This document shows, piece by piece, positions 1 through 64,000 of a stretch of DNA of 64,000 bases. Positions within the stretch are counted from its first letter, which is position 1. Every line of letters begins with the position of its first letter. Under the pieces are notes generated by a model that saw only the letters and a program-made list of their open reading frames with translations, was not told where the DNA came from and did no database searches. The stretch is taken from assembly GCA_016748015.1 (NCBI GenBank), contig JAAOMT010000328.1, positions 763,960-827,959 of the forward strand. Reading direction: 5' to 3'. Source of the stretch: Geosiphon pyriformis uo1 (Eukaryota > Fungi > Glomeromycota). Both the position numbers and the translations under genes were made by a program.

Positions 1-17
1 CTCGCACCGCAAAAAAC

Positions 18-1230
18 ATGACTTCCCAGCCATTGCAAGAGCCTTTGCCCCGCGACGCCAAACTCATTTCACTTCTGTTACAAAATGCCGGTGTAGAAGA
101 CTACGAGCCAAAAGTGGTTCAACAATTATTGGAGTTTGCGCATAGTACGTGGTAATCTTCTCCTGCAAAGTAAATTTTTGGCTTCAATGTGGCTTTATTT
201 AAAATTTACTTTAAAAAAAATCAAAAATAGGATACTCGGTAGACGTGTTACAAGATTCTTTAATATATTCAGAACATGCTGGGCGAATAAATGATATTGA
301 TATAGATGACGTAAAGTTGGCTATCCAAGGCCGTGTCAACCACTCTTTTACTTCACCACCACCAAAAGAGGTATTTAATAACGTTATTCTAACTTTTAGA
401 ATTAATTTCAATTGATTTTTTGGTAGAAAATTATACCTTAGAATTTATCAGTAAAAAATAGTATTGATTAAAATTGCTTCTGTTCATTTGAAATCTTTAT
501 TATTTGAAGATAAGAGAAATTAATTTATTATTTCCAAGGCTATTGAAATATGATCTCTATATTCTGTGGAATACCTGCGAGAGATTCTCTGATCCGAGAT
601 TTGGCACCTTATTAAATTACAGTTTCTAGCTGAACTTGCCAAAGAAAAAAATAAAGAGAAATTACCCGAAGTTGAAGAAAAATATGGTTTAAGATTACCG
701 CCTGAACATTATTGTCTTACAGCCGTTAATTTTCAATTAATTCCAGAGGTAAGAAGAGTGATTTGATTTAATGTTTAAAGTGCTTTTAACTAATCATTAG
801 CTGATAATTGATGCACATATGCGCGTGGTAGGGACGCCAAGAATTAGAACATCAATCATTAGGCCCTGTAGATGATCCTACACCCCCATCGGCTAGCACT
901 ACCACCACTCAAACGCCTTACTCAACAAATTATCCAATATACGATGAAGAGGATCCAATAGAATATCAAGAAGTTTTGAATGGTGAGGAAGAGGAGGACG
1001 AGGAGGATGATGATGATAATGTCCTTGCTACATTTCCGATACATACTATTTCGGTTTTACCGGAACAAGGGGACCGAAATGATGATCTGTTTTCAGCTGA
1101 GGAAGATGTAGTGGATTATGATATGCCGGAGGCTGACTCAAATACCCATAGTACTGTTACAAGCCCTCCAACTGTAGGTACTGAAGGTTGGAAAAGGCCA
1201 CGACAAGAAGATGATGATTATGATGACTGA
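18..1230 (+). CDS. TAF9: TFIID subunit 9 (histone fold), spliced, acidic C-terminal tail
   Basis: Manual splice gives [38 protein letters not shown] / [38 protein letters not shown] / [33 protein letters not shown], the TAF9 signature; GT-AG introns; stop at 1228-1230. Confidence 0.93.
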
Positions 1231-2115
1231 AGAGGTGTGTATTCATATCGAATTTTTACTTTGACAAAAATGGTTGGATATGATTGAGATTTTAAACTTA
1301 TAATAGATTCAATTGTATATTGTTGATTCCATTAAAGGTTGATGAATATGGAACATCATCGTCTCATGAGTCCGAAAAGCAAGGTTGAGATTTCAATCAT
1401 TTGTCAAAATCTGTTTTTAATTAACCTGAAAAGGCTCACTGATTTTATAACACATCACAAGATTAATTTTATATCTCCATCACCCAGTGAACATGGAGCA
1501 TATACGATCAAACCTCGTGTCTTTATTATTACATATATATTTTGGTAATAAGTGTGACAATCCTTGTGCGGCATATGCCGCCGAAATTCATGAAATGTGA
1601 TGAAGTGGGACATTTAGTAAAAGCTTTTAAGAGCCAATGGAACAATCCCAAGAAAATGGTTAACAAGTACGATGGCATCAGTAAGCACATAACTTTCAAT
1701 TTCTTCATATAAATAATAAGCAAACTGGATTAGTATAATGATATCGGGCTTGGTGAAATCAACAGTTTTCGGTCCCAAGATATCTATAGCATGACATGTT
1801 ATGAATAAATTGAGGAAAATAATTACGCCCTTTGAATATTTAAGCCTATAAATACCTTGATTTTGATTTTTTTGTAAGCCAAAATTGTGCCACAACGGGA
1901 TAAGTTTGTAGTTTAGAGCGATCTTCGTCGTCTCATGAGAAACGCGGCTGTTTTTGAAGTTCGATGAAACATTGAGCAAAAAAAACATTTATTAAGCAGA
2001 ATGCCCCGAATTATTATGGTCAAATGTATAAAACAACATTTAAACGAAAGGCCATGACCGTATATTTTACAAATATATTTAGAGTGTAACATAGTTAATG
2101 GTGTAATTTTTGATG

Positions 2116-3965
2116 TCATACCTTCAACGGGAGGACGGATTTTATCGTGGACGTGGGTATTCTTCGCATTGAATGTATCAACCACAGAGCGATAGTAAGT
2201 AGTGTCAAGCTTCCAGCTTGATGTGCTGATGCTAATGGGATGGGTACCATATATATCAATGTACTAATCCCCAATGTCGCTTGCATGCTTACAGCACCAA
2301 GTAGATAATTACTAGCGCGACGAGCATTGGCCGTAATCGGAACACGACGAGAGTAAAACCATAAAGCCGTAATGGCCCCTAAAGTAGTCATGGCCTAAAA
2401 ATGACGAAAATTAGACTTTATCGTACAAAATAATAAATGAATGGGAACTTACCAAGACACGATGATTGAATTGAACAGTAGTGGGGTTATCAAAAAGATT
2501 TCTCCATGGGGCTATATCCCCATCATGAACATAATTCTTTGAAAAAAGTTCATCTTTTGGAGGAATAATGTGGTGACCCATGAAAGGAAATTCGTTGTAA
2601 ATCAAACCAGCATCTAAACCAGCTACTAGGGCGCCTTAAAATTCAAAGGTGATGTTAAAATTGATATATCACTTGAAAATTAATGAGGCTTTCCACTCAC
2701 CAGAAAGAGTTGTTAAGAAAATTAATGCCGCCGTGGCAATAGCAGAACCACGAAAGCGCTTGAGAGCAGGATTGATCAACGTAGTGGTAATAGACTTGGT
2801 TACAGGATTTTTTCATGATTTATAACGAATAAGTGAATAAGGAGCAATTAATTTAAATACAAAAAATATCATTTTCCAACCTCACCCTCACCCTCACCCT
2901 CACCATTGGAAAAGTTCCTTTGCCAATTTTTGCATCTCTCAAAATTTGTAAGCCAGTCAATAGCATCCCAGTATATAGAAGAAAAGCGCTGGCTAAATGA
3001 GCAGCCAATCGATAATGACTGACGCGTGGAACAGCTCCAGGAGTTGATAAAAGCTCTTCAGATAGCCCAGACTTCACCATATACCAACCCAAAAATCCCT
3101 AGCGATTTCAAGAAAAATGATTCAATCATGAAATCACAAATGAGCTTTCAAAGGATTATCTTGTTACCTGAAATCCTAAAAGCCCAGCCAATCCAATAAC
3201 TTTATAAATGGTTGACTTGGTCATATATCCTCGAATTCCAAAATAAGCAGCGGGCAAAACAAAAGACAATCCTATAGCGCGTCCCCATACACGATGCGCC
3301 CACTCCATGAAGTAAATGAATTTGAAATCAGATATTGACATTTCAGAGTTGAGTCTATATCAAAGATCTTGTAAGATTGGGTAGGGGGATTTAGCATTTT
3401 TTTTTCTCATGATAGATTGGTAAATTAAAAGGGCATACTTTTTATATTCTGGAAATTGTTTGTACTTTTGAAATTCCTCTAACCATTGACTTTGACTGAT
3501 GGGTAAAAATATTCCAGTGATAGGTTTCCATTCAACAATGGATAAACCACTTTCTGTTAGTCTTGTAAGGCCACCTAACACAACGATACCAAATACTAAT
3601 GCTGCTGTTCCAAGCAACCAGTAGCCAACGATTGGCTTAGTATAAGAGACGGAAGGAGCTTCCACTGGCCTTTCAAAGCGGTATAAAGACCGAAGAAAGA
3701 ATTTGGGTTCGGAAGAAAGAAAATTTAACTTTTTTTTTGTGTAAGTCTGGAATAGACCAAGGTAATTTTTTTTTTCTTTAAAAAAGATCCCGGTTTGAGG
3801 GCGTCGGGTGAAGTATGAAATAGGTTTGTTTTGAAACCAATTCAATCTTGGGAAACTGCTCAGCACCTTATTTTGCCGAAAGATGGTAGAGACAGTTTTA
3901 CAGGAAGAACACGGACGTCTCGGGATATAGAAGAGATCAGTACCTATTACACGAAGTGGGAACAT
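2116..3965 (-). CDS. COX15: Heme A synthase (cytochrome c oxidase assembly protein), spliced
   Basis: Motifs [77 protein letters not shown]; basic mitochondrial presequence; ATG at 3965 inferred. Confidence 0.96.
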
Positions 3966-4122
3966 CTTCCAAAGGCTATTATTAAGATAAAAAGTAATAT
4001 CTTTCAATTTCATGAGATAATATATAATTTTTATGATCTGCAATCATGATATTTGGGAGGATCCATCCAAGTTTCTTCATCTTGTCACTTTGAATTTATG
4101 ATTTTCTGAACGCTCACGCACG

Positions 4123-4886
4123 ATGTCTCAAAATCTCATCGAATCACCTTACGGATTAACGTTTATAGAGATCGCAAAAGCTTTGGGAAATTCAGCAACA
4201 GTTCATCTTAAAAGCGGACGAAAAATTGATGGATATCTTTATAACATTGATCCAACAACTTTTACAATCTTGTTGTTGAAGGTTTTTAATTGGGTTCCAT
4301 TTTTATCAATTTTAACACTGTAGGAAATTATTAGAAACTTTGAAAAAAATAGGGAGAATTTTCGGAAAGCAAAAATCCCAATGAATTCAAAATCTTTGCA
4401 ATCATGAATCATGCTATAGACAAATTACAAGGTTTCAAAAAAGAAAAAAGTTTCTTGTGTTTCTTTTTAAAGCGAAACAGGGATTAAATCTTTTCGATTA
4501 TATTCTATAGTAAAATCCACAGAAGATTCTATTCAGAAAGAAACTTTGGACTCCCTCATCAACACTAGGATAGAAGAGTTTGCCGTTGATTCGGAGGAAA
4601 TGCAACAACGTAAAAAGAGCGTAATTAGCTTATTTGAATCGGTAAGGAAAATGGGAGAAGGTTTGAATTTTATTATCGAAATTTTTAAGGATTCACTTTG
4701 GACTTTTGCTTTCCTCAGAATAGGATACCAGTGAAATACAGCTTGAAAGATCCAACGCTTCACATAATGGAAAGAGCACATATCAATCCTCCATATGTAT
4801 CAGATTCGATTAGCTGTGATAACGAAATCATTTTGAAAAGGGTCAAGGAAATGATTTCACAAATTCCGTTTAGCTCGTCAACTTGA
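4123..4886 (+). CDS. Gemin6-like protein (N-terminal Sm-like fold plus C-terminal AD domain), spliced
   Basis: Sm-like segment VHLKSGRKIDGYLYNIDPTTFTILLL; C-terminus RKKSVISLFESNRIPV..INPPYVSDSISCDNEIILKRVKEMI resembles the Gemin6 C-terminal pattern (N.IPV..I.PPY..NEIIL.RV). Confidence 0.7.
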
Positions 4887-5519
4887 TTTTAGTTTCAAAA
4901 GGTTAAAGAAGGTTCGTAAGTATAAAATATGTAGTGGTCAAGTTGGAGACACATCAAAGGGGAAGAGAAAAATATCTCTTTTTGACGTGCACTATGCACC
5001 CACAAAGGTTTTATATGTCAGAGATCTCACTGGCATTCAAAGTTAGTTGGGCAAAACGCCCAAAAAAAATTTGTGCTTAGCATATTTTAGAAGGCTCTCG
5101 AGATAAAAGCTCTTCGAAAGCTAAGCAGCCTAATAAGATGGAGTTAATGACAAGTAAATGAGAATATTTTCAAATGGTTGATTTCTTTTTATTTGGATCA
5201 GTCACATTTTTTTTTTGTTCCCTAATTAGTGTTGCGGCTTTTCTGGCTTTTTTTAATTATCACAATTTTTTTATTTGGCAAATTCAGCTAGAAACTGTAA
5301 TCTTTCGCAGATATTCAATAGAATATAGAGAACATATTTCAATAGCCTTTCGGAAATTAAGAATAAAATTAATTTCTCACATCTTTTAAATAATAAAGAT
5401 TGCAACTAAAACAGAAGCAATCATTCTATAAGTTTAGATGGTTGATAAGATATTAAATAATCAGCTTTTTACTTGAATCTTGGAAAATTTGAACAGTTAT
5501 TTTTTTATTTATCATTAAA

Positions 5520-5520
<1 letters not shown>

Positions 5521-5562
<42 letters not shown>
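5521..5562. repeat. (ATT)n microsatellite
   Basis: Perfect ATT run. Confidence 0.95.
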
Positions 5563-5564
<2 letters not shown>

Positions 5565-6698
5565 AAGTATTTATTAATAATTAATCATATTTGGTTCAAA
5601 GTTTATAGATTTTTACTTATACAGTATTTTCAACATTTATATAAAATTTATAATCAAACAATTTGTTTAATCTTTAATAGATGATGATAAGATTACTAAT
5701 CAAGATTGATCATGATGATAATATAATAATAATAATAATAATAATAAAAATAAAAGTAATATGATTTACAGACTCCTAACATGTGAAAAAAACGATCGCC
5801 ATTTTCTGACGTAAGTATTTCTTCATATTCTCGCATGAATCCGACGAAATGATCCACAACGTGAGTAAAAAAGAGCAACAAACAAAAAAAAAAAAAGAGA
5901 AATCTCGGAGGGAGTGATTAGAAATTTACATTTAGATTATTGGAAGGGATCATCATAAGAACTGGTTTTAATTCCTAAATCAAATTTATTACAACAACAA
6001 CAACAACAAATTCGGCAAAGATAAAATTTGGTTACACTACCAACTATAAATTGAAATCGATAATTTTTTTTGTTGTGTATTACACTTAAAGGAAGCTGAC
6101 TTGTCAGTAAAAATTTAATTTTTCTTCTTCATGTGGGCGTAATAGAAAAACTTTATATATTATTTGGGCACGTTGAAAGAATTGGCTATCATAAAAAAGT
6201 ATTGGAACTCTTTTTGGCTTAAATTTCTATGACTCAAAAAAAAACATTCTTTTAAAAATGAAAATGAGATTGTCTTTTGAATTAACAATGAACATTGTAT
6301 TAAACCTGATTAATCATACAATATTGCTTTTAATGAGGTTTAAATCACCCAACAATGATTCATGTTACTCAATGAACTAACTTTGGTGTGGTCTAGAAAC
6401 AGGTAAAAAAAATTTGGTATCACCTAGGAAACCGAAAAGTACAGATGCACGTTAAAAAGATAATCCTCACACGCTGTTCACAAATGGTTGGTTCTGTAAA
6501 TGTCATTAAATTTTTTAGCAATTTTTAGCATTTTACAAAAAGTTTAATCACTGACATCATGTTCAACATACTTACTTGCCATTTCTAGTAAGGGGAACTT
6601 CTTGGGCTGATTTAAACATTCCATGATCACTTGTATTTATCAAATATCTATAGCAGGATGGTTTCTAAAAGATTTCTTTGAAAATTTGTGGCCCTAGA

Positions 6699-6705
6699 GA
6701 AAGAA

Positions 6706-6773
<68 letters not shown>

Positions 6774-6796
6774 AGGAAGGAGGGAAGGAGGGAAGG
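6699..6796. repeat. (GAAA)n/(GGAA)n polypurine microsatellite
   Basis: Long GAAA run grading into GGAA/GGAG units. Confidence 0.95.
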
Positions 6797-7258
6797 AAAA
6801 AAAAAATTTTTTTTCCTTTCCTCGAATTTTTTGTGAAAAAAGCTGAAAAATAATTTCGCAACACCTGATGATTGATGGCAACGTGTAAACAATATCATGG
6901 GAAAGTGTGCAAATTTTTGTGGGAGACACCACAGAAAATATGCACAGAAAGCAGATTTCAGAGTAATCCGTATTTTTAGCATTTAAAAAGGAGAAAAAAA
7001 AAACACCAACCAATTCTATTATTTTGGTCAAGTAACCATTTTCTCAGTTATTAACACGCATTTTTTTTTCCATAAACCAACCAATTAACTTCGTCATCTT
7101 TTTACTCCAATAGTATAGACGCAATGTTGTCTGTATTACTTGTAAAAAGGTAAAATGCGGGAATGAAAATGTTTGGTGCGTTCACTATAAAAATATTTTT
7201 AATATTCCTGTCACATTGTCTCTGATACCTTATTAATAATAGCATTAGTATTAGTGGT

Positions 7259-7259
<1 letters not shown>

Positions 7260-7293
<34 letters not shown>

Positions 7294-7348
7294 ATAGTAG
7301 TAATAGTAATAATAGTAGTAGTAGCAATAGTAGTAATAGTACTAGTAA
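7260..7348. repeat. (AGT)n microsatellite upstream of beta-tubulin
   Basis: AGT run, degenerate toward the 3' end. Confidence 0.9.
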
Positions 7349-7779
7349 CTCTTAGATTCAATAGAGATTAATGTAGCAATTCTTTAGATGTAATAGAGAT
7401 TGAAAAAAAAAAAAAAACCAAAAATCTTTTTCGATTTATGCAAGCCCTACCGAACCATGTTCCCAAATGTGTGATTTATTAATGATTGGTGAATAAAAAG
7501 GCACCCCTTCATTCGTTCAAAATTTTCAGTGAACTTGTAACCCTAGCCCAATTGATATTGATCCTATTTTGATTTTTTTTGCTTGATCCCCTCATAACCC
7601 CCTTTCCCTTTTTAAAAACCTCACTTGATCATATTTTTCAAAAAGTTATCTTTCCTTCCACTTTAACCACTCTTTTTTTCTTTCAAAAATTCAAATAATC
7701 TCCTCTTAAACTCTTTACCTCCAATAGGTAATCTTTCTTCAAAAAATATTATTTACATCAACTTTAATCTTCTTCAAAA

Positions 7780-9691
7780 ATGAGAGAAATTATTCACTTG
7801 CAAACTGGTATGTACTTGTTATAGTGCTTTACTTTACTGTTTTTTACGCGCTTTTTTTCCTTTCACCCTTACTAACAAAACTATTAATTTGCCTTTTGTT
7901 TTTTTAATAACCCCCTGATCCTCAGGACAATGCGGTAATCAGGTAAACTATTCAAAAACAATCGAGATGTGTTAGTGGGAGAACCTTTCAGACTTTATCA
8001 AAAACTACGTGTTAAAAGACGCGTCTTATTTTGCTTTTGCTTCCGAGCTCATCTTGGGTTTATTACCCTTTTCTTTGCTCACGTTGATCTCTCTTTACTT
8101 TTCCATAGATTGGTCAAAAGTTCTGGGAGACCATCTCCGCGGAACACGGTCTAGACCCAAACGGTTCTTATGTAGGTGATAGTGATTTACAGTTAGAACG
8201 TATCAACGTTTATTACACTGAGGCGATGGGTGGCAAATATGTACCAAGGTAAGAAGAGATATTTGTCGATTTTCTTGTACAATTTCTTTCCATATCATAA
8301 TTCTCTTGTATCCGAAATTTATCAATCGATCGGAATTTTTTTCAGGGCCATTTTAATAGATCTCGAACCTGTCACCATGGACTCAATCAGATCCAGTCCA
8401 TATGGAGGACTCTTTAGACCTGATAATTTCGTATTTGGCCAATCTGGTGCAGGTAACAATTGGGCCAAAGGTTACTACACAGAAGGTGCCGAACTCGTTG
8501 ATTCCATCCTTGATGTCCTAAGGAAAGAAGCCGAAGCTGCTGACTGCCTTCAAGGGTTTCAAGTAACTCATTCTCTAGGTGGTGGTACCGGTTCCGGTCT
8601 AGGTTCCTTGCTCTTATCAAAGATCCGTGAAGAATATCCGGATCGTATGCTATGCACATTTTCCGTGGTTCCTTCACCAAAGGTTTCCGATACTGTCGTA
8701 GAACCATACAATGCTGTATTATCGGTTCATCAATTAGTCGAAAACAGCGATGAAACCTTCTGCATTGACAACGAGGCCTTGTACGACATTTGCTTCCGCA
8801 CATTAAAATTAACCAATCCTACATATGGCGACTTGAATCATTTGGTTTCGGCTGTGATGAGTGGTATTACAACATGTTTGAGATTCCCTGGTCAACTAAA
8901 TAGTGACTTGAGAAAATTGGCTGTTAACATGGGTATGTTGTTTTATATTCATTTTTTGAAGCTTTCATCAATCTCTCTCTCTCTTCAACCTTGAACTTAT
9001 TGAGTGCAATTATTGAAATTTTCAAATAGTTCCTTTTCCTCGTCTCCACTTTTTCATGGTTGGTTTCGCACCATTGACCGCACGTGGATCACAATCATTC
9101 CGTGCACTCACAGTTGCTGAACTGACAACACAAATGTTTGACGCACGTAATATGATGGCTGCATCAGATCCACGACATGGTCGTTACCTTACCGTAGCCA
9201 CAATCTTTCGTGGAAAACTCTCAACTAAAGAAGTGGAACAACAGATGCATACCATCCAAACGAAAAATTCTTCCTACTTTGTCGAATGGATCCCGTCCAA
9301 TGTCAAAACCGCAGTGTGCGACATTCCTCCTATTGGCCTCACGATGTCTGGTACTTTCCTCGGTAATAGCACCGCCATTCAAGAGCTCTTTAAACGCATC
9401 AGCACACAATTCACCGCAATGTTTAGAAGAAAAGCTTTCTTGCATTGGTACACTGGTGAGGGAATGGATGAAATGGAATTCACAGAGGCCGAATCTAACA
9501 TGAACGATCTTGTATCCGAATATCAACAATACCAGGATGCAGCTGGTAATTATCATTTTTCTTATTTTGAATTTCTTTTTTCCAAGCAAAACTCATTAAC
9601 CCTAAATCTTTTCCTTTCCTTTGAAGCCGAAGACGAGGGTGGGGATTACGAAGAAGCGGAGGACGAATACGTTGCTGAGGGCGAAGAATAA
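7780..9691 (+). CDS. Beta-tubulin, spliced, with two very short 5' exons
   Basis: MREIIHLQT / GQCGNQ micro-exon (~7926-7942) / [10 protein letters not shown]..; [46 protein letters not shown]; acidic tail. Confidence 0.99.
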
Positions 9692-10309
9692 TAAAATCTC
9701 CAAAAGTAGTTTGTCTACAAGTTATATATTGCATTTTATAAAATTTCTTGATTCTTTGCTTTTTTTAGAATATTCCTTAAAACATCATAAAATTCTCAGG
9801 TTATTTCTTCGTCTGTAATATAAATTTGCTGTTGCTCTCTTCCTTTCTTAATCTTCCTTCTATTTCTTTATTAATTTTTTTCCTCTTTGAGTCAACCACC
9901 TCTTAATCACTGCAAAATAATTATTAGAAGATATGCTTCAGACAAGCAGAGAATTTGTATCGTAACCTCGCATCTATATCTTAATAATTTCTTGTGGAGG
10001 AACGAAAGAAATAACAATTTGAACATTTCCCCTTTTTCATCGGCGGTAGTTTGTATGATCAGCATTTGCAAAGTTTAGCCATTATTTTTTTTTATGAGAC
10101 ACAATAAAGGGTGTTGTTATACATATAACCAGCGCAATCATTAAGATAAGGGAATTATCATAAATAAATAAAGATAATTCTATTTGGTGATATCCCAAGT
10201 GAAATTTACCAACCGCCCAGTTAAATTAGAGAAATTATGGGTTAAATTGATCAAGACAGAAACAGGGAAATAAGAATCCCCAATCACGTATTCTATCTTT
10301 CCCTTCATT

Positions 10310-10624
10310 TCAATTCAAACGTTTGCTTTTATTTTGTCTTTTTCTCTCATCCTTCTTCCCGTTTGAATCTTTCGCAGCATCCTTTGTGTCTGTTTTCACA
10401 ATGCTAAATTTCTTACCACCTCCGACCGCAGCAGCTTTTAATATCAATTTAGTTTCTATATCTTTATTGATGGCCGATGACAATTTCTTACGAATGGCTT
10501 CTTGTTGAACGCGACCATGCTTTTTGGGCGCGATCACACGAGTCCCTTTCTTTAATACGGGTGGTGTGGATTTCTTGGAAGAGGTTGTGGAACGTGAAGG
10601 TTTTTTCAGGGTACCTTGGACCAT
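10310..10624 (-). CDS. Small basic UPF0390/DUF2462-like protein (C19orf53-like)
   Basis: MVQGTLKK..KKGTRVIAPKK..KKLSSAINKDIETKLILKA fits the family pattern (M.QG..K, G.R.IAPKK, KKL...I...IE); single exon. Confidence 0.8.
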   Translation of the reverse strand: MVQGTLKKPSRSTTSSKKSTPPVLKKGTRVIAPKKHGRVQQEAIRKKLSSAINKDIETKLILKAAAVGGGKKFSIVKTDTKDAAKDSNGKKDERKRQNKSKRLN

Positions 10625-10799
10625 GTTTGATTGATGAAGTGATAGAATTTGAAATGTGAACAAGGTGAAATTAAACAAACCAATTCTATCCTATGAATCT
10701 TTTAAGAAATGATTTTGTTTTTGAATGGTATTTCAAAAGAGCAATAGAATAATTATAGCGTGTTTGATGACTGATTTCACGTGACTTTTTAAATAGATT

Positions 10800-12250
10800 G
10801 TGGAGTTTATTAAATGATTTATTCTTGTAACCAAATATAATCAACATTTATTTAAATTAGAAAAAAAAACATTATTAAAAAATTTTTTTTGAAATAATAT
10901 AAAAAAATTAAAACAATACCAACAAATATAATTTAAAACAATCTATTATTAAATATTAAAATATTTTTATTTAAAATAACAATAAACTAAATTTATTTTA
11001 ATACTAAATTTACATTATGAAATTAAATTATTTAAGTATTGTTTATATTAAATATAAAAAAATAAAATAGTTAAATTATATATTTATATGTATTATCATA
11101 AAAAATATTAAAAAAAATATTATTTATAAATTTTAAAAAATATAAACTGCATAATTAAAGTTTGTAAAAAAAGTGTTTAAAGTTTTATAAAATTTTAAAA
11201 ACATAAAATTTACAAACAAAAATAATAAATTAAATACTATAAAATAAATATATATATATAGTTTTAACAAAAAAATTTATATTAAAAAATTAATTTGTTA
11301 ATATTTTAAAAATTTTTAAATTTATTAAAATAATAATAAATAAATTAATAAAATTTATGTATTATTTATAATTAAACACAAAAAATATATAAATATTAAT
11401 TGTTAAATTAAAAACAAATCACAAAAAATTTGACATATTTTTTAAAACAGTTTTAAAAATAATAGAAAACAATAAAATTAATAAGTTTTAAGACATAATT
11501 TTAAAAAATAAAATTATGTTTAATTTAAATTAGCTAAACTATAATAAATTAAGTAATAAATTAAGTTTTTTTTTTTAATTTAAATTATTATTAAACAGAT
11601 TATATAACACACAATATTACAAATAGAAATGTTTTATATAATAAATAATATTGTTTTAATTAGTTTAAGTAAATTATATACAGCAAAAGTACAAGCTGTA
11701 TTTATTATAAAATATTTTAGTTTTATGTACATAAACAGTAATTAGGCCATATTTAAGCAATAAAAAAAATAATAATTATTTTACTTGAACTTATTTATAA
11801 TTAAAATTACACATAAAACAAATTTTAACAAAATAAGAATCAATTTACTTAAATAATTATTTTACTTATTTAAATTATTTATAATCAAAATTATTTTTTG
11901 AATTTACATTAATAATATTTAAAACAAAACATAGAATAAATACTAATAATTTTATTTATAGCTAAAAACAAAAACAGACTTTAAAAAGAGAAATAAATAT
12001 AAAAATTCAAATCATATAAAGCAAAAAATGTTTGCCCAAAATTTTTTGTGTTTAATACTTTACAATTTATACAAATTATTTGTAACAAAATTTTTTTTTT
12101 TTTGAGAATTAATCAAGAATTCAAGTTAACTTAAAATGTAAAATTCTTTGCTAGTTTGTTTTCTTTTATTTTTTTAAATTACAATACTTATTAAGGAACA
12201 AAAAGAAAAATTTACCTGTTATCTTAATCGCAATTAGTTTTTAATCTCAC
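10800..12250. other. Extremely AT-rich island between genes; probable fully decayed transposon relic
   Basis: Very low GC, essentially no CpG, sharp boundaries; composition like the ghost repeats at 39.8-41.9 kb and 60.2-60.8 kb; parent element not identified. Confidence 0.6.
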
Positions 12251-12585
12251 TGAAGAAAAAATTGCTACGTTAAAAATCAAGGAATTCTTAGTCTAATGGA
12301 TTTTTTTTAACAGGAAAAAGCCTGGATTAGTTTTATTTTTGCATCACATTTCGATGTCGATCAGACCGAACATGTATAAACTTATGGGGAAATTAGAAAT
12401 TACTAATATACAATGGGAGTGAGCAGACTTGTCTCAAAGAGTCCAAGATCTAGAATAATCTTCTGCAAATCAATAGATCAATCATTAAAAAATGTAGGTC
12501 GCAGAAAATTCTTGAATAAAATATACTTTCCTTTCATTTCATATCGCTCTTTTTCATCCCTTTCCTGGTCCGAAGCTCCCTATAA

Positions 12586-15500
12586 ATGGGTTCTAAAGAC
12601 GTATATGATGACTCTGGTCGCTTCGAACTTCAGCTTCTCGGAAGAGACGCAGTCGTAGAGGTTGACTGTCAAAGCCCTGAGAGTGTGGAAGAAATTTTGG
12701 AAATCTTGCGTATTGAAGGAATCGCACTAAAATCCCTCATACCTGTGGCTGTATGTATATGCGGTCAACAGATAGGAAGAAAGTTCAAACCTTTAACTAT
12801 TGTTGTTTTTTACGAAGCTATATTTCAATGTGAACCGCAATCAACCCGATCCTGCCATCTCCATACTGGAACAAGGCCTTCGAACAGGTAGCTCGTTCGA
12901 TTCCTTTTTAGTGAGACTCTTAAAAACGACTTTAGCTTTTCCTTATTTCCACTCTTGCATGCTTTCTCAAGCTAGTGGAAATCCTCAAGAAAGGCTTCCA
13001 CTGATCAATTTGCTCGCCAGCCTGTACATAAAAAAAGCCAAAGAAGTTCCAAGCGCCAAGCGAGAAGAAAAAAACACTTATTTATCATCGGCTACCGAAA
13101 GATACAATGAAGCCTCGCATTTAAACTATAGAGAACCAATCACATGGGTTGGAAAAGGCATGTATGATTGTTCTCTGAGAATTCATTTCCTTTTGAAAGA
13201 TCTCAATTAACCCCCCCCCCCCAACTCTACCTGGGATTCTCTAAATTTAGGACTGCTATATTTAGCCAGAAATGATGCCGAATTAGCACACCGTGCTTTT
13301 ATGAACGCGTTGGAAATTGCACCCACTAATATTCCTGCTCTTTTTGGCAAGGTGAGATTCTTTAGAAACCTGTTTCTTGAATCTTTGCCCGGTTAGCTTT
13401 GCTAATATCGGATTAATCACAGGCACGAGTTCAATACAATCATAGGGAATTCAATAATGCTCTGACAACCTACCAGACTATTCTCAAGCTAAATCCAAAT
13501 TGTAAACCTGACCCACGTATCGGAATCGGTTTATGCTACAATAAGCTTAAATATGTTGATCAAGCATACATGGTGTTTCTGCGTTGCCTAGAAGTTGTAA
13601 GGCTAGCAACCTTCGAACGAGACTACTCTTCATTTTATCGAGACGCCTACCTCTCACTCACTCACTCACTCACTATTTTATCTCATTAGGACCCGGACAG
13701 TGTCGCGGCGAACATATTATTGGCTCAAATGGAAATCAACAAAATGAAAGATCCAAATACCCCCGAAGAACATCGTGCCCCTCTTCTCACCCAAGCAATG
13801 GGACGTATTCTTAGAGCACACGAACTTGATCCAAAGCATCCAACCGCCTTGAATCTATTAGCCAATTATTTGTTCTATCGGCGTCAATTCGATCAAATTG
13901 TTCAAACTGATGATGTTACTGAAGATGACACCGAGATATCATATACAACGGTACAATTCCCCCTCCCCCCTAGTGGCAAAATCACGGATTTTAGATTATA
14001 AATTTCCTCTGTTTTATAGCTGTTTGATGTCGCCCAAAGGGCGGAACGATACAGTGATACTAAACCTATTCTTGCCGAAGCTCATTATCAGCAGGCCCGT
14101 GCCTATCATCTTTTGGTATATTCCTCAAGCCAAATCTCTTAACATGTCATCATTAGTTTACTTTGAGCCGTTATAAAATTTTGTCTTTTTCCAAATCTAA
14201 TAGGAAGATTGGGACAAAGCCTACTATCATTACGCTCAGGCCATGAAAACTTATGATGAACATAATCTGGCGCATTTCGGAATGTGCCAAGTTCTTTTGC
14301 GTAAAGGCAAGAACAAAAACTGACATAATGTGTTTTTGATTCATAGTTTCATCATTTTGGTGTCTTCAAAATTAAAATATATATTAACTTTAACACCCCA
14401 GGTGCAATCGATACCGCTAGAGCCGGACTTGAAAGATTACAATCGAAAGTTGGACCAAATGTAGATATTATAACGGTATGATCGACCCGATAATATGAGG
14501 ATCTTTCCGTCAAATGTGATTTTATCAATAAAATTCATCCATCTCTTTTTGAATTCAAGGTCCTTGCTGCTATATACGCTTATAATTATAGAAACGATAT
14601 TAATGCCACCCAAGCTCGTGATGAGTTTGAGAAAAAGATTAAGATGATTAAGGAGGAGAAATTTGACGACCCTCAGGTTTTTATCGAGAAAGCACAGTTA
14701 TGGGAAGGACAAAATTGGCACAAAAGTTTAACGGGTGCGAAATTGCTAATGAGTTCATCTTTTTGCAGCTCGCATGCATGAAGTAAAGAAAAAAATTAGA
14801 TATTGTTTTGTGTATTTGAATTCTAACCCAACCCAAACTATCTATGATCCCTATAGCATACAAGCGGGCAGCTGACATATATTTTAACAGTGGACTCCCG
14901 ATTCCCCCGCAAGTGCTGAATAATATGGGAGTCATATATTTTAATCAACGTAAGATTCTTAAGATAGCTTGACTTTCGGTTAATAAACTCCGAGATTTAC
15001 TAATGATATCTTTAGCCTCCCAGGATAAGAATCACGAAAAAAATTATGCGGATGCATTGAAATGTTTCCAGGAAGCCCAAAAGAACGTGATCCTCCCATC
15101 TGACAAAGGAATAGCATTAACTATTGGGTACAACATAGCTCGTACTTACGAACAACTGGGTAGACCACAAGATGCAATCGAGGAATACTTTTGCATGGCC
15201 ACAGAACACCCTGGCTTCGTGGATGGTATATGTTTTCATTAAAAGGCTAAACTCTTGAATATTATTAGGCCCGCTAATTTTTATCTGAATACTTTACTTT
15301 CCACATGTCAGCACATCTTCGTATCGCTGCGATCCACGAGGATAATATTGACTGGAACGAGGCCGCAGAAATATATGATACAATATTGAGACATGACGAA
15401 TCAAATATTAATGTTCGTATAGCCCTGGGACGTCATTATATTAAACGGGGCAAAAGTCGAGAAGGAAGACAATGTTTTGAAAAGGTTTTGCAACATTTTG

Positions 15501-16988
15501 ACCGTCACAACATTTACTCGTTATTGTCACTGGGAAGCTTTTGGCTCAACGTGGCTCGAGAAGAAATGAAGAAGCCCGATCAAGCAGAAGAGAGAAAACG
15601 TATATACAATAAAGCTCTCGAATTTTTTAAAAAAGTGTTACAATTGGAACCAAAGAGTATTTGGGCGGCCAATGGAATATTGGTTGCAAACGCGGAAAAT
15701 AACTGGATTGAAGAGGCCAAAGATGGTTTTGCTACAGTCTGTGTGCAAGCTTTCCGTTTACGTGAGATACCTTTCTCCATTTGAAAACTTCTAACATCAC
15801 ATCATACTATATGCAGATTAGAGAATCCGCTCAGATGGCGGTGCCAGATATCTCAATCAATTACGCCCACACTTTAATGGAGTTGAAAGATTACAAAACC
15901 GCTATCATGGAGGTAGGCGTGTGGAATTTATCACGTTTTTGATGTGCTACACATTATTGTCATTCATGTTTCCTCGGCGTTACCCTTCACGCTACAGTAC
16001 GAAAGTGTACGCCAGAAAAGATTCAACACTGGGCAAGACATTGACATCCAGTTGTTGATGTGGTTAGCCAAAGCTTACTATTTGCATGGTAAGACTGCGA
16101 AAAACGTGGCGTCCATGGAAAAGGCCTTGCTTTACACGCAAAAAGTGAGTTACACAATATATGCCAAGCCAAACGTTTTGTTTACGGCCACCATCCGCAA
16201 ATAATGACCCGCAAAATATTCGCTCGGGTCGAACCCCACACCCATACGGAAATTAGGCATATATTCTCAGACCGGGGGATCAGCTGGTGATATATGATGT
16301 CGCGGTTTGCCAACAAAGCCTTGCACAGCTTGTCGGTGAGCAAGGAAAGACGGAGAGATCATCTGCTATTCTTGAATATCAGACGAAACAGGTCGAGTGT
16401 AGTCGAAGGTACACGTATTAAGTCTACACCAATCAATGAGACCGGTGTGTGATGTGCTAATTGATTTAAATTGTGCAGGTTGTTTACTCGCTGTATTACT
16501 TTGTACGAAGAGAATCAAAAAAGAGACCCAAAGAAAGAACCGGTGCAACATTTTGGTTTCAATCCCGATTTGGCACGTCAACGTGTGAAATTTGCCGACT
16601 CTGTGTTGAAAATGTTGTTGGCCAAGACCGCGGAGCAGAAAGATCATGAAAAGGAATCCCAAAGACGGCACGCGGCAGCCCTGGCGCTAAGAGCGGAAAA
16701 ACAGCGAAAGGAAGAAGAAGCCAAAGTATTTATGTGTATTAATCACATGTTTACCAATCCCGATTTATGCAGAATATCAATTTTTTGTTCTATTTCTATT
16801 AGGCAAGAGAGGATGAAGTGCGGAGAGCAGAAGCTCTGCGCGCTGATGAATTGCAAAGGCAGTTCCAAGAGACTGCGCGTAGTTGGAACTTGGATGGATC
16901 AAGTCGTGATTCGGAAGGTAGAAAGCGTCGGCGCAGAGATGATGACGATGATGGAGTCGAGAAACATCAGAATCCCGATGGAGTTTAG
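12586..16988 (+). CDS. CTR9: RNA polymerase II-associated Paf1 complex TPR subunit, many introns
   Basis: TPR array with CTR9 hallmarks WVGKGLLYLA, NIPALFGKARVQY, PDPRIGIGLCY, TIGYNIARTYE, HNIYSLLSLGSFWL, VLQLEPKSIWAANGI; charged C-terminus ending KHQNPDGV-stop at 16988. Confidence 0.93.
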
Positions 16989-17482
16989 AATTTTGCGATC
17001 CCATTTACATGTCAAGAACAATTGATGCCTCTTAACTTAAAAATAACCGTAGTGTTCGTGAAAGGATTAACACATTGTACTGGGTTTTTTTTTTGATTTT
17101 CGTACCACACTGTTAAAAAGATGATCTCTTGAATAGTTGCCCATTCTTGTCCATCAACGGATAAGTGCGCTTATCCGTTACATCCGCTGATAATCTTTAG
17201 CATCTCAAGTATGCTTGCCCTACCGTGGTAGTCTGTAATACATTATCATTGTCTTCGTCTCCAATTAATCACCGCTACTATTCTAATGATAATATCAAAT
17301 GGAAAAACCAGGAGCTCGAAGGATTTTTCTTCAAAAGGCTCTTGCGCTTAGTTCGTTGATAAAATACTTCTGTCCTTTGTCAATTTAAGCTTCTCTATTA
17401 TAGAGAAAATCTGTAAAGAGCACGCGGTATTTGCTCTGGGTGTCATTCCGATCTGTGATTGCCTCAACAAATAATAGATAAC

Positions 17483-20400
17483 ATGGAATCAAATAACCAT
17501 CTTGCTTCTACAATCAAACCGCTTGAAATAGAGCAGCACGTATCATTTGCGATTCCGAGCCGAACACCTTCCTTGAAATCTGTGGCGTCTCTCAGACAAC
17601 CTCGTTATCATACGGTTTACCAGCCAACCAAACGCGAACAATTAGCTGTACAACTAGACAACTCTGCCATTGGGAGTATATGGAAGTTGGTGGACGCTTT
17701 TCTCAACATTCTCTTGTGTGGTGCTTACATTGCGAACACGCCTTATTTTCTTAGCAGTCTGCCTGCTTTTAATGTGTGGTTTGAGTTTGTGATGGCCATC
17801 CTGTTGCTGATGGAATACCTTCCCAAATTCTACATTACCCATTTCAATTCGTGGAGATCACTTTTCACACACGTCTCTCCGATTCTCACCTTCCTTACGG
17901 TGTATCCGGTATTTAGTGTAGCACAAGATTCCAATTTCAAAGACACACCTGCCCTGGTATTTTTGTATCCTTTCCGATTCATCAGGTGTCACTTGTCCGT
18001 CCATGATTGCTTTGTAAGAAGCGAAAAGTCGGTGCTGAGGCTCGGACAAGTGACTAGTAAAGTCTTGATATTTATAGAGTCGATTATTTTTTTAATCTTG
18101 ACCGGATCTTCGTTGCTACATGGGGTAGAATTTGTTTATAAGGTGCTGAATCGTTACCATTCTCAATTCTTGTATCCTAATCGTTCTGACTGACTGACTG
18201 ACTGAATCAACTTGAATCATTAAATCAATAATATATTAGGGGCAAGAAAACCTTTCCTTCCTAGATGGTATGGGAAAATTTATTAAAGTTACCCGCGCCA
18301 TCGATTAGATCCGTTGTACCAATCGCTGACTGGAGTGCTGTTTTTTAGCTGTTTTTTTTACAACAATTATGTTGGGAACCGTGGGCTACTTGAGTGATGT
18401 TGTTCCTGATGGCGCTTTTCCTCGGATACTTTTGCTGGTGATTTTTACGATGGGCCTCATCTTCATTCCGGTAAAAATTTTAATGCTTCAAGATCATTGA
18501 TCACCTTTTAATATGAAGATAAAATCTAAAAGCAGCCCTATGGTTTTTCCTCCAATTCAGTACTCCATCTCTGAATTAACCATTTTGTTGCGTTCCAAAT
18601 CGCCGTACGATAAAGCTTTTCGGAGAATATCACGGCAGCCTCATGTTATTATAATTACACCGACCATCGAGTTGCCTTCATTAAGGCACTTTTTGAAAGA
18701 ATTTTATTCATTGGCTCATGGACCTGGAACAATCAATACCAAGGTTGAAAAAATTTTCCTAATCTTTGACCATTATCTAAATATTGGTCATCATTAATCT
18801 CCTTTTCAAAGGTGGTAATATTGAATCCTGTCGATCCCACTGAACGCGTCAAAACATTTCTTTCTGACCCAATGTACGCTCATCGTGTTCAATATGTTCG
18901 TGGCAGCTCGCTCGAATCACGCAGTTTGAAAAAAATAAGGGCCAAAGATGCGGCCGCTTATTTTATCCTGGCAAAGAAGTACACACAGCAAAGTGAATCA
19001 ATTGATGCCGAGAATGTATTGAAAGCAATGGTATTTTTTATTTTTGTACTTGGGTAGCTATCTGAATTTCAAAAGATTTCGTTTAATTCACCAGGGAATA
19101 CCTTGGATACAACATTAGGCTTTGAGAAAATACGATGAAGGCCCAAAACTCTATATTCAATGCATCCTTCCCGAGAATAAGATTCACTTTGAAAGCTTAC
19201 GTAAGTATTTCAAGGCATTATTTTAATGAGATCAGAAATATCCTAAAATTTTAATGCATTTCGTTGATTAGACCCTGAACAAATAATATGTATTGATGAG
19301 TTGAAGCTGGCCATACTTGCTCATTCTTGTCTGACCCCTGGTTTCTCAACGCTATTGTACGGGCTTACAACTTCATTTACGAGTGAAACCGCACATGAAC
19401 TACGATATGCCAAACGTCGTAGAAGATCCCTCGGACTGGATAATGACTCAATCGAGGATTATATTTCTGGATTGACACAATCCATTTATACCACTACTTT
19501 GTCCGATTTCTATTCAGGACAGGCATTTCTCTTAGTTGCTGGTCAGTCAAAAAAATCGCAGATATTGAGAACTCCGCGTCCTAGTTTCCAGAAAATTTTA
19601 CCTTCTTTGAATCCTTTTAGAAAACATGTATGTCATGCTTGGGGTGGTTCTTTTCGCAATCGGAATTCCTAAAAAGCGATCCTTCTCGCGTTATTCGCAG
19701 CATTGGATGTTTGATGAAAACGAGGAGGAAGGACAAGAGGATCTAAAGAATTATATGGTTCTCATCAACCCTGGTGATTATATTGTCAAAGGAGATGAAA
19801 TTGGGTTTATTATTGCGAGTGATGAGATTATAGCTGATGGGTTATCTAAGGTTGCGGCTGCAGAACAATCCGAAAGAAATTTCAGTGGTGCTCACATGAT
19901 TCATGGAGATTCCCTCACGGAGAGGCAGCCCCTATTATCTCCCGACTCGTTGAAAAGTAGCGGAAGTGGTTATTTTGATCTGAAGAAAAAATATAGTTCG
20001 ATACCTCCGATAACTCCGAGAACTCCCGAATATCCTCACAAACCCGATTCGATCCCATCAATCCGACGTCAACGTGCATTGTCAACACCACTAGCTTTTG
20101 GGGCCGAACACCCCCATCCTCATCCGCATCCGCATCCGCATCAAGAACTTCTTCATTCTCACACAATTGATCCCGTGGCAACTTCATCCACCGTCCCTCT
20201 TCCTGTTCTGCACGAAATTGAAGGCAAGGGCCTTTTAATAGATAATATTGATGGGCATATTCTTCTCTGTGACTATAGTACCACTACTTTCCCTCGAAAT
20301 CTGGATTGTTTTGTGAGCCCTTTGCGCAAGTCACACCTTGGGAAATTAATACCAATCGTGATTTTATCACCTGCCAGACCAAGTCAAAGCCAGTGGCGTA

Positions 20401-21328
20401 TATTGAGTCAGTTCGATCAAGTCTATTTCCAACAAGGGAATCCAATGACTCGTGAAGGATTAGAAAGTGGCCGTGTTACCCATGCAAAGCAAGTGGTAAG
20501 CTTTGTATAATTAATTCCAACTTAGAGACGGTTCTGGGGATCTCGTTAAGATTTTTTATGACGAAGCTTTATTTTAATTAGGTGATATTAACTGATGCAA
20601 CAAGAATATTAAGGTATGACGCTTTCCTTTCTTCCCCTTACTTTCCACATTTTTCCTAATTCTTCATAATCTCTTTTTAGAAATGGCGAGAAAACTGAAG
20701 ACGCATCAGCGATGCTAGTTTTCTTGAACATTAAAGCCATGTGCCAGCAGAATGTTGAGATTTTTGTGGAATTTGTGCACATGGATAACATGAAGTTTAT
20801 GTCCGAGGATACGGCAGCCATAGATAAAGAGATGCAAGGTACTTGACGAATTTTGCTGTTTGTCTCAATTTGAAGGATCTTCTTTAATAAATCGCCTTCT
20901 ACATTTGTACAGCACATCATTCCCCGGCTTTCATGGCTGGAACCTGTTTCTCACTATCCATGCTCGACAGTATTATCTGTCAATCGTTTTATCAGCCTCA
21001 TTTGGTAGCTATAATCCAGCAAATGCTGTTTGGTGCCCCCCCGCTTCATCTGCCATCAGGTGCCACATGTCCTGCCCCTGCTCATTCTCATGTTTTCCAA
21101 ATACCGATGCCTCAGCTTTATATCGGGGCTCATTATGAGGACTTATTTGTTTATATGGTTTCAGAAAAGAAGTCAGTTCCATTGGGTTTATATCGTACAC
21201 GGACTGTACAAACTCCTTCGGGCGATTTAAAGGAACTCAATTATGTGTATACTTGCCCGAAGTCTCAAGTTATATTACGAAGTGACGATAGGTTGTTCCT
21301 GTTGAGCAGAAAGGCTCCATCGGTATAG
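17483..21328 (+). CDS. BK/Slo-type (calcium-activated) potassium channel homolog with RCK domains, spliced
   Basis: TM helices, pore helix-filter AVFFTTIMLGTVGYLSDVVPD, RCK motifs VQYVRGSSL, IDELKLAILAHSCLTPGFSTLL, GHILLC, FVSPLRKS, FMAGTCFSLSMLDSIICQSFYQPH, PLGLYR, YVYTCP. Confidence 0.9.
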
Positions 21329-21564
21329 GGAGAGAGCAGCATACAAATATTGTTGCTTCCAACAACTAGATCTCAACCTGTACATTCTATTAATTTGTAT
21401 ACTATTTATATATTATTATAACTCATAAAAAGACACATATTTAGAGACTACACATAGGGTGCTTTTTGATCGTCTTTATATTTGATCGGACATTTGAGTC
21501 AAAATCTTTTTATTAAATATTCTGATCACTAATCTACCAAAGGTTATTCTTACATTAACGTCTG

Positions 21565-24500
21565 ATGCTGAAGAAATATTTTTCAAGAAAGGGCTGCAGT
21601 CAGCACGGCTTGAAAATCTTTCTTTTATGTAGTTTTCCTCGCATACCTCTTACCCTCTTTTGTGCGAACAGTTGTTTTTGCAAAATTACATCAACACGTG
21701 CGATATCATCTTTCGCGGGAACCGAACTTTCTGAAGGTGTAAAAAAATCGAGCGTGAATAACCCAAATAAAGCGTACAGTGACACTCTGCTATTGCCGAA
21801 AACAGATTTCCCTCTGAGAGCAGACCCAATAAAGCGCGAAAAATTATTCAGAGAACGATGCACTACTGAGTTGTATCAGTGGCAAGTTCGTATCGGTTGT
21901 GCCCTTGATATTTTGTGCTGAAATTTTTTATGCAACCTTTTATGCTGGATTAAGTTAGGCGTTGTTACTTTGTTAGCTAGAGAATAACCCACAAGACACG
22001 TTTATATTACATGATGGACCGCCCTACGCGAATGGCGAATTGCACATAGGTTTGATTTTAATGGCTCCCAATCTGAAACATCGAAATGTTTTCTACCTAA
22101 TTTCGATCTCAATTAGGGCATGCATTGAACAAGATATTAAAAGACATCATAAATCGTTACCAGATTCTTCAAGGATACAAAGTAAAGTGGGTTTTGATCA
22201 GACTAATACTTTTTTAAATTTTCACTTTATTAAAAGCCTTATATCATTCCGGATTTTTATTTCGATAAGCTATATTCCTGGATGGGATTGTCATGGGCTT
22301 CCGATCGAGCTCAAAGCACTTTCCGAATTAAAAGTAAATCAATTGAATTTCAGCGCAATCAAGTTTTTCTCTTTAATACTTGTTCAATCACACAAATACT
22401 GGGTTTTTTCGGTACCTGAACAGGCAACAAATCGATCCGCGCTTTCACCAATTGAAATTCGAAAGATCGCTCGTGCAACCGCGTTGAATGCCATTGAAAC
22501 GCAAAAGAGCGATTTTATCAGTTGGGGGATCATCGGCGATTGGGAACACGCATATCGTACTTTAGGTTTGTATTGAAAAATTTGATATTTATCGAATTCA
22601 TATCCCCAAAATGTGCTTCAAATTCATAATTCGTCTCTTTAAAACTATAGATAATGATTACGAGATAAGGCAATTAAAGGTTTTCAACAAGATGGCACAA
22701 AAAGGTATATGAAAACTGGTTTTTATAAATGGTTGTGGAAATTCAAAACTTATTGTGAAGAAAATAATTTACATTTATGGAAGGATACATTTACAGGCAA
22801 AATAAGCCAGTATATTGGTCTCCATCATCAAGGTAATGATGAGGATACCATTAAGGTTTTTGGAAAATCACGTGTTTGTCGCGTGACGTCATATCAGAAC
22901 ATTGTGAGCCCCACTTTGCTTTACAATTATCTTATCATCATTTATTATTCTTACTAAAGAACGGCATTAGCTGAATCCGAATTAGACTATCATGATCATA
23001 AGAGCAAATCCGTCTACGTTAAACTTCTAGTCGAGAAACTACGTAAGTGAAGTTTAGCGTTTATATAGAATTTTTTTTCAAAGTAAAAACTATTCTTAAT
23101 GTTTCAATTACATAGCATTATCCTTGCAAGGAATCCTTCCAGCAGACAATCTCAAATTGTCCGCCTTAATATGGACTACCACTCCTTGGAGCCTTCCCGC
23201 AAACCAAGTATTTTGACCTGATCAAACCACATATATGATTTATTTTTTACTATATGTCGGCTGATGTGTATGTAGGCGATAGCAGTAAACCCTCTGATTT
23301 CCTATTCAATCATCTCGGCAAATCCCATCGATGGATCAAGCCCAGAATATTATATTGTTGCTACCAATCGTTTTTTTATTCTGCAGCAGTTGGTTGGCTT
23401 AGAGACCACTTTGACCCAGATCGCTGAGTTTTCTGGCAAGCATCTCCTATTTTTCATTGATTATCATTAGTCCCCATTTATTTATGTGTTGTTTTCTTAT
23501 CTGAAAAACAATCAGGGTCACAAATCGTCGGGATCTCTTATCTTCATCCAATTACCAACATATACCATCACGTAATTTCCGCATCTTATGTAACTGATGA
23601 TAGTGGGACAGGTAAGCGACTCTCATCTAGTTGGCAATCAGATTTCAACTGCAAATAATTAATTTTTCAATCCAAAGGTTTGGTGCACATCGCTCCGGGC
23701 CACGGATTAGAGGATTATGAAATTTGCAAAAACTTAAATATCCCGGCGTTTTGCCCTGTTGATGACCTTGGAAACTTTACGTCGGATGTGGGCGTCCTTT
23801 CCCTTGAAGGGAAATTTGTACTGGATAACGGTACAACCGCAGTCATTGAATATTTAAAAGCGAAAAATTTGCTTTTAAGAGAGGAGATTATTTCACACAA
23901 GTATCCCTATGATTGGAGAACCAAGAAGCCAATCATATTAAGGTCGGTGCCCGCGTTATGCAATGAATTATGATTTTATTTTGGTTTTAATTTCATTAGT
24001 TCCAAACTTTTATCGTCTCGAAAATAGAGCCACATCACAATGGTTTGCAAATTTAGAAGATATTAAAAAAAAAGCATTTGCATCACTTGCTGGTGTCAAA
24101 ATGATTCCAGAGAACTGTCGGTGATTTTTCTCTTTTGCATTTCAAAAGATGCTTTTATAGAATATTTATATTTGTTATATGGATTATAAAGCCCGTAACA
24201 GGCTCGAAGGATTCATTCAATCTCGAAGTGAATGGTGTATTTCACGACAGCGTGCTTGGGGAGTTCCGATTCCGGTGTTGTATGATACCGAAACTGATGA
24301 ACCATTGTTGACTGATTCTTCAGTGAAATATATCCTTGAAATAATCAGAAAGCTGGGATCCGACGGATGGTGGACCACTGATGAGAGGGAATTACTTGCC
24401 CCTGAATATCGTGATAATGGTATGCTAAAAGTGGATTAGCTATTCTAGTCTTGGTTTTTATTTGATCTCATTTTGACAATAGGGCGAGTTTATCGAAAAG

Positions 24501-26546
24501 GGTATGACACAATGGACGTGTGGTTTGACAGTGGGGTTTCATGGTCCTTGATTGATGAAAAGTTTCATCAAAGGTAACTTCAGCGTCATAAAAATTGCTA
24601 GATTTTATGCTAAATTAATAATTACCAATAGACAAAAGCAGAGTTCTCTTGTCGACGTGTATTTGGAAGGAAACGATCAACATCGGGGATGGTTTCAATC
24701 CTCTCTATTGACTTCGAGTAAATATTGGCGTGGGGCCTGTCAAAATTATCTATAATTGGAGATACTTAGTTTTTTTTCAATTTATAGTTGCCGTTAACGA
24801 GAAACCGCCTTATTCAACATTAATAACGCATGGTTTTGTCGTGGATGAACAAGGTCGAAAAATGTCAAAGTCGTTAGGTAATATCGTGCAACCCAAAACA
24901 ATTATTCAAGGTGGCAAGGTGATCCTATTCAGCTTCCGAAGTCGATCCATCTCACATAATAGAGACTTATTTTATATAAATTCTTTGTTTCAACACAGAA
25001 CATTCAAAAAGACCCACCCTATGGTGTTGATGTTTTGAGACTTTGGGTAGCCTCAGCAGAATGTGCTAAAGATGTGACAATTGGCCCGGCGGTCATGAGT
25101 AAAGTTTTAAAGATTATAAATTTATTAAACGGCTTGAGTAAATCATTCTAATGTTCATTTCAAAATATAGGCCAAGTAGCAGAAAGTCTACGAAAATATC
25201 GAAATAATTCTCGCTTCATGTTAAGTAACTTGAACGACTTTACTCATGATCAGCAAGTGAGCTTTGATAGATTAAGACCGGTGAATTTTCATTTTTATTT
25301 TGAACAATTTTTAAATCTGAAATTATCGATTTGATCCTAAGTTTTTTTTTTACAATGATTCAGATTGACCAGTATATGCTGCATGAGCTCTATCAATTCG
25401 GGCAAAAGGTTCAAGAATCTTATCAAGATTTTTCTTTCCAGCGAGGTATATGTGTTTTGTCATAGAGCTTTGGGAAAAAAGATTACAAGCTAATCGTTTG
25501 CCATTATCTTCTTCATTTACAGTTGTGCAAACTCTCAACAATTTCTCCAACGTGGGATTGTCTGCATTTTATTTTGAAATCATCAAAGATTGCTTGTATG
25601 CAGATCATTCCGATAGTTTGAGCCGAAGAGCTGCCCAAACAGTACTTTACCATGTAGGTCTTTCTCTGGTTACTTTAATCGTATAATTTTTCACATATTT
25701 CTTATTATCTACAGATCCTCAACGTATACACGCTATCTATTGCTCCCATTGCTCCCCATCTGGCAGAAGAGATATACGATAATTTCAAGCCATCTGGACC
25801 AGTTGCACATAGCTCGGTTTTCAAGCTTGGCTGGTATCATTTAGTGAGTTTGATGAAAGTTCGATTACTCTAACACTTCCATAAAAATTACTGAATCTAC
25901 ATGACTTTTAGGAAGATCATTGGAACAATCCAATAATTGCCAAGGAATGGGAGATCATTAAGAATGTTCGGGGTGAAATCAATCAACTCTTAGCAACAGC
26001 TAGGAAAAACAAGTAACCAAGTTATCCTTCATAGACACTGATGAATAATGCATTTCAAAGCATGATCGGGACTTAATTATAATTTTATTTAGATCAATAA
26101 AAAGTTCTTTGGAGGCAAAAGTTTATTTGCTGAACATGGATGAAAAAACAATTATATATGAGGTACTCAAAAAACATGGTAAGTACATGATCAATAAAAA
26201 TCCTGATTTTAGGTAATCATGAATACTAAAGGGAATTGCCTGACTATTATTAGAATTGGGTTTGAAAGGCATTTTCATAACATCTGATGCCAAAATATAT
26301 TCTGAAACAACCGACATGCCTTTGCAAAGTCTTACAGAGAATGTCTCCTTTATTAATGGAAAAATCAATGAGATACCAATATATGAGAAGTGGTTTAGCT
26401 TTTCAGACGGGGGAAAATGTCGAATTATAGTTAAAAATGCAACAGCGAAAAAATGTCCGCGATGCTGGAATTATACAGTAACTAAAGAGAATGATATTTG
26501 TGATCGATGTGAAAAGGTTGTTAAGAAAAATCGCAATCTCAGTTGA
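21565..26546 (+). CDS. ISM1: Mitochondrial (bacterial-type) isoleucyl-tRNA synthetase, many introns
   Basis: [82 protein letters not shown]-terminal KCPRCW..CDRC zinc finger; N-terminal presequence. Confidence 0.95.
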
Positions 26547-26747
26547 ATGCTTATATGCATCAAAAATTACAACATAGCTATTAATCGGTTGAAACCAATG
26601 TTTGGAACTTGAAAAATATCAAATTCAATTTCTATCTATAAAAGACCTAATACTTATATACTGCCATTTTTTGGAAACGCTCCATATCTTTCCATTTTGA
26701 AACCTAATAGTAAATTTGCCAATTTGGTCTGTATTATCCTCAGTGGC

Positions 26748-29700
26748 TCAGATGCCTAAAGTCTCATAATAGCCTGTATTCGCCTCATAGGTAGAAATAA
26801 CTTGGGCGTCTATACGCTTGTCATCTAAAATAGGATAAGATAGTGAGCATAAGTCAGAATAAAATGTATCAATAGAAAAAAAATCTACAAACCACATATT
26901 TCGAAATAGCCCGGTTCGGAGAATGCAGTAACTTTAGGAGGCTTTAGAATACGAAGGCGAGAGATAGCATTTCTCTTAATCAATTCTTCTAAACAATCAT
27001 CGATTTCGCAACTCGACATGACTAATCGCAGTTTACGATGAATGTTCGACTGCGGTTTAAAAAACTTCAGTCATTAATATACAAATTATTAATGCAGATA
27101 TCTCATCCAAAAAACTTGCATTTACCTGATAGATGCCAGGTTTTTGCAAGACAGTCCCCAACACAGCTTCAAGGCACGCGTGAAAAACAGCATCAATAAA
27201 TTCACCATTAATATCATACCACATGCGTGGAGGCGCGAATAGTTTACTCATATTAACAGAATTCGATTGATATTCCGTGATCTGCTCGAAATTTTGTGGA
27301 GCTTCCCTTTGAGGCTTTTGCACTGTGCTGGGTTTGTAAACATTAGGACTTATCTTGACAAGCCAATAGTACCCATAAAAGCTACAAACATAGCGTGGGG
27401 AGTTGTATCCAACTTTTACGATTAATTTTGGCTCATTAGATTCTAAAATGGTTACATATCGAGTCAATAATGAATCATCGATATCGAATGAATTTTCTTT
27501 TAAAGAGGCCTATAAAGAAAATAATATTAAGATATGTATTTACTAAAGCTTTGCCATTAAATTTGGATATAAGATAGTCACCTTCAATGAAATTAAACTG
27601 ACGCCCAATTTCCCAGAGTTTAATATTATTTTATAAACTATCTTGATACCTGCTTTACTTTTCGAATCTTGCGATGCGAATAGTTCAAGAAGCACTTTTC
27701 TAGTATCTTTTTCATCGAGAAAGTCGGAGGTATTGAGATTTATACGTTTTGAGCCTCGACCTGGAAGCTCCTGAACTTTTATTTTTTTTGATGCGACAGG
27801 ATTATTTTTATTATCGGCTTGAATTTCTTCACTTATTTCTGGCCGTGCTTTTTTGGGATGCTTTGAGTAATGATCGTCATTAACATCATTATCCGTAGAC
27901 CGCGAAGCAAATACCGGGAAATCCATTTTGGGCTTTAGTATGACCGTGAAATTCAAGGTCGCAAGATCTGGGAAATAAAATAAATAAATAAATTTATACA
28001 ACTGGTATTAGTGAAATGGCCTAAATCGGAGATGAAAAAAATTTCAGTCAAGTTTAGCTCACCAACATTACGACTTTTGTGGTTTGGTATAGAGGTTTGT
28101 TTGATCACAGGAGGTAATGAGGTTTCACATAATGTAAGCTTTAATAGCAAAATTAATTTAACATGATGATATATTACCCAACTATTTCAAAGCTTCATAG
28201 AATACCTTTTTTTGAACCAACAAATCTAGTATACAAGCCATGGTTCCACTATCAGCAAATTCCGAAAATTCATGCTCCTGCTTAGTCCGTTCTAGGTAAG
28301 CGGCGGCTTGCTTAAATAAACCATCAGGTAGGGTTCCACATAGGATCTTACGAAATCTAAGCAAAAATGAAGTTCATCAGTAATGGCAAGATAATGATAT
28401 TGATATTGAAGAAGGGAAAATATATACAAATTTATGAACTTACTTGTTAGAAAAATAATATCCCCGTCCAGGAATTCTCCTATCTTGGCCCCTCTTAACC
28501 TTAACCATGGCACCCGTTTCGTTAACTTTTTCCAATGTTCGGTTGACAATTTTATCAGAATAATGATTATTGAGAATAAAATAAGCATGTGAGGTGACAT
28601 ATTGATCATCGGGAGTCATGAGTATCATCTGGTTTCGAAGTGAGAAAAGACCATTAGAGGATTTAGAAAATAAAATTCGAGAATTGATAAGAATTAATTT
28701 ACCTTAAATAAGGCCTGTAGCAATTCAGATTGATTATTTTGTCGTTTCCCAATTTGAGGAAAATCATTTTCGGTATAGTTGAGACGACATGTAAAGGCAT
28801 GCGCGTATAGTAACCTCATTTTAGCACGAAGTGAAAGTCCTACAAGTTTATCTTCGAAAAATAAGGGTTTCTTCAGAATTTCAGGCGAACGGGTCACCTC
28901 AAATAGTTTATCAAAATCTCCGATATCAAGTGGAAGAGAAAAAGTTTTGATGGGATCAGGGATGCTATTTTCGAATAATACCCAAGATATGAAAATTTTA
29001 ATATTCATGATGCTTGTATAAAATAAATGCTCAAAAGTTTAGTACTCACTTTGGTCTGTTTGACATATAATTCATAAAATATTGAATGTGTCCAGGGAGA
29101 TCAAAATCAATCATGTCGCTTTCATCGTCATCAATTATCTCGCCTTTGCTTAAAGCTTCCGGATAAATCTTTTCCCAGTGTGCAAGAAGATTGTTGAAAC
29201 GCTCTTGTTTCATCGGATTATTGAACAATACATTGATACGACGACGACACATTTCGTTGGTTCGAGATGGTAAAACTTTTGTAGCAGCAGCCCAAAGGAA
29301 GCGTCGCGCTTTTTGTGAGCGATGTCGCAAGATCGCGTAAGCGTGGATAATAAGTTCATCTTCTTCTAAAGTCCAATTAGGACGTTTTCGAAGAGTGGTC
29401 GTTTCATATTGAGTCTGGATAAGATCTTTGATGTAAATAACAAAGCTAGCGTAAGCAAAAGGAATACTTTGAAAATTTCGCAATTAACATTAAAGATTCA
29501 CAAGGGTTTACCCTCGTCAGTTATGATGGGTAAATTTTCTTCTTGGGCAACAACTGGGATCTCATCAACTTTTTGAGCGTTAGTTGGTACACTCTTAGCG
29601 CCATATGAATTTCTAACATTTCGCTTCTTTTTTAATACCAAGATTCCGTCTTTAGAAGCTAGAATACCGTGAGATTTGGCAGTAACCCTGATTCGCGATT

Positions 29701-32700
29701 CTTTTTCTCGGCGAGTTTTCTTGGCTAATTTGTCCTGATATTTTTTTTCGTAGGCATCAAGCACCCTTTTAAAGTAAGCCTTAACCCTTTGGAAAGGTAT
29801 CCCAACCTCTTGAGCAATCTGCCGACAATGAAGGTCGTCTCCATATGGTGTTTGACCATTTTTACGGTTAACATAAGATTCAAGAATTTTTTTCTTCAGA
29901 GATGTGAGAGGATAAGTTGGTAGCCAATTTCTGGGATTATTAATATTGCGAAGAGGATCAGACTCATCTCTTTGTGAAGCCGAGGAATTGATCTTAGGCT
30001 TCGGATCCCCATCTGTAGGATTAGAAGAATCTGATGTTAATTCTGCTTGATCTCCTTCGTTATTCGAATGATTAGCTTTGGGAAAGAGCCTCGCTTCATC
30101 TGAAGCTTTTTGTAGAGATATATATTGTAATTCATGCCAATAACGCTCCACATCTTCTCGAGTATCAAGAAAGCATTCACGAATTAACGACTTAGTGGAG
30201 CCGGGAACAGAATAGTCAACTATTCGAACATGATTTAATAATTGATATGCCGGGGAAAGTCCAGATGATTTGGAAATTGAGAGCTCTGAGGAACTTCCCA
30301 TCTGATCATCGATATCAAAGCATTCATTCCCATATTTGTCAAAATTCCGGGCTATTGGTCGAAGGATCTTCAAGGCCACAAGGATATCAATCAACCGTTT
30401 AATGTTTTGACGTAGCTTTGAGTTCCCAGGAAAGATTCCACAAGAGCGAAGTTCGATCGGCAAATCAAAAACGTTCAAAGTCATATCTTGTCCAGAATTT
30501 ATATAATCACTAAGATTTTGGTTAGCCATTGTCAAACCAATTAGCTTGAGGTATAGATCCAAAGATAACCCGCTAAGTAGCATAACCGTTTGAAAAATTT
30601 TCTTCTTCGGAATAATCCATTTATCGTCGTAAGATGCCTTCTGAATTTTTTGTATTATAAACTCATGCAAAAGTTTCGCTCGAATCATCTTGGCATTAAT
30701 ATAGCCATAATCTTGTGCAGTATCAAGCCACCACATCTCATTATCACGATCGGTATTTTTAGAGTTAATATCCATTGAGCACGAGGCATCATCATCAACA
30801 GCATAATCAATAAGAGGATCAACTGTAGCGCCAGAATCTGGCCGTGATTCTTTGTTGGTTTGGGATGCTACACGTTTTTTCATTTCTTGAAGTGACTCCA
30901 ATTCAACGTTCGTTTGATCAATTGTAATTGTCTTATAAGTCCCACCGTTAAGAATAGCTTTATCTCTCATTTTAGCTACATACTCTCCCGTCTCTCGACT
31001 ACTCTCTGTTAAGCTCTTATGCAAAAAGAGAATTCTTGTGTTGCAATTTCCTTTTAAAGTTTGAAGCTCAGGCTTATACATTTTGAGTTTTTGGTCTTTT
31101 TGCATGTTTTCAGCAATTCGTGCTAAAGTTTTCTTGTCAATAGTATATCGAGACAATTTTTGAAGAGTTTGGTCTTCTCTCATCTTTACTTCGTTGACAA
31201 GATCATTATTGCACTCAAGAATTTTCCGCTCTTCTAAAAGTTGAAGTAAGATTTTCCCGCGAATTACACTATTGAAGGAAGGCTGCAATTTAGACACCTG
31301 CTTGTTTAATCGTTTGGCAGAAACTTTTCCAGGAACATCGTTAAGGTTTTCATGATGGCAATTGTTAGAGCTTGACAGCAATATTTCTGTTGGTTCCTGA
31401 TTAGATTCGATAGCATGAGAAATTCCTTGTTCTGAACTTTGTACTTTGGCAAACCTCACTCTTTTAGAAGGATGATAATCACTGTTTGTGTCAGTAGCTG
31501 TAACGCATAGATTCTGTTCAAAAGAATCATTGTCTCTTTCGAAACTTAATCGTGCTACACCATTATCTGTATTCATTTGACTGAGCTTGTGAACTTCAGA
31601 CGTACTAATTGGTCGGCTGCGTTTAGCGGGTAATACGGGTTGGATGGATGGTACTTGACGAGCAGGTCGGAATGAATTTGTCTCCTCTTCTCCCGAGTTC
31701 TTTGGTACATCTTTTGGTTCCGTTTGCATTTCTTTAGAATTAGAGGCTATGAGATCATTGGGTAAAATCTGTTCAACCGCGTCCTTAGAACTACCGATCA
31801 TGGGACATTCTACTTTTTGTTTTTTGGACGGTCGTTCTTTTTGACTATTCTTAAGAGGACGTCCCCTTTTCTTTGGAATTGGAACACTCTCATTAAGGCT
31901 AGAAGGTGTTTCTCGAGTATTTTGATCAAGATCCACCGAATCGACATTTTTTTCAATCGTGCTAAATGTTTTTTTAACTGAAGATTCCACAATACTTGAG
32001 TTTTTAAGGTTTTTGTGAGGAGTTCCTCTTTTTTCAGTAACCTTGGGAACAATCGAATAGTGAACTTTTGGATATATTGACTATTATACATAAAATAAAT
32101 AAATTTCTCCATCTTTTGGATATTACCTTCTTCCTTCTAGGAACGAGGTAATCTTCATTTTTATTCTCCTGTCCCTTTTCCAATAGAGTTAACACAGTTG
32201 CAAGGGGATCGACCCCCTCTTGATTTGAGCCCTCCAAATCTTTTGCTTCCTGAGAATCAGGTTCAATCAAGCCATGTTTTATGGCGAAATTCTTGTACGC
32301 CTGATATGAAAAATAACGATAATGTCGTTCGCGCCCTTGAAATTCCGAAATACGTTTTACGGCGAAGTGCGATAGAGCTTTGTGTGTCGGTTTGGAAAGT
32401 CGATTAAGAATTTTATACAAAATCCGACCATTTATTCTATTAAGAGCACGATGAAGTTGCTAATAATAAATGTATACTTAATAAGGAATCGCAGAAAAAG
32501 AAAAATAGATTTCAGAAATTTACCGCTGGAATTATCCCTTTGTCACCGGAGGCCTCTATCATATGGTAGATTTGATACTCAAGCGGGATATTTGATAAAA
32601 GCCCTTTGGGACGTTTTCGCGAAGGTTGAGCAGAATCAGGGGGTTTTTCTGAAGCAAGAGGTATAGTTGACGATAGTTTTTCTGTTATGGGTGAGATTTT

Positions 32701-34340
32701 GGGACACGATTTCTTTGAATTTAAGATGGTTTCAGATGATTTTTCTGATAAAGGTGGCATATTTGTCATTGGTTTCTTTAATTTTCGTAATGATCGTAAT
32801 TTCTGTTTTGCTTTTTTAAACATGATTGAGCGATAAAGATTGAATTTTTTGCGAGACTTAAATGCAACTTTGGCGAAAAACTATTTCATGTACCTTTTAT
32901 TAATCCCTCTTTTTTCTTGGTTTTTTCATACAACTTCACCAACTTCACACATCGATCAACGCTTTTGCTTCCTTTTTGTGTCACATTCACCTTTTCAATA
33001 TAACCTTTGCGCTGTAAGCTGCCTATGGTACGATTGAACCACCGTCGTTTTTTAGGACAAGGATTAGACATCCCCTGTTCGTATCATGACATTAGCATTA
33101 AGGGTTGATTGTATATTTGGTTATATAGAGAATTTTTAAGAATAAAAAATCATAAACATCATAGTCATCAGATTGGAAAAACAACAAACCAATGCTTTCA
33201 TCAAATCAGTAGCTAGCATTATTTGATTTTTTGCTTGAGCTAATATTTGAGTCATTCGCATTCTAATCAAGTCCGAATTAAATGAAACCCCATCATTTGA
33301 CTGATTTGTACTTTTATCACTAGAATTTTGACTATCCTTAGGTAAATAAACGGTTTTTCCTGTGTAAGCTTCATTATCCTCTGCACATCTTGCCAGGATA
33401 CAAAGATTTGTATATGTCCCTTGAGTTACAACTGGCATTTTTACGCTGAGAGAAGAACTCGAACTTAGTTTTGAATTCTATTTTGCTAGAAACAAAATAG
33501 GATTCCCTTTAAAAAGAACATACATCAATTTATAATCAAGGAGGGTCTTAAGGTAGTGATACACTGATCGTGGGTCAATTTCAAATATCTTTGCAAGCTC
33601 ATTTTGGGTAGCACCTAGGGCTCGGCGTCGACCTATGAGTTGTAAGATCTCGTAGACTATAGGTGTAAGACGTCGGGAAGTCTATTTGAGGGATTTATAT
33701 TGAAGGATGTGAGTCTAGAGAACTTTCAATAAAAAGAAATATAATCAAAGTCTTACATCTTGTCCTGAGAACAAGGCATCTCTGCGAAGCTTAGGCTTAG
33801 CAATCATCACGAAAGAATCCCCATACTTGGATATTAGTTGTTGTAATGACATGCTTTTAACATCGACGATATTAAGAAGTTCAGGGATCGGCTTAATAAA
33901 AAATAAATATTGATTCAAGTCGATAACTTATTCTTAGATAGAAAGGATCACACGATATATACCTCCTTCCCTGGACCCCTTTTAATTTGTGCTGGAGTAT
34001 TTTCGAGAGGTTCAGTGGAATTCCCGTTTTGAGGGAGTTTTCCAAAGTCTATATCAACACAGTGGACAAAAAATTTCCAGAAGTATTGCTTGAAGGCATC
34101 GTCTGGTTCCTTCAGTGAATTCGCACCTTGTCTTTCAGTAATCGAAGTAGTGCCAACTGATTTCTTTAGGGATCTTAAAAAGCCGATTATGTATTTCCAA
34201 AGTCGAGAAAAGTTGGCCCCTTTCAAGTAAAAAGAAATTATTTCCACCATTGAATAACAGCAACCATTTGCTTTAAACTTACCTTGCTCTCCGTCCAAAG
34301 CGATTTCCTCTACACAATATGGTATTAGTTCGTCGAGCAT
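26748..34340 (-). CDS. RNA polymerase III transcription factor TFIIIC large (B-block binding) subunit, Tfc3/Sfc3/GTF3C1-like
   Basis: N-terminus MLDELIPYCVEEIALDGEQG; B-block winged helix YEILQLIGRRRALGATQNELAKIFEIDPRS..; PLEYQIYHMIEASGDKG; IDKKTL; MIRAKLLHEF; C-terminal LEAVLGTVLQKPGIYQ. Confidence 0.88.
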
Positions 34341-34912
34341 TTTGATTTTTGAACAAGATAAAGAATGATATGCAAGTTGGTTATTCTCAGATGTCGGTTT
34401 TTTGAATTGATAACTAATAGTTGAAAAAATCTGGTATTTCATCTATACAATCACATGATCTAATGAATTGCTGTATTTGTTTTAATTAACTAATTTAAAT
34501 TGATTTCGTAATTCAATTTGGTATTTTACTATTAATATTATAAAACACAAAATATAAAATCAAAATACCATCAAAGATGGTTGGAATTAGTCATAAAGGA
34601 GATATTTGATTGAATTGCTTTTTCTCTCTAGTTCTTAATTTTATTCTACCTCAGATTTTATAATAAGCTTCGAAGTCACGGAGTTTTTCAACTAGTCTTT
34701 CGTTTTCATAACTACCTTTAAGTTCATTATCTTTGATTATTCTACCGCCTTCAAAACCTTTGCAATTTATATTTGGGAACAAATTAACTACAAATTCCGA
34801 GTCAAGACTATGATTTTGCCCTAGCATAAGCTATAGGCAGATAACGCAGATCGCCAATTCAAATTATATCTATTTGTGAGACAGCTAAAATGAACCCTGG
34901 AAAATTTTGGAA

Positions 34913-35715
34913 ATGACCAGTGTAAATCCAAATCCAAATTATGCCGGCTTTCTAACGTTTTCGTTTTGCTCAGGAACTTTTGCCGCGCTCGCTTCAGTGT
35001 TTGCAAAGCTATTGACAGATCCAAAAACTGTTTTACTCGGGGAATATTTATGTAAAATATTCGATGAGGTTAGTTTAGTTTTTGTCGGGTGTAAAGTGAA
35101 CCCGGTGGTAAAAAATTTAGGTAAAGAGGAAGAAACGAAACAAAACGGAGGTGGCAATGAACTGACGGTACGTAGGTTAACCAGGGTTTTTGGCCAACCT
35201 TTCTGGACTACATAATATCATAAACAATGAATTCTTTTTCTGTTCTCTTTTGATGTTTTCTACTAGATAATGTACGTGATTCGGATTTGCTGTTTCGCCT
35301 CAGTATTCATATGCAATGCATTAATGTGGACCTTGTTCACCAAAGCCTTAAATAGATCTACGTCATCGATTCAAGTCACTGTGTTTAACAGCGCGACAAA
35401 TTTTTGCATGACGGTAATACAAAATTCAGAACGAATATTTATGTTCAGTGATTTTTGGCTAATTACCGGTGAAACGTGTATTTCGATTATCATACCAAAG
35501 AAGACAAAAAAGCAAGTTGACATTGAAATTTTTTCAATTTTTAGGCGATTTTTGGAAGCTTGTTGTTTGGAGAGACTTTAAACCTTCAATGGTGGTTGGG
35601 TGCTAGCTTGATAATCTCTGGAACTGTGCTGGTTAATTATGGAACTGGTGGTGGGTCAAACGAGCGGGTCAGCGATTCAGATCTTGGCCGCGATTTTAAG
35701 GAAAAGTCCCAGTGA
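34913..35715 (+). CDS. TMEM42-like EamA/DMT-family membrane protein, 2 introns
   Basis: SGTFAALASVFAKL..CNALMWTLFTKAL..STSSIQVTVFNSATNFCMTAIFGSLLFGETLNLQWWLGASLIISG matches the TMEM42 pattern. Confidence 0.85.
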
Positions 35716-35943
35716 CGCTGATTCGAATAAACAACTGTTTTTAATTAAACGCAGAACCGCAAAGATGTTTGGAAAAGGCTATGCGATACTCCATTGAGAA
35801 TTCCATTCAATTTTAGAATATTTGAAGTTGATATCTAAATGCAAGACAAATAAAATTTCTTGGGCCGGATACTGATAGAAGAAACATTGTTGATCAGTCT
35901 CCCCAGTTTCAAGAGGATATCATCCTCAATTTATTGTATTAAA

Positions 35944-38088
35944 TTATTCAATTTGGTTTTTTAAAAGAATTTCTCGAGCTGAATCACGCCGTCGTTTAGA
36001 CACCAAATAAAAGAACTTCGATTTACATGCTTTTGGCGTCCTATCGACCATGTACATTGCAATTGAATCCCAGTCTTTTATTTGCCTACGAAGAGTTATC
36101 ATTTGGTTGATTTCTTCCGTTGTCCAAAATCGAAGGTTTCGAGTAGGAACTAGTTTTTTAATAGGCCCATTTCTCCTAAATTTAATTTTGATTGCCGTCA
36201 TCGACCGGTTTGGGAGTATTTTTGCTAATGTAGCCCAATCTTTCCCGTGTTTTAAAAGAAATTCCTTCATCAACTCGATTTCCTCGTTTTCCCATCTCGA
36301 TCTATTATACTTTCGCCGAGGATGAGGAGATGTCTTTTCTGGTTCCGGATTGACTCTTGTTTTGTAGATGTCATAGAATTCCGGGAAAAAACCTGGATTG
36401 TTTTCTATATATGCCTGAACAACTGCGGGAATTCTTCCAATTTCTCTTGCTATGTTTTCCCACTCAATTCCATCTCTTTTCATGATCTTATTTACCTTTT
36501 GTATTTCCTCAGTTGACCATTTTTCCCGTATATATTCTCCAAATATTTTTTTTCCAAAAAGATTCAGGAACTTTTTCGCACAAGATTTTGCAGTTCTCGA
36601 GGTCAAATAATCAGCAATTAAATTCCATTGGAAACCATATTTTTCTACCAATCTCCACAATATAAATCTTTCTGTTCGAGTCCATTCTCCACATTGGGCG
36701 AGAGTATCTTTTGAAATCATATGGGATAAATATCTCAAATGACACTCACTTGGTGTTCGTTCAGGCAGCTCTTCAGTTACCTTTTTCCATTCGAATCCAT
36801 GTTCTTTGACAAGAGCAATTAATTTATCAAGTTCACTTTGAGACCAATAACTCGGGTTTTCCTGTGTAATAGGCGATTTATTTGTGATCAGCTCTTCCTC
36901 TTCCGCCGTTGGCGTATTAATGCCCAATATAAAATCTCGTATTTGAGTATAATGTCTCCATTTCATATGCGACTCTATCATTTTCCATCGATCCCCATAC
37001 ATTTCGAAAAAATGTTGGACAGATTGCTTTTCTTTTTGAGTCCAAAACATATATTGGTCTCTTTTAAATTCTCTTGCTGAGCGCTTCCGATTTAACCAAC
37101 CAAAGGGATGCCATGTTTTTCCGAAACCCGTACCTTCTTTTAACGCATTAAAGTTAATATCTTTGTAAAAATCTAAAATTAAGTGATCCAGCAAATATTT
37201 GCAACCTATTGGTGTTCTGTTGTGTAAATATGACGCGATTTTGTGTGCATCAAAACCGACAATCTTGACAAGTTTGTGAAATAAATCAATCTCAATATTG
37301 GACCATCTTAATTTGGTTTTCCAAAAAAATTTTGAATTTTTGGAACGAGTTGAAGGTAATATGTGATAATTTGCAAACAAGAATTGCGAAACTGAAGTAG
37401 GTGTTCTGTCAGATATATGGTTTGCAATCAAGTGAGGCTGATTTCCATAATTTTCAACCAGATAATCAAGCATTTTGATCTCTTGGTTAGACCATCTTTT
37501 CCACTTTCGTCCATCGAGATTAACTTCTGGAAACATATTAGGTGAATGCTGCACCTTATAAGCTAGTAAATGTGCTGGTCTAGTGCCCAAAGTCTTTTCA
37601 ATTTTAACCCATCTAGCTCCACAGTTCTTTATACTCTCATTCAAGATCCGAACTTCTTGTATTGTCCATGGTTTTCCATATTGACTATAAGTTTTTTGTA
37701 GATCAAGCTTTGGATCAACTTGATTGAGAAATTTTTGCCTACATTCAAAGGGTGTTCTATTACCCAATTGTGATGATATACGAATCCAATCTTCTCCATG
37801 AACTTTCACAAGATAGTCCAAGAGACCACTTTCCATGCTCGCCCAAGGACCAGGGCTTTTGCGATGTTTCCTCTTGGATTTCAGGTCTTCAACAGCTAAC
37901 TCAAGCTGTTTATCGGCCTCTAACTTTGAAGTAGAAGGGCCTAAAGGAGGTATTTCCTGTTGTTGGTGACTACTTTTGGAAAAAAGACGCTTGGATAGAG
38001 TTTGCAACAAAATTCTCTGAAATTCTTGGTGGCAACGACAAAGCATTTTAGAGTCACCGAATTTTCGTCGATAAGTTCTGCAAAGCAT
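35944..38088 (-). CDS. Intronless protein with ten Myb/SANT-like repeats and a putative mitochondrial presequence
   Basis: 714-codon open frame; ten units of W(T/S)xxE..L...V..(H/Y)G..W..I.....RT...C; Arg/Ser/Leu-rich N-terminus ending KRLFSKSS. Confidence 0.85.
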   Translation of the reverse strand: MLCRTYRRKFGDSKMLCRCHQEFQRILLQTLSKRLFSKSSHQQQEIPPLGPSTSKLEADKQLELAVEDLKSKRKHRKSPGPWASMESGLLDYLVKVHGEDWIRISSQLGNRTPFECRQKFLNQVDPKLDLQKTYSQYGKPWTIQEVRILNESIKNCGARWVKIEKTLGTRPAHLLAYKVQHSPNMFPEVNLDGRKWKRWSNQEIKMLDYLVENYGNQPHLIANHISDRTPTSVSQFLFANYHILPSTRSKNSKFFWKTKLRWSNIEIDLFHKLVKIVGFDAHKIASYLHNRTPIGCKYLLDHLILDFYKDINFNALKEGTGFGKTWHPFGWLNRKRSAREFKRDQYMFWTQKEKQSVQHFFEMYGDRWKMIESHMKWRHYTQIRDFILGINTPTAEEEELITNKSPITQENPSYWSQSELDKLIALVKEHGFEWKKVTEELPERTPSECHLRYLSHMISKDTLAQCGEWTRTERFILWRLVEKYGFQWNLIADYLTSRTAKSCAKKFLNLFGKKIFGEYIREKWSTEEIQKVNKIMKRDGIEWENIAREIGRIPAVVQAYIENNPGFFPEFYDIYKTRVNPEPEKTSPHPRRKYNRSRWENEEIELMKEFLLKHGKDWATLAKILPNRSMTAIKIKFRRNGPIKKLVPTRNLRFWTTEEINQMITLRRQIKDWDSIAMYMVDRTPKACKSKFFYLVSKRRRDSAREILLKNQIE

Positions 38089-39799
38089 CAGAATATACGA
38101 TGCAGAAGAGTGTCTCTTGTTAAAAGTTATAAAAACAAATGTCGCTACATGAAAGGATAATAGGCGAGCCTGATAAAATTTTTGTGATCTGTTGTGGAAA
38201 AATTAACAAAAAAAGTTTATTTTAAGCACGATTTTCAAAAATCAAAATTTCCAATCATGTGATTATAACAATTAACCTAAAAATACGTAAAAGTAGGAAC
38301 TAGAATCTTTGGCCAAAATATTTTTTTAAAGTAAGGTATTTTGTTCAATTCTTTACTTTTTGTTTTGCTAATTATATATTGAAGAATTATTAGATTATAA
38401 TTATAAATAAAGCATAATATATGTTGAAAAACTTTTTGAATATTTTTTAAATATTATTAATATATAAAAAACCATAAAAAAAATTAATAACTATAATTTT
38501 ATTTGAAATATATTAATAATTTGAAAATAAAATAAAAATGTTTTAAATTTTTGTAATTTTATTAATAATATCAAAAAATCTCAAAAATAAAATACTATTT
38601 ATATTTATTAATTTAAATAAATTTTAATAATTAATACTTATTCTACTTTATTTTTTATTAATTGAATTAATTTTCTTTTTGCATTTTAATACTAAAAATT
38701 AGCATTTTTTAAATTTTTAATTAATCATAATTTAAAAACAAAAAATTGAATATAATTATGCAAATTTTTTTTAATAATTGTTAAATATATTTAAGAAATT
38801 AAAACAATAATATTTTTTAAAGAATTTTAAAAATTGTAATTATTAATATATTTTTTGTGTTATAATTAATTTAATATACAATAATTAAATTGTATTTTTT
38901 TTACCATATTAATTTACAAAAATTTTTGTAAAAAGTTTTAAATTGATTTAATCTAAAAAAAATAATAAAACTTTTTTTTTGTATTTTTATGATTACAACC
39001 AAAATAAAAAGTAAAAAGTTGCAATTTCTTTATTTTTGAAGTATTTGGTAATATTTTTATTAATAAAATATTTACAACTTTTAAAACTGTTTAATAATAT
39101 TTTATAAAAGCACTTTTTTTAATAAAGTAATAATAAATTGGTTTTTTACTAATTTTAAAACATTATTTTTGTTTTTGGTTAAAAGTTTTTTCTTTTTTAA
39201 AGTTTTTTAAAAAAAATCATTTAAAATAGTCTTTGTTTTCTTTAAAAGTTTTAAAGTTTTTAATAAAAAATTAATAACTAAATTTTTTTACTATTTTTTT
39301 TACAGTTATTTAAATTATTAAAAAAGCCAAATTGGCCAAAAAACAATTTTTTTAAATTTTTGTTATATTAAATAACAATTTTTTTGAAGTGCTAAAAAGT
39401 TTTTTTCTAATTTTTTAATATTAGTTTTAATGTTTTAAAGCCAGTTTTTTTTTAATAAAAAATAAAGCTTTTGTTTTTTTTGGCTTTTTTATTGGTTTTA
39501 TATTATTTGTATTGATTATAATGCTTGGTTTTATTATAAGTATAAATAAAAATATTTTTTATTTATATTTATAATAAAATATATTAATTAATTTAAATTT
39601 AAATTAATTTTTAATTATATTACTTAATATATTAGTTTTAAAAACAAAATAATTTATATTTTTATATGTGTTTTTAATTTATTAATTTATTAATTAAATA
39701 GAAATTTAAATTATTTTTTTTGTTTTTTAGTAATATTATTTTTAATAGTACTTAAAAAACAATTATTAATTATTAAGAATTTTTTAAATAAATAAATTT

Positions 39800-40150
39800 T
39801 ATTTTAATGTTTTTTTTTAAAATTAATTTGATTTATGTTAAATTTGCTTTTTAGTTTATATATGATTTTATTACTGTAAAATCAGTTTTAAAAAACAATA
39901 TAAAACTGTTTTGTATAAAGTTTGTCTTTTAAGTTTCTTTAAATACTATTATTTAAATTAAACTTGTTAATTTTGTTTCTTTTTCTATTTTTAAAATTGC
40001 TAAATTTTTGTTATTGTTTTACAAAATATATTTAAGAGTATTTTTGTTATTAATCTTAAAAATATTTTTAACATTTTTGGTAAAATGTTTTAAATTTTAT
40101 TAAATTTTATTAATATTTAATAATATTTTATTGTTTATTTTAAATAATAC
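39800..40150 (+). mobile_element. AT-converted ghost of the ORF1-type sequence seen at 61.1-63.3 kb
   Basis: Aligns to the reverse complement of ~62160-62520 mostly by C->T/G->A, e.g. gtttcaaaagacaatgtgaagcttttctgtatggagtttg -> gttttaaaaaacaatataaaactgttttgtataaagtttg and tgctggcatttggcagtat -> tattaatatttaataatat. Confidence 0.8.
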
Positions 40151-40869
40151 TAATAATTGTTTATTAATATGTAATATTTGCTTAAAATATTAATTTTTAT
40201 AATTATAATATTTAGGTTTTTATAAGAACTAAAAATAACAATTCTATATTTTAATTATTTAAAATAAAAAATAAAAAAAATTTAATTACAAATTTAAAAA
40301 ACTAATTTGTTAAAACTATATAACTAAAAAACTTATTATAAAAAACAATAATTTTTTTAATTAATAAATAAAAATCTTAATATTGTTTTTAATTACCAAA
40401 ATTAATTAACAAATATAAACAGTTATAATTATATTAAAAAATTTAAAATAAACAATAATATATTATTAAATATTAACAAATTTTAATATAACTTAAAAAA
40501 AAAATTGATTACAAAAAATTGCAATTAACATATAATAATATATAATAATACACAATAATACATAATAATAATATTATTATTAAATAATATAAAATAACAT
40601 AAATAATAAATTATAGTTAATAATAAAATTACAAATTAATAAGCTTTTAAAAATTATTTTATAAAACAAAAAATATGTTAATAAATAAATAATTTTAGCT
40701 TAAAAAAAATTTAAAATTAAAATCTATTTTTTTATATATTTATTAATATTAATTAATTTATATATAATTTTTTACAAAAATTTTGTTTTTAAAAATTGGT
40801 TTTAATAATTTTTGTCAGTTTTAAAAAAGAGTATTAATTTTGCATATAGTTTAATTATTAAATATTATA

Positions 40870-41240
40870 ATAAAATTTAATTATGTTGTTATCAAAGATT
40901 TTTTTATTTTTTTCTTAATATTATTAATATTATTTTGCTGTTAATTTTATTGTTAATAAAAATTAATAAACTTTTAATAAGTTAATTTTCTTTTAAAGTA
41001 TTAAAAAATACTTTAAACTGTATATATTGTTAAATTTATAATAAAATAGCCAATTTTATGTCAATTACTTGAATAGTTATTTTATAGTAAAAATTAATTT
41101 TTTTACAAGAGAATTTTATTTGTAAGTTTTTTAAAATTATATGTAATTACTTTGTTATAAAAGTCAATTTTTTTACAGAAAATTTTGACTGTAAACTTCT
41201 CAAAAAAAAAAAAAAAAAAAACCAAAAAAAAAAAAAAAAA
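40870..41240 (+). mobile_element. AT-converted ghost of the LINE 3' UTR with poly(A) tail
   Basis: Matches ~49980-50293 (gttactttgctgtgaaagtcaactcttctacagaaatcttgtctgtagg -> attactttgttataaaagtcaattttttttacagaaaattttgactgtaaa); A-tail 41192-41240. Confidence 0.85.
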
Positions 41241-41873
41241 TGTATTAAGAAAGTTGTTTTGAATTCAGACCTAAAAATTATTAATAGTTACTAAAATTAA
41301 TAGCTAATTAATTTCAAATTATTAGTATAGAATAGTAAATTTTTTAAACAAGAATAATTAAGAATTTTTATGTTTTTTAAAACAAATTTTATTGTAATTA
41401 ATTTATAAAAAAAATAATTCTAACTAAAATATTTAATAAAAAATATAAATTTTAATGAAATTCTATTTTTTCGAAAAAAAAGCTCTTCTTTTATATAATT
41501 TGGTATAACATTATTCTATAATCTAATAATTTTTTTTTTCTAATTTCTTGATAAACTAAAAATATATTTTGTTAAACTACAAGTTATTTTTATAAACTAA
41601 AAATTATTTTAGTAAACTGTTGAATATTTTAATAAATTTTTAAATATTTTAACAAATTTTTAATATTAAATAATTCAGTATATTACATAATCTAATTATT
41701 GCAATTTGGTTTTATTTGTGTTTTGTATAAATTAAGTTATTAATTAAATAATATTTCAAATAATTTAAAAAGATAATAAGTAATAAATTAAAATAATAAT
41801 ATATATTAATTAATAATAAAAATTAAAAAACTAATTTTATGTCAAATAATATCTTAAATTTCGGCTAGTAATA
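41241..41873 (-). mobile_element. Decayed solo LTR related to the Gypsy LTR at 50352-50968
   Basis: Colinear similarity over the whole length (agctcttcttttat, ttattaattaaat, decayed 20-bp repeat array); begins TG, ends agtaata (from ggtaaca). Confidence 0.85.
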
Positions 41874-42159
41874 ATGTATATTTAAATATAAAACTAATAT
41901 AAATAAGTTTAAATTTATATATAATAACAATTTAATATTTTTTATTATAATTTGCCAATTATTTTATTAAATATAACTAAGATTTTTAGTATAAGTTTTA
42001 AGATATATATATATTGTTTATTTTATTTAAATTTTAATAATAATATAACTATTAAAATAAACTTGTAATATTATTTTAATTAGTTTAAATAATTGGTTAT
42101 ATATAAAAAATATATAAGTTATATTTAGTTTAAAATATTTAATTATTATATTATATTAT

Positions 42160-42825
42160 TATTATGAGTTGAAGTAACAAGCTAACAGATAGCAAGAGAA
42201 AACAAAATTGTAGGGTGATAGAAATAATCAAAAAGAATTCAACTTTAAAGAGTGAATTGAATAAGTATAAATTCAATGTATGAGATTAGTCTCATAAAAT
42301 ATCTCAGTTGCTATTCTTTTCAAAAAGATAATTGAAGAATCTGAAGATAGAAGGATAGTCTATACTGTCAACAAATGATCACACTTAGTATAATTCTATG
42401 CCTCATGTTGGCATTCTTAGAATTCAATATCAAGTATTAGATGTGCTTTTTAGTCATGTTTTATTCAATAATCTTCAAATGGTACACTTATACATTTTAA
42501 GAAAAAGGATAAGAATTAACCAATAAGTAATCTTTTATCCTAAGATGTTTGGATACTTGAAGATAAGGAAAGAAAAATTAGCAATAAGAGAATAATTGAA
42601 ATAAAAGTTGTTATTTTATTTATTCTTGATTATTTTAAATATGCTTTTCTACAACTAAGAGATTCATCACTTATATAGCTGTCAAAAGTAGTCAATAATC
42701 AGATTAATAGTCAAGTTATTGATCAAATTAATGATCACTATCTAAAAATAGAGTGGCTAATTTATATGATATCAATGGCTAAGACATATAATAATTAATA
42801 AGAAGTATAAGTTTCAATCATAATA
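42160..42825. mobile_element. Probable solo LTR of a second family
   Basis: ~666-bp GC-richer island bounded by inverted ends tattatgagttgaa..ttcaatcataata (TGTTATG..CATAACA after G->A/C->T), possible 4-bp TSD ttat, internal TATA-like ctatataag on the minus strand. Confidence 0.6.
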
Positions 42826-43383
42826 TTATATTATATAATAATTAAATCTTACTTAAATTAATAATAAAAAATATATTAAAACCAAATAAAATATATTTTT
42901 AAAAAATTAAAAAATTTTATTTAAAATTAAATATAATTTGTATATATTATTCTTAAAATTTTAATAATTGAAACCAATTATTTTTAATTATAATAATTAA
43001 AAAAATTTAGTAATTTGATTATTATAATAAAATAATTTAATATTATAATAATTTCTTTTAAAAAAAAAAATTTTATAATTAATTTTATAAAAAATTATTA
43101 ACTTACCAAAAAAACAATATTAAATTTTATTAATTTTAATTAAATAATATAAGTTAAATTAAATAAAATTAAATAATAATTAATATTATATATTATTATT
43201 AATATTTATTTTTAAAAAACTTTAATATCTTTTTTTTATTGATTTTATAAAGTATAATTCAATTATCAATGACTTCTCTCTTACTCCCAAAAATCCCAAT
43301 AAGTTATTTTTCTGAAAAAAAAGTTTTTGTTTTTTTCTTATTAGTATTATATTAATATTTCTTTAACTAATAACCCCTTTGTC

Positions 43384-45251
43384 ATGGATTCAAAGGCTGC
43401 TTCTAGTGGCAGCATGTCTAGTAAGAAGACTTTTAAGAGCGTGTTTCATGGTCCTGCCAATGGTTTCTTTTCACAAAAAAAGAAGACTTCTCTTGGTAAT
43501 GTTAAATACTCTGGTGATGAAAAGGATATTTCTTTGAAGTCTGGTTCTAGTGCTAGTGTATATTCCGATGTAGAAAGCCTTTCTGGTGATGATGAGGATG
43601 TTAGTATGTCTGGTGGTTTTAATGATTCTCTTTTGGATTCAGCTGTTAACACTCCCAAGGCTAAACGTGTGAATACTAGTGTGAATTTTGGTTCTCTTAT
43701 TGGTTCTTCTGACTTTGAGATAGATGAAAAAGTGAAGCCCTTTCTGCCCCCCCTTATGAAAAAAATTCCTTTGGATAAGATCTGGATCGATCCCAAAATT
43801 ATCAAAACTCCTATAGAGATGGCAGTTAAGAAATCTTTTGCCTTGGATATCAATCTTTCAGCTATTGAAAGCAAATCAGTGATGGCGAAAACTTATTTAA
43901 TCAGGAAGGTTTTTTCAAAGATCAATGGTTTTGGGGAGACCATTACCCTCTCAAAATTTGAAGGGATCATCTGATCGACATTTACATTTGAGGAGAGCAT
44001 GAAGAAAGCTGTGTCATTGGCCGAAGAAGAGAGGATTGTCATAAACAATGATGTGAGAAAACAAGGGTTTCGTTCAGATCAGGCTGTGGTAATCAAAGAA
44101 ATTTCCATGGATACACCAAAAGAAATAATCGTCATTGCAGTTTCTGAGTTTGGGCAAATTAAGTTGATCAAAATCCAGTTGGTTGGTATGTGGCAGAAGG
44201 CTGTGGTGGAATTCGCCAAATCAGGACAGGCAGAGCAATTGGCTTCAAAATGGTCCTTTTTAATTGAAAAAGACTCTGTACGTGTGGCAAAGGCCATGAG
44301 AGATTGCAATATCTGGGTCTCTAGAGATCATTTTAGGACGCTTCTGTTTACACTGCTGGTGGGAACAACAACGCATGACCTTAGTAATCTTCTGGATAAA
44401 ACTGGTGGCAGAACTTGCATTATTAATCGTTTATTGAACACTGGCAATAGAGTTTGCTGTGCTGTAGTTGGCTTCAAATTCGAGAATGATTTGAATTCCG
44501 CTTTTCTCACTGAGCCTGTTTTTGGTGGTGTTCGTCTTTCTTGGGCTAGGCTGGATTTGGTTCGATGTGAAAAATATGGACGTCTTGGACATTCGGCTTT
44601 AGAGTGTGATGCATCAGATATGTCGTCTTCTGATCTCTTGAATAATTTTAATAAAAGGCATGCTCCTAGTGTAGATCATCTCTAGTTGGCCAAGTTATAT
44701 GTAAAGAAAAATGTTCCTATATCCCACCCTGCTGCCTTTGGTGGCAAATTATGGGCCCAGATAGTCTCTTTTGCTTCCTTTTCTGGTGGCTCTCCTTCTG
44801 GTTTTGGTCTTGGTACTGGTTCCTCTCACCATACAACTCCAGATTTGGGTGGTGGTCCTCCTTTTTTTACACTTGCCGACTCTTCTTTGAATGCTTGCTT
44901 GGCATCTTTGAAATGTTCTCTCGAGTTGTTGACTAACCAAGTGTCTGATATTTTAAGGAAATTGAGTTTTGTTGAATTGGTGCCCCTCTTTTGGTTGGAT
45001 CTGTGTCTTTGGCCCCTAGTTTGGATTCTGATATGGCTCTGGATGGTGAATTGGCATCATTTGATCACCATTTTCCAAGTATTGATATGGGTGGTGGCTT
45101 CAATTCAAGTAGTTCGAAGGTTTTAACTACCAAGATAGGTGGTTTGAAGTCTAAAATGTTGGCTCTGGAGGCTTCAGTCAGTTCTGTTTTGGCAAGATTG
45201 GATTTTTTGTGTGCTGGTTTGGGTTCCTCTTTACTGCTTTCACCCCAATGA
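43384..45251 (+). pseudogene. LINE ORF1 (RRM-like regions, degenerate CCHC knuckle, coiled coil)
   Basis: In-frame stops at 43972 (TGA) and 44683 (TAG), frameshift near 44990; knuckle CEKYGRLGHSALEC. Confidence 0.85.
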
Positions 45252-48200
45252 GCAGTTTGGTCTGGAAATTTGCTACATGTAATATTCAGGACATGAACAT
45301 TCCTGTGAAGCAGGATGATATAGTTTGTTGGCATGTAAACTCGGGAAACATGGTTTTTTTTATTACTAAAACAAAATTAAGATCCTCTTCTGGGCCATGG
45401 ATAAAGGATAAATTTAATGGAGTGCAAATCTTTTCTTCAGGATTGGATAAAGGTTTTATGGGTGCTGAAGTTGCAATTATTATAAACATTTCTTTGGCTT
45501 GTCATGTATCTAAGATGGAGGAGATTCCTGGTCGGGTTGTTTCTGTTTGGCTCTTGTTTAAGAGCAAACTCTCGGTTACTGTTTTGGGGTTGTATGCTGG
45601 TGCCTCTTCTGGAGCTAGGTTTGGTCAGGCTTTTGAAGTTAACTTTCTTATTGCAAAGGCTGTCAACTCCAGCAATTTTGTTATCTTGGGTGGGGACTTT
45701 AATGAGAATGGATCTAGTAAAAGTGCTAGTTTCAAGTTTTTTTTGAGTTTGGGTTTGGTCAATTCATTTGTTGGTCATTATTTGGCTAATTCTCATATGT
45801 GGAGCAATTCGAGAGGGGTTGGAAAAACGATTGATTACATTTTTGTTGGTGGTAATTTGTCTTCTGCTGTTGCTAGTCATCAAGTTGTCTCTGTTTCAGA
45901 TTTCTTTGACACTGATCACAGGGCAGTTGTGGTTTTGGTCGGTTTGGATGGGCTTTTGAATGTACAGTTGAATAGTTTGCACAAGCAGACGAATAAAGAT
46001 TGTTGGAAGTTTAAAATCAAGAATACTGACTGTGCTGGATGGACTAAGTTTAAGGATCTCTCTTCAGCAAAACTCTTGTCTTTGGGTGAGGTGTTCTCTG
46101 GTGCTGAAATGCATGGTGATGTGGATGCTATGTGGGCAGTTTTGGTGGGGGCTGTGGTAGATTCTGCTGATGTGACATTTTTGAGACATTGGTTTAATGA
46201 ATTCAAGTGTTCAAGAAACAAACATTCTTTTAGGTTTTTTGGTCTAGAATTGTTGGTGGCCAAGATTGTCAAGAAATTTTGCTCAGGTGACTTACTGGGT
46301 ACTAATCGTCTTGTAAATAAATGGTCAACTCTGAATGATGCAAAGGCTTGTGCTTTCAAGGACTTGGTTGGCTCAGGTGTTAAATCTGATGTTGTTGTTA
46401 GGCATTTGTCATTGGTTTGCAGAGATTACAGGAGGTTGAAGATGTTTGAGTCAAGATTGGCTGAGGAAGCTTTGATTAGGAAGGCAATTGAGAAGCACAT
46501 AGATAATTTCTGTTTGGATAAAGGTAGTATGATTAGGAGTGTGTTGGAAAAGCCTTTTCGCAAGGTGGTGTTGAATTACTTGATAGTTGATAATGATCTA
46601 GTTTTGTTGCCTGAAGAGGTGAAGTCGAGCGTGGATAAGATAATGGAGAGATGGACAAAGAAATGCTCTGTGCAGTCAGAGCTTCCTGATCTTTGGGCTT
46701 GTCAGTACACACCTTTGAACCATGTTTGGGATGATGCCTTTTTGGGTGTTATGAGTGCAATCAGTATGAGCGAGTTACTTTCTGTTGTTGGTGGTCTGCC
46801 TGATGGCAAAGCTGCTGGTTTGTCTGGTGTTTCTAATGAGTTGTAAAAACATGGTGGTAAAATGGTTTTGGGGTGCCTGTTGGTGCTGTTTAATAAGTGT
46901 TTGTCTGTTGGAGTGGTGCCTGTTTTGTGGAAGAAAACTTGGGTGTCAATGATTCCTAAGCCTTACGATTGGGATGGAGTTCTTACAAACACTCAGCCCA
47001 TTGCTTTGATTGAGAGTGCCAGGAAGATTCTTTTCAAGGTTCTGTCTGATTGTATTTCAATGGCTTGTAGCAAGTTCAACATTCTTCAAGGTGACAATTT
47101 TTCGGTGCTGAAGGGTACATCCACACAATCTCTAGTGTTTGCTGTCGGTTCAGTGATTAAGGATACTATTGAGAAGAATAGGGAGTTATGGTTGGTCTTG
47201 CAAGATATGCAGAAAGCTTATGATTCAGTTGGATGGCATTATTTAAGAGCTAGTTTGCAGCATGTCAAGATGTGTGAGAGGTTCATAAGGTTTTTTGGTG
47301 GTATTTATGAGGATAGAGTTAATAGGGTAATGACTGACTTTGGTTTGTCTGGTGGTTATAAGGTGCATGATGGGCTGGATTAGGGTGAGGTCTTTTTGCT
47401 GCTTCTATAGAGAATTTTTTATGATCCACTTTTGTGTAAGGTTAAGAGACACAAACAATTGTGTGAGTACCAAATTAATACTAAGTTTGTTGCAAAGTCT
47501 GGCAGAATTGAGAGCAGTGATGGTTTGACATTATATTTTTTGGCTGGTGTATTTGTTGATGATACAATCTGGGTTGGAAATTGTTAGGCTTCTACTCAAT
47601 ATGCTCTGAACATTGCCAGTGAATTTTTTGTGATCAATGATATTTCTATCAACAGTGAGAAGACGATAGCTATTCCCATTAATCAGGGTGTTAAAGTTGC
47701 TTCACTGAGCATTTGTGGTCAGCCAATTTCTATTGCCAAAAAAGAGGAAGCACATCGGTATCTAGGTATTTTTCTGTCAACTGAGGGGCTCTCCAAGCCA
47801 AGTGTTGCCAAGGCTCATGTGGATGTGCATTTCTTTATCAATGTTGTGCTTAGGAAAGCTATTACTGACAAACAGTTCTCCTATCTGGTGTCGGCTATTT
47901 TATAGCCTATTGTTAGCTATTATATTCAGTTCAGTTTTGTCCCTTCTAATGTTTGTCACAAGTGGGATGTCTTGGTTAGAAAGGGTCTTAGGTTTAAGGC
48001 TTGTCTCCCCCATGATTTTCTTGATGCTGCTTTGCATCATCCCTCATTGTATGGCCTGAAGCCTTTTAAGCAAGTGCAGTCAGAGGGGAAGATTGCTGCT
48101 CTGATAATGTTCTCTAATCCCTTTGGTATTCTTGGGCGTTTGTTTAGACATAGGTTTTTGGATCTGCAGGTTCTTGGTTGGGCTCCTTTGGATTCTTTGC

Positions 48201-49933
48201 AGTTTCCGGTCAGGTTGTGTGTTAGTCCAGTAAACAATTTTTTGGCTGGGATGGTGAAGATTTTTTTGGGCAATAAGCTTTCTTTGGTGAACAACCTCCC
48301 CACTGCATTTTGTAGTCCTGGTCATTTTTTGTTGTTCTTTATTCTTGGAAAGTCTCTGTATTTTGACTTGGTCAAATCTCTTAGACGCTTTGGTGTCACT
48401 TTTGGTGATCAGCTTTTTGATAAAAAAGATGTTTTGTTGGATTGGAAAACTTTTTGTTGTTGGAAGAGATTGGATCTGCGTGGCCCTGTGCCTCATTGGT
48501 TCTTGGTTTCTTCAGAGTTTTTGAAAAGTCAGGGTTGTTCATTTTCTGGTTTTATTGACTCTGCGGAAAAGATTGGTTTGGACATTTTAGAGTCTGGAGA
48601 ATTTTTTGTGGTAATAGATAGATTGCATGACATTTGGTTAGGCTTTTTTGAAGTTTTTACAGATGAGTCTTTGAGGAATACAGGCTCTGCTGAGGTCACC
48701 TGTGGTGCTGCTGCATACTTTTCAGTCTTGGATAAAAGCATTGGTATTGCTGTTAATGGCCTTTTGTTATCTACTATGGCCGAATTGCAGACTGTTACTT
48801 TGGCTTTGGAATGTGTTCCTTCTTCAAGTACTGTGGTGTTACATCTTGACAGCCAGGCTGCTATTGACGCATGTATGTCTGAGATGTCTTTGGTCACCCC
48901 TGATTTCCGTAATCAATGCTGGCTGAAGAGGCATTATATTTTCAATTTGGTCAGAGATAAGGATCTTAGTGTGAGTTGGGTTAAGGTAAAAGGCCACTTT
49001 GGAATTCCTGGTAATGTGGAAGCTGACTTGGCTGCTGAGGCTGTCTCTGGATCTCCCTTTTCCCTTTGTGCCAATGTGCATGAACATTTTTTGGTTGCTG
49101 AGAATGTCGCTATTTCTGGTAATGCCCATCATTTTGTTAGGAATATTTTTCGGTCTGTTTGTTCTGCTCATTGGGAAGCTGGGCCTGGTTGTGATGTGGT
49201 TCCAGATGTGATAATTGGTTGCATAGACTGGGTTGTCATGGCAAAGGTGTGGCATCCTGATTCTCATATGCTCACTGAATTTACTAGCTGGGTGTCCTCA
49301 ACACTTCGCACTTATATTATGAAGGCTGTGCACAGAAGATTACTGGTGGTGGTGAGAAAAAGGTTGTATGATAAGTGCTACCCTAGTGTATTATGTTTGT
49401 TTTGTGGTGGAGTGGAGTTCTCTAACCATGCTTTTACTTGTGTTTATGAGTCTGGCATTCATGGTGAAATTTTGGCTGAGGCTTCTGCCCATTGGTCAGC
49501 TTTGGCTGACGGTTCCCTTGCTTCTGCTGTGTTGTGAGTTTTGTCTCAATGTTCTATTGATGTTGGGTTGTACACTCTGGTTTGCAAAGGGTTTGTGCTG
49601 AGGGAGTGGTATGAGGAAGCTTGCAGTATTTTTGAGAATAGAAAGGTGGCAGCTACTCAGATTATTGATTATGTCAGGTTCGTGGTTGAGTTACATCGTG
49701 CTAAAGTGTGATTGGCTAGGGCCAGCCACCGGGTGGTGATGGAGAAAGCTGGTCTGGTTTGTGACAGTGGTATTGTTTCTGGGCTCTCTCATGGTGTGTC
49801 TTCAGTTTTGTCTGATGATATTGTAAAATTGCTTGGTGTGGCCAATTCTTTTGCTGTTAGCTTTGGTCATCGGAAGCCTTATTGTTTTTTTTCTGGTCTG
49901 GGTGGCAGTGTGTAGGTTATTATTGGTGTATAG
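45248..49933 (+). pseudogene. LINE ORF2: AP endonuclease, reverse transcriptase, RNase H, C-terminal CCHC finger
   Basis: APE: ATCNI, GGDFNE, IDYIF, TDHRAV; RT: PIALIE, QDMQKAYDSV, FVDD; RNase H: VFTD, MAEL, LDSQAA, WVKVKGH..GNVEAD; finger CLFC..HAFTC; stops explained by CAG/CGA/TGG->stop. Confidence 0.92.
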
Positions 49934-50351
49934 TGTTGTCTTGTCTGGCCTGAGTGGCTAGCCACATGTAGAAAGTGTGTGAGTTGCGTTGTTACTGGAG
50001 GTTTTTGGTCTCTTTTCTATAATGTTGTTGATACTTATTTGCTGTGAATTCACGTTTTCTGGATGTGGTTGAACCTCTAGTAACTGAATTTATCTTCAAA
50101 TTATCTCCTATAATTTGAACTGCTGGGCTTATAAGTGGAATGGCCAATTCTTTGCCAGTTACTTTATGTAGTTACATTGTAGTAAACGTCAACTCTTTCC
50201 CAGGAATTGCTTGTCTGGAAGCTTACTAAAATGTATAGTTACTTTGCTGTGAAAGTCAACTCTTCTACAGAAATCTTGTCTGTAGGCTACCCTAATGATT
50301 ATAATAAGAAAAGAAAAGAAAAATAAAAGAAATGTAAAAGAAATAGAATTT

Positions 50352-50968
50352 TGTCAAGGGAAACGTTTTCTATCCAGGCCTGGAGTCACTAACAGTTTAC
50401 TGAAATTGGTAGCTAATCAATTTTGAAATGTTAGTTGGGTTTTGGGGATTTTCCAAGTACAATAATTAAAGAATTTGGTTTTTCAAATTATTTGATATTT
50501 ATTTCTTTTTGTGTGTATAGGAACAGTTTTAAGAGATAAATCTAAAGTAAGATACATTTTCTCGAAGAGAAAAGCTCTTCTTTTATACAACTTGTCGTAA
50601 CACTATTCTATGAACTTGAACTTTGCTATTTTCTACAATTTTGCTGAACTAAAGATACATTTCGGCAAACTACAAATTATTTCTGCGAACTATTAGATAT
50701 TTCGGTGAACTATCAATTATTTCGGTGAATTTCTATAAATTTCGGCGAACTTTTGAATGTTACATAGTTCAGGGTATTGCATGATTGATCATCGCAATTA
50801 GGTTACATTTGTGTTGTGTACAATTTGGGTTATTAATTAAATGATAATTTCGGATATTCTTTGCTAATGTAATAAGTGATAATTTGAAACAATAATATAT
50901 GCTAATTAATGATAGGAATTATGAGATAGTTTTATGCTAAATGATATCTCTAATTTCGTCTGGTAACA
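50352..50968 (-). repeat. 3' LTR (617 bp)
   Basis: tgtcaaggg..ggtaaca; 50439-50968 matches 59227-59756. Confidence 0.92.
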
Positions 50969-51656
50969 TAACCTCCTTCTCAAGACTGAGCTTCATCGAA
51001 GTCCAAGTACTGTCTGTTATTTCCAGATAATAATCCAAAATTATTGAAGAAATTTGGTCTGAAAATTGTTGAAATTTCAGTTTTGTGAGCTTTCCAATGT
51101 ATTGAATCTTCAAAGGTTGAAAAATTGGGTTTTGTAGTACGTTTTCACAAGTGTGGAATAGATCATAAAGTCTAAGAGCAGCTCTAAGCCTATAGTGACT
51201 GTTTGTTAATCCAGCTGTTGTCTTGAATTCGTTGTGGAGTTGTTTCTGAATAGCTTCTTTTGTGAGGTTTGCTGTTGTAAGTTCCAGTTTCTGTTCGTAG
51301 AGTGTTTTTCCAATGTGAAAATATCTATAGATTGGAAGATATTCAGTGTTTTCCTCATTGAGACACAGTTGAAGTTTTTGTTGACTTGTAGTATTTAGTG
51401 GGATACTAATCGGAGTGAGCATTAGGTTTTCTTTTAAAGCAAGCTTTAAAAGTTCTGGCAGGTGAATTCCAGTATAACTTCTTGTGTTCTTTTTATATGG
51501 GTGATATTTTCGTGAATTTGGGGCTAAATTTATAACTACTTCTGTTTGGGTATAATTTATGTGGTTTCCAGTAACAGTAATGGATAATTCGGGTATTGTT
51601 TTTAAAGCTAACATTAGTTTTTGGGATAATTGTTGAATGTTTTGAGGAATAGTCAT
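50937..51656 (-). CDS. Accessory ORF of unknown function between integrase and 3' LTR
   Basis: ~239-codon open frame from ATG 51656, crossing the PPT and ending inside the LTR; no TM segment or signal peptide evident. Confidence 0.65.
   Translation of the reverse strand: MTIPQNIQQLSQKLMLALKTIPELSITVTGNHINYTQTEVVINLAPNSRKYHPYKKNTRSYTGIHLPELLKLALKENLMLTPISIPLNTTSQQKLQLCLNEENTEYLPIYRYFHIGKTLYEQKLELTTANLTKEAIQKQLHNEFKTTAGLTNSHYRLRAALRLYDLFHTCENVLQNPIFQPLKIQYIGKLTKLKFQQFSDQISSIILDYYLEITDSTWTSMKLSLEKEVMLPDEIRDII
50972..50982 (-). promoter_or_regulatory. Polypurine tract (plus-strand primer)
   Basis: GAGAAGGAGG on the minus strand just upstream of the 3' LTR. Confidence 0.8.
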
Positions 51657-51770
51657 TATAAGCACTTGAAAAAATAAAAATTTATTTTTGGTTTATGGGT
51701 TTTTATGTTATTTTTGTTTTGTTTTTGTGAGATTGTTCTAAATTATAAGAGAATAACTAGTAAAATTAAA

Positions 51771-54700
51771 TTAAGTGTTCAGGTTGGAAGGTTGTTCAAT
51801 GACAACTATTGGTTCTAAGTTTCGGGGAATATCTTCAGGACTGATCAAAGAGGAATGTGTACCAATTTGTGGAATTAATGGTTCAGGATTGTTTCTGGAA
51901 TGATAGTGTTTCAAACAATCTCCATGTGCAACTTTTGCTAGGATTTTGTCATCAAGTCTTAGCTTGTATGATCCATTGCCTAGAACTTTATGAATAAAGA
52001 ATGATCTATCCCATTTATTTTCAAATTTTCCACTCCATTGTTTTTCAGCTTTAGTTCTGTGTAAGAGAACTTTGTTTCCAATTTTGAATTTATTGGTGAC
52101 TAAAGGCAATTTGTCATCATGCCGTTTTTTTTGTTGAGCTTGAGAGTGTTCAATATGGGTGGTTGCTATTTGTCGTTTTCCTTCCAATATGCTAAGCAGA
52201 GTGTAGACTCTTCGCTGAAGCATTTCTTGAAAATTGTTTTCATCGATCGGTTGTGCTGGGTATGTTTCCACTGTGAAACTAATTGGTAATGTTGCCATCC
52301 TTCCATAAGTTAAATCAAATGGTGTGTGTTTCGTGGTATCTTGTTTTAATGTCCTATATGCTAGTAATACTGATGAAATAAAGAGATCCTATTCTTGCCC
52401 AAAATCGGTTGAGACTTTGGCTAATGAATCACACAATGTTCTGTTAAAACGTTCCACAAGTTCATTTGTTTGTGGATGGTAGGGCGAAGACAGAGGTCTT
52501 TTGACACTGAATCGTTCACAAATTTTTTGTATCAGGTTGTTTACAAAGTGTGTTCCCTGATCAGATAAAAGTTCAATTGGACATCCATGTCTATAAATGA
52601 TGTCTTCGTAGATGAAATTTGCTACTGATTTTGCATCTGCTTGTTGAATGGCTCTGGCTTCAGGCCATTTAGTAAAATAGTCTACAGCTACTGCAATATA
52701 ATGGTTTCCTTGAGTGGTGATAGATAGTGGTCTGACTAAATCGATACCAACTTTGTCAAAAGGCTGTCCAACTTTGATTGGATTTAAAGGTTCCATAGAG
52801 CGAATTCCTCCTCTTCTTTGACAACTATCACAAGATTCGACATATTTATGAATGTCTTTTCTCATTCGAGGCCAAAAGTAGTATTCTAGTGTTCTTTGGG
52901 GGGTGCTATCTTTTCCGAAGTGTGCTGATGAAGGATCTGAGTGCATATTGTATAAAATGGTCTCTTTTTCCTGTTTTTGTATTAATCTGAGTGGTTTGGT
53001 TGGGTTTTTGAAATTTCGATGATAGATAATGTTGTTGTGTAGAAAATATTGTTTGGCTTGTTGTTGTAACTGATGTTTTTCGTCTGGGGACCAATCTGTT
53101 GGGATTGTTAATGTCTCCAAATATTGTTTGAAATTGTTGTAGTTTTCAGGATTCATTGTTTGTTGTTTTGATGCTGTTAATTCAAATGGGTGTTGGTTTT
53201 GTTTTCTAATCTTGCCTCATTCTTGAGAGACAATCAACGTTGGTGTGGAGTTTTCCTGGTTTGTGGTATACAATGTATTGATAATTAGCTAAAAATCCTG
53301 TTCATTGGGTTTGTTTTGCGTTCAGCTGGGTGTTTTTGTTTTGAAGCCATTTAAGTCCAATATTATCAGTGATAATATCAAATTCTTTGGGTCTAAGGTA
53401 AAGGTTGAAGTGATGTAGGGCCCAAATTACTGCTGTGGTTTCTAATTCTGTTGCGGAGTAGTTCTTTTTGGCTGGCTTTAATGTTCTACTAGCATAAGCA
53501 ATTACTCGCTCATTTCTATTGTCATCTAACTGTAATAAGATGGCACCAAAGGCAGTATAAGAGGTGTCAGTTGCTAACCAGAATTGGTTGCTGAAATCTG
53601 GGTAGGCAAAAATTGGAGCTGTTGTGAGTTTTTCTTTAAGTATCTCGAAGGCATTTTGGTGTTCTTCTGTCCATTTGTATTCGACATTTTTAGTAGTAAG
53701 CTGGTTGAGGGGTTTTGCAATTTCTAAAAATCTTTTGATAAATTTTCGGTAATAGGATGATAATCTAATAAATTCTCTTAATTCTGTGGTATTTTGTGAA
53801 GTCTTGAAGTTCTTGACAGTACTGATTTTTCTGGGGTCTGGTTTAATTCCATCTTTGCTAACAATGTGACCAAGAAAAGTTAAACTTGTTTTTCCAAAGT
53901 AGCATTTTTCAATGTTCAGTTTCAATCCTGCTTTCCATAATCATTGAAAAACTTCTTGCAGGTGGATTAAATGTAGCTTGAAAGATGATGAATAAACATC
54001 AGTGTCATTGAGATAAACTACTACTGATTTCCAAAGGAGGCCTTTGTAAACAACATCCATGAGTCTTTGGAATGTTGCTGGTGCATTGCATAATCCAAAA
54101 GGCATTACATTGAATTCGTAATTTCCTCCTTGAGTGGTGAATGCTGTTTTGGGGCGGTCTTTGAGATCCATAGCAACTTGCCAGTATCCACTCTCCAAAT
54201 CTAATGTTGAAAAGTATTTGGACTTTCCAAGGGCATCTAACATGTCATTAATTCGGGGAAGAGAGTAGGCATCCCCAATGGTGACACTGTTGAGTTGTTG
54301 GTAATCAACACAAAATTGTATCTTTCCATTTTTCTTTTTAACTAGGACCACAGGTGAGGCCCATGGGCTCATTGATGGTTGAATAAGCCCATTGTTAAGC
54401 ATCCGTTGTACTTCTTCTCGGATAAATTGGTGACTTTCTGGGGCAACTCGGTAGGCTTGTTGTTACCTTGGTTTGGCATCTCCTGTATAGATTTGGTGTT
54501 GAACCAAATCAGTTTTTCCTAAGTCATTGTTGTTTTTGGTGAAGATGTCAGCAAATTCTGCAATTAGCTCTTTGAGCTGGGTCTGTTGTTGTGGTTCAAG
54601 TTGTCCTATGTTGATTCGAGATAGTTTTTCCATGACAACATGGTAGTTTTCAGAGCTGGGGTTTGGATTGGTTTTTGGTATTGAATGTCCAATAATTTCA

Positions 54701-57100
54701 GAGAAATCGGGAACTATTTGGGGTAATTCTTGTTGAAATATATTACTGTGAATAACTCCAATTTTTAAATTATTTAATAAAATTATGAGGTAATTATTGG
54801 GGTTGTAAAAAGTAACTCGGACTTTCTTTGTTCCTTCTGGAATATAAATGTTTGGGATTGAAATATTATGTTCCAAGCAGACTTGTTCATTGGACTCAAA
54901 AATTTATTGTGTGGTTGTTGACTTTGGGCAGGTGTAGATTTCCGGATGTTCTCCAAAGGGTGAGATAGTAATCAGTTGTGGAAGTCTGAGAATCTGGTGG
55001 GATTCGTTCTGTGTGTTAAGAGCTATATTAACTGGAACTGTGAATCGTCCAGTTGAACCAAAACCTTGGGTTTCTCTATTGTTTTTTCCTAATTGTTTTC
55101 TTTGATTGACTAGTTGCAAACCCAAAATGTTGATTAAGAGTAGGTAAATAGCTTGGGCAATTTTTTCAGCATGTTCAATCTTGAATGGTTTGTCAGTTTC
55201 ATTTTGAAGCATCACTGTTATGTCTCCAGTATATTCAGCATCNNNNNNNNNNNNNNNNNNNNGTCTGAGAATCTGGTGGGATTCGTTCTGTGTGTTAAGA
55301 GCTATATTAACTGGAACTGTGAATCGTCCAGTTGAACCAAAACCTTGGGTTTCTCTATTGTTTTTTCCTAATTGTTTTCTTTGATTGACTAGTTGCAAAC
55401 CCAAAATGTTGATTAAGAGTAGGTAAATAGCTTGGGCAATTTTTTCAGCATGTTCAATCTTGAATGGTTTGTCAGTTTCATTTTGAAGCATCACTGTTAT
55501 GTCTCCAGTATATTCAGCATCAATTATTCCTCCTCTGACATTGATTCCTTTGCTTGCCAGAGAGGACCGGGAGGCGATTTGAACCATTGCTCCTGATGGG
55601 ATTTTGAGTGCAATTTTGAGGTTGATTTTTGTAAGAGATTTGGGTTTGAGAACAAGAGTATCCTTGCCTGGATATTTTAGGTCATATCCAGCATCAATTT
55701 CGTGTGCTTTTTCAGGTTTTATTCCTTGTCTGTTGTTGTTAAGGTATTTAAGTTGTAAAACAGACTGATTTTTGATAAGGTAGATGGGTGTTGTTTCAAT
55801 TTCTTCCGTTTCTTCAGGTTCTCTGAATTCAATTTGATTCTCATCATTTTCACTGGGCAAGAGGATACTAAGAGCATAATATTCAGGACACCATTGTTTA
55901 TCGCAAGGCATAATGCATTCTTCACATAGCCTAATGTTCATTTGCTCTAATTGTTGAATTTGAGCTTCTTGGATTGGGTAGGTGTGACTTGCAATTTGGT
56001 AGTAGACTTCTACTTCATCTTCGTAATCGAATCCAGCTAATTTTATAGTGTATTCAATGTATTCTGCTTCTTTTATTTGATGAACATCTTCTTTGGTAAT
56101 TCCATTAATTAATGTCATTGCTAAGTCAAAAATCATCTCGGCATCATGAGAGTAGTGATAAAGTTTGTTGAGAGCACTATTGTATACTGCATTAAAGGGT
56201 GTTCCTCTTTTTACTTTTTCTGAAATTGATAAAGCATATTGGCAGGTCTGATCGCAGATGCCTCCTCTCATTGCTACATCAATTCAATTGCATTCTTTTG
56301 GTAGCATCTCTTCACAAGTCAAACAAGGAGTGTTGTCCCATTTTTCGCTCCTTTTTATTAGATGGCCCCATTGCTCTCTGTGGCAAGCCTTGCAGTAATA
56401 ACAAGTATGATTCTCATATTCTTCTTCAGGTGAAATGCAAGCTCCCATTGATGATAGTTTCTTGTGACAGTCCTTACATTTAAGGGGAATATAGGGGCGT
56501 TGTTTCTTTGGTTCGGGTTTTGAGTAAAGTATATTCTATCCAGAGGTTTCGGGTTTAGTGTGTGGGGTGAAATGTTCTTGTTCTGTTTCATTGGCCCAGT
56601 TGGATACTGATCCAAGAGCCATGAATGTTTCGATTATTGGTTTTTTTTCTTCCGGTTCAAATTCAAAAGCTGGGGCTTTTTCAGAGCATTTGTTGAATGT
56701 ACCACAAATGGCAGATACCTGGGCGTGTTGTCCTTGGTAGGAGATTGTTAACTCTTGTGTTTCCCAATTCAGATTAGCATTGGCTTCTTGAAGCCAATCA
56801 TTTCCGATGAGAGCTTGATACTGGGGTGCATTTATTACAAGAACTTTGACTGAAATGGTGATTCCATCAAGAGTGAATAGAAAATTGTCAATTTCTCCTA
56901 CTGGGGTCTTTTTCATGCCATCAGCAGTGATGATTACTGTTTGAGCTGGTCAGTCGACATTTCTTTTCAACTGTTGCATTAACTAGTAGGTAATAATGCT
57001 TCTGGCGGATCCACTGTCTAGGATTAAGCGAATTGGCTTTCCTTCTACTTCAGCTTCTGTGTACATTGCAGTGATGGTTTTTTGCTCATTAGCCACTGTA
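51771..57100 (-). pseudogene. Gypsy pol remnants (protease, dUTPase, RT, RNase H, integrase)
   Basis: PR LILDSGS; RT SPWASPVVLVKKK, LDLESGYWQ, MPFGLCNAPATFQ, YLND (from YLDD); RH TDTS..YSATELE; INT H..HFG..CDSC, GIDL, SDQGTHF, ERFNRTL; multiple stops. Confidence 0.92.
55325..55720 (-). CDS. dUTPase domain within pol
   Basis: Trimeric dUTPase motifs I-V: AGYDL, RSSLA, GIIDAEYTG, IAQ, RETQGFGSTG. Confidence 0.92.
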
Positions 57101-57419
57101 TTGCTAAGCAAGAATGGTGATTCATTTGTTTCAAATTCAAAAGGAAAGATATCAGAGAGATTGGCGTTTTCAGCAATTTGGGCTAGTGGAATAGTAGTGT
57201 GGTTATGAGAAGGGTTTCGTTGTTGTTGTGCTGTAGCTTTACCTTCTGAAAGTGCAGTATAGTAAAAATTCTGTTCTTCCGGCATTGTTAAATAACTGGG
57301 TTGAGTGTGGTAATGGTTGGGTCTTGTTTGAGTGGTATTTCGGGGAACCAATTGGTTGTTCGAACTGATTCTACTGTTGTTTACTTGGTATCGGTTTTGT
57401 GGTGTAATTTAATTTTGTG

Positions 57420-58923
57420 TAATCAGTCTTCAAGCAGGTACTTGATAATGTTGGGTGGGTGGTTGTTGGTATTGCTGTTGGATTGGTTGTGGGGCAGGCT
57501 GATAATAGTTATTTTGGTATTGGGGTCTTGGTGGATAGTAAGCTGGTGGTGATGGTTGATAATAAGATTGCTGTGGTGAAGAATAACGTTGATTACTCCT
57601 ATTTTGTTGGTCTCGTTGCAGCTTTCTGCAATCTCTTTTCCAGTGGCCAGAGATTCCACAGTAATGGCAATTCTGGGGCTGGTTATTGGAAAGTAGTACA
57701 AAGTTATTTTGATTTCGTCTTTGGGGTGGTTGATATCTTTGGGGTTGTTGTTATTGTTGGTTGGTAAAATAGTTTTCGACTTTCTTTGTGAGTTGGTCAA
57801 TTTTTTCCTCAGCTGCTGAGCTGGTTTCTCCAATTGCCAAATTTACAAGTTTTGTTTAATTGGTTTTTTCCATGGCCATTTCATATCTTTTCGCATGCTG
57901 TATGGCAGAGTTTAAATCTTCTGGTGCGTGTAGGCAAACCTTTTTAATTAGTTTATCTTTTAGACCAGCAATAAATTGATCCAAGATTTGAGCATCAGAA
58001 TAATAATTGTTTGTCTCGAGTTGGCGAATCCGTCTGAGAAGTTTGTTGAATTTCTCAATATAAGTCATAATAGATTTGGAGGGTTCTTGTTTGATATTTC
58101 GAAAACGATTGCGAAGAGTGATGGAGGTATTATTGTCGGTGAACTGTTCAAGGAAAGCTGCTTTGAAAGCATTCCAATCATTGAATGGGGTGGCAAAGTT
58201 TTCAAACCATTCTCCTGCTGTTCCTTTGAGAAAGTAGGGTATTGTTCTTAACATTCTGGCAGCATTCCATCCATTTGCATCTCCAGCTTTAGTAACTTGG
58301 TTGAGCCATTCTTGGGGACTGGTCTCAATATCTTCTCCATTGAATTCAGGGATTTTTGCAATGTATGTTGTCATTTTGTCTTCTTCATTTTCACTGTCTA
58401 TTGATTCTTCTTCAGTTATTTCAGAGTTGTTTTCTTTGTTTGCTGCTGTTTCAGAGTGTTCACTTTGATTTTCAGCTAGAAAATCAAGGAGATTGGAACT
58501 AGTTTGAAGGGGTTCTTGTTGTCTGGTAGAACTTCTGAGTGATGTAAAATCTTTTGGTCTTGCAAATCGATTCAAGGGTGAATTAGGTGTTTGTGCTTGT
58601 GCAAGTGAAGCTAGAAAAGGTGTGATAGTAAGTGGAAGTTTTAAACTGGTTCTCTGTTCAGGTTTTTGTAAATGTTTGGCAGTTGTTTTCGGTAGTATTG
58701 GAGTATTTGGGGTGGTTCTTGAATATTGCTTTAATTTGTTTTTGCCTTTGTTGCTTGTTTCTGTTTCCAATTCAAAATCAATAGTGTATTGAGACTGCAC
58801 TGGATATGTTTCTTTACAGTACTTGATAATGTTAAAATTAAGTTTGTGAAAGTAAGTGGCAAGTGTTTCACTATTAAGGTCTTCAGTTCCCAACTGTGAA
58901 TAGTGTGCTAAATTATTGTAAAG
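57420..58923 (-). pseudogene. Gypsy gag (capsid plus CCHC nucleocapsid knuckle)
   Basis: IPEFNG..QEWL..ANGW..FLKGTAGEWF..QFIAGL; knuckle CHYCGISGHWKRDC at ~57626-57670; 5' end lost in the N gap. Confidence 0.88.
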
Positions 58924-59226
58924 NNNNNNNNNNNNNNNNNNNNNNNNNNNNNNNNNNNNNNNNNNNNNNNNNNNNNNNNNNNNNNNNNNNNNNNNNNNNN
59001 NNNNNNNNNNNNNNNNNNNNNNNNNNNNNNNNNNNNNNNNNNNNNNNNNNNNNNNNNNNNNNNNNNNNNNNNNNNNNNNNNNNNNNNNNNNNNNNNNNNN
59101 NNNNNNNNNNNNNNNNNNNNNNNNNNNNNNNNNNNNNNNNNNNNNNNNNNNNNNNNNNNNNNNNNNNNNNNNNNNNNNNNNNNNNNNNNNNNNNNNNNNN
59201 NNNNNNNNNNNNNNNNNNNNNNNNNN

Positions 59227-59756
59227 GTTTTGGGGATTTTCCAAGTACAATAATTAAAGAATTTGGTTTTTCAAATTATTTGATATTTATTTCTTTTTGT
59301 GTGTATAGGAACGGTTTTAAGAGATAAATCTAAAGTAAGATACATTTTCTCGAAGAGAGAAGCTCTTCTTTTATACAACTTGTCATAACACTATTCTATG
59401 AACTTAAACTTTGCTATTTTCTACAATTTTGCTGAACTAAAGATATATTTCAGTGAACTACAAGTTATTTCTGTGAACTATTAGATATTTCGGTGAACTA
59501 TCAATTATTTCGGTGAATTTCTATAAATTTCGGCAAACTTTTGAATGTTACATAGTTCGGGGTATTGCATGATTGATCATCACAATTAGGTTATATTTGT
59601 GTTGTGTACAATTTGGGTTATTAATTAAATGATAATTTCAGACATTCTTTGCTAATGTAATAAGTGATAATTTGAAACAATAATATATGCTAATTAATGA
59701 TAGGAATTATGAGATAGTTTCATGCTAAATAATATCTCTAATTTCATTTGGAAACA
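59227..59756 (-). repeat. 5' LTR (partly hidden by the N gap 58924-59226)
   Basis: 530-bp ungapped match to 50439-50968. Confidence 0.92.
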
Positions 59757-60127
59757 GCATTTAGTTTGAGTCTCTTAGTTTGGCTCTATGTACTAGATAA
59801 CGATTGGACTATACTTGTTAAATGTGTTAATAATAATTATCAATTATAAATTAAAATATAAAAACTTAAAATAATTATTATTTATGTTTTTACTATATAT
59901 AACTAGTTATTTAATTTAGTAAAAACCAAATTAAATTGAATTTATAGAAAAAAACCTATTTTAAACAAATATTTTTTACATAAAAACAACTAATAAACTA
60001 CTGTTTTTATTAAATTATTTAATTATATAACAGTTTTATCTATATAAAACTTGATATTAAATAGTTAAAGTTTTTATAAAATTATTATTTAAACATATAT
60101 TTTATATTAATAATAATATTTATAATA

Positions 60128-60159
<32 letters not shown>

Positions 60160-60162
<3 letters not shown>

Positions 60163-60770
60163 ATTAAACTTTAAATTAAGCTTTGTAATTTTTAAATTTA
60201 AATTTGCCAATACTATTTAATTTAGTTTAAAAACCAAAATACAAATCTCTTATTTTTATAATTAAAACAAAAAAAACATTAAATAATTTAATTACCAATT
60301 AAATCAAAACACCAAAAAACTTAACAATAAATTTAATTAATAAAACCAAATTAATTATATTAAAATTTAAAAAAACCAAACAAAAACCAATTATAAAATT
60401 AACAACAATAACAACAAAAAAAGCAGCTAGTAAAACAACAATATAAATTATAAAAGCAAAAACCTTAATATAAAACTTAATACTAATAAAAAAAGAATTA
60501 AAAATTTTAAATCTAATAGTAAACTTAAAAAAAACTTAAAAAAAAGATAATAATATTAAATAATCTATAACCAAATAATTTAAACTTTAATACTTAAAAC
60601 AATATTAATATTTAAGAGTTTTTTATTAAATACAATACTTTTTTAAAATATTAATTTTGATAATAATAGTATTTAAATTTTTTTTAAGACCAAAAATAAT
60701 ATATAAAAATTATAATTATTATATAAAATTAAGAAATAGAAAATAAAATTATTATATAATTGGTTAATTT
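60160..60770 (-). mobile_element. AT-converted ghost of the ORF1-only element
   Basis: caatctatggccagatgg..gacacctaaagcagtgccggca..ggagtttcccaccagatacagca (~61794-61870) -> taatctataaccaaataa..aatacttaaaacaatattaata..agagttttttattaaatacaata (~60561-60637). Confidence 0.85.
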
Positions 60771-61035
60771 AAATTTTAATAATATTAAAATAATTAAAAT
60801 TGTTTAAAAAATAGTTTTTTGATAAGTTTGTTTTTGTAATTTCAAAATAATTTAGCTTAAATTAAATTTGTGTTTAATTATATATAAAAAATACATGAAT
60901 TATATTTAATTTAAAACTTATTTAATAATTATATTATATTAAATAGTAGTTAAACTTTATATATTAATATAATAATAATAATAATAATAATAATAGATTT
61001 TTATTGTATATTTAAAATAAATAAATAAATATATT

Positions 61036-63310
61036 TTTTTTTTTTTTTTTAACGAGCAAGACCCAAATACCATCTAAACTATGATATCACAGAAAGGATT
61101 ACATTATAGGTGTAAATCACGCATTTTCTACATGTGATCAAACACTCGGCCCAATCAAGGACTCACTATGCTGAATCAAAAGTAGGTGGAAATAATCTCA
61201 ACCCACAAATTCTCTCAATGATACCATTCAGATTCTTAGAGTCAAAAATAAACTCACTAAGAAACAATCTAGTAGACTCAATATTGTCTCTGGTTTCAGC
61301 ACCAGACATACGCCACAAAGCAATAACATGCTCAATAGTGTCCTCACTTAAAAAAGAAGGCTTAACAGCCAGCATACCATCATAATTCATATCACCAAAG
61401 TCAACCTCAAATCTAAGACAAGTAATGTCCTTGGAGACCCCAACCAAGAGATTAGAAAAATTGTTAGCAGCACTCTTCATAGAAATAAGATCCTTCTTGA
61501 CCTGAACAGCCTTAGTAACATTATCATCAAGAAGACGAGACACCAAAGCGACCAAAAAACCAACAGGCTCAACAATAGACTTAACCAGAGCAGCCAAATC
61601 TGAAATCTGCTTTTCCAAAGAGTCCAATCTAGAACCAACAGCAGGATCAACAACAGAAGCAGCCAAAGGAGCCACCAAAGGAGGAAACTCAGAAAGACCA
61701 GAAGGAGCAGCAGTCTTGGCATATGAAGCAGAACCCACAAAATGAGACTTGAAAACCTTGAGAACCTTAGGAGTGGGGGGTGGGGAAATCTTGCAATCTA
61801 TGGCCAGATGGCCCATTTCTTGACACCTAAAGCAGTGCCGGCAGCCAGGAGTTTCCCACCAGATACAGCATTTCCTTAGAGTACCAGTTTTGACTACAGC
61901 AGAATTCAAATCACCTTGAGAGCCAAATGTAACCAAAGCAAACCGGAAACGATGACCAGAATCAGGAGAACGAGGGATGAAACATGTACGACCACCAATC
62001 TGAGAAATCATATCACTGATTTTAAAGGCAGTACAACCAGGGGAAAGGTTGACCAATTTGGTCTTAAACTTATCACGAGACAAAATAGTCTCATTTTGAT
62101 TTATCAGAGGGAGGATTCTAACACTATCCTTGCCCACCAAAACTGACCAAAGCTTCAAGGCAGACACAGCAGAGTCCAACTTTTCAAAATAAACCACCAC
62201 ATACTGCCAAATGCCAGCAGGCTTCAGCACAATACGAGCGACACTACTAAACACACTGAGAGCCAACTTGATGTCAGCAGCAGACACACCCAAAGGTACA
62301 TCACGCAGCACAACAGCAGCAGAAGAAGAACCAAATTCAGAAACCACCAAAGACTAGGCAATTTTGAGAGTGGCCAAACGAACAGAGCTTGTAAGCTCAA
62401 CCAGAAACACAGCTTTCAAAGACTATTGAGAAGCAAACTCCATACAGAAAAGCTTCACATTGTCTTTTGAAACAAATTTGGCACCCAAAAAACCATGCAC
62501 AAACTGAAAAACAGTCTTAACATGAGCCAATTTGGTCTTGAAAGTAGCACCAGGCACCAGAGTGGAGGCCACCCACTTAGCAAATCTTTGACGACTAGTA
62601 ATAGTTTCCCAAGCACCACCAAAAGTAGCACCAGAAACTAGAGAAGGAGATAAATCAGTTTCCATTTGATCAGCCCAGTTCCCAAGAACAGATGACCCAA
62701 CAGAAGGAGATTGTTTTGCTTCTAAAACCGGTGATGATCTGCCGAAAAACACCACATTTGGCAATACAGCCAGTGGTTGATCTTGGCCCATCTTAGATAA
62801 TGTGCTGGATGATGCTACTGAGATCTCATCTAGGATCTCATTGGGAACCACAAAGAGATTTGGTGTGACAATAGCAGAGGCAAATGACTGCCCCCACTTT
62901 TCTGAACTTTTGGTCTTTTTGACCATTTTTTTTGAAGAAGTGGTGCCAGAAGCACCAGGTGTTGAGTCTATAAGGGAAAAGACCAGCTTATTTACTGGTC
63001 TATTATTAAAAACTTTTGGGCTCTTAGTCGGGGTGGAGGCAACACTGGGACTAATCCAAGTGTGTCTCTTTAAAGGAACTTTGACTGGTAAAAAACCAGC
63101 CAAAGATGAGGAAATTGATTCAGTGGCTACCAAAGGCAGCTTTTCACGATTACTGGGTAAGGGGAAGGCTTCTAAAACGTTTTGCCTAGTTGCTTCTACA
63201 ACAGAAAGAGCTCCTCTGGTTGAAATTTTATTAGATACCTTAGGACAGATATCAGGTGCAGCCTTTTTACTCTTAGCTCTGGTTGTGGTCATAAAATTAA
63301 GGAGACAAAG
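61036..63310 (-). mobile_element. ORF1-only, poly(A)-tailed non-autonomous retroelement (HAL1-like)
   Basis: One ~708-codon frame 63292->61166 broken by two TAG stops (62423, ~62354); similar to the LINE ORF1 (VVLRDVPLG, WSVLVGKDSVR, GGRTCFIPR, CFRCQEMGHLAIDC, coiled coil); ~115-nt 3' UTR then poly(A); no ORF2. Confidence 0.85.
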
Positions 63311-64000
63311 AATATAAATATATAATAATTAAAAAATATTTATTATTAAATAATTTATATATATGTATTGTTTTTTATATATTTTAAATTATATTAAATT
63401 AATAATAATATATAAAATAATATATAAAATAAGTTGTTAAATATTTTATTTATGTTTTTAAATTTATTTACAACATTATAAAATTATTATATGTTTTAAA
63501 AATTTGTAAAAAAATAATAATTTAAAACATATATACAATTTGATAAAAATTGTATACAATATTTTTTAAAAATAATAATAATAATAAAACAATTCAAAGA
63601 ATTAAATCTTAATTTTTTTTTAACTTTAATAAACAAAACATAAAAATATTTTTAAATTTATAAAACCAAGTATTTAAAAAATTAGAAATAATAATTATGT
63701 TTATTATTTTGTTAAAATAACATATTAAAAACAAAAATTTATTTGTTTAAATTTTAAAAACACAAAAACTGAATTAGTTAAAATAAATTTTATTAATATA
63801 ACTTTAATATAACAATTATTTTTAAAAAGTTTATTTCTATTTTAGAAATTTTAATTATATGTTTAAACAAAAATCAAAAATGTAAAAAGTAAGTTTATAA
63901 ATGACAAATAAAAATTAATAAAACTAAAATATAAACTTATATGTAAATAATTATTAAAAATTATATAAATTAGAAAAAATAAGTTAAATAATAATAATAA

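Follow-up and report, generated by a model that had tools for sequence, protein, structure and literature searches.

In RIP, as described in Neurospora and other Pezizomycotina, repeats undergo C:G to T:A transitions on both strands in a CpA context, and AT-rich isochores with sharp edges lie alongside normal genes. Homology-triggered RIP needs roughly 80% identity, and its relics retain a GC content much higher than the 8-13% of the tracts described here. For Gigaspora margarita and Mucoromycotina, RIP signatures are reported as undetected; in a kingdom-wide screen, only ascomycetes showed RIP-like signatures (PMC12543289). In Zymoseptoria tritici, Dim2-dependent mitotic C>T mutation in transposons raises the AT content of repeats without sex, with >98% of Dim2-linked mutations at CpA and CpG spared (PMC8016269). 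Methylation-driven CpG decay, in vertebrates, basidiomycetes and Rhizophagus irregularis (mCG on transposons, PMC8647823), depletes CpG in transposons and keeps it in genes. In APOBEC3 hypermutation of retroelements, which prefers TC and CC, cDNA editing gives sense-strand G>A only.

We analysed a 64,000-nucleotide stretch of Geosiphon pyriformis DNA (the window). GC segmentation gave a bimodal GC distribution and delimited tracts of ~10% GC, termed AT deserts, which span 8-13% GC (Table 1). In a 219-kb sample, 19% was desert and overall GC was 30.0%, in agreement with the published genome GC of 29.25%. The prediction held that these deserts are ghost transposons, and named four tracts. Matched against the window transposons, the best ungapped purine/pyrimidine HSPs reached 137 in desert 38251-42300 (at most 41 in 10 dinucleotide shuffles) and 134 in desert 59751-61100 (at most 36 in its own 10), confirming matches far above chance. 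The tracts at 39.8-40.15 and 60.2-60.8 kb were mapped as ghosts of the ORF1-only element at 61031-63311, the source family of three ghosts, and that at 41.24-41.87 kb as a ghost of the LTR. The remaining tract (40.9-41.2 kb) had been assigned to the LINE 3' UTR, but belongs to the same full-length LTR ghost, which aligned over LTR positions 1-979 and matched 50129-50966 by BLAST with 68% identity (E 3e-64). The shared 3' tail at 41956-42158 matched 3' tails in L002, L004, L005 and L006, and also window positions 49829-49990. Purine/pyrimidine matching identified no source element for D2, D4 or D6; the composition of D2 is the same as that of the other deserts. At the D3 edge the GC shift is completed within 100-200 bp. 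Young elements later inserted into these desert graveyards, and GC therefore changes abruptly where an element ends.

Table 1. Deserts, ghost copies, lightly mutated elements and assembly gaps in the window (C/G ts, transitions at C/G sites; A/T tv, transversions at A/T sites)
Feature	Start	End	Strand	Details
AT desert D2	10701	12250		GC 13%; flanked by host genes, outside the finding
AT desert D3	38251	42300		GC 11%; stacked ghost transposon copies adjoining Myb gene
Heavy ghost, ORF1-only element	38971	40148	+	Reference 2-1133; C/G ts 69.5%; A/T tv.116; 3.7 gaps/100 bp; GC.11
Heavy ghost, ORF1-only element	40149	40573	-	Reference 991-1468; inverted, abuts preceding ghost; C/G ts.779; A/T tv.106; GC.08
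Ghost, one complete 979-bp Ty3 LTR	40887	41873	-	Collinear with 49990-50968; C/G ts.617; A/T tv.087; 3.3 gaps/100 bp
Ghost, 3' tail common to LINE and ORF1-only element	41956	42158	+	Purine/pyrimidine HSPs 95-120
AT desert D4	42701	43350		GC 11%; weak purine/pyrimidine HSPs only (<=59)
LINE-like element, lightly mutated	43400	49989	+	APE and RNase H domains (Pfam); ORFs broken; CpG o/e 0.15-0.4
Ty3/gypsy element, lightly mutated	49990	59756	-	gag, protease region, dUTPase, integrase (Pfam)
Assembly gap	55243	55262		Exact 259-bp duplicate either side: 54984-55242 = 55263-55521 (self-BLAST 100%)
Assembly gap	58924	59226		Conceals at least 449 bp of 5' LTR, and leader
AT desert D5	59757	61030		GC 11%; starts after final ~80 bp of LINE tail
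Heavy ghost, ORF1-only element	60302	60773	-	Reference 1308-1762; C/G ts.708; A/T tv.103; GC.12
ORF1-only (HAL1-like) non-LTR element, lightly mutated	61031	63311	-	2.28 kb; RRM and CCHC domains (Pfam); poly-A tail
AT desert D6	63312	64000		GC 8%; extends past window end

The lightly mutated Ty3/gypsy element has TG..CA termini, a target-site duplication (GCGT/GCAT) and LTRs at 49990-50968 and 59227-59756, the second partly within a gap; the LTR length of 979 bp was set by copies in L003 and L005. The two LTRs are 96% identical, with 20 transitions and 1 transversion between them. Since they belong to one element, the process must work in place after insertion. Among 19 polarised changes, 16 were C>T or G>A, 2 were A>G and 1 was T>A. 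The ORF1-only element shares 89-93.6% identity with copies in L001-L007. Compared with a majority-of-8 reference, in which sites mutated in at least half of the copies are mis-polarised, it carries 59 C>T/G>A changes, 12 A>G/T>C changes and 6 transversions, and per-site rates across young copies were.05-.13 for C/G transitions,.003-.017 for A/T transitions and 0-.009 for transversions. C>T and G>A accounted for about 85-95% of all young-copy changes (69/73 in the L003 copy). The process targets integrated double-stranded DNA, acting on both strands alike, with similar C>T and G>A counts in each young copy, and irrespective of codon position (.081,.079 and.083). It is fastest at CpG, mutated ~3-4 times as often as other contexts (NCG.21-.27), and then affects all other contexts in the order CpC > CpA ~ CpT; as a secondary preference, cytosines that follow a pyrimidine are hit roughly twice as often.

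This RIP-like footprint, a C-to-T-dominated decay, is present in the deserts and under way in young copies. It occurs outside Dikarya, as anticipated, in a lineage (Glomeromycotina) from which none had been reported. The direction of change in ghosts was established from alignments scored at source A/T sites only, which are blind to the fate of C and G. In these alignments source C was found as T 184, A 45, C 73 and G 7 times, and source G as A 204, T 56, G 62 and C 12 times, while A>G and T>C were ~2% each. Conversion was nearly even across 3' contexts (CpA.73, CpC.74, CpG.78, CpT.75) and graded by 5' base (TpC.86, CpC.77, GpC.66, ApC.65), which bears out the claim that every context is hit on both strands; the example strings offered for it were located at 62201-62219 and 40108-40126.

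The original prediction also described few indels, and implied that transversions and indels would not scale with transitions. However, transversions rose from ~0.3% in light copies to 9-15% in ghosts (10-12% at A/T sites), and gap openings from ~0 to 2-4 per 100 bp, so that the scarcity of indels had been overstated. The longest ungapped blocks in ghost alignments were 129-198 bp, and the values for ghost 38971-40148 were unchanged when restricted to ungapped blocks of at least 40 bp. These transversion and gap frequencies indicate that the ghosts are old rather than burst-mutated. Since transversions and indels climb with transitions, near-saturation is explained by long accumulation, and a hypermutation burst is unproven. 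The expected gradient of conversion has both its extremes in the window (light copies 5-9%, heavy 58-79%), but intermediates (52-56%) were found only on other contigs; the complete series covers two element families and eight contigs. Among the intermediates, the copy at L004 21672-22121 is 52% converted, but its A/T transversions amount to just 1.7% and its gaps to 0.5 per 100 bp, whereas two further copies at this conversion level have 8% A/T transversions. The C>T rate therefore varies several-fold between loci, which would accommodate episodic bursts.

We favour, with moderate confidence, cytosine deamination directed at transposons and building up with time, probably via CG and non-CG methylation. 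The deserts are old copies of the ORF1-only element, the Ty3 LTR and the LINE tail that have come to the equilibrium of a transposon-confined, C-to-T-dominated mutation process. With u/v of ~.08/.012 the predicted equilibrium is ~13% GC at most, in line with the 8-13% of the deserts. The agent would be dense methylation of transposon chromatin at CG and non-CG cytosines; the 5-methylcytosine would then deaminate, and changes would build up over long, mostly mitotic growth rather than in a homology-triggered premeiotic burst. As in methylation-driven CpG decay, CpG is depleted in transposons and transitions fastest, and a copy almost never carries changes on both strands of the same CpG (2 observed, 11.8 expected), which is what would be seen if the fast class depended on CpG status itself. 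CpG decay alone could not yield 10% GC, because ~85% of young-copy C>T events are at non-CpG sites and 60-79% of all cytosines in ghosts are converted. Counting against a methylation origin, CHG sites (.054) are not favoured over CHH (.078). The Dim2 process of Z. tritici is the closest mechanistic analogue of this explanation, being likewise transposon-restricted and C>T-dominated, although in Geosiphon CpG is fastest and CpA among the slowest. LC-MS put methylation at 32-50% of cytosines in the related R. irregularis. Transposons of that species are CG-methylated (PMC8647823), and the AMF clade is stated to carry DNMT1, DNMT2, DNMT5, DIM-2 and RID (PMC8298701). The broad original proposal, either a cytosine mutator directed at repeats or methylation in all contexts, is consistent with the data.

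It is unlikely that the footprint reflects a true RIP-like defence, in which a RID/Masc1- or DIM-2-type enzyme would sense duplicated DNA and deaminate it in rounds, possibly premeiotic, with other mutations building up between rare rounds. Every target is a multi-copy element and young-copy changes are nearly all C>T and G>A; however, CpG and CpC are preferred, and a CpA bias sought in young-copy C>T contexts was absent. Runs tests on young copies found no same-strand runs (z -1.7 to +0.9). The deserts are positive by classical RIP indices (TpA/ApT 1.05-1.15 and (CpA+TpG)/(ApC+GpT).69-.97, versus.71 and 1.35 in host DNA) and GC is bimodal, both in favour of RIP, but leakage past desert edges was absent beyond ~200 bp. 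Conversion reaches 70-79%, well beyond the identity limit for homology recognition, and transversions and indels increase together with transitions, although the copy at L004 21672-22121 combines half-conversion with little other decay. RID and DIM-2 are stated in the literature to be present in the AMF clade, whereas the kingdom-wide screen places RIP-like signatures in ascomycetes only, and none were detected in Gigaspora. The predicted likeness to RIP holds for the C>T/G>A footprint on repeats, but not for CpA preference or same-strand runs. RIP in the strict sense is not shown, and on these data the idea of a hidden premeiotic or sexual stage is entirely speculative.

Neutral ageing under a mutation spectrum strongly AT-biased across the whole genome, in which dead transposons would drift to ~10% GC while selection or GC-biased gene conversion kept genes, introns and spacers at 25-40% GC, appears improbable. 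Such ageing accords with the scaling of transversions and indels with transitions, and with the nesting of young elements within old deserts, as age-ordered insertion predicts. Given time, the young-copy spectrum would also lead to about the ghost state observed. However, host DNA has a GC of ~37% and a CpG o/e of ~0.9, in keeping with the normal GC and CpG originally noted in neighbouring genes, whereas CpG o/e in transposons is 0.15-0.4. The fastest mutation class, at least, is therefore specific to transposons. The non-CpG component is probably transposon-specific too, as judged from composition rather than measured host mutation rates: host introns, spacers and fourfold sites have 20-42% GC (fourfold sites alone 27-42%), and only 0.1% of 50-bp windows across 35 kb of host DNA are at <=14% GC, versus 75-83% of those in deserts. 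Single-copy intergenic DNA had been considered as a place where the same decay might appear, but single-copy non-coding DNA was never at desert composition. In addition, C/G-to-A/T transitions exceed the reverse by at least ~7-fold, an excess that would be unusual for unmethylated DNA, judging by yeast mutation-accumulation spectra.

The 5' pyrimidine preference raises the prospect of an AID/APOBEC-like DNA deaminase acting on transposon DNA, for example on single strands exposed during repeat replication or transcription, which we regard as very improbable. Young-copy rates were.145 at TCC and CCC,.094 at TCA,.040 at ACA,.036 at GCA and.025 at ACT, and TpC was also the most converted class in ghosts. 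Neither DIM-2 nor DNMT1 is known for such a preference, which counts against the methylation reading, and a single-strand deaminase would account for it no less well. In transposon ORFs, fourfold sites show a strong strand skew, which hints at strand-specific deamination in replicating lineages. Retroelement targets and a TC/CC preference recall APOBEC3, but the strand-symmetric, post-integration changes exclude cDNA editing as the main source, and CpG is the fastest class whatever the 5' base, so that methylation would be needed as well. UV-type dipyrimidine damage left unrepaired in silent chromatin, conceivable for Geosiphon at the illuminated soil surface and matching the C>T enrichment at TC and CC sites, can hardly be the cause, since tandem CC>TT changes showed no excess (21 observed, 22.9 expected), ACC was mutated more than ACT and CpG dominance was independent of an adjoining pyrimidine.

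None of the ghost alignments crosses either assembly gap. The gap at 58924-59226 conceals part of an LTR because the match restarts at LTR position 450 (base 59227). The gap at 55243-55262 resembles a contig overlap left unmerged; it lengthens the Ty3 pol ORF by 279 bp, in frame, and the dUTPase domain match falls in two stretches.

GC content in 200-bp windows peaked mainly at 35% and again at 5-15%, a bimodality for which the original prediction had proposed a test. That prediction read the AT-rich stretches (deserts, here of ~10% GC) as old transposon copies (ghosts) with C and G mostly turned to T and A. GC segmentation gave six stretches below 20% GC; a seventh, at 58.8-59.35 kb, was discarded as merely a run of Ns. 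Ungapped purine/pyrimidine comparison with the window's own transposons returned HSP scores of up to 137 for the desert at 38251-42300 and up to 134 for that at 59751-61100, against maxima of 41 and 36 in ten dinucleotide shuffles per desert. This bears out the identification of these two deserts as ghost transposons. The desert at 42701-43350 gave weak purine/pyrimidine matches only, and 5351-5800, 10701-12250, 38251-38970 and 63312-64000 gave no match above shuffles to the window or to seven further 22-kb Geosiphon loci (L001-L007) carrying copies of the ORF1-only element. Two of these deserts, 10701-12250 (13% GC) and 5351-5800 (18% GC), lie in host DNA dense in genes, where they separate tubulin from the adjacent genes.

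Features of the window, with the ghosts recovered in its deserts
Feature	Position	Strand	Details
Stretch below 20% GC	5351-5800		GC segmentation
Stretch below 20% GC	10701-12250		GC segmentation
Stretch below 20% GC	38251-42300		GC segmentation
Stretch below 20% GC	42701-43350		GC segmentation
Stretch below 20% GC	59751-61100		GC segmentation
Stretch below 20% GC	63251-64000		GC segmentation
LINE-like element	~43.4-49.99 kb	+	Lightly damaged, between deserts
Ty3/gypsy element with dUTPase	49990-59756	-	Lightly damaged, between deserts; termini TG..CA; target-site duplication GCGT/GCAT
ORF1-only (HAL1-like) non-LTR element, 2.28 kb	61031-63311	-	Lightly damaged, between deserts; RRM and CCHC domains, poly-A tail
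ORF1-only element ghost	38971-40148		Gapped transition-tolerant alignment
ORF1-only element ghost	40149-40573		Inverted, abutting the preceding ghost; same method
ORF1-only element ghost	60302-60773		Gapped transition-tolerant alignment
LTR ghost, single, complete	40887-41873		Matches 49990-50968; gapped transition-tolerant alignment
Ghost of LINE/ORF1 3' tail	41956-42158		Purine/pyrimidine HSPs
Myb protein, 714 aa	35944-38088	-	Seven Myb repeats

The ghosts were assigned to the window's retroelements, and the example strings cited in the prediction were located where it had placed them. One assignment required correction: the supposed ghost of a LINE 3' UTR is the first half of the Ty3 LTR, the full 979-bp extent of which (49990-50968) was established from copies in L003 and L005. 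The two ORF1 ghosts meeting at 40148/40149 both cover positions 991-1133 of the reference and form an old palindromic arrangement. Transition-tolerant scoring favours transitions, and we realigned the ghosts with a matrix that scores source A/T only and is blind at source C/G. These realignments scored 85-423, and shuffles at most 58. Under them, source C was found as T 184 times, A 45, C 73 and G 7, and source G as A 204 times, T 56, G 62 and C 12, with A>G and T>C at ~2% each; the predicted conversion on both strands thus held under A/T-only alignment. Every context had been hit, again as proposed: conversion was flat with respect to the 3' neighbour (CpA.73, CpC.74, CpG.78, CpT.75). A preference for a 5' pyrimidine was kept (TpC.86, CpC.77, GpC.66, ApC.65).

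The process was also read from younger sequence, in eight light ORF1-element copies (the class with the fewest C/G sites carrying transitions; window plus the seven 22-kb loci, GCA_016748015.1) compared with the majority base as a stand-in for the ancestor. Per-site transitions in these copies were.05-.13 at C/G and.003-.017 at A/T, and transversions 0-.009. C>T and G>A together made up ~85-95% of changes (69 of 73 in the L003 copy) and were alike in number in every light copy, i.e. on both strands. Rates by codon position were.081,.079 and.083, an indifference indicating that the changes are neutral and post-insertion. Consistent with this, the LTR pair of the window's Ty3 element, identical at insertion, now shows 21 differences (20 transitions and one transversion), of which 16 of the 19 polarised by two outgroup LTRs were C>T or G>A, two A>G and one T>A. 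The process therefore acts on integrated DNA, on both strands. The Ty3 target-site duplication itself reads GCGT and GCAT at 49986-49989 and 59757-59760, so that even these 4 bp have gained a G>A transition, at a CpG, after the element inserted.

By 3' neighbour, young copies were converted most at CpG (.237), followed by CpC (.104), CpA (.063) and CpT (.059). Trinucleotide rates were.21-.27 for NCG,.145 for both TCC and CCC,.094 for TCA,.040 for ACA,.036 for GCA and.025 for ACT, and CHG (.054) had no advantage over CHH (.078). Both cytosines of one CpG were converted in the same copy twice, versus 11.8 times expected; such rarity is a prediction of a CpG-dependent (methylation) class.

Copies drawn from eight contigs and two families formed a series. 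Light copies had 5-13% of C/G converted, 0-0.9% A/T transversions, 0-0.8 gap openings per 100 bp and 26-43% GC; the corresponding values were 52-56%, 1.7-8%, 0.5-2.2 and 21-22% in intermediate copies, and 58-79%, 6-15%, 1.9-4.1 and 5-15% in heavy copies. Transversions and indels rise with conversion, against the few indels described in the prediction. A/T-site transversions were still 9.5-12% in ungapped blocks of at least 40 bp in the window ghosts, so that noise in the alignments is excluded. The ghosts are thus far older than light copies, and their state is roughly that of the young-copy spectrum given time: a forward rate of ~.08 and a reverse rate of at most.012 in young copies predict an equilibrium of at most ~13% GC, and the deserts measured 8-13%. 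Old copies accumulate at this equilibrium and young elements insert into them, which explains why GC is bimodal and why it steps sharply where elements end. One copy (L004, 21672-22121) had 52% conversion with A/T transversions of merely 1.7%, indicating that the C>T rate differs several-fold between loci; episodic bursts of C>T are possible.

Host genes in the window (including tubulin, COX15, a class I tRNA synthetase, a GTF3C1-like protein and a seven-repeat Myb protein) had ~37% GC and a CpG o/e of ~0.9, so that the normal composition claimed for neighbouring genes was found. Host exons (tubulin, COX15 and others) were scanned singly, as separate exons. CpG o/e was 0.15-0.4 in the three retroelements and ~0.22 in the ORF1-only family reference, and the CpG mutation class is clearly transposon-specific. 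Host fourfold sites had 27-42% GC, and over ~35 kb of host DNA, introns and spacers included, GC in 50-bp windows had a first percentile of.18-.20. Desert edges were sharp within 100-200 bp, with no leakage or gradient into neighbouring genes past ~200 bp. Composition, as opposed to measured rate, suggests that the non-CpG class is transposon-specific too. Across 219 kb sampled, 19% was desert and overall GC was 30.0%, close to that of the published Geosiphon genome (129 Mb, 64% repeats, 29.25% GC; PMC9453076), so the desert compartment is probably genome-wide.

The best fit to these data is a mechanism in which transposons would be methylated at cytosines in CG and non-CG contexts by a chromatin- or repeat-targeted system, and deamination of the methylated cytosines would build up over time. 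As in the 5mC decay of methylated transposons, Geosiphon CpG is depleted in transposons and spared in genes, and transitions run fastest at CpG, for only as long as the CpG is intact. In the related Rhizophagus irregularis, 32-50% of cytosines were methylated by LC-MS (PMC8298701) versus mCG at only 13.8% of genomic cytosines (PMC8647823), which suggests non-CG methylation there. In Zymoseptoria, a Dim2-dependent mitotic process causes C>T in transposons as seen here, but at CpA (PMC8016269), unlike in Geosiphon. DNMT1, DNMT2, DNMT5, DIM-2 and RID are reported from the AMF clade (PMC8298701), and the report of RID there also speaks for RIP in the strict sense, which is possible.

Of the RIP-like system originally proposed, the dominance of C:G to T:A transitions in repeated DNA stood, as did the RIP indices, which are purely compositional: deserts gave TpA/ApT of 1.05-1.15 and (CpA+TpG)/(ApC+GpT) of.69-.97, against cut-offs of >0.89 and <1.03 and host values of.71 and 1.35. 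The context rule is a different one, however, with no strong preference for CpA (TpG). Same-strand runs of C>T or G>A were absent from the eight light copies (runs-test z -1.69 to +0.92), which argues against single-round tracts, in a test where many superimposed rounds could wipe out such runs. On the trigger by duplication, all targets are multi-copy, but conversion proceeds to 60-79%, at which point copies are only ~65-70% identical to any relative; this would be far past the copy identity needed for homology recognition in RIP. A true repeat-triggered cytosine mutator of Geosiphon, and perhaps of the Archaeosporales, using RID/DIM-2-type enzymes with a CpG plus YpC (5' pyrimidine) rule in place of CpA, seems to us improbable, if worth keeping in view.

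Two lesser rivals are a deaminase with a YC preference, which the 5' pyrimidine bias would fit, and, weaker than this, AT-biased ageing of the whole genome; single-copy host DNA differed from the deserts in composition, as predicted, with only 0.1% of 50-bp windows at or below 14% GC versus 75-83% in deserts. APOBEC-type editing of cDNA acts before integration and leaves G>A on the sense strand, an asymmetry that Geosiphon copies lack; strand-symmetric counts and post-insertion LTR differences exclude it as the main source. UV damage was rejected, as tandem CC>TT showed no excess in young copies (21 observed vs 22.9 +/- 4.0 expected), and so was a sequencing or assembly artefact, the pattern being seen on eight contigs, in contiguous sequence with normal flanks.

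The observation is thus confirmed with corrections, and its interpretation partly supported. What is seen is a variant on known processes of transposon decay and RIP-like mutation, in an unexpected lineage: the source lies outside Dikarya, as stated, Geosiphon belonging to the Glomeromycotina (Archaeosporales). RIP signatures were reported as undetected in Gigaspora margarita and in Mucoromycotina, AMF and relatives have been described as without RIP, and a kingdom-wide screen in 2025 found RIP-like signatures unique to ascomycetes (PMC12543289). The OcculterCut survey covered no early-diverging fungi, and in literature other than the Geosiphon genome paper we found no account, for Geosiphon or any other AMF, of AT deserts or of C>T decay in all contexts. 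In this Glomeromycotina genome, transposons eroded to ~10% GC make up about one fifth of the DNA sampled, the erosion being caused by a transposon-confined, C-to-T dominated process acting in all contexts, which accounts for a genome of 29% GC although genes have ~37%. Since ghosts evade ordinary similarity searches, estimates of repeat content and of transposon age landscapes in genomes of this kind are probably too low. The context signature (CpG, then YpC) is measurable and lends itself to direct comparison with methylomes and, across early-diverging fungi, with the complement of RID, DIM-2 and DNMT5. If the mutator reading were true, a RIP-like defence would predate Dikarya or have arisen independently, would have converted about one fifth of the genome to 10%-GC DNA, and might be the trace of a sexual or parasexual stage so far hidden; a sexual stage is speculation on these data.

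For the ORF1 protein, more than 200 paralogues were found, the listed matches all being from Geosiphon pyriformis (G9A89 locus tags). The public Geosiphon annotation counts more than 200 ORF1-only copies as genes for a 'hypothetical protein', which inflates the gene number, and in these models a predicted intron spans the frame break. The last ~140 bp of the element (61031-63311; ~9976-12260 in L001-L007) are common to the LINE 3' tail. Fourfold sites were strongly strand-skewed in the transposon ORFs at 45209-49537 (+), 61166-63292 (-) and 54904-58923 (-), with sense-strand T of.48-.69 and A of.06-.23 in the LINE and ORF1-only elements and G of.03-.04 in Ty3; host genes had no such skew. This suggests strand-specific deamination or editing in replicating lineages, apart from the symmetric post-insertion decay. 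The dUTPase domain of the Ty3/gypsy pol (window 54904-56271 (-); L003 3746-4780; L005 1462-2085) is notable in a genome where cytosine deamination (uracil/thymine) weighs heavily on transposons.

Two assembly gaps, both outside every analysis of ghosts and mutation, affect the Ty3 element. The two sides of the 20-N gap at 55243-55262 carry identical sequence over 259 bp (54984-55242 and 55263-55521), indicating an unmerged contig overlap; gap and one duplicate copy make a 279-bp artefact of 93 spurious codons, in frame in the pol/dUTPase ORF, which is why the dUTPase domain was matched twice. At the gap at 58924-59226, between gag and the 5' LTR, the LTR match restarts at position 450 of 979 (base 59227), so that no less than 449 bp of the LTR are missing, together with the leader, and the true gap is probably larger than its 303 Ns. 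The Myb protein had no homologue at E <= 1e-10 in the searched length range except the window's own 700-aa model. An inverted repeat of ~84-95% identity (473-652 and 5265-5421), its arms separated by ~4.7 kb, borders the desert at 5351-5800 and may be a small mobile element.
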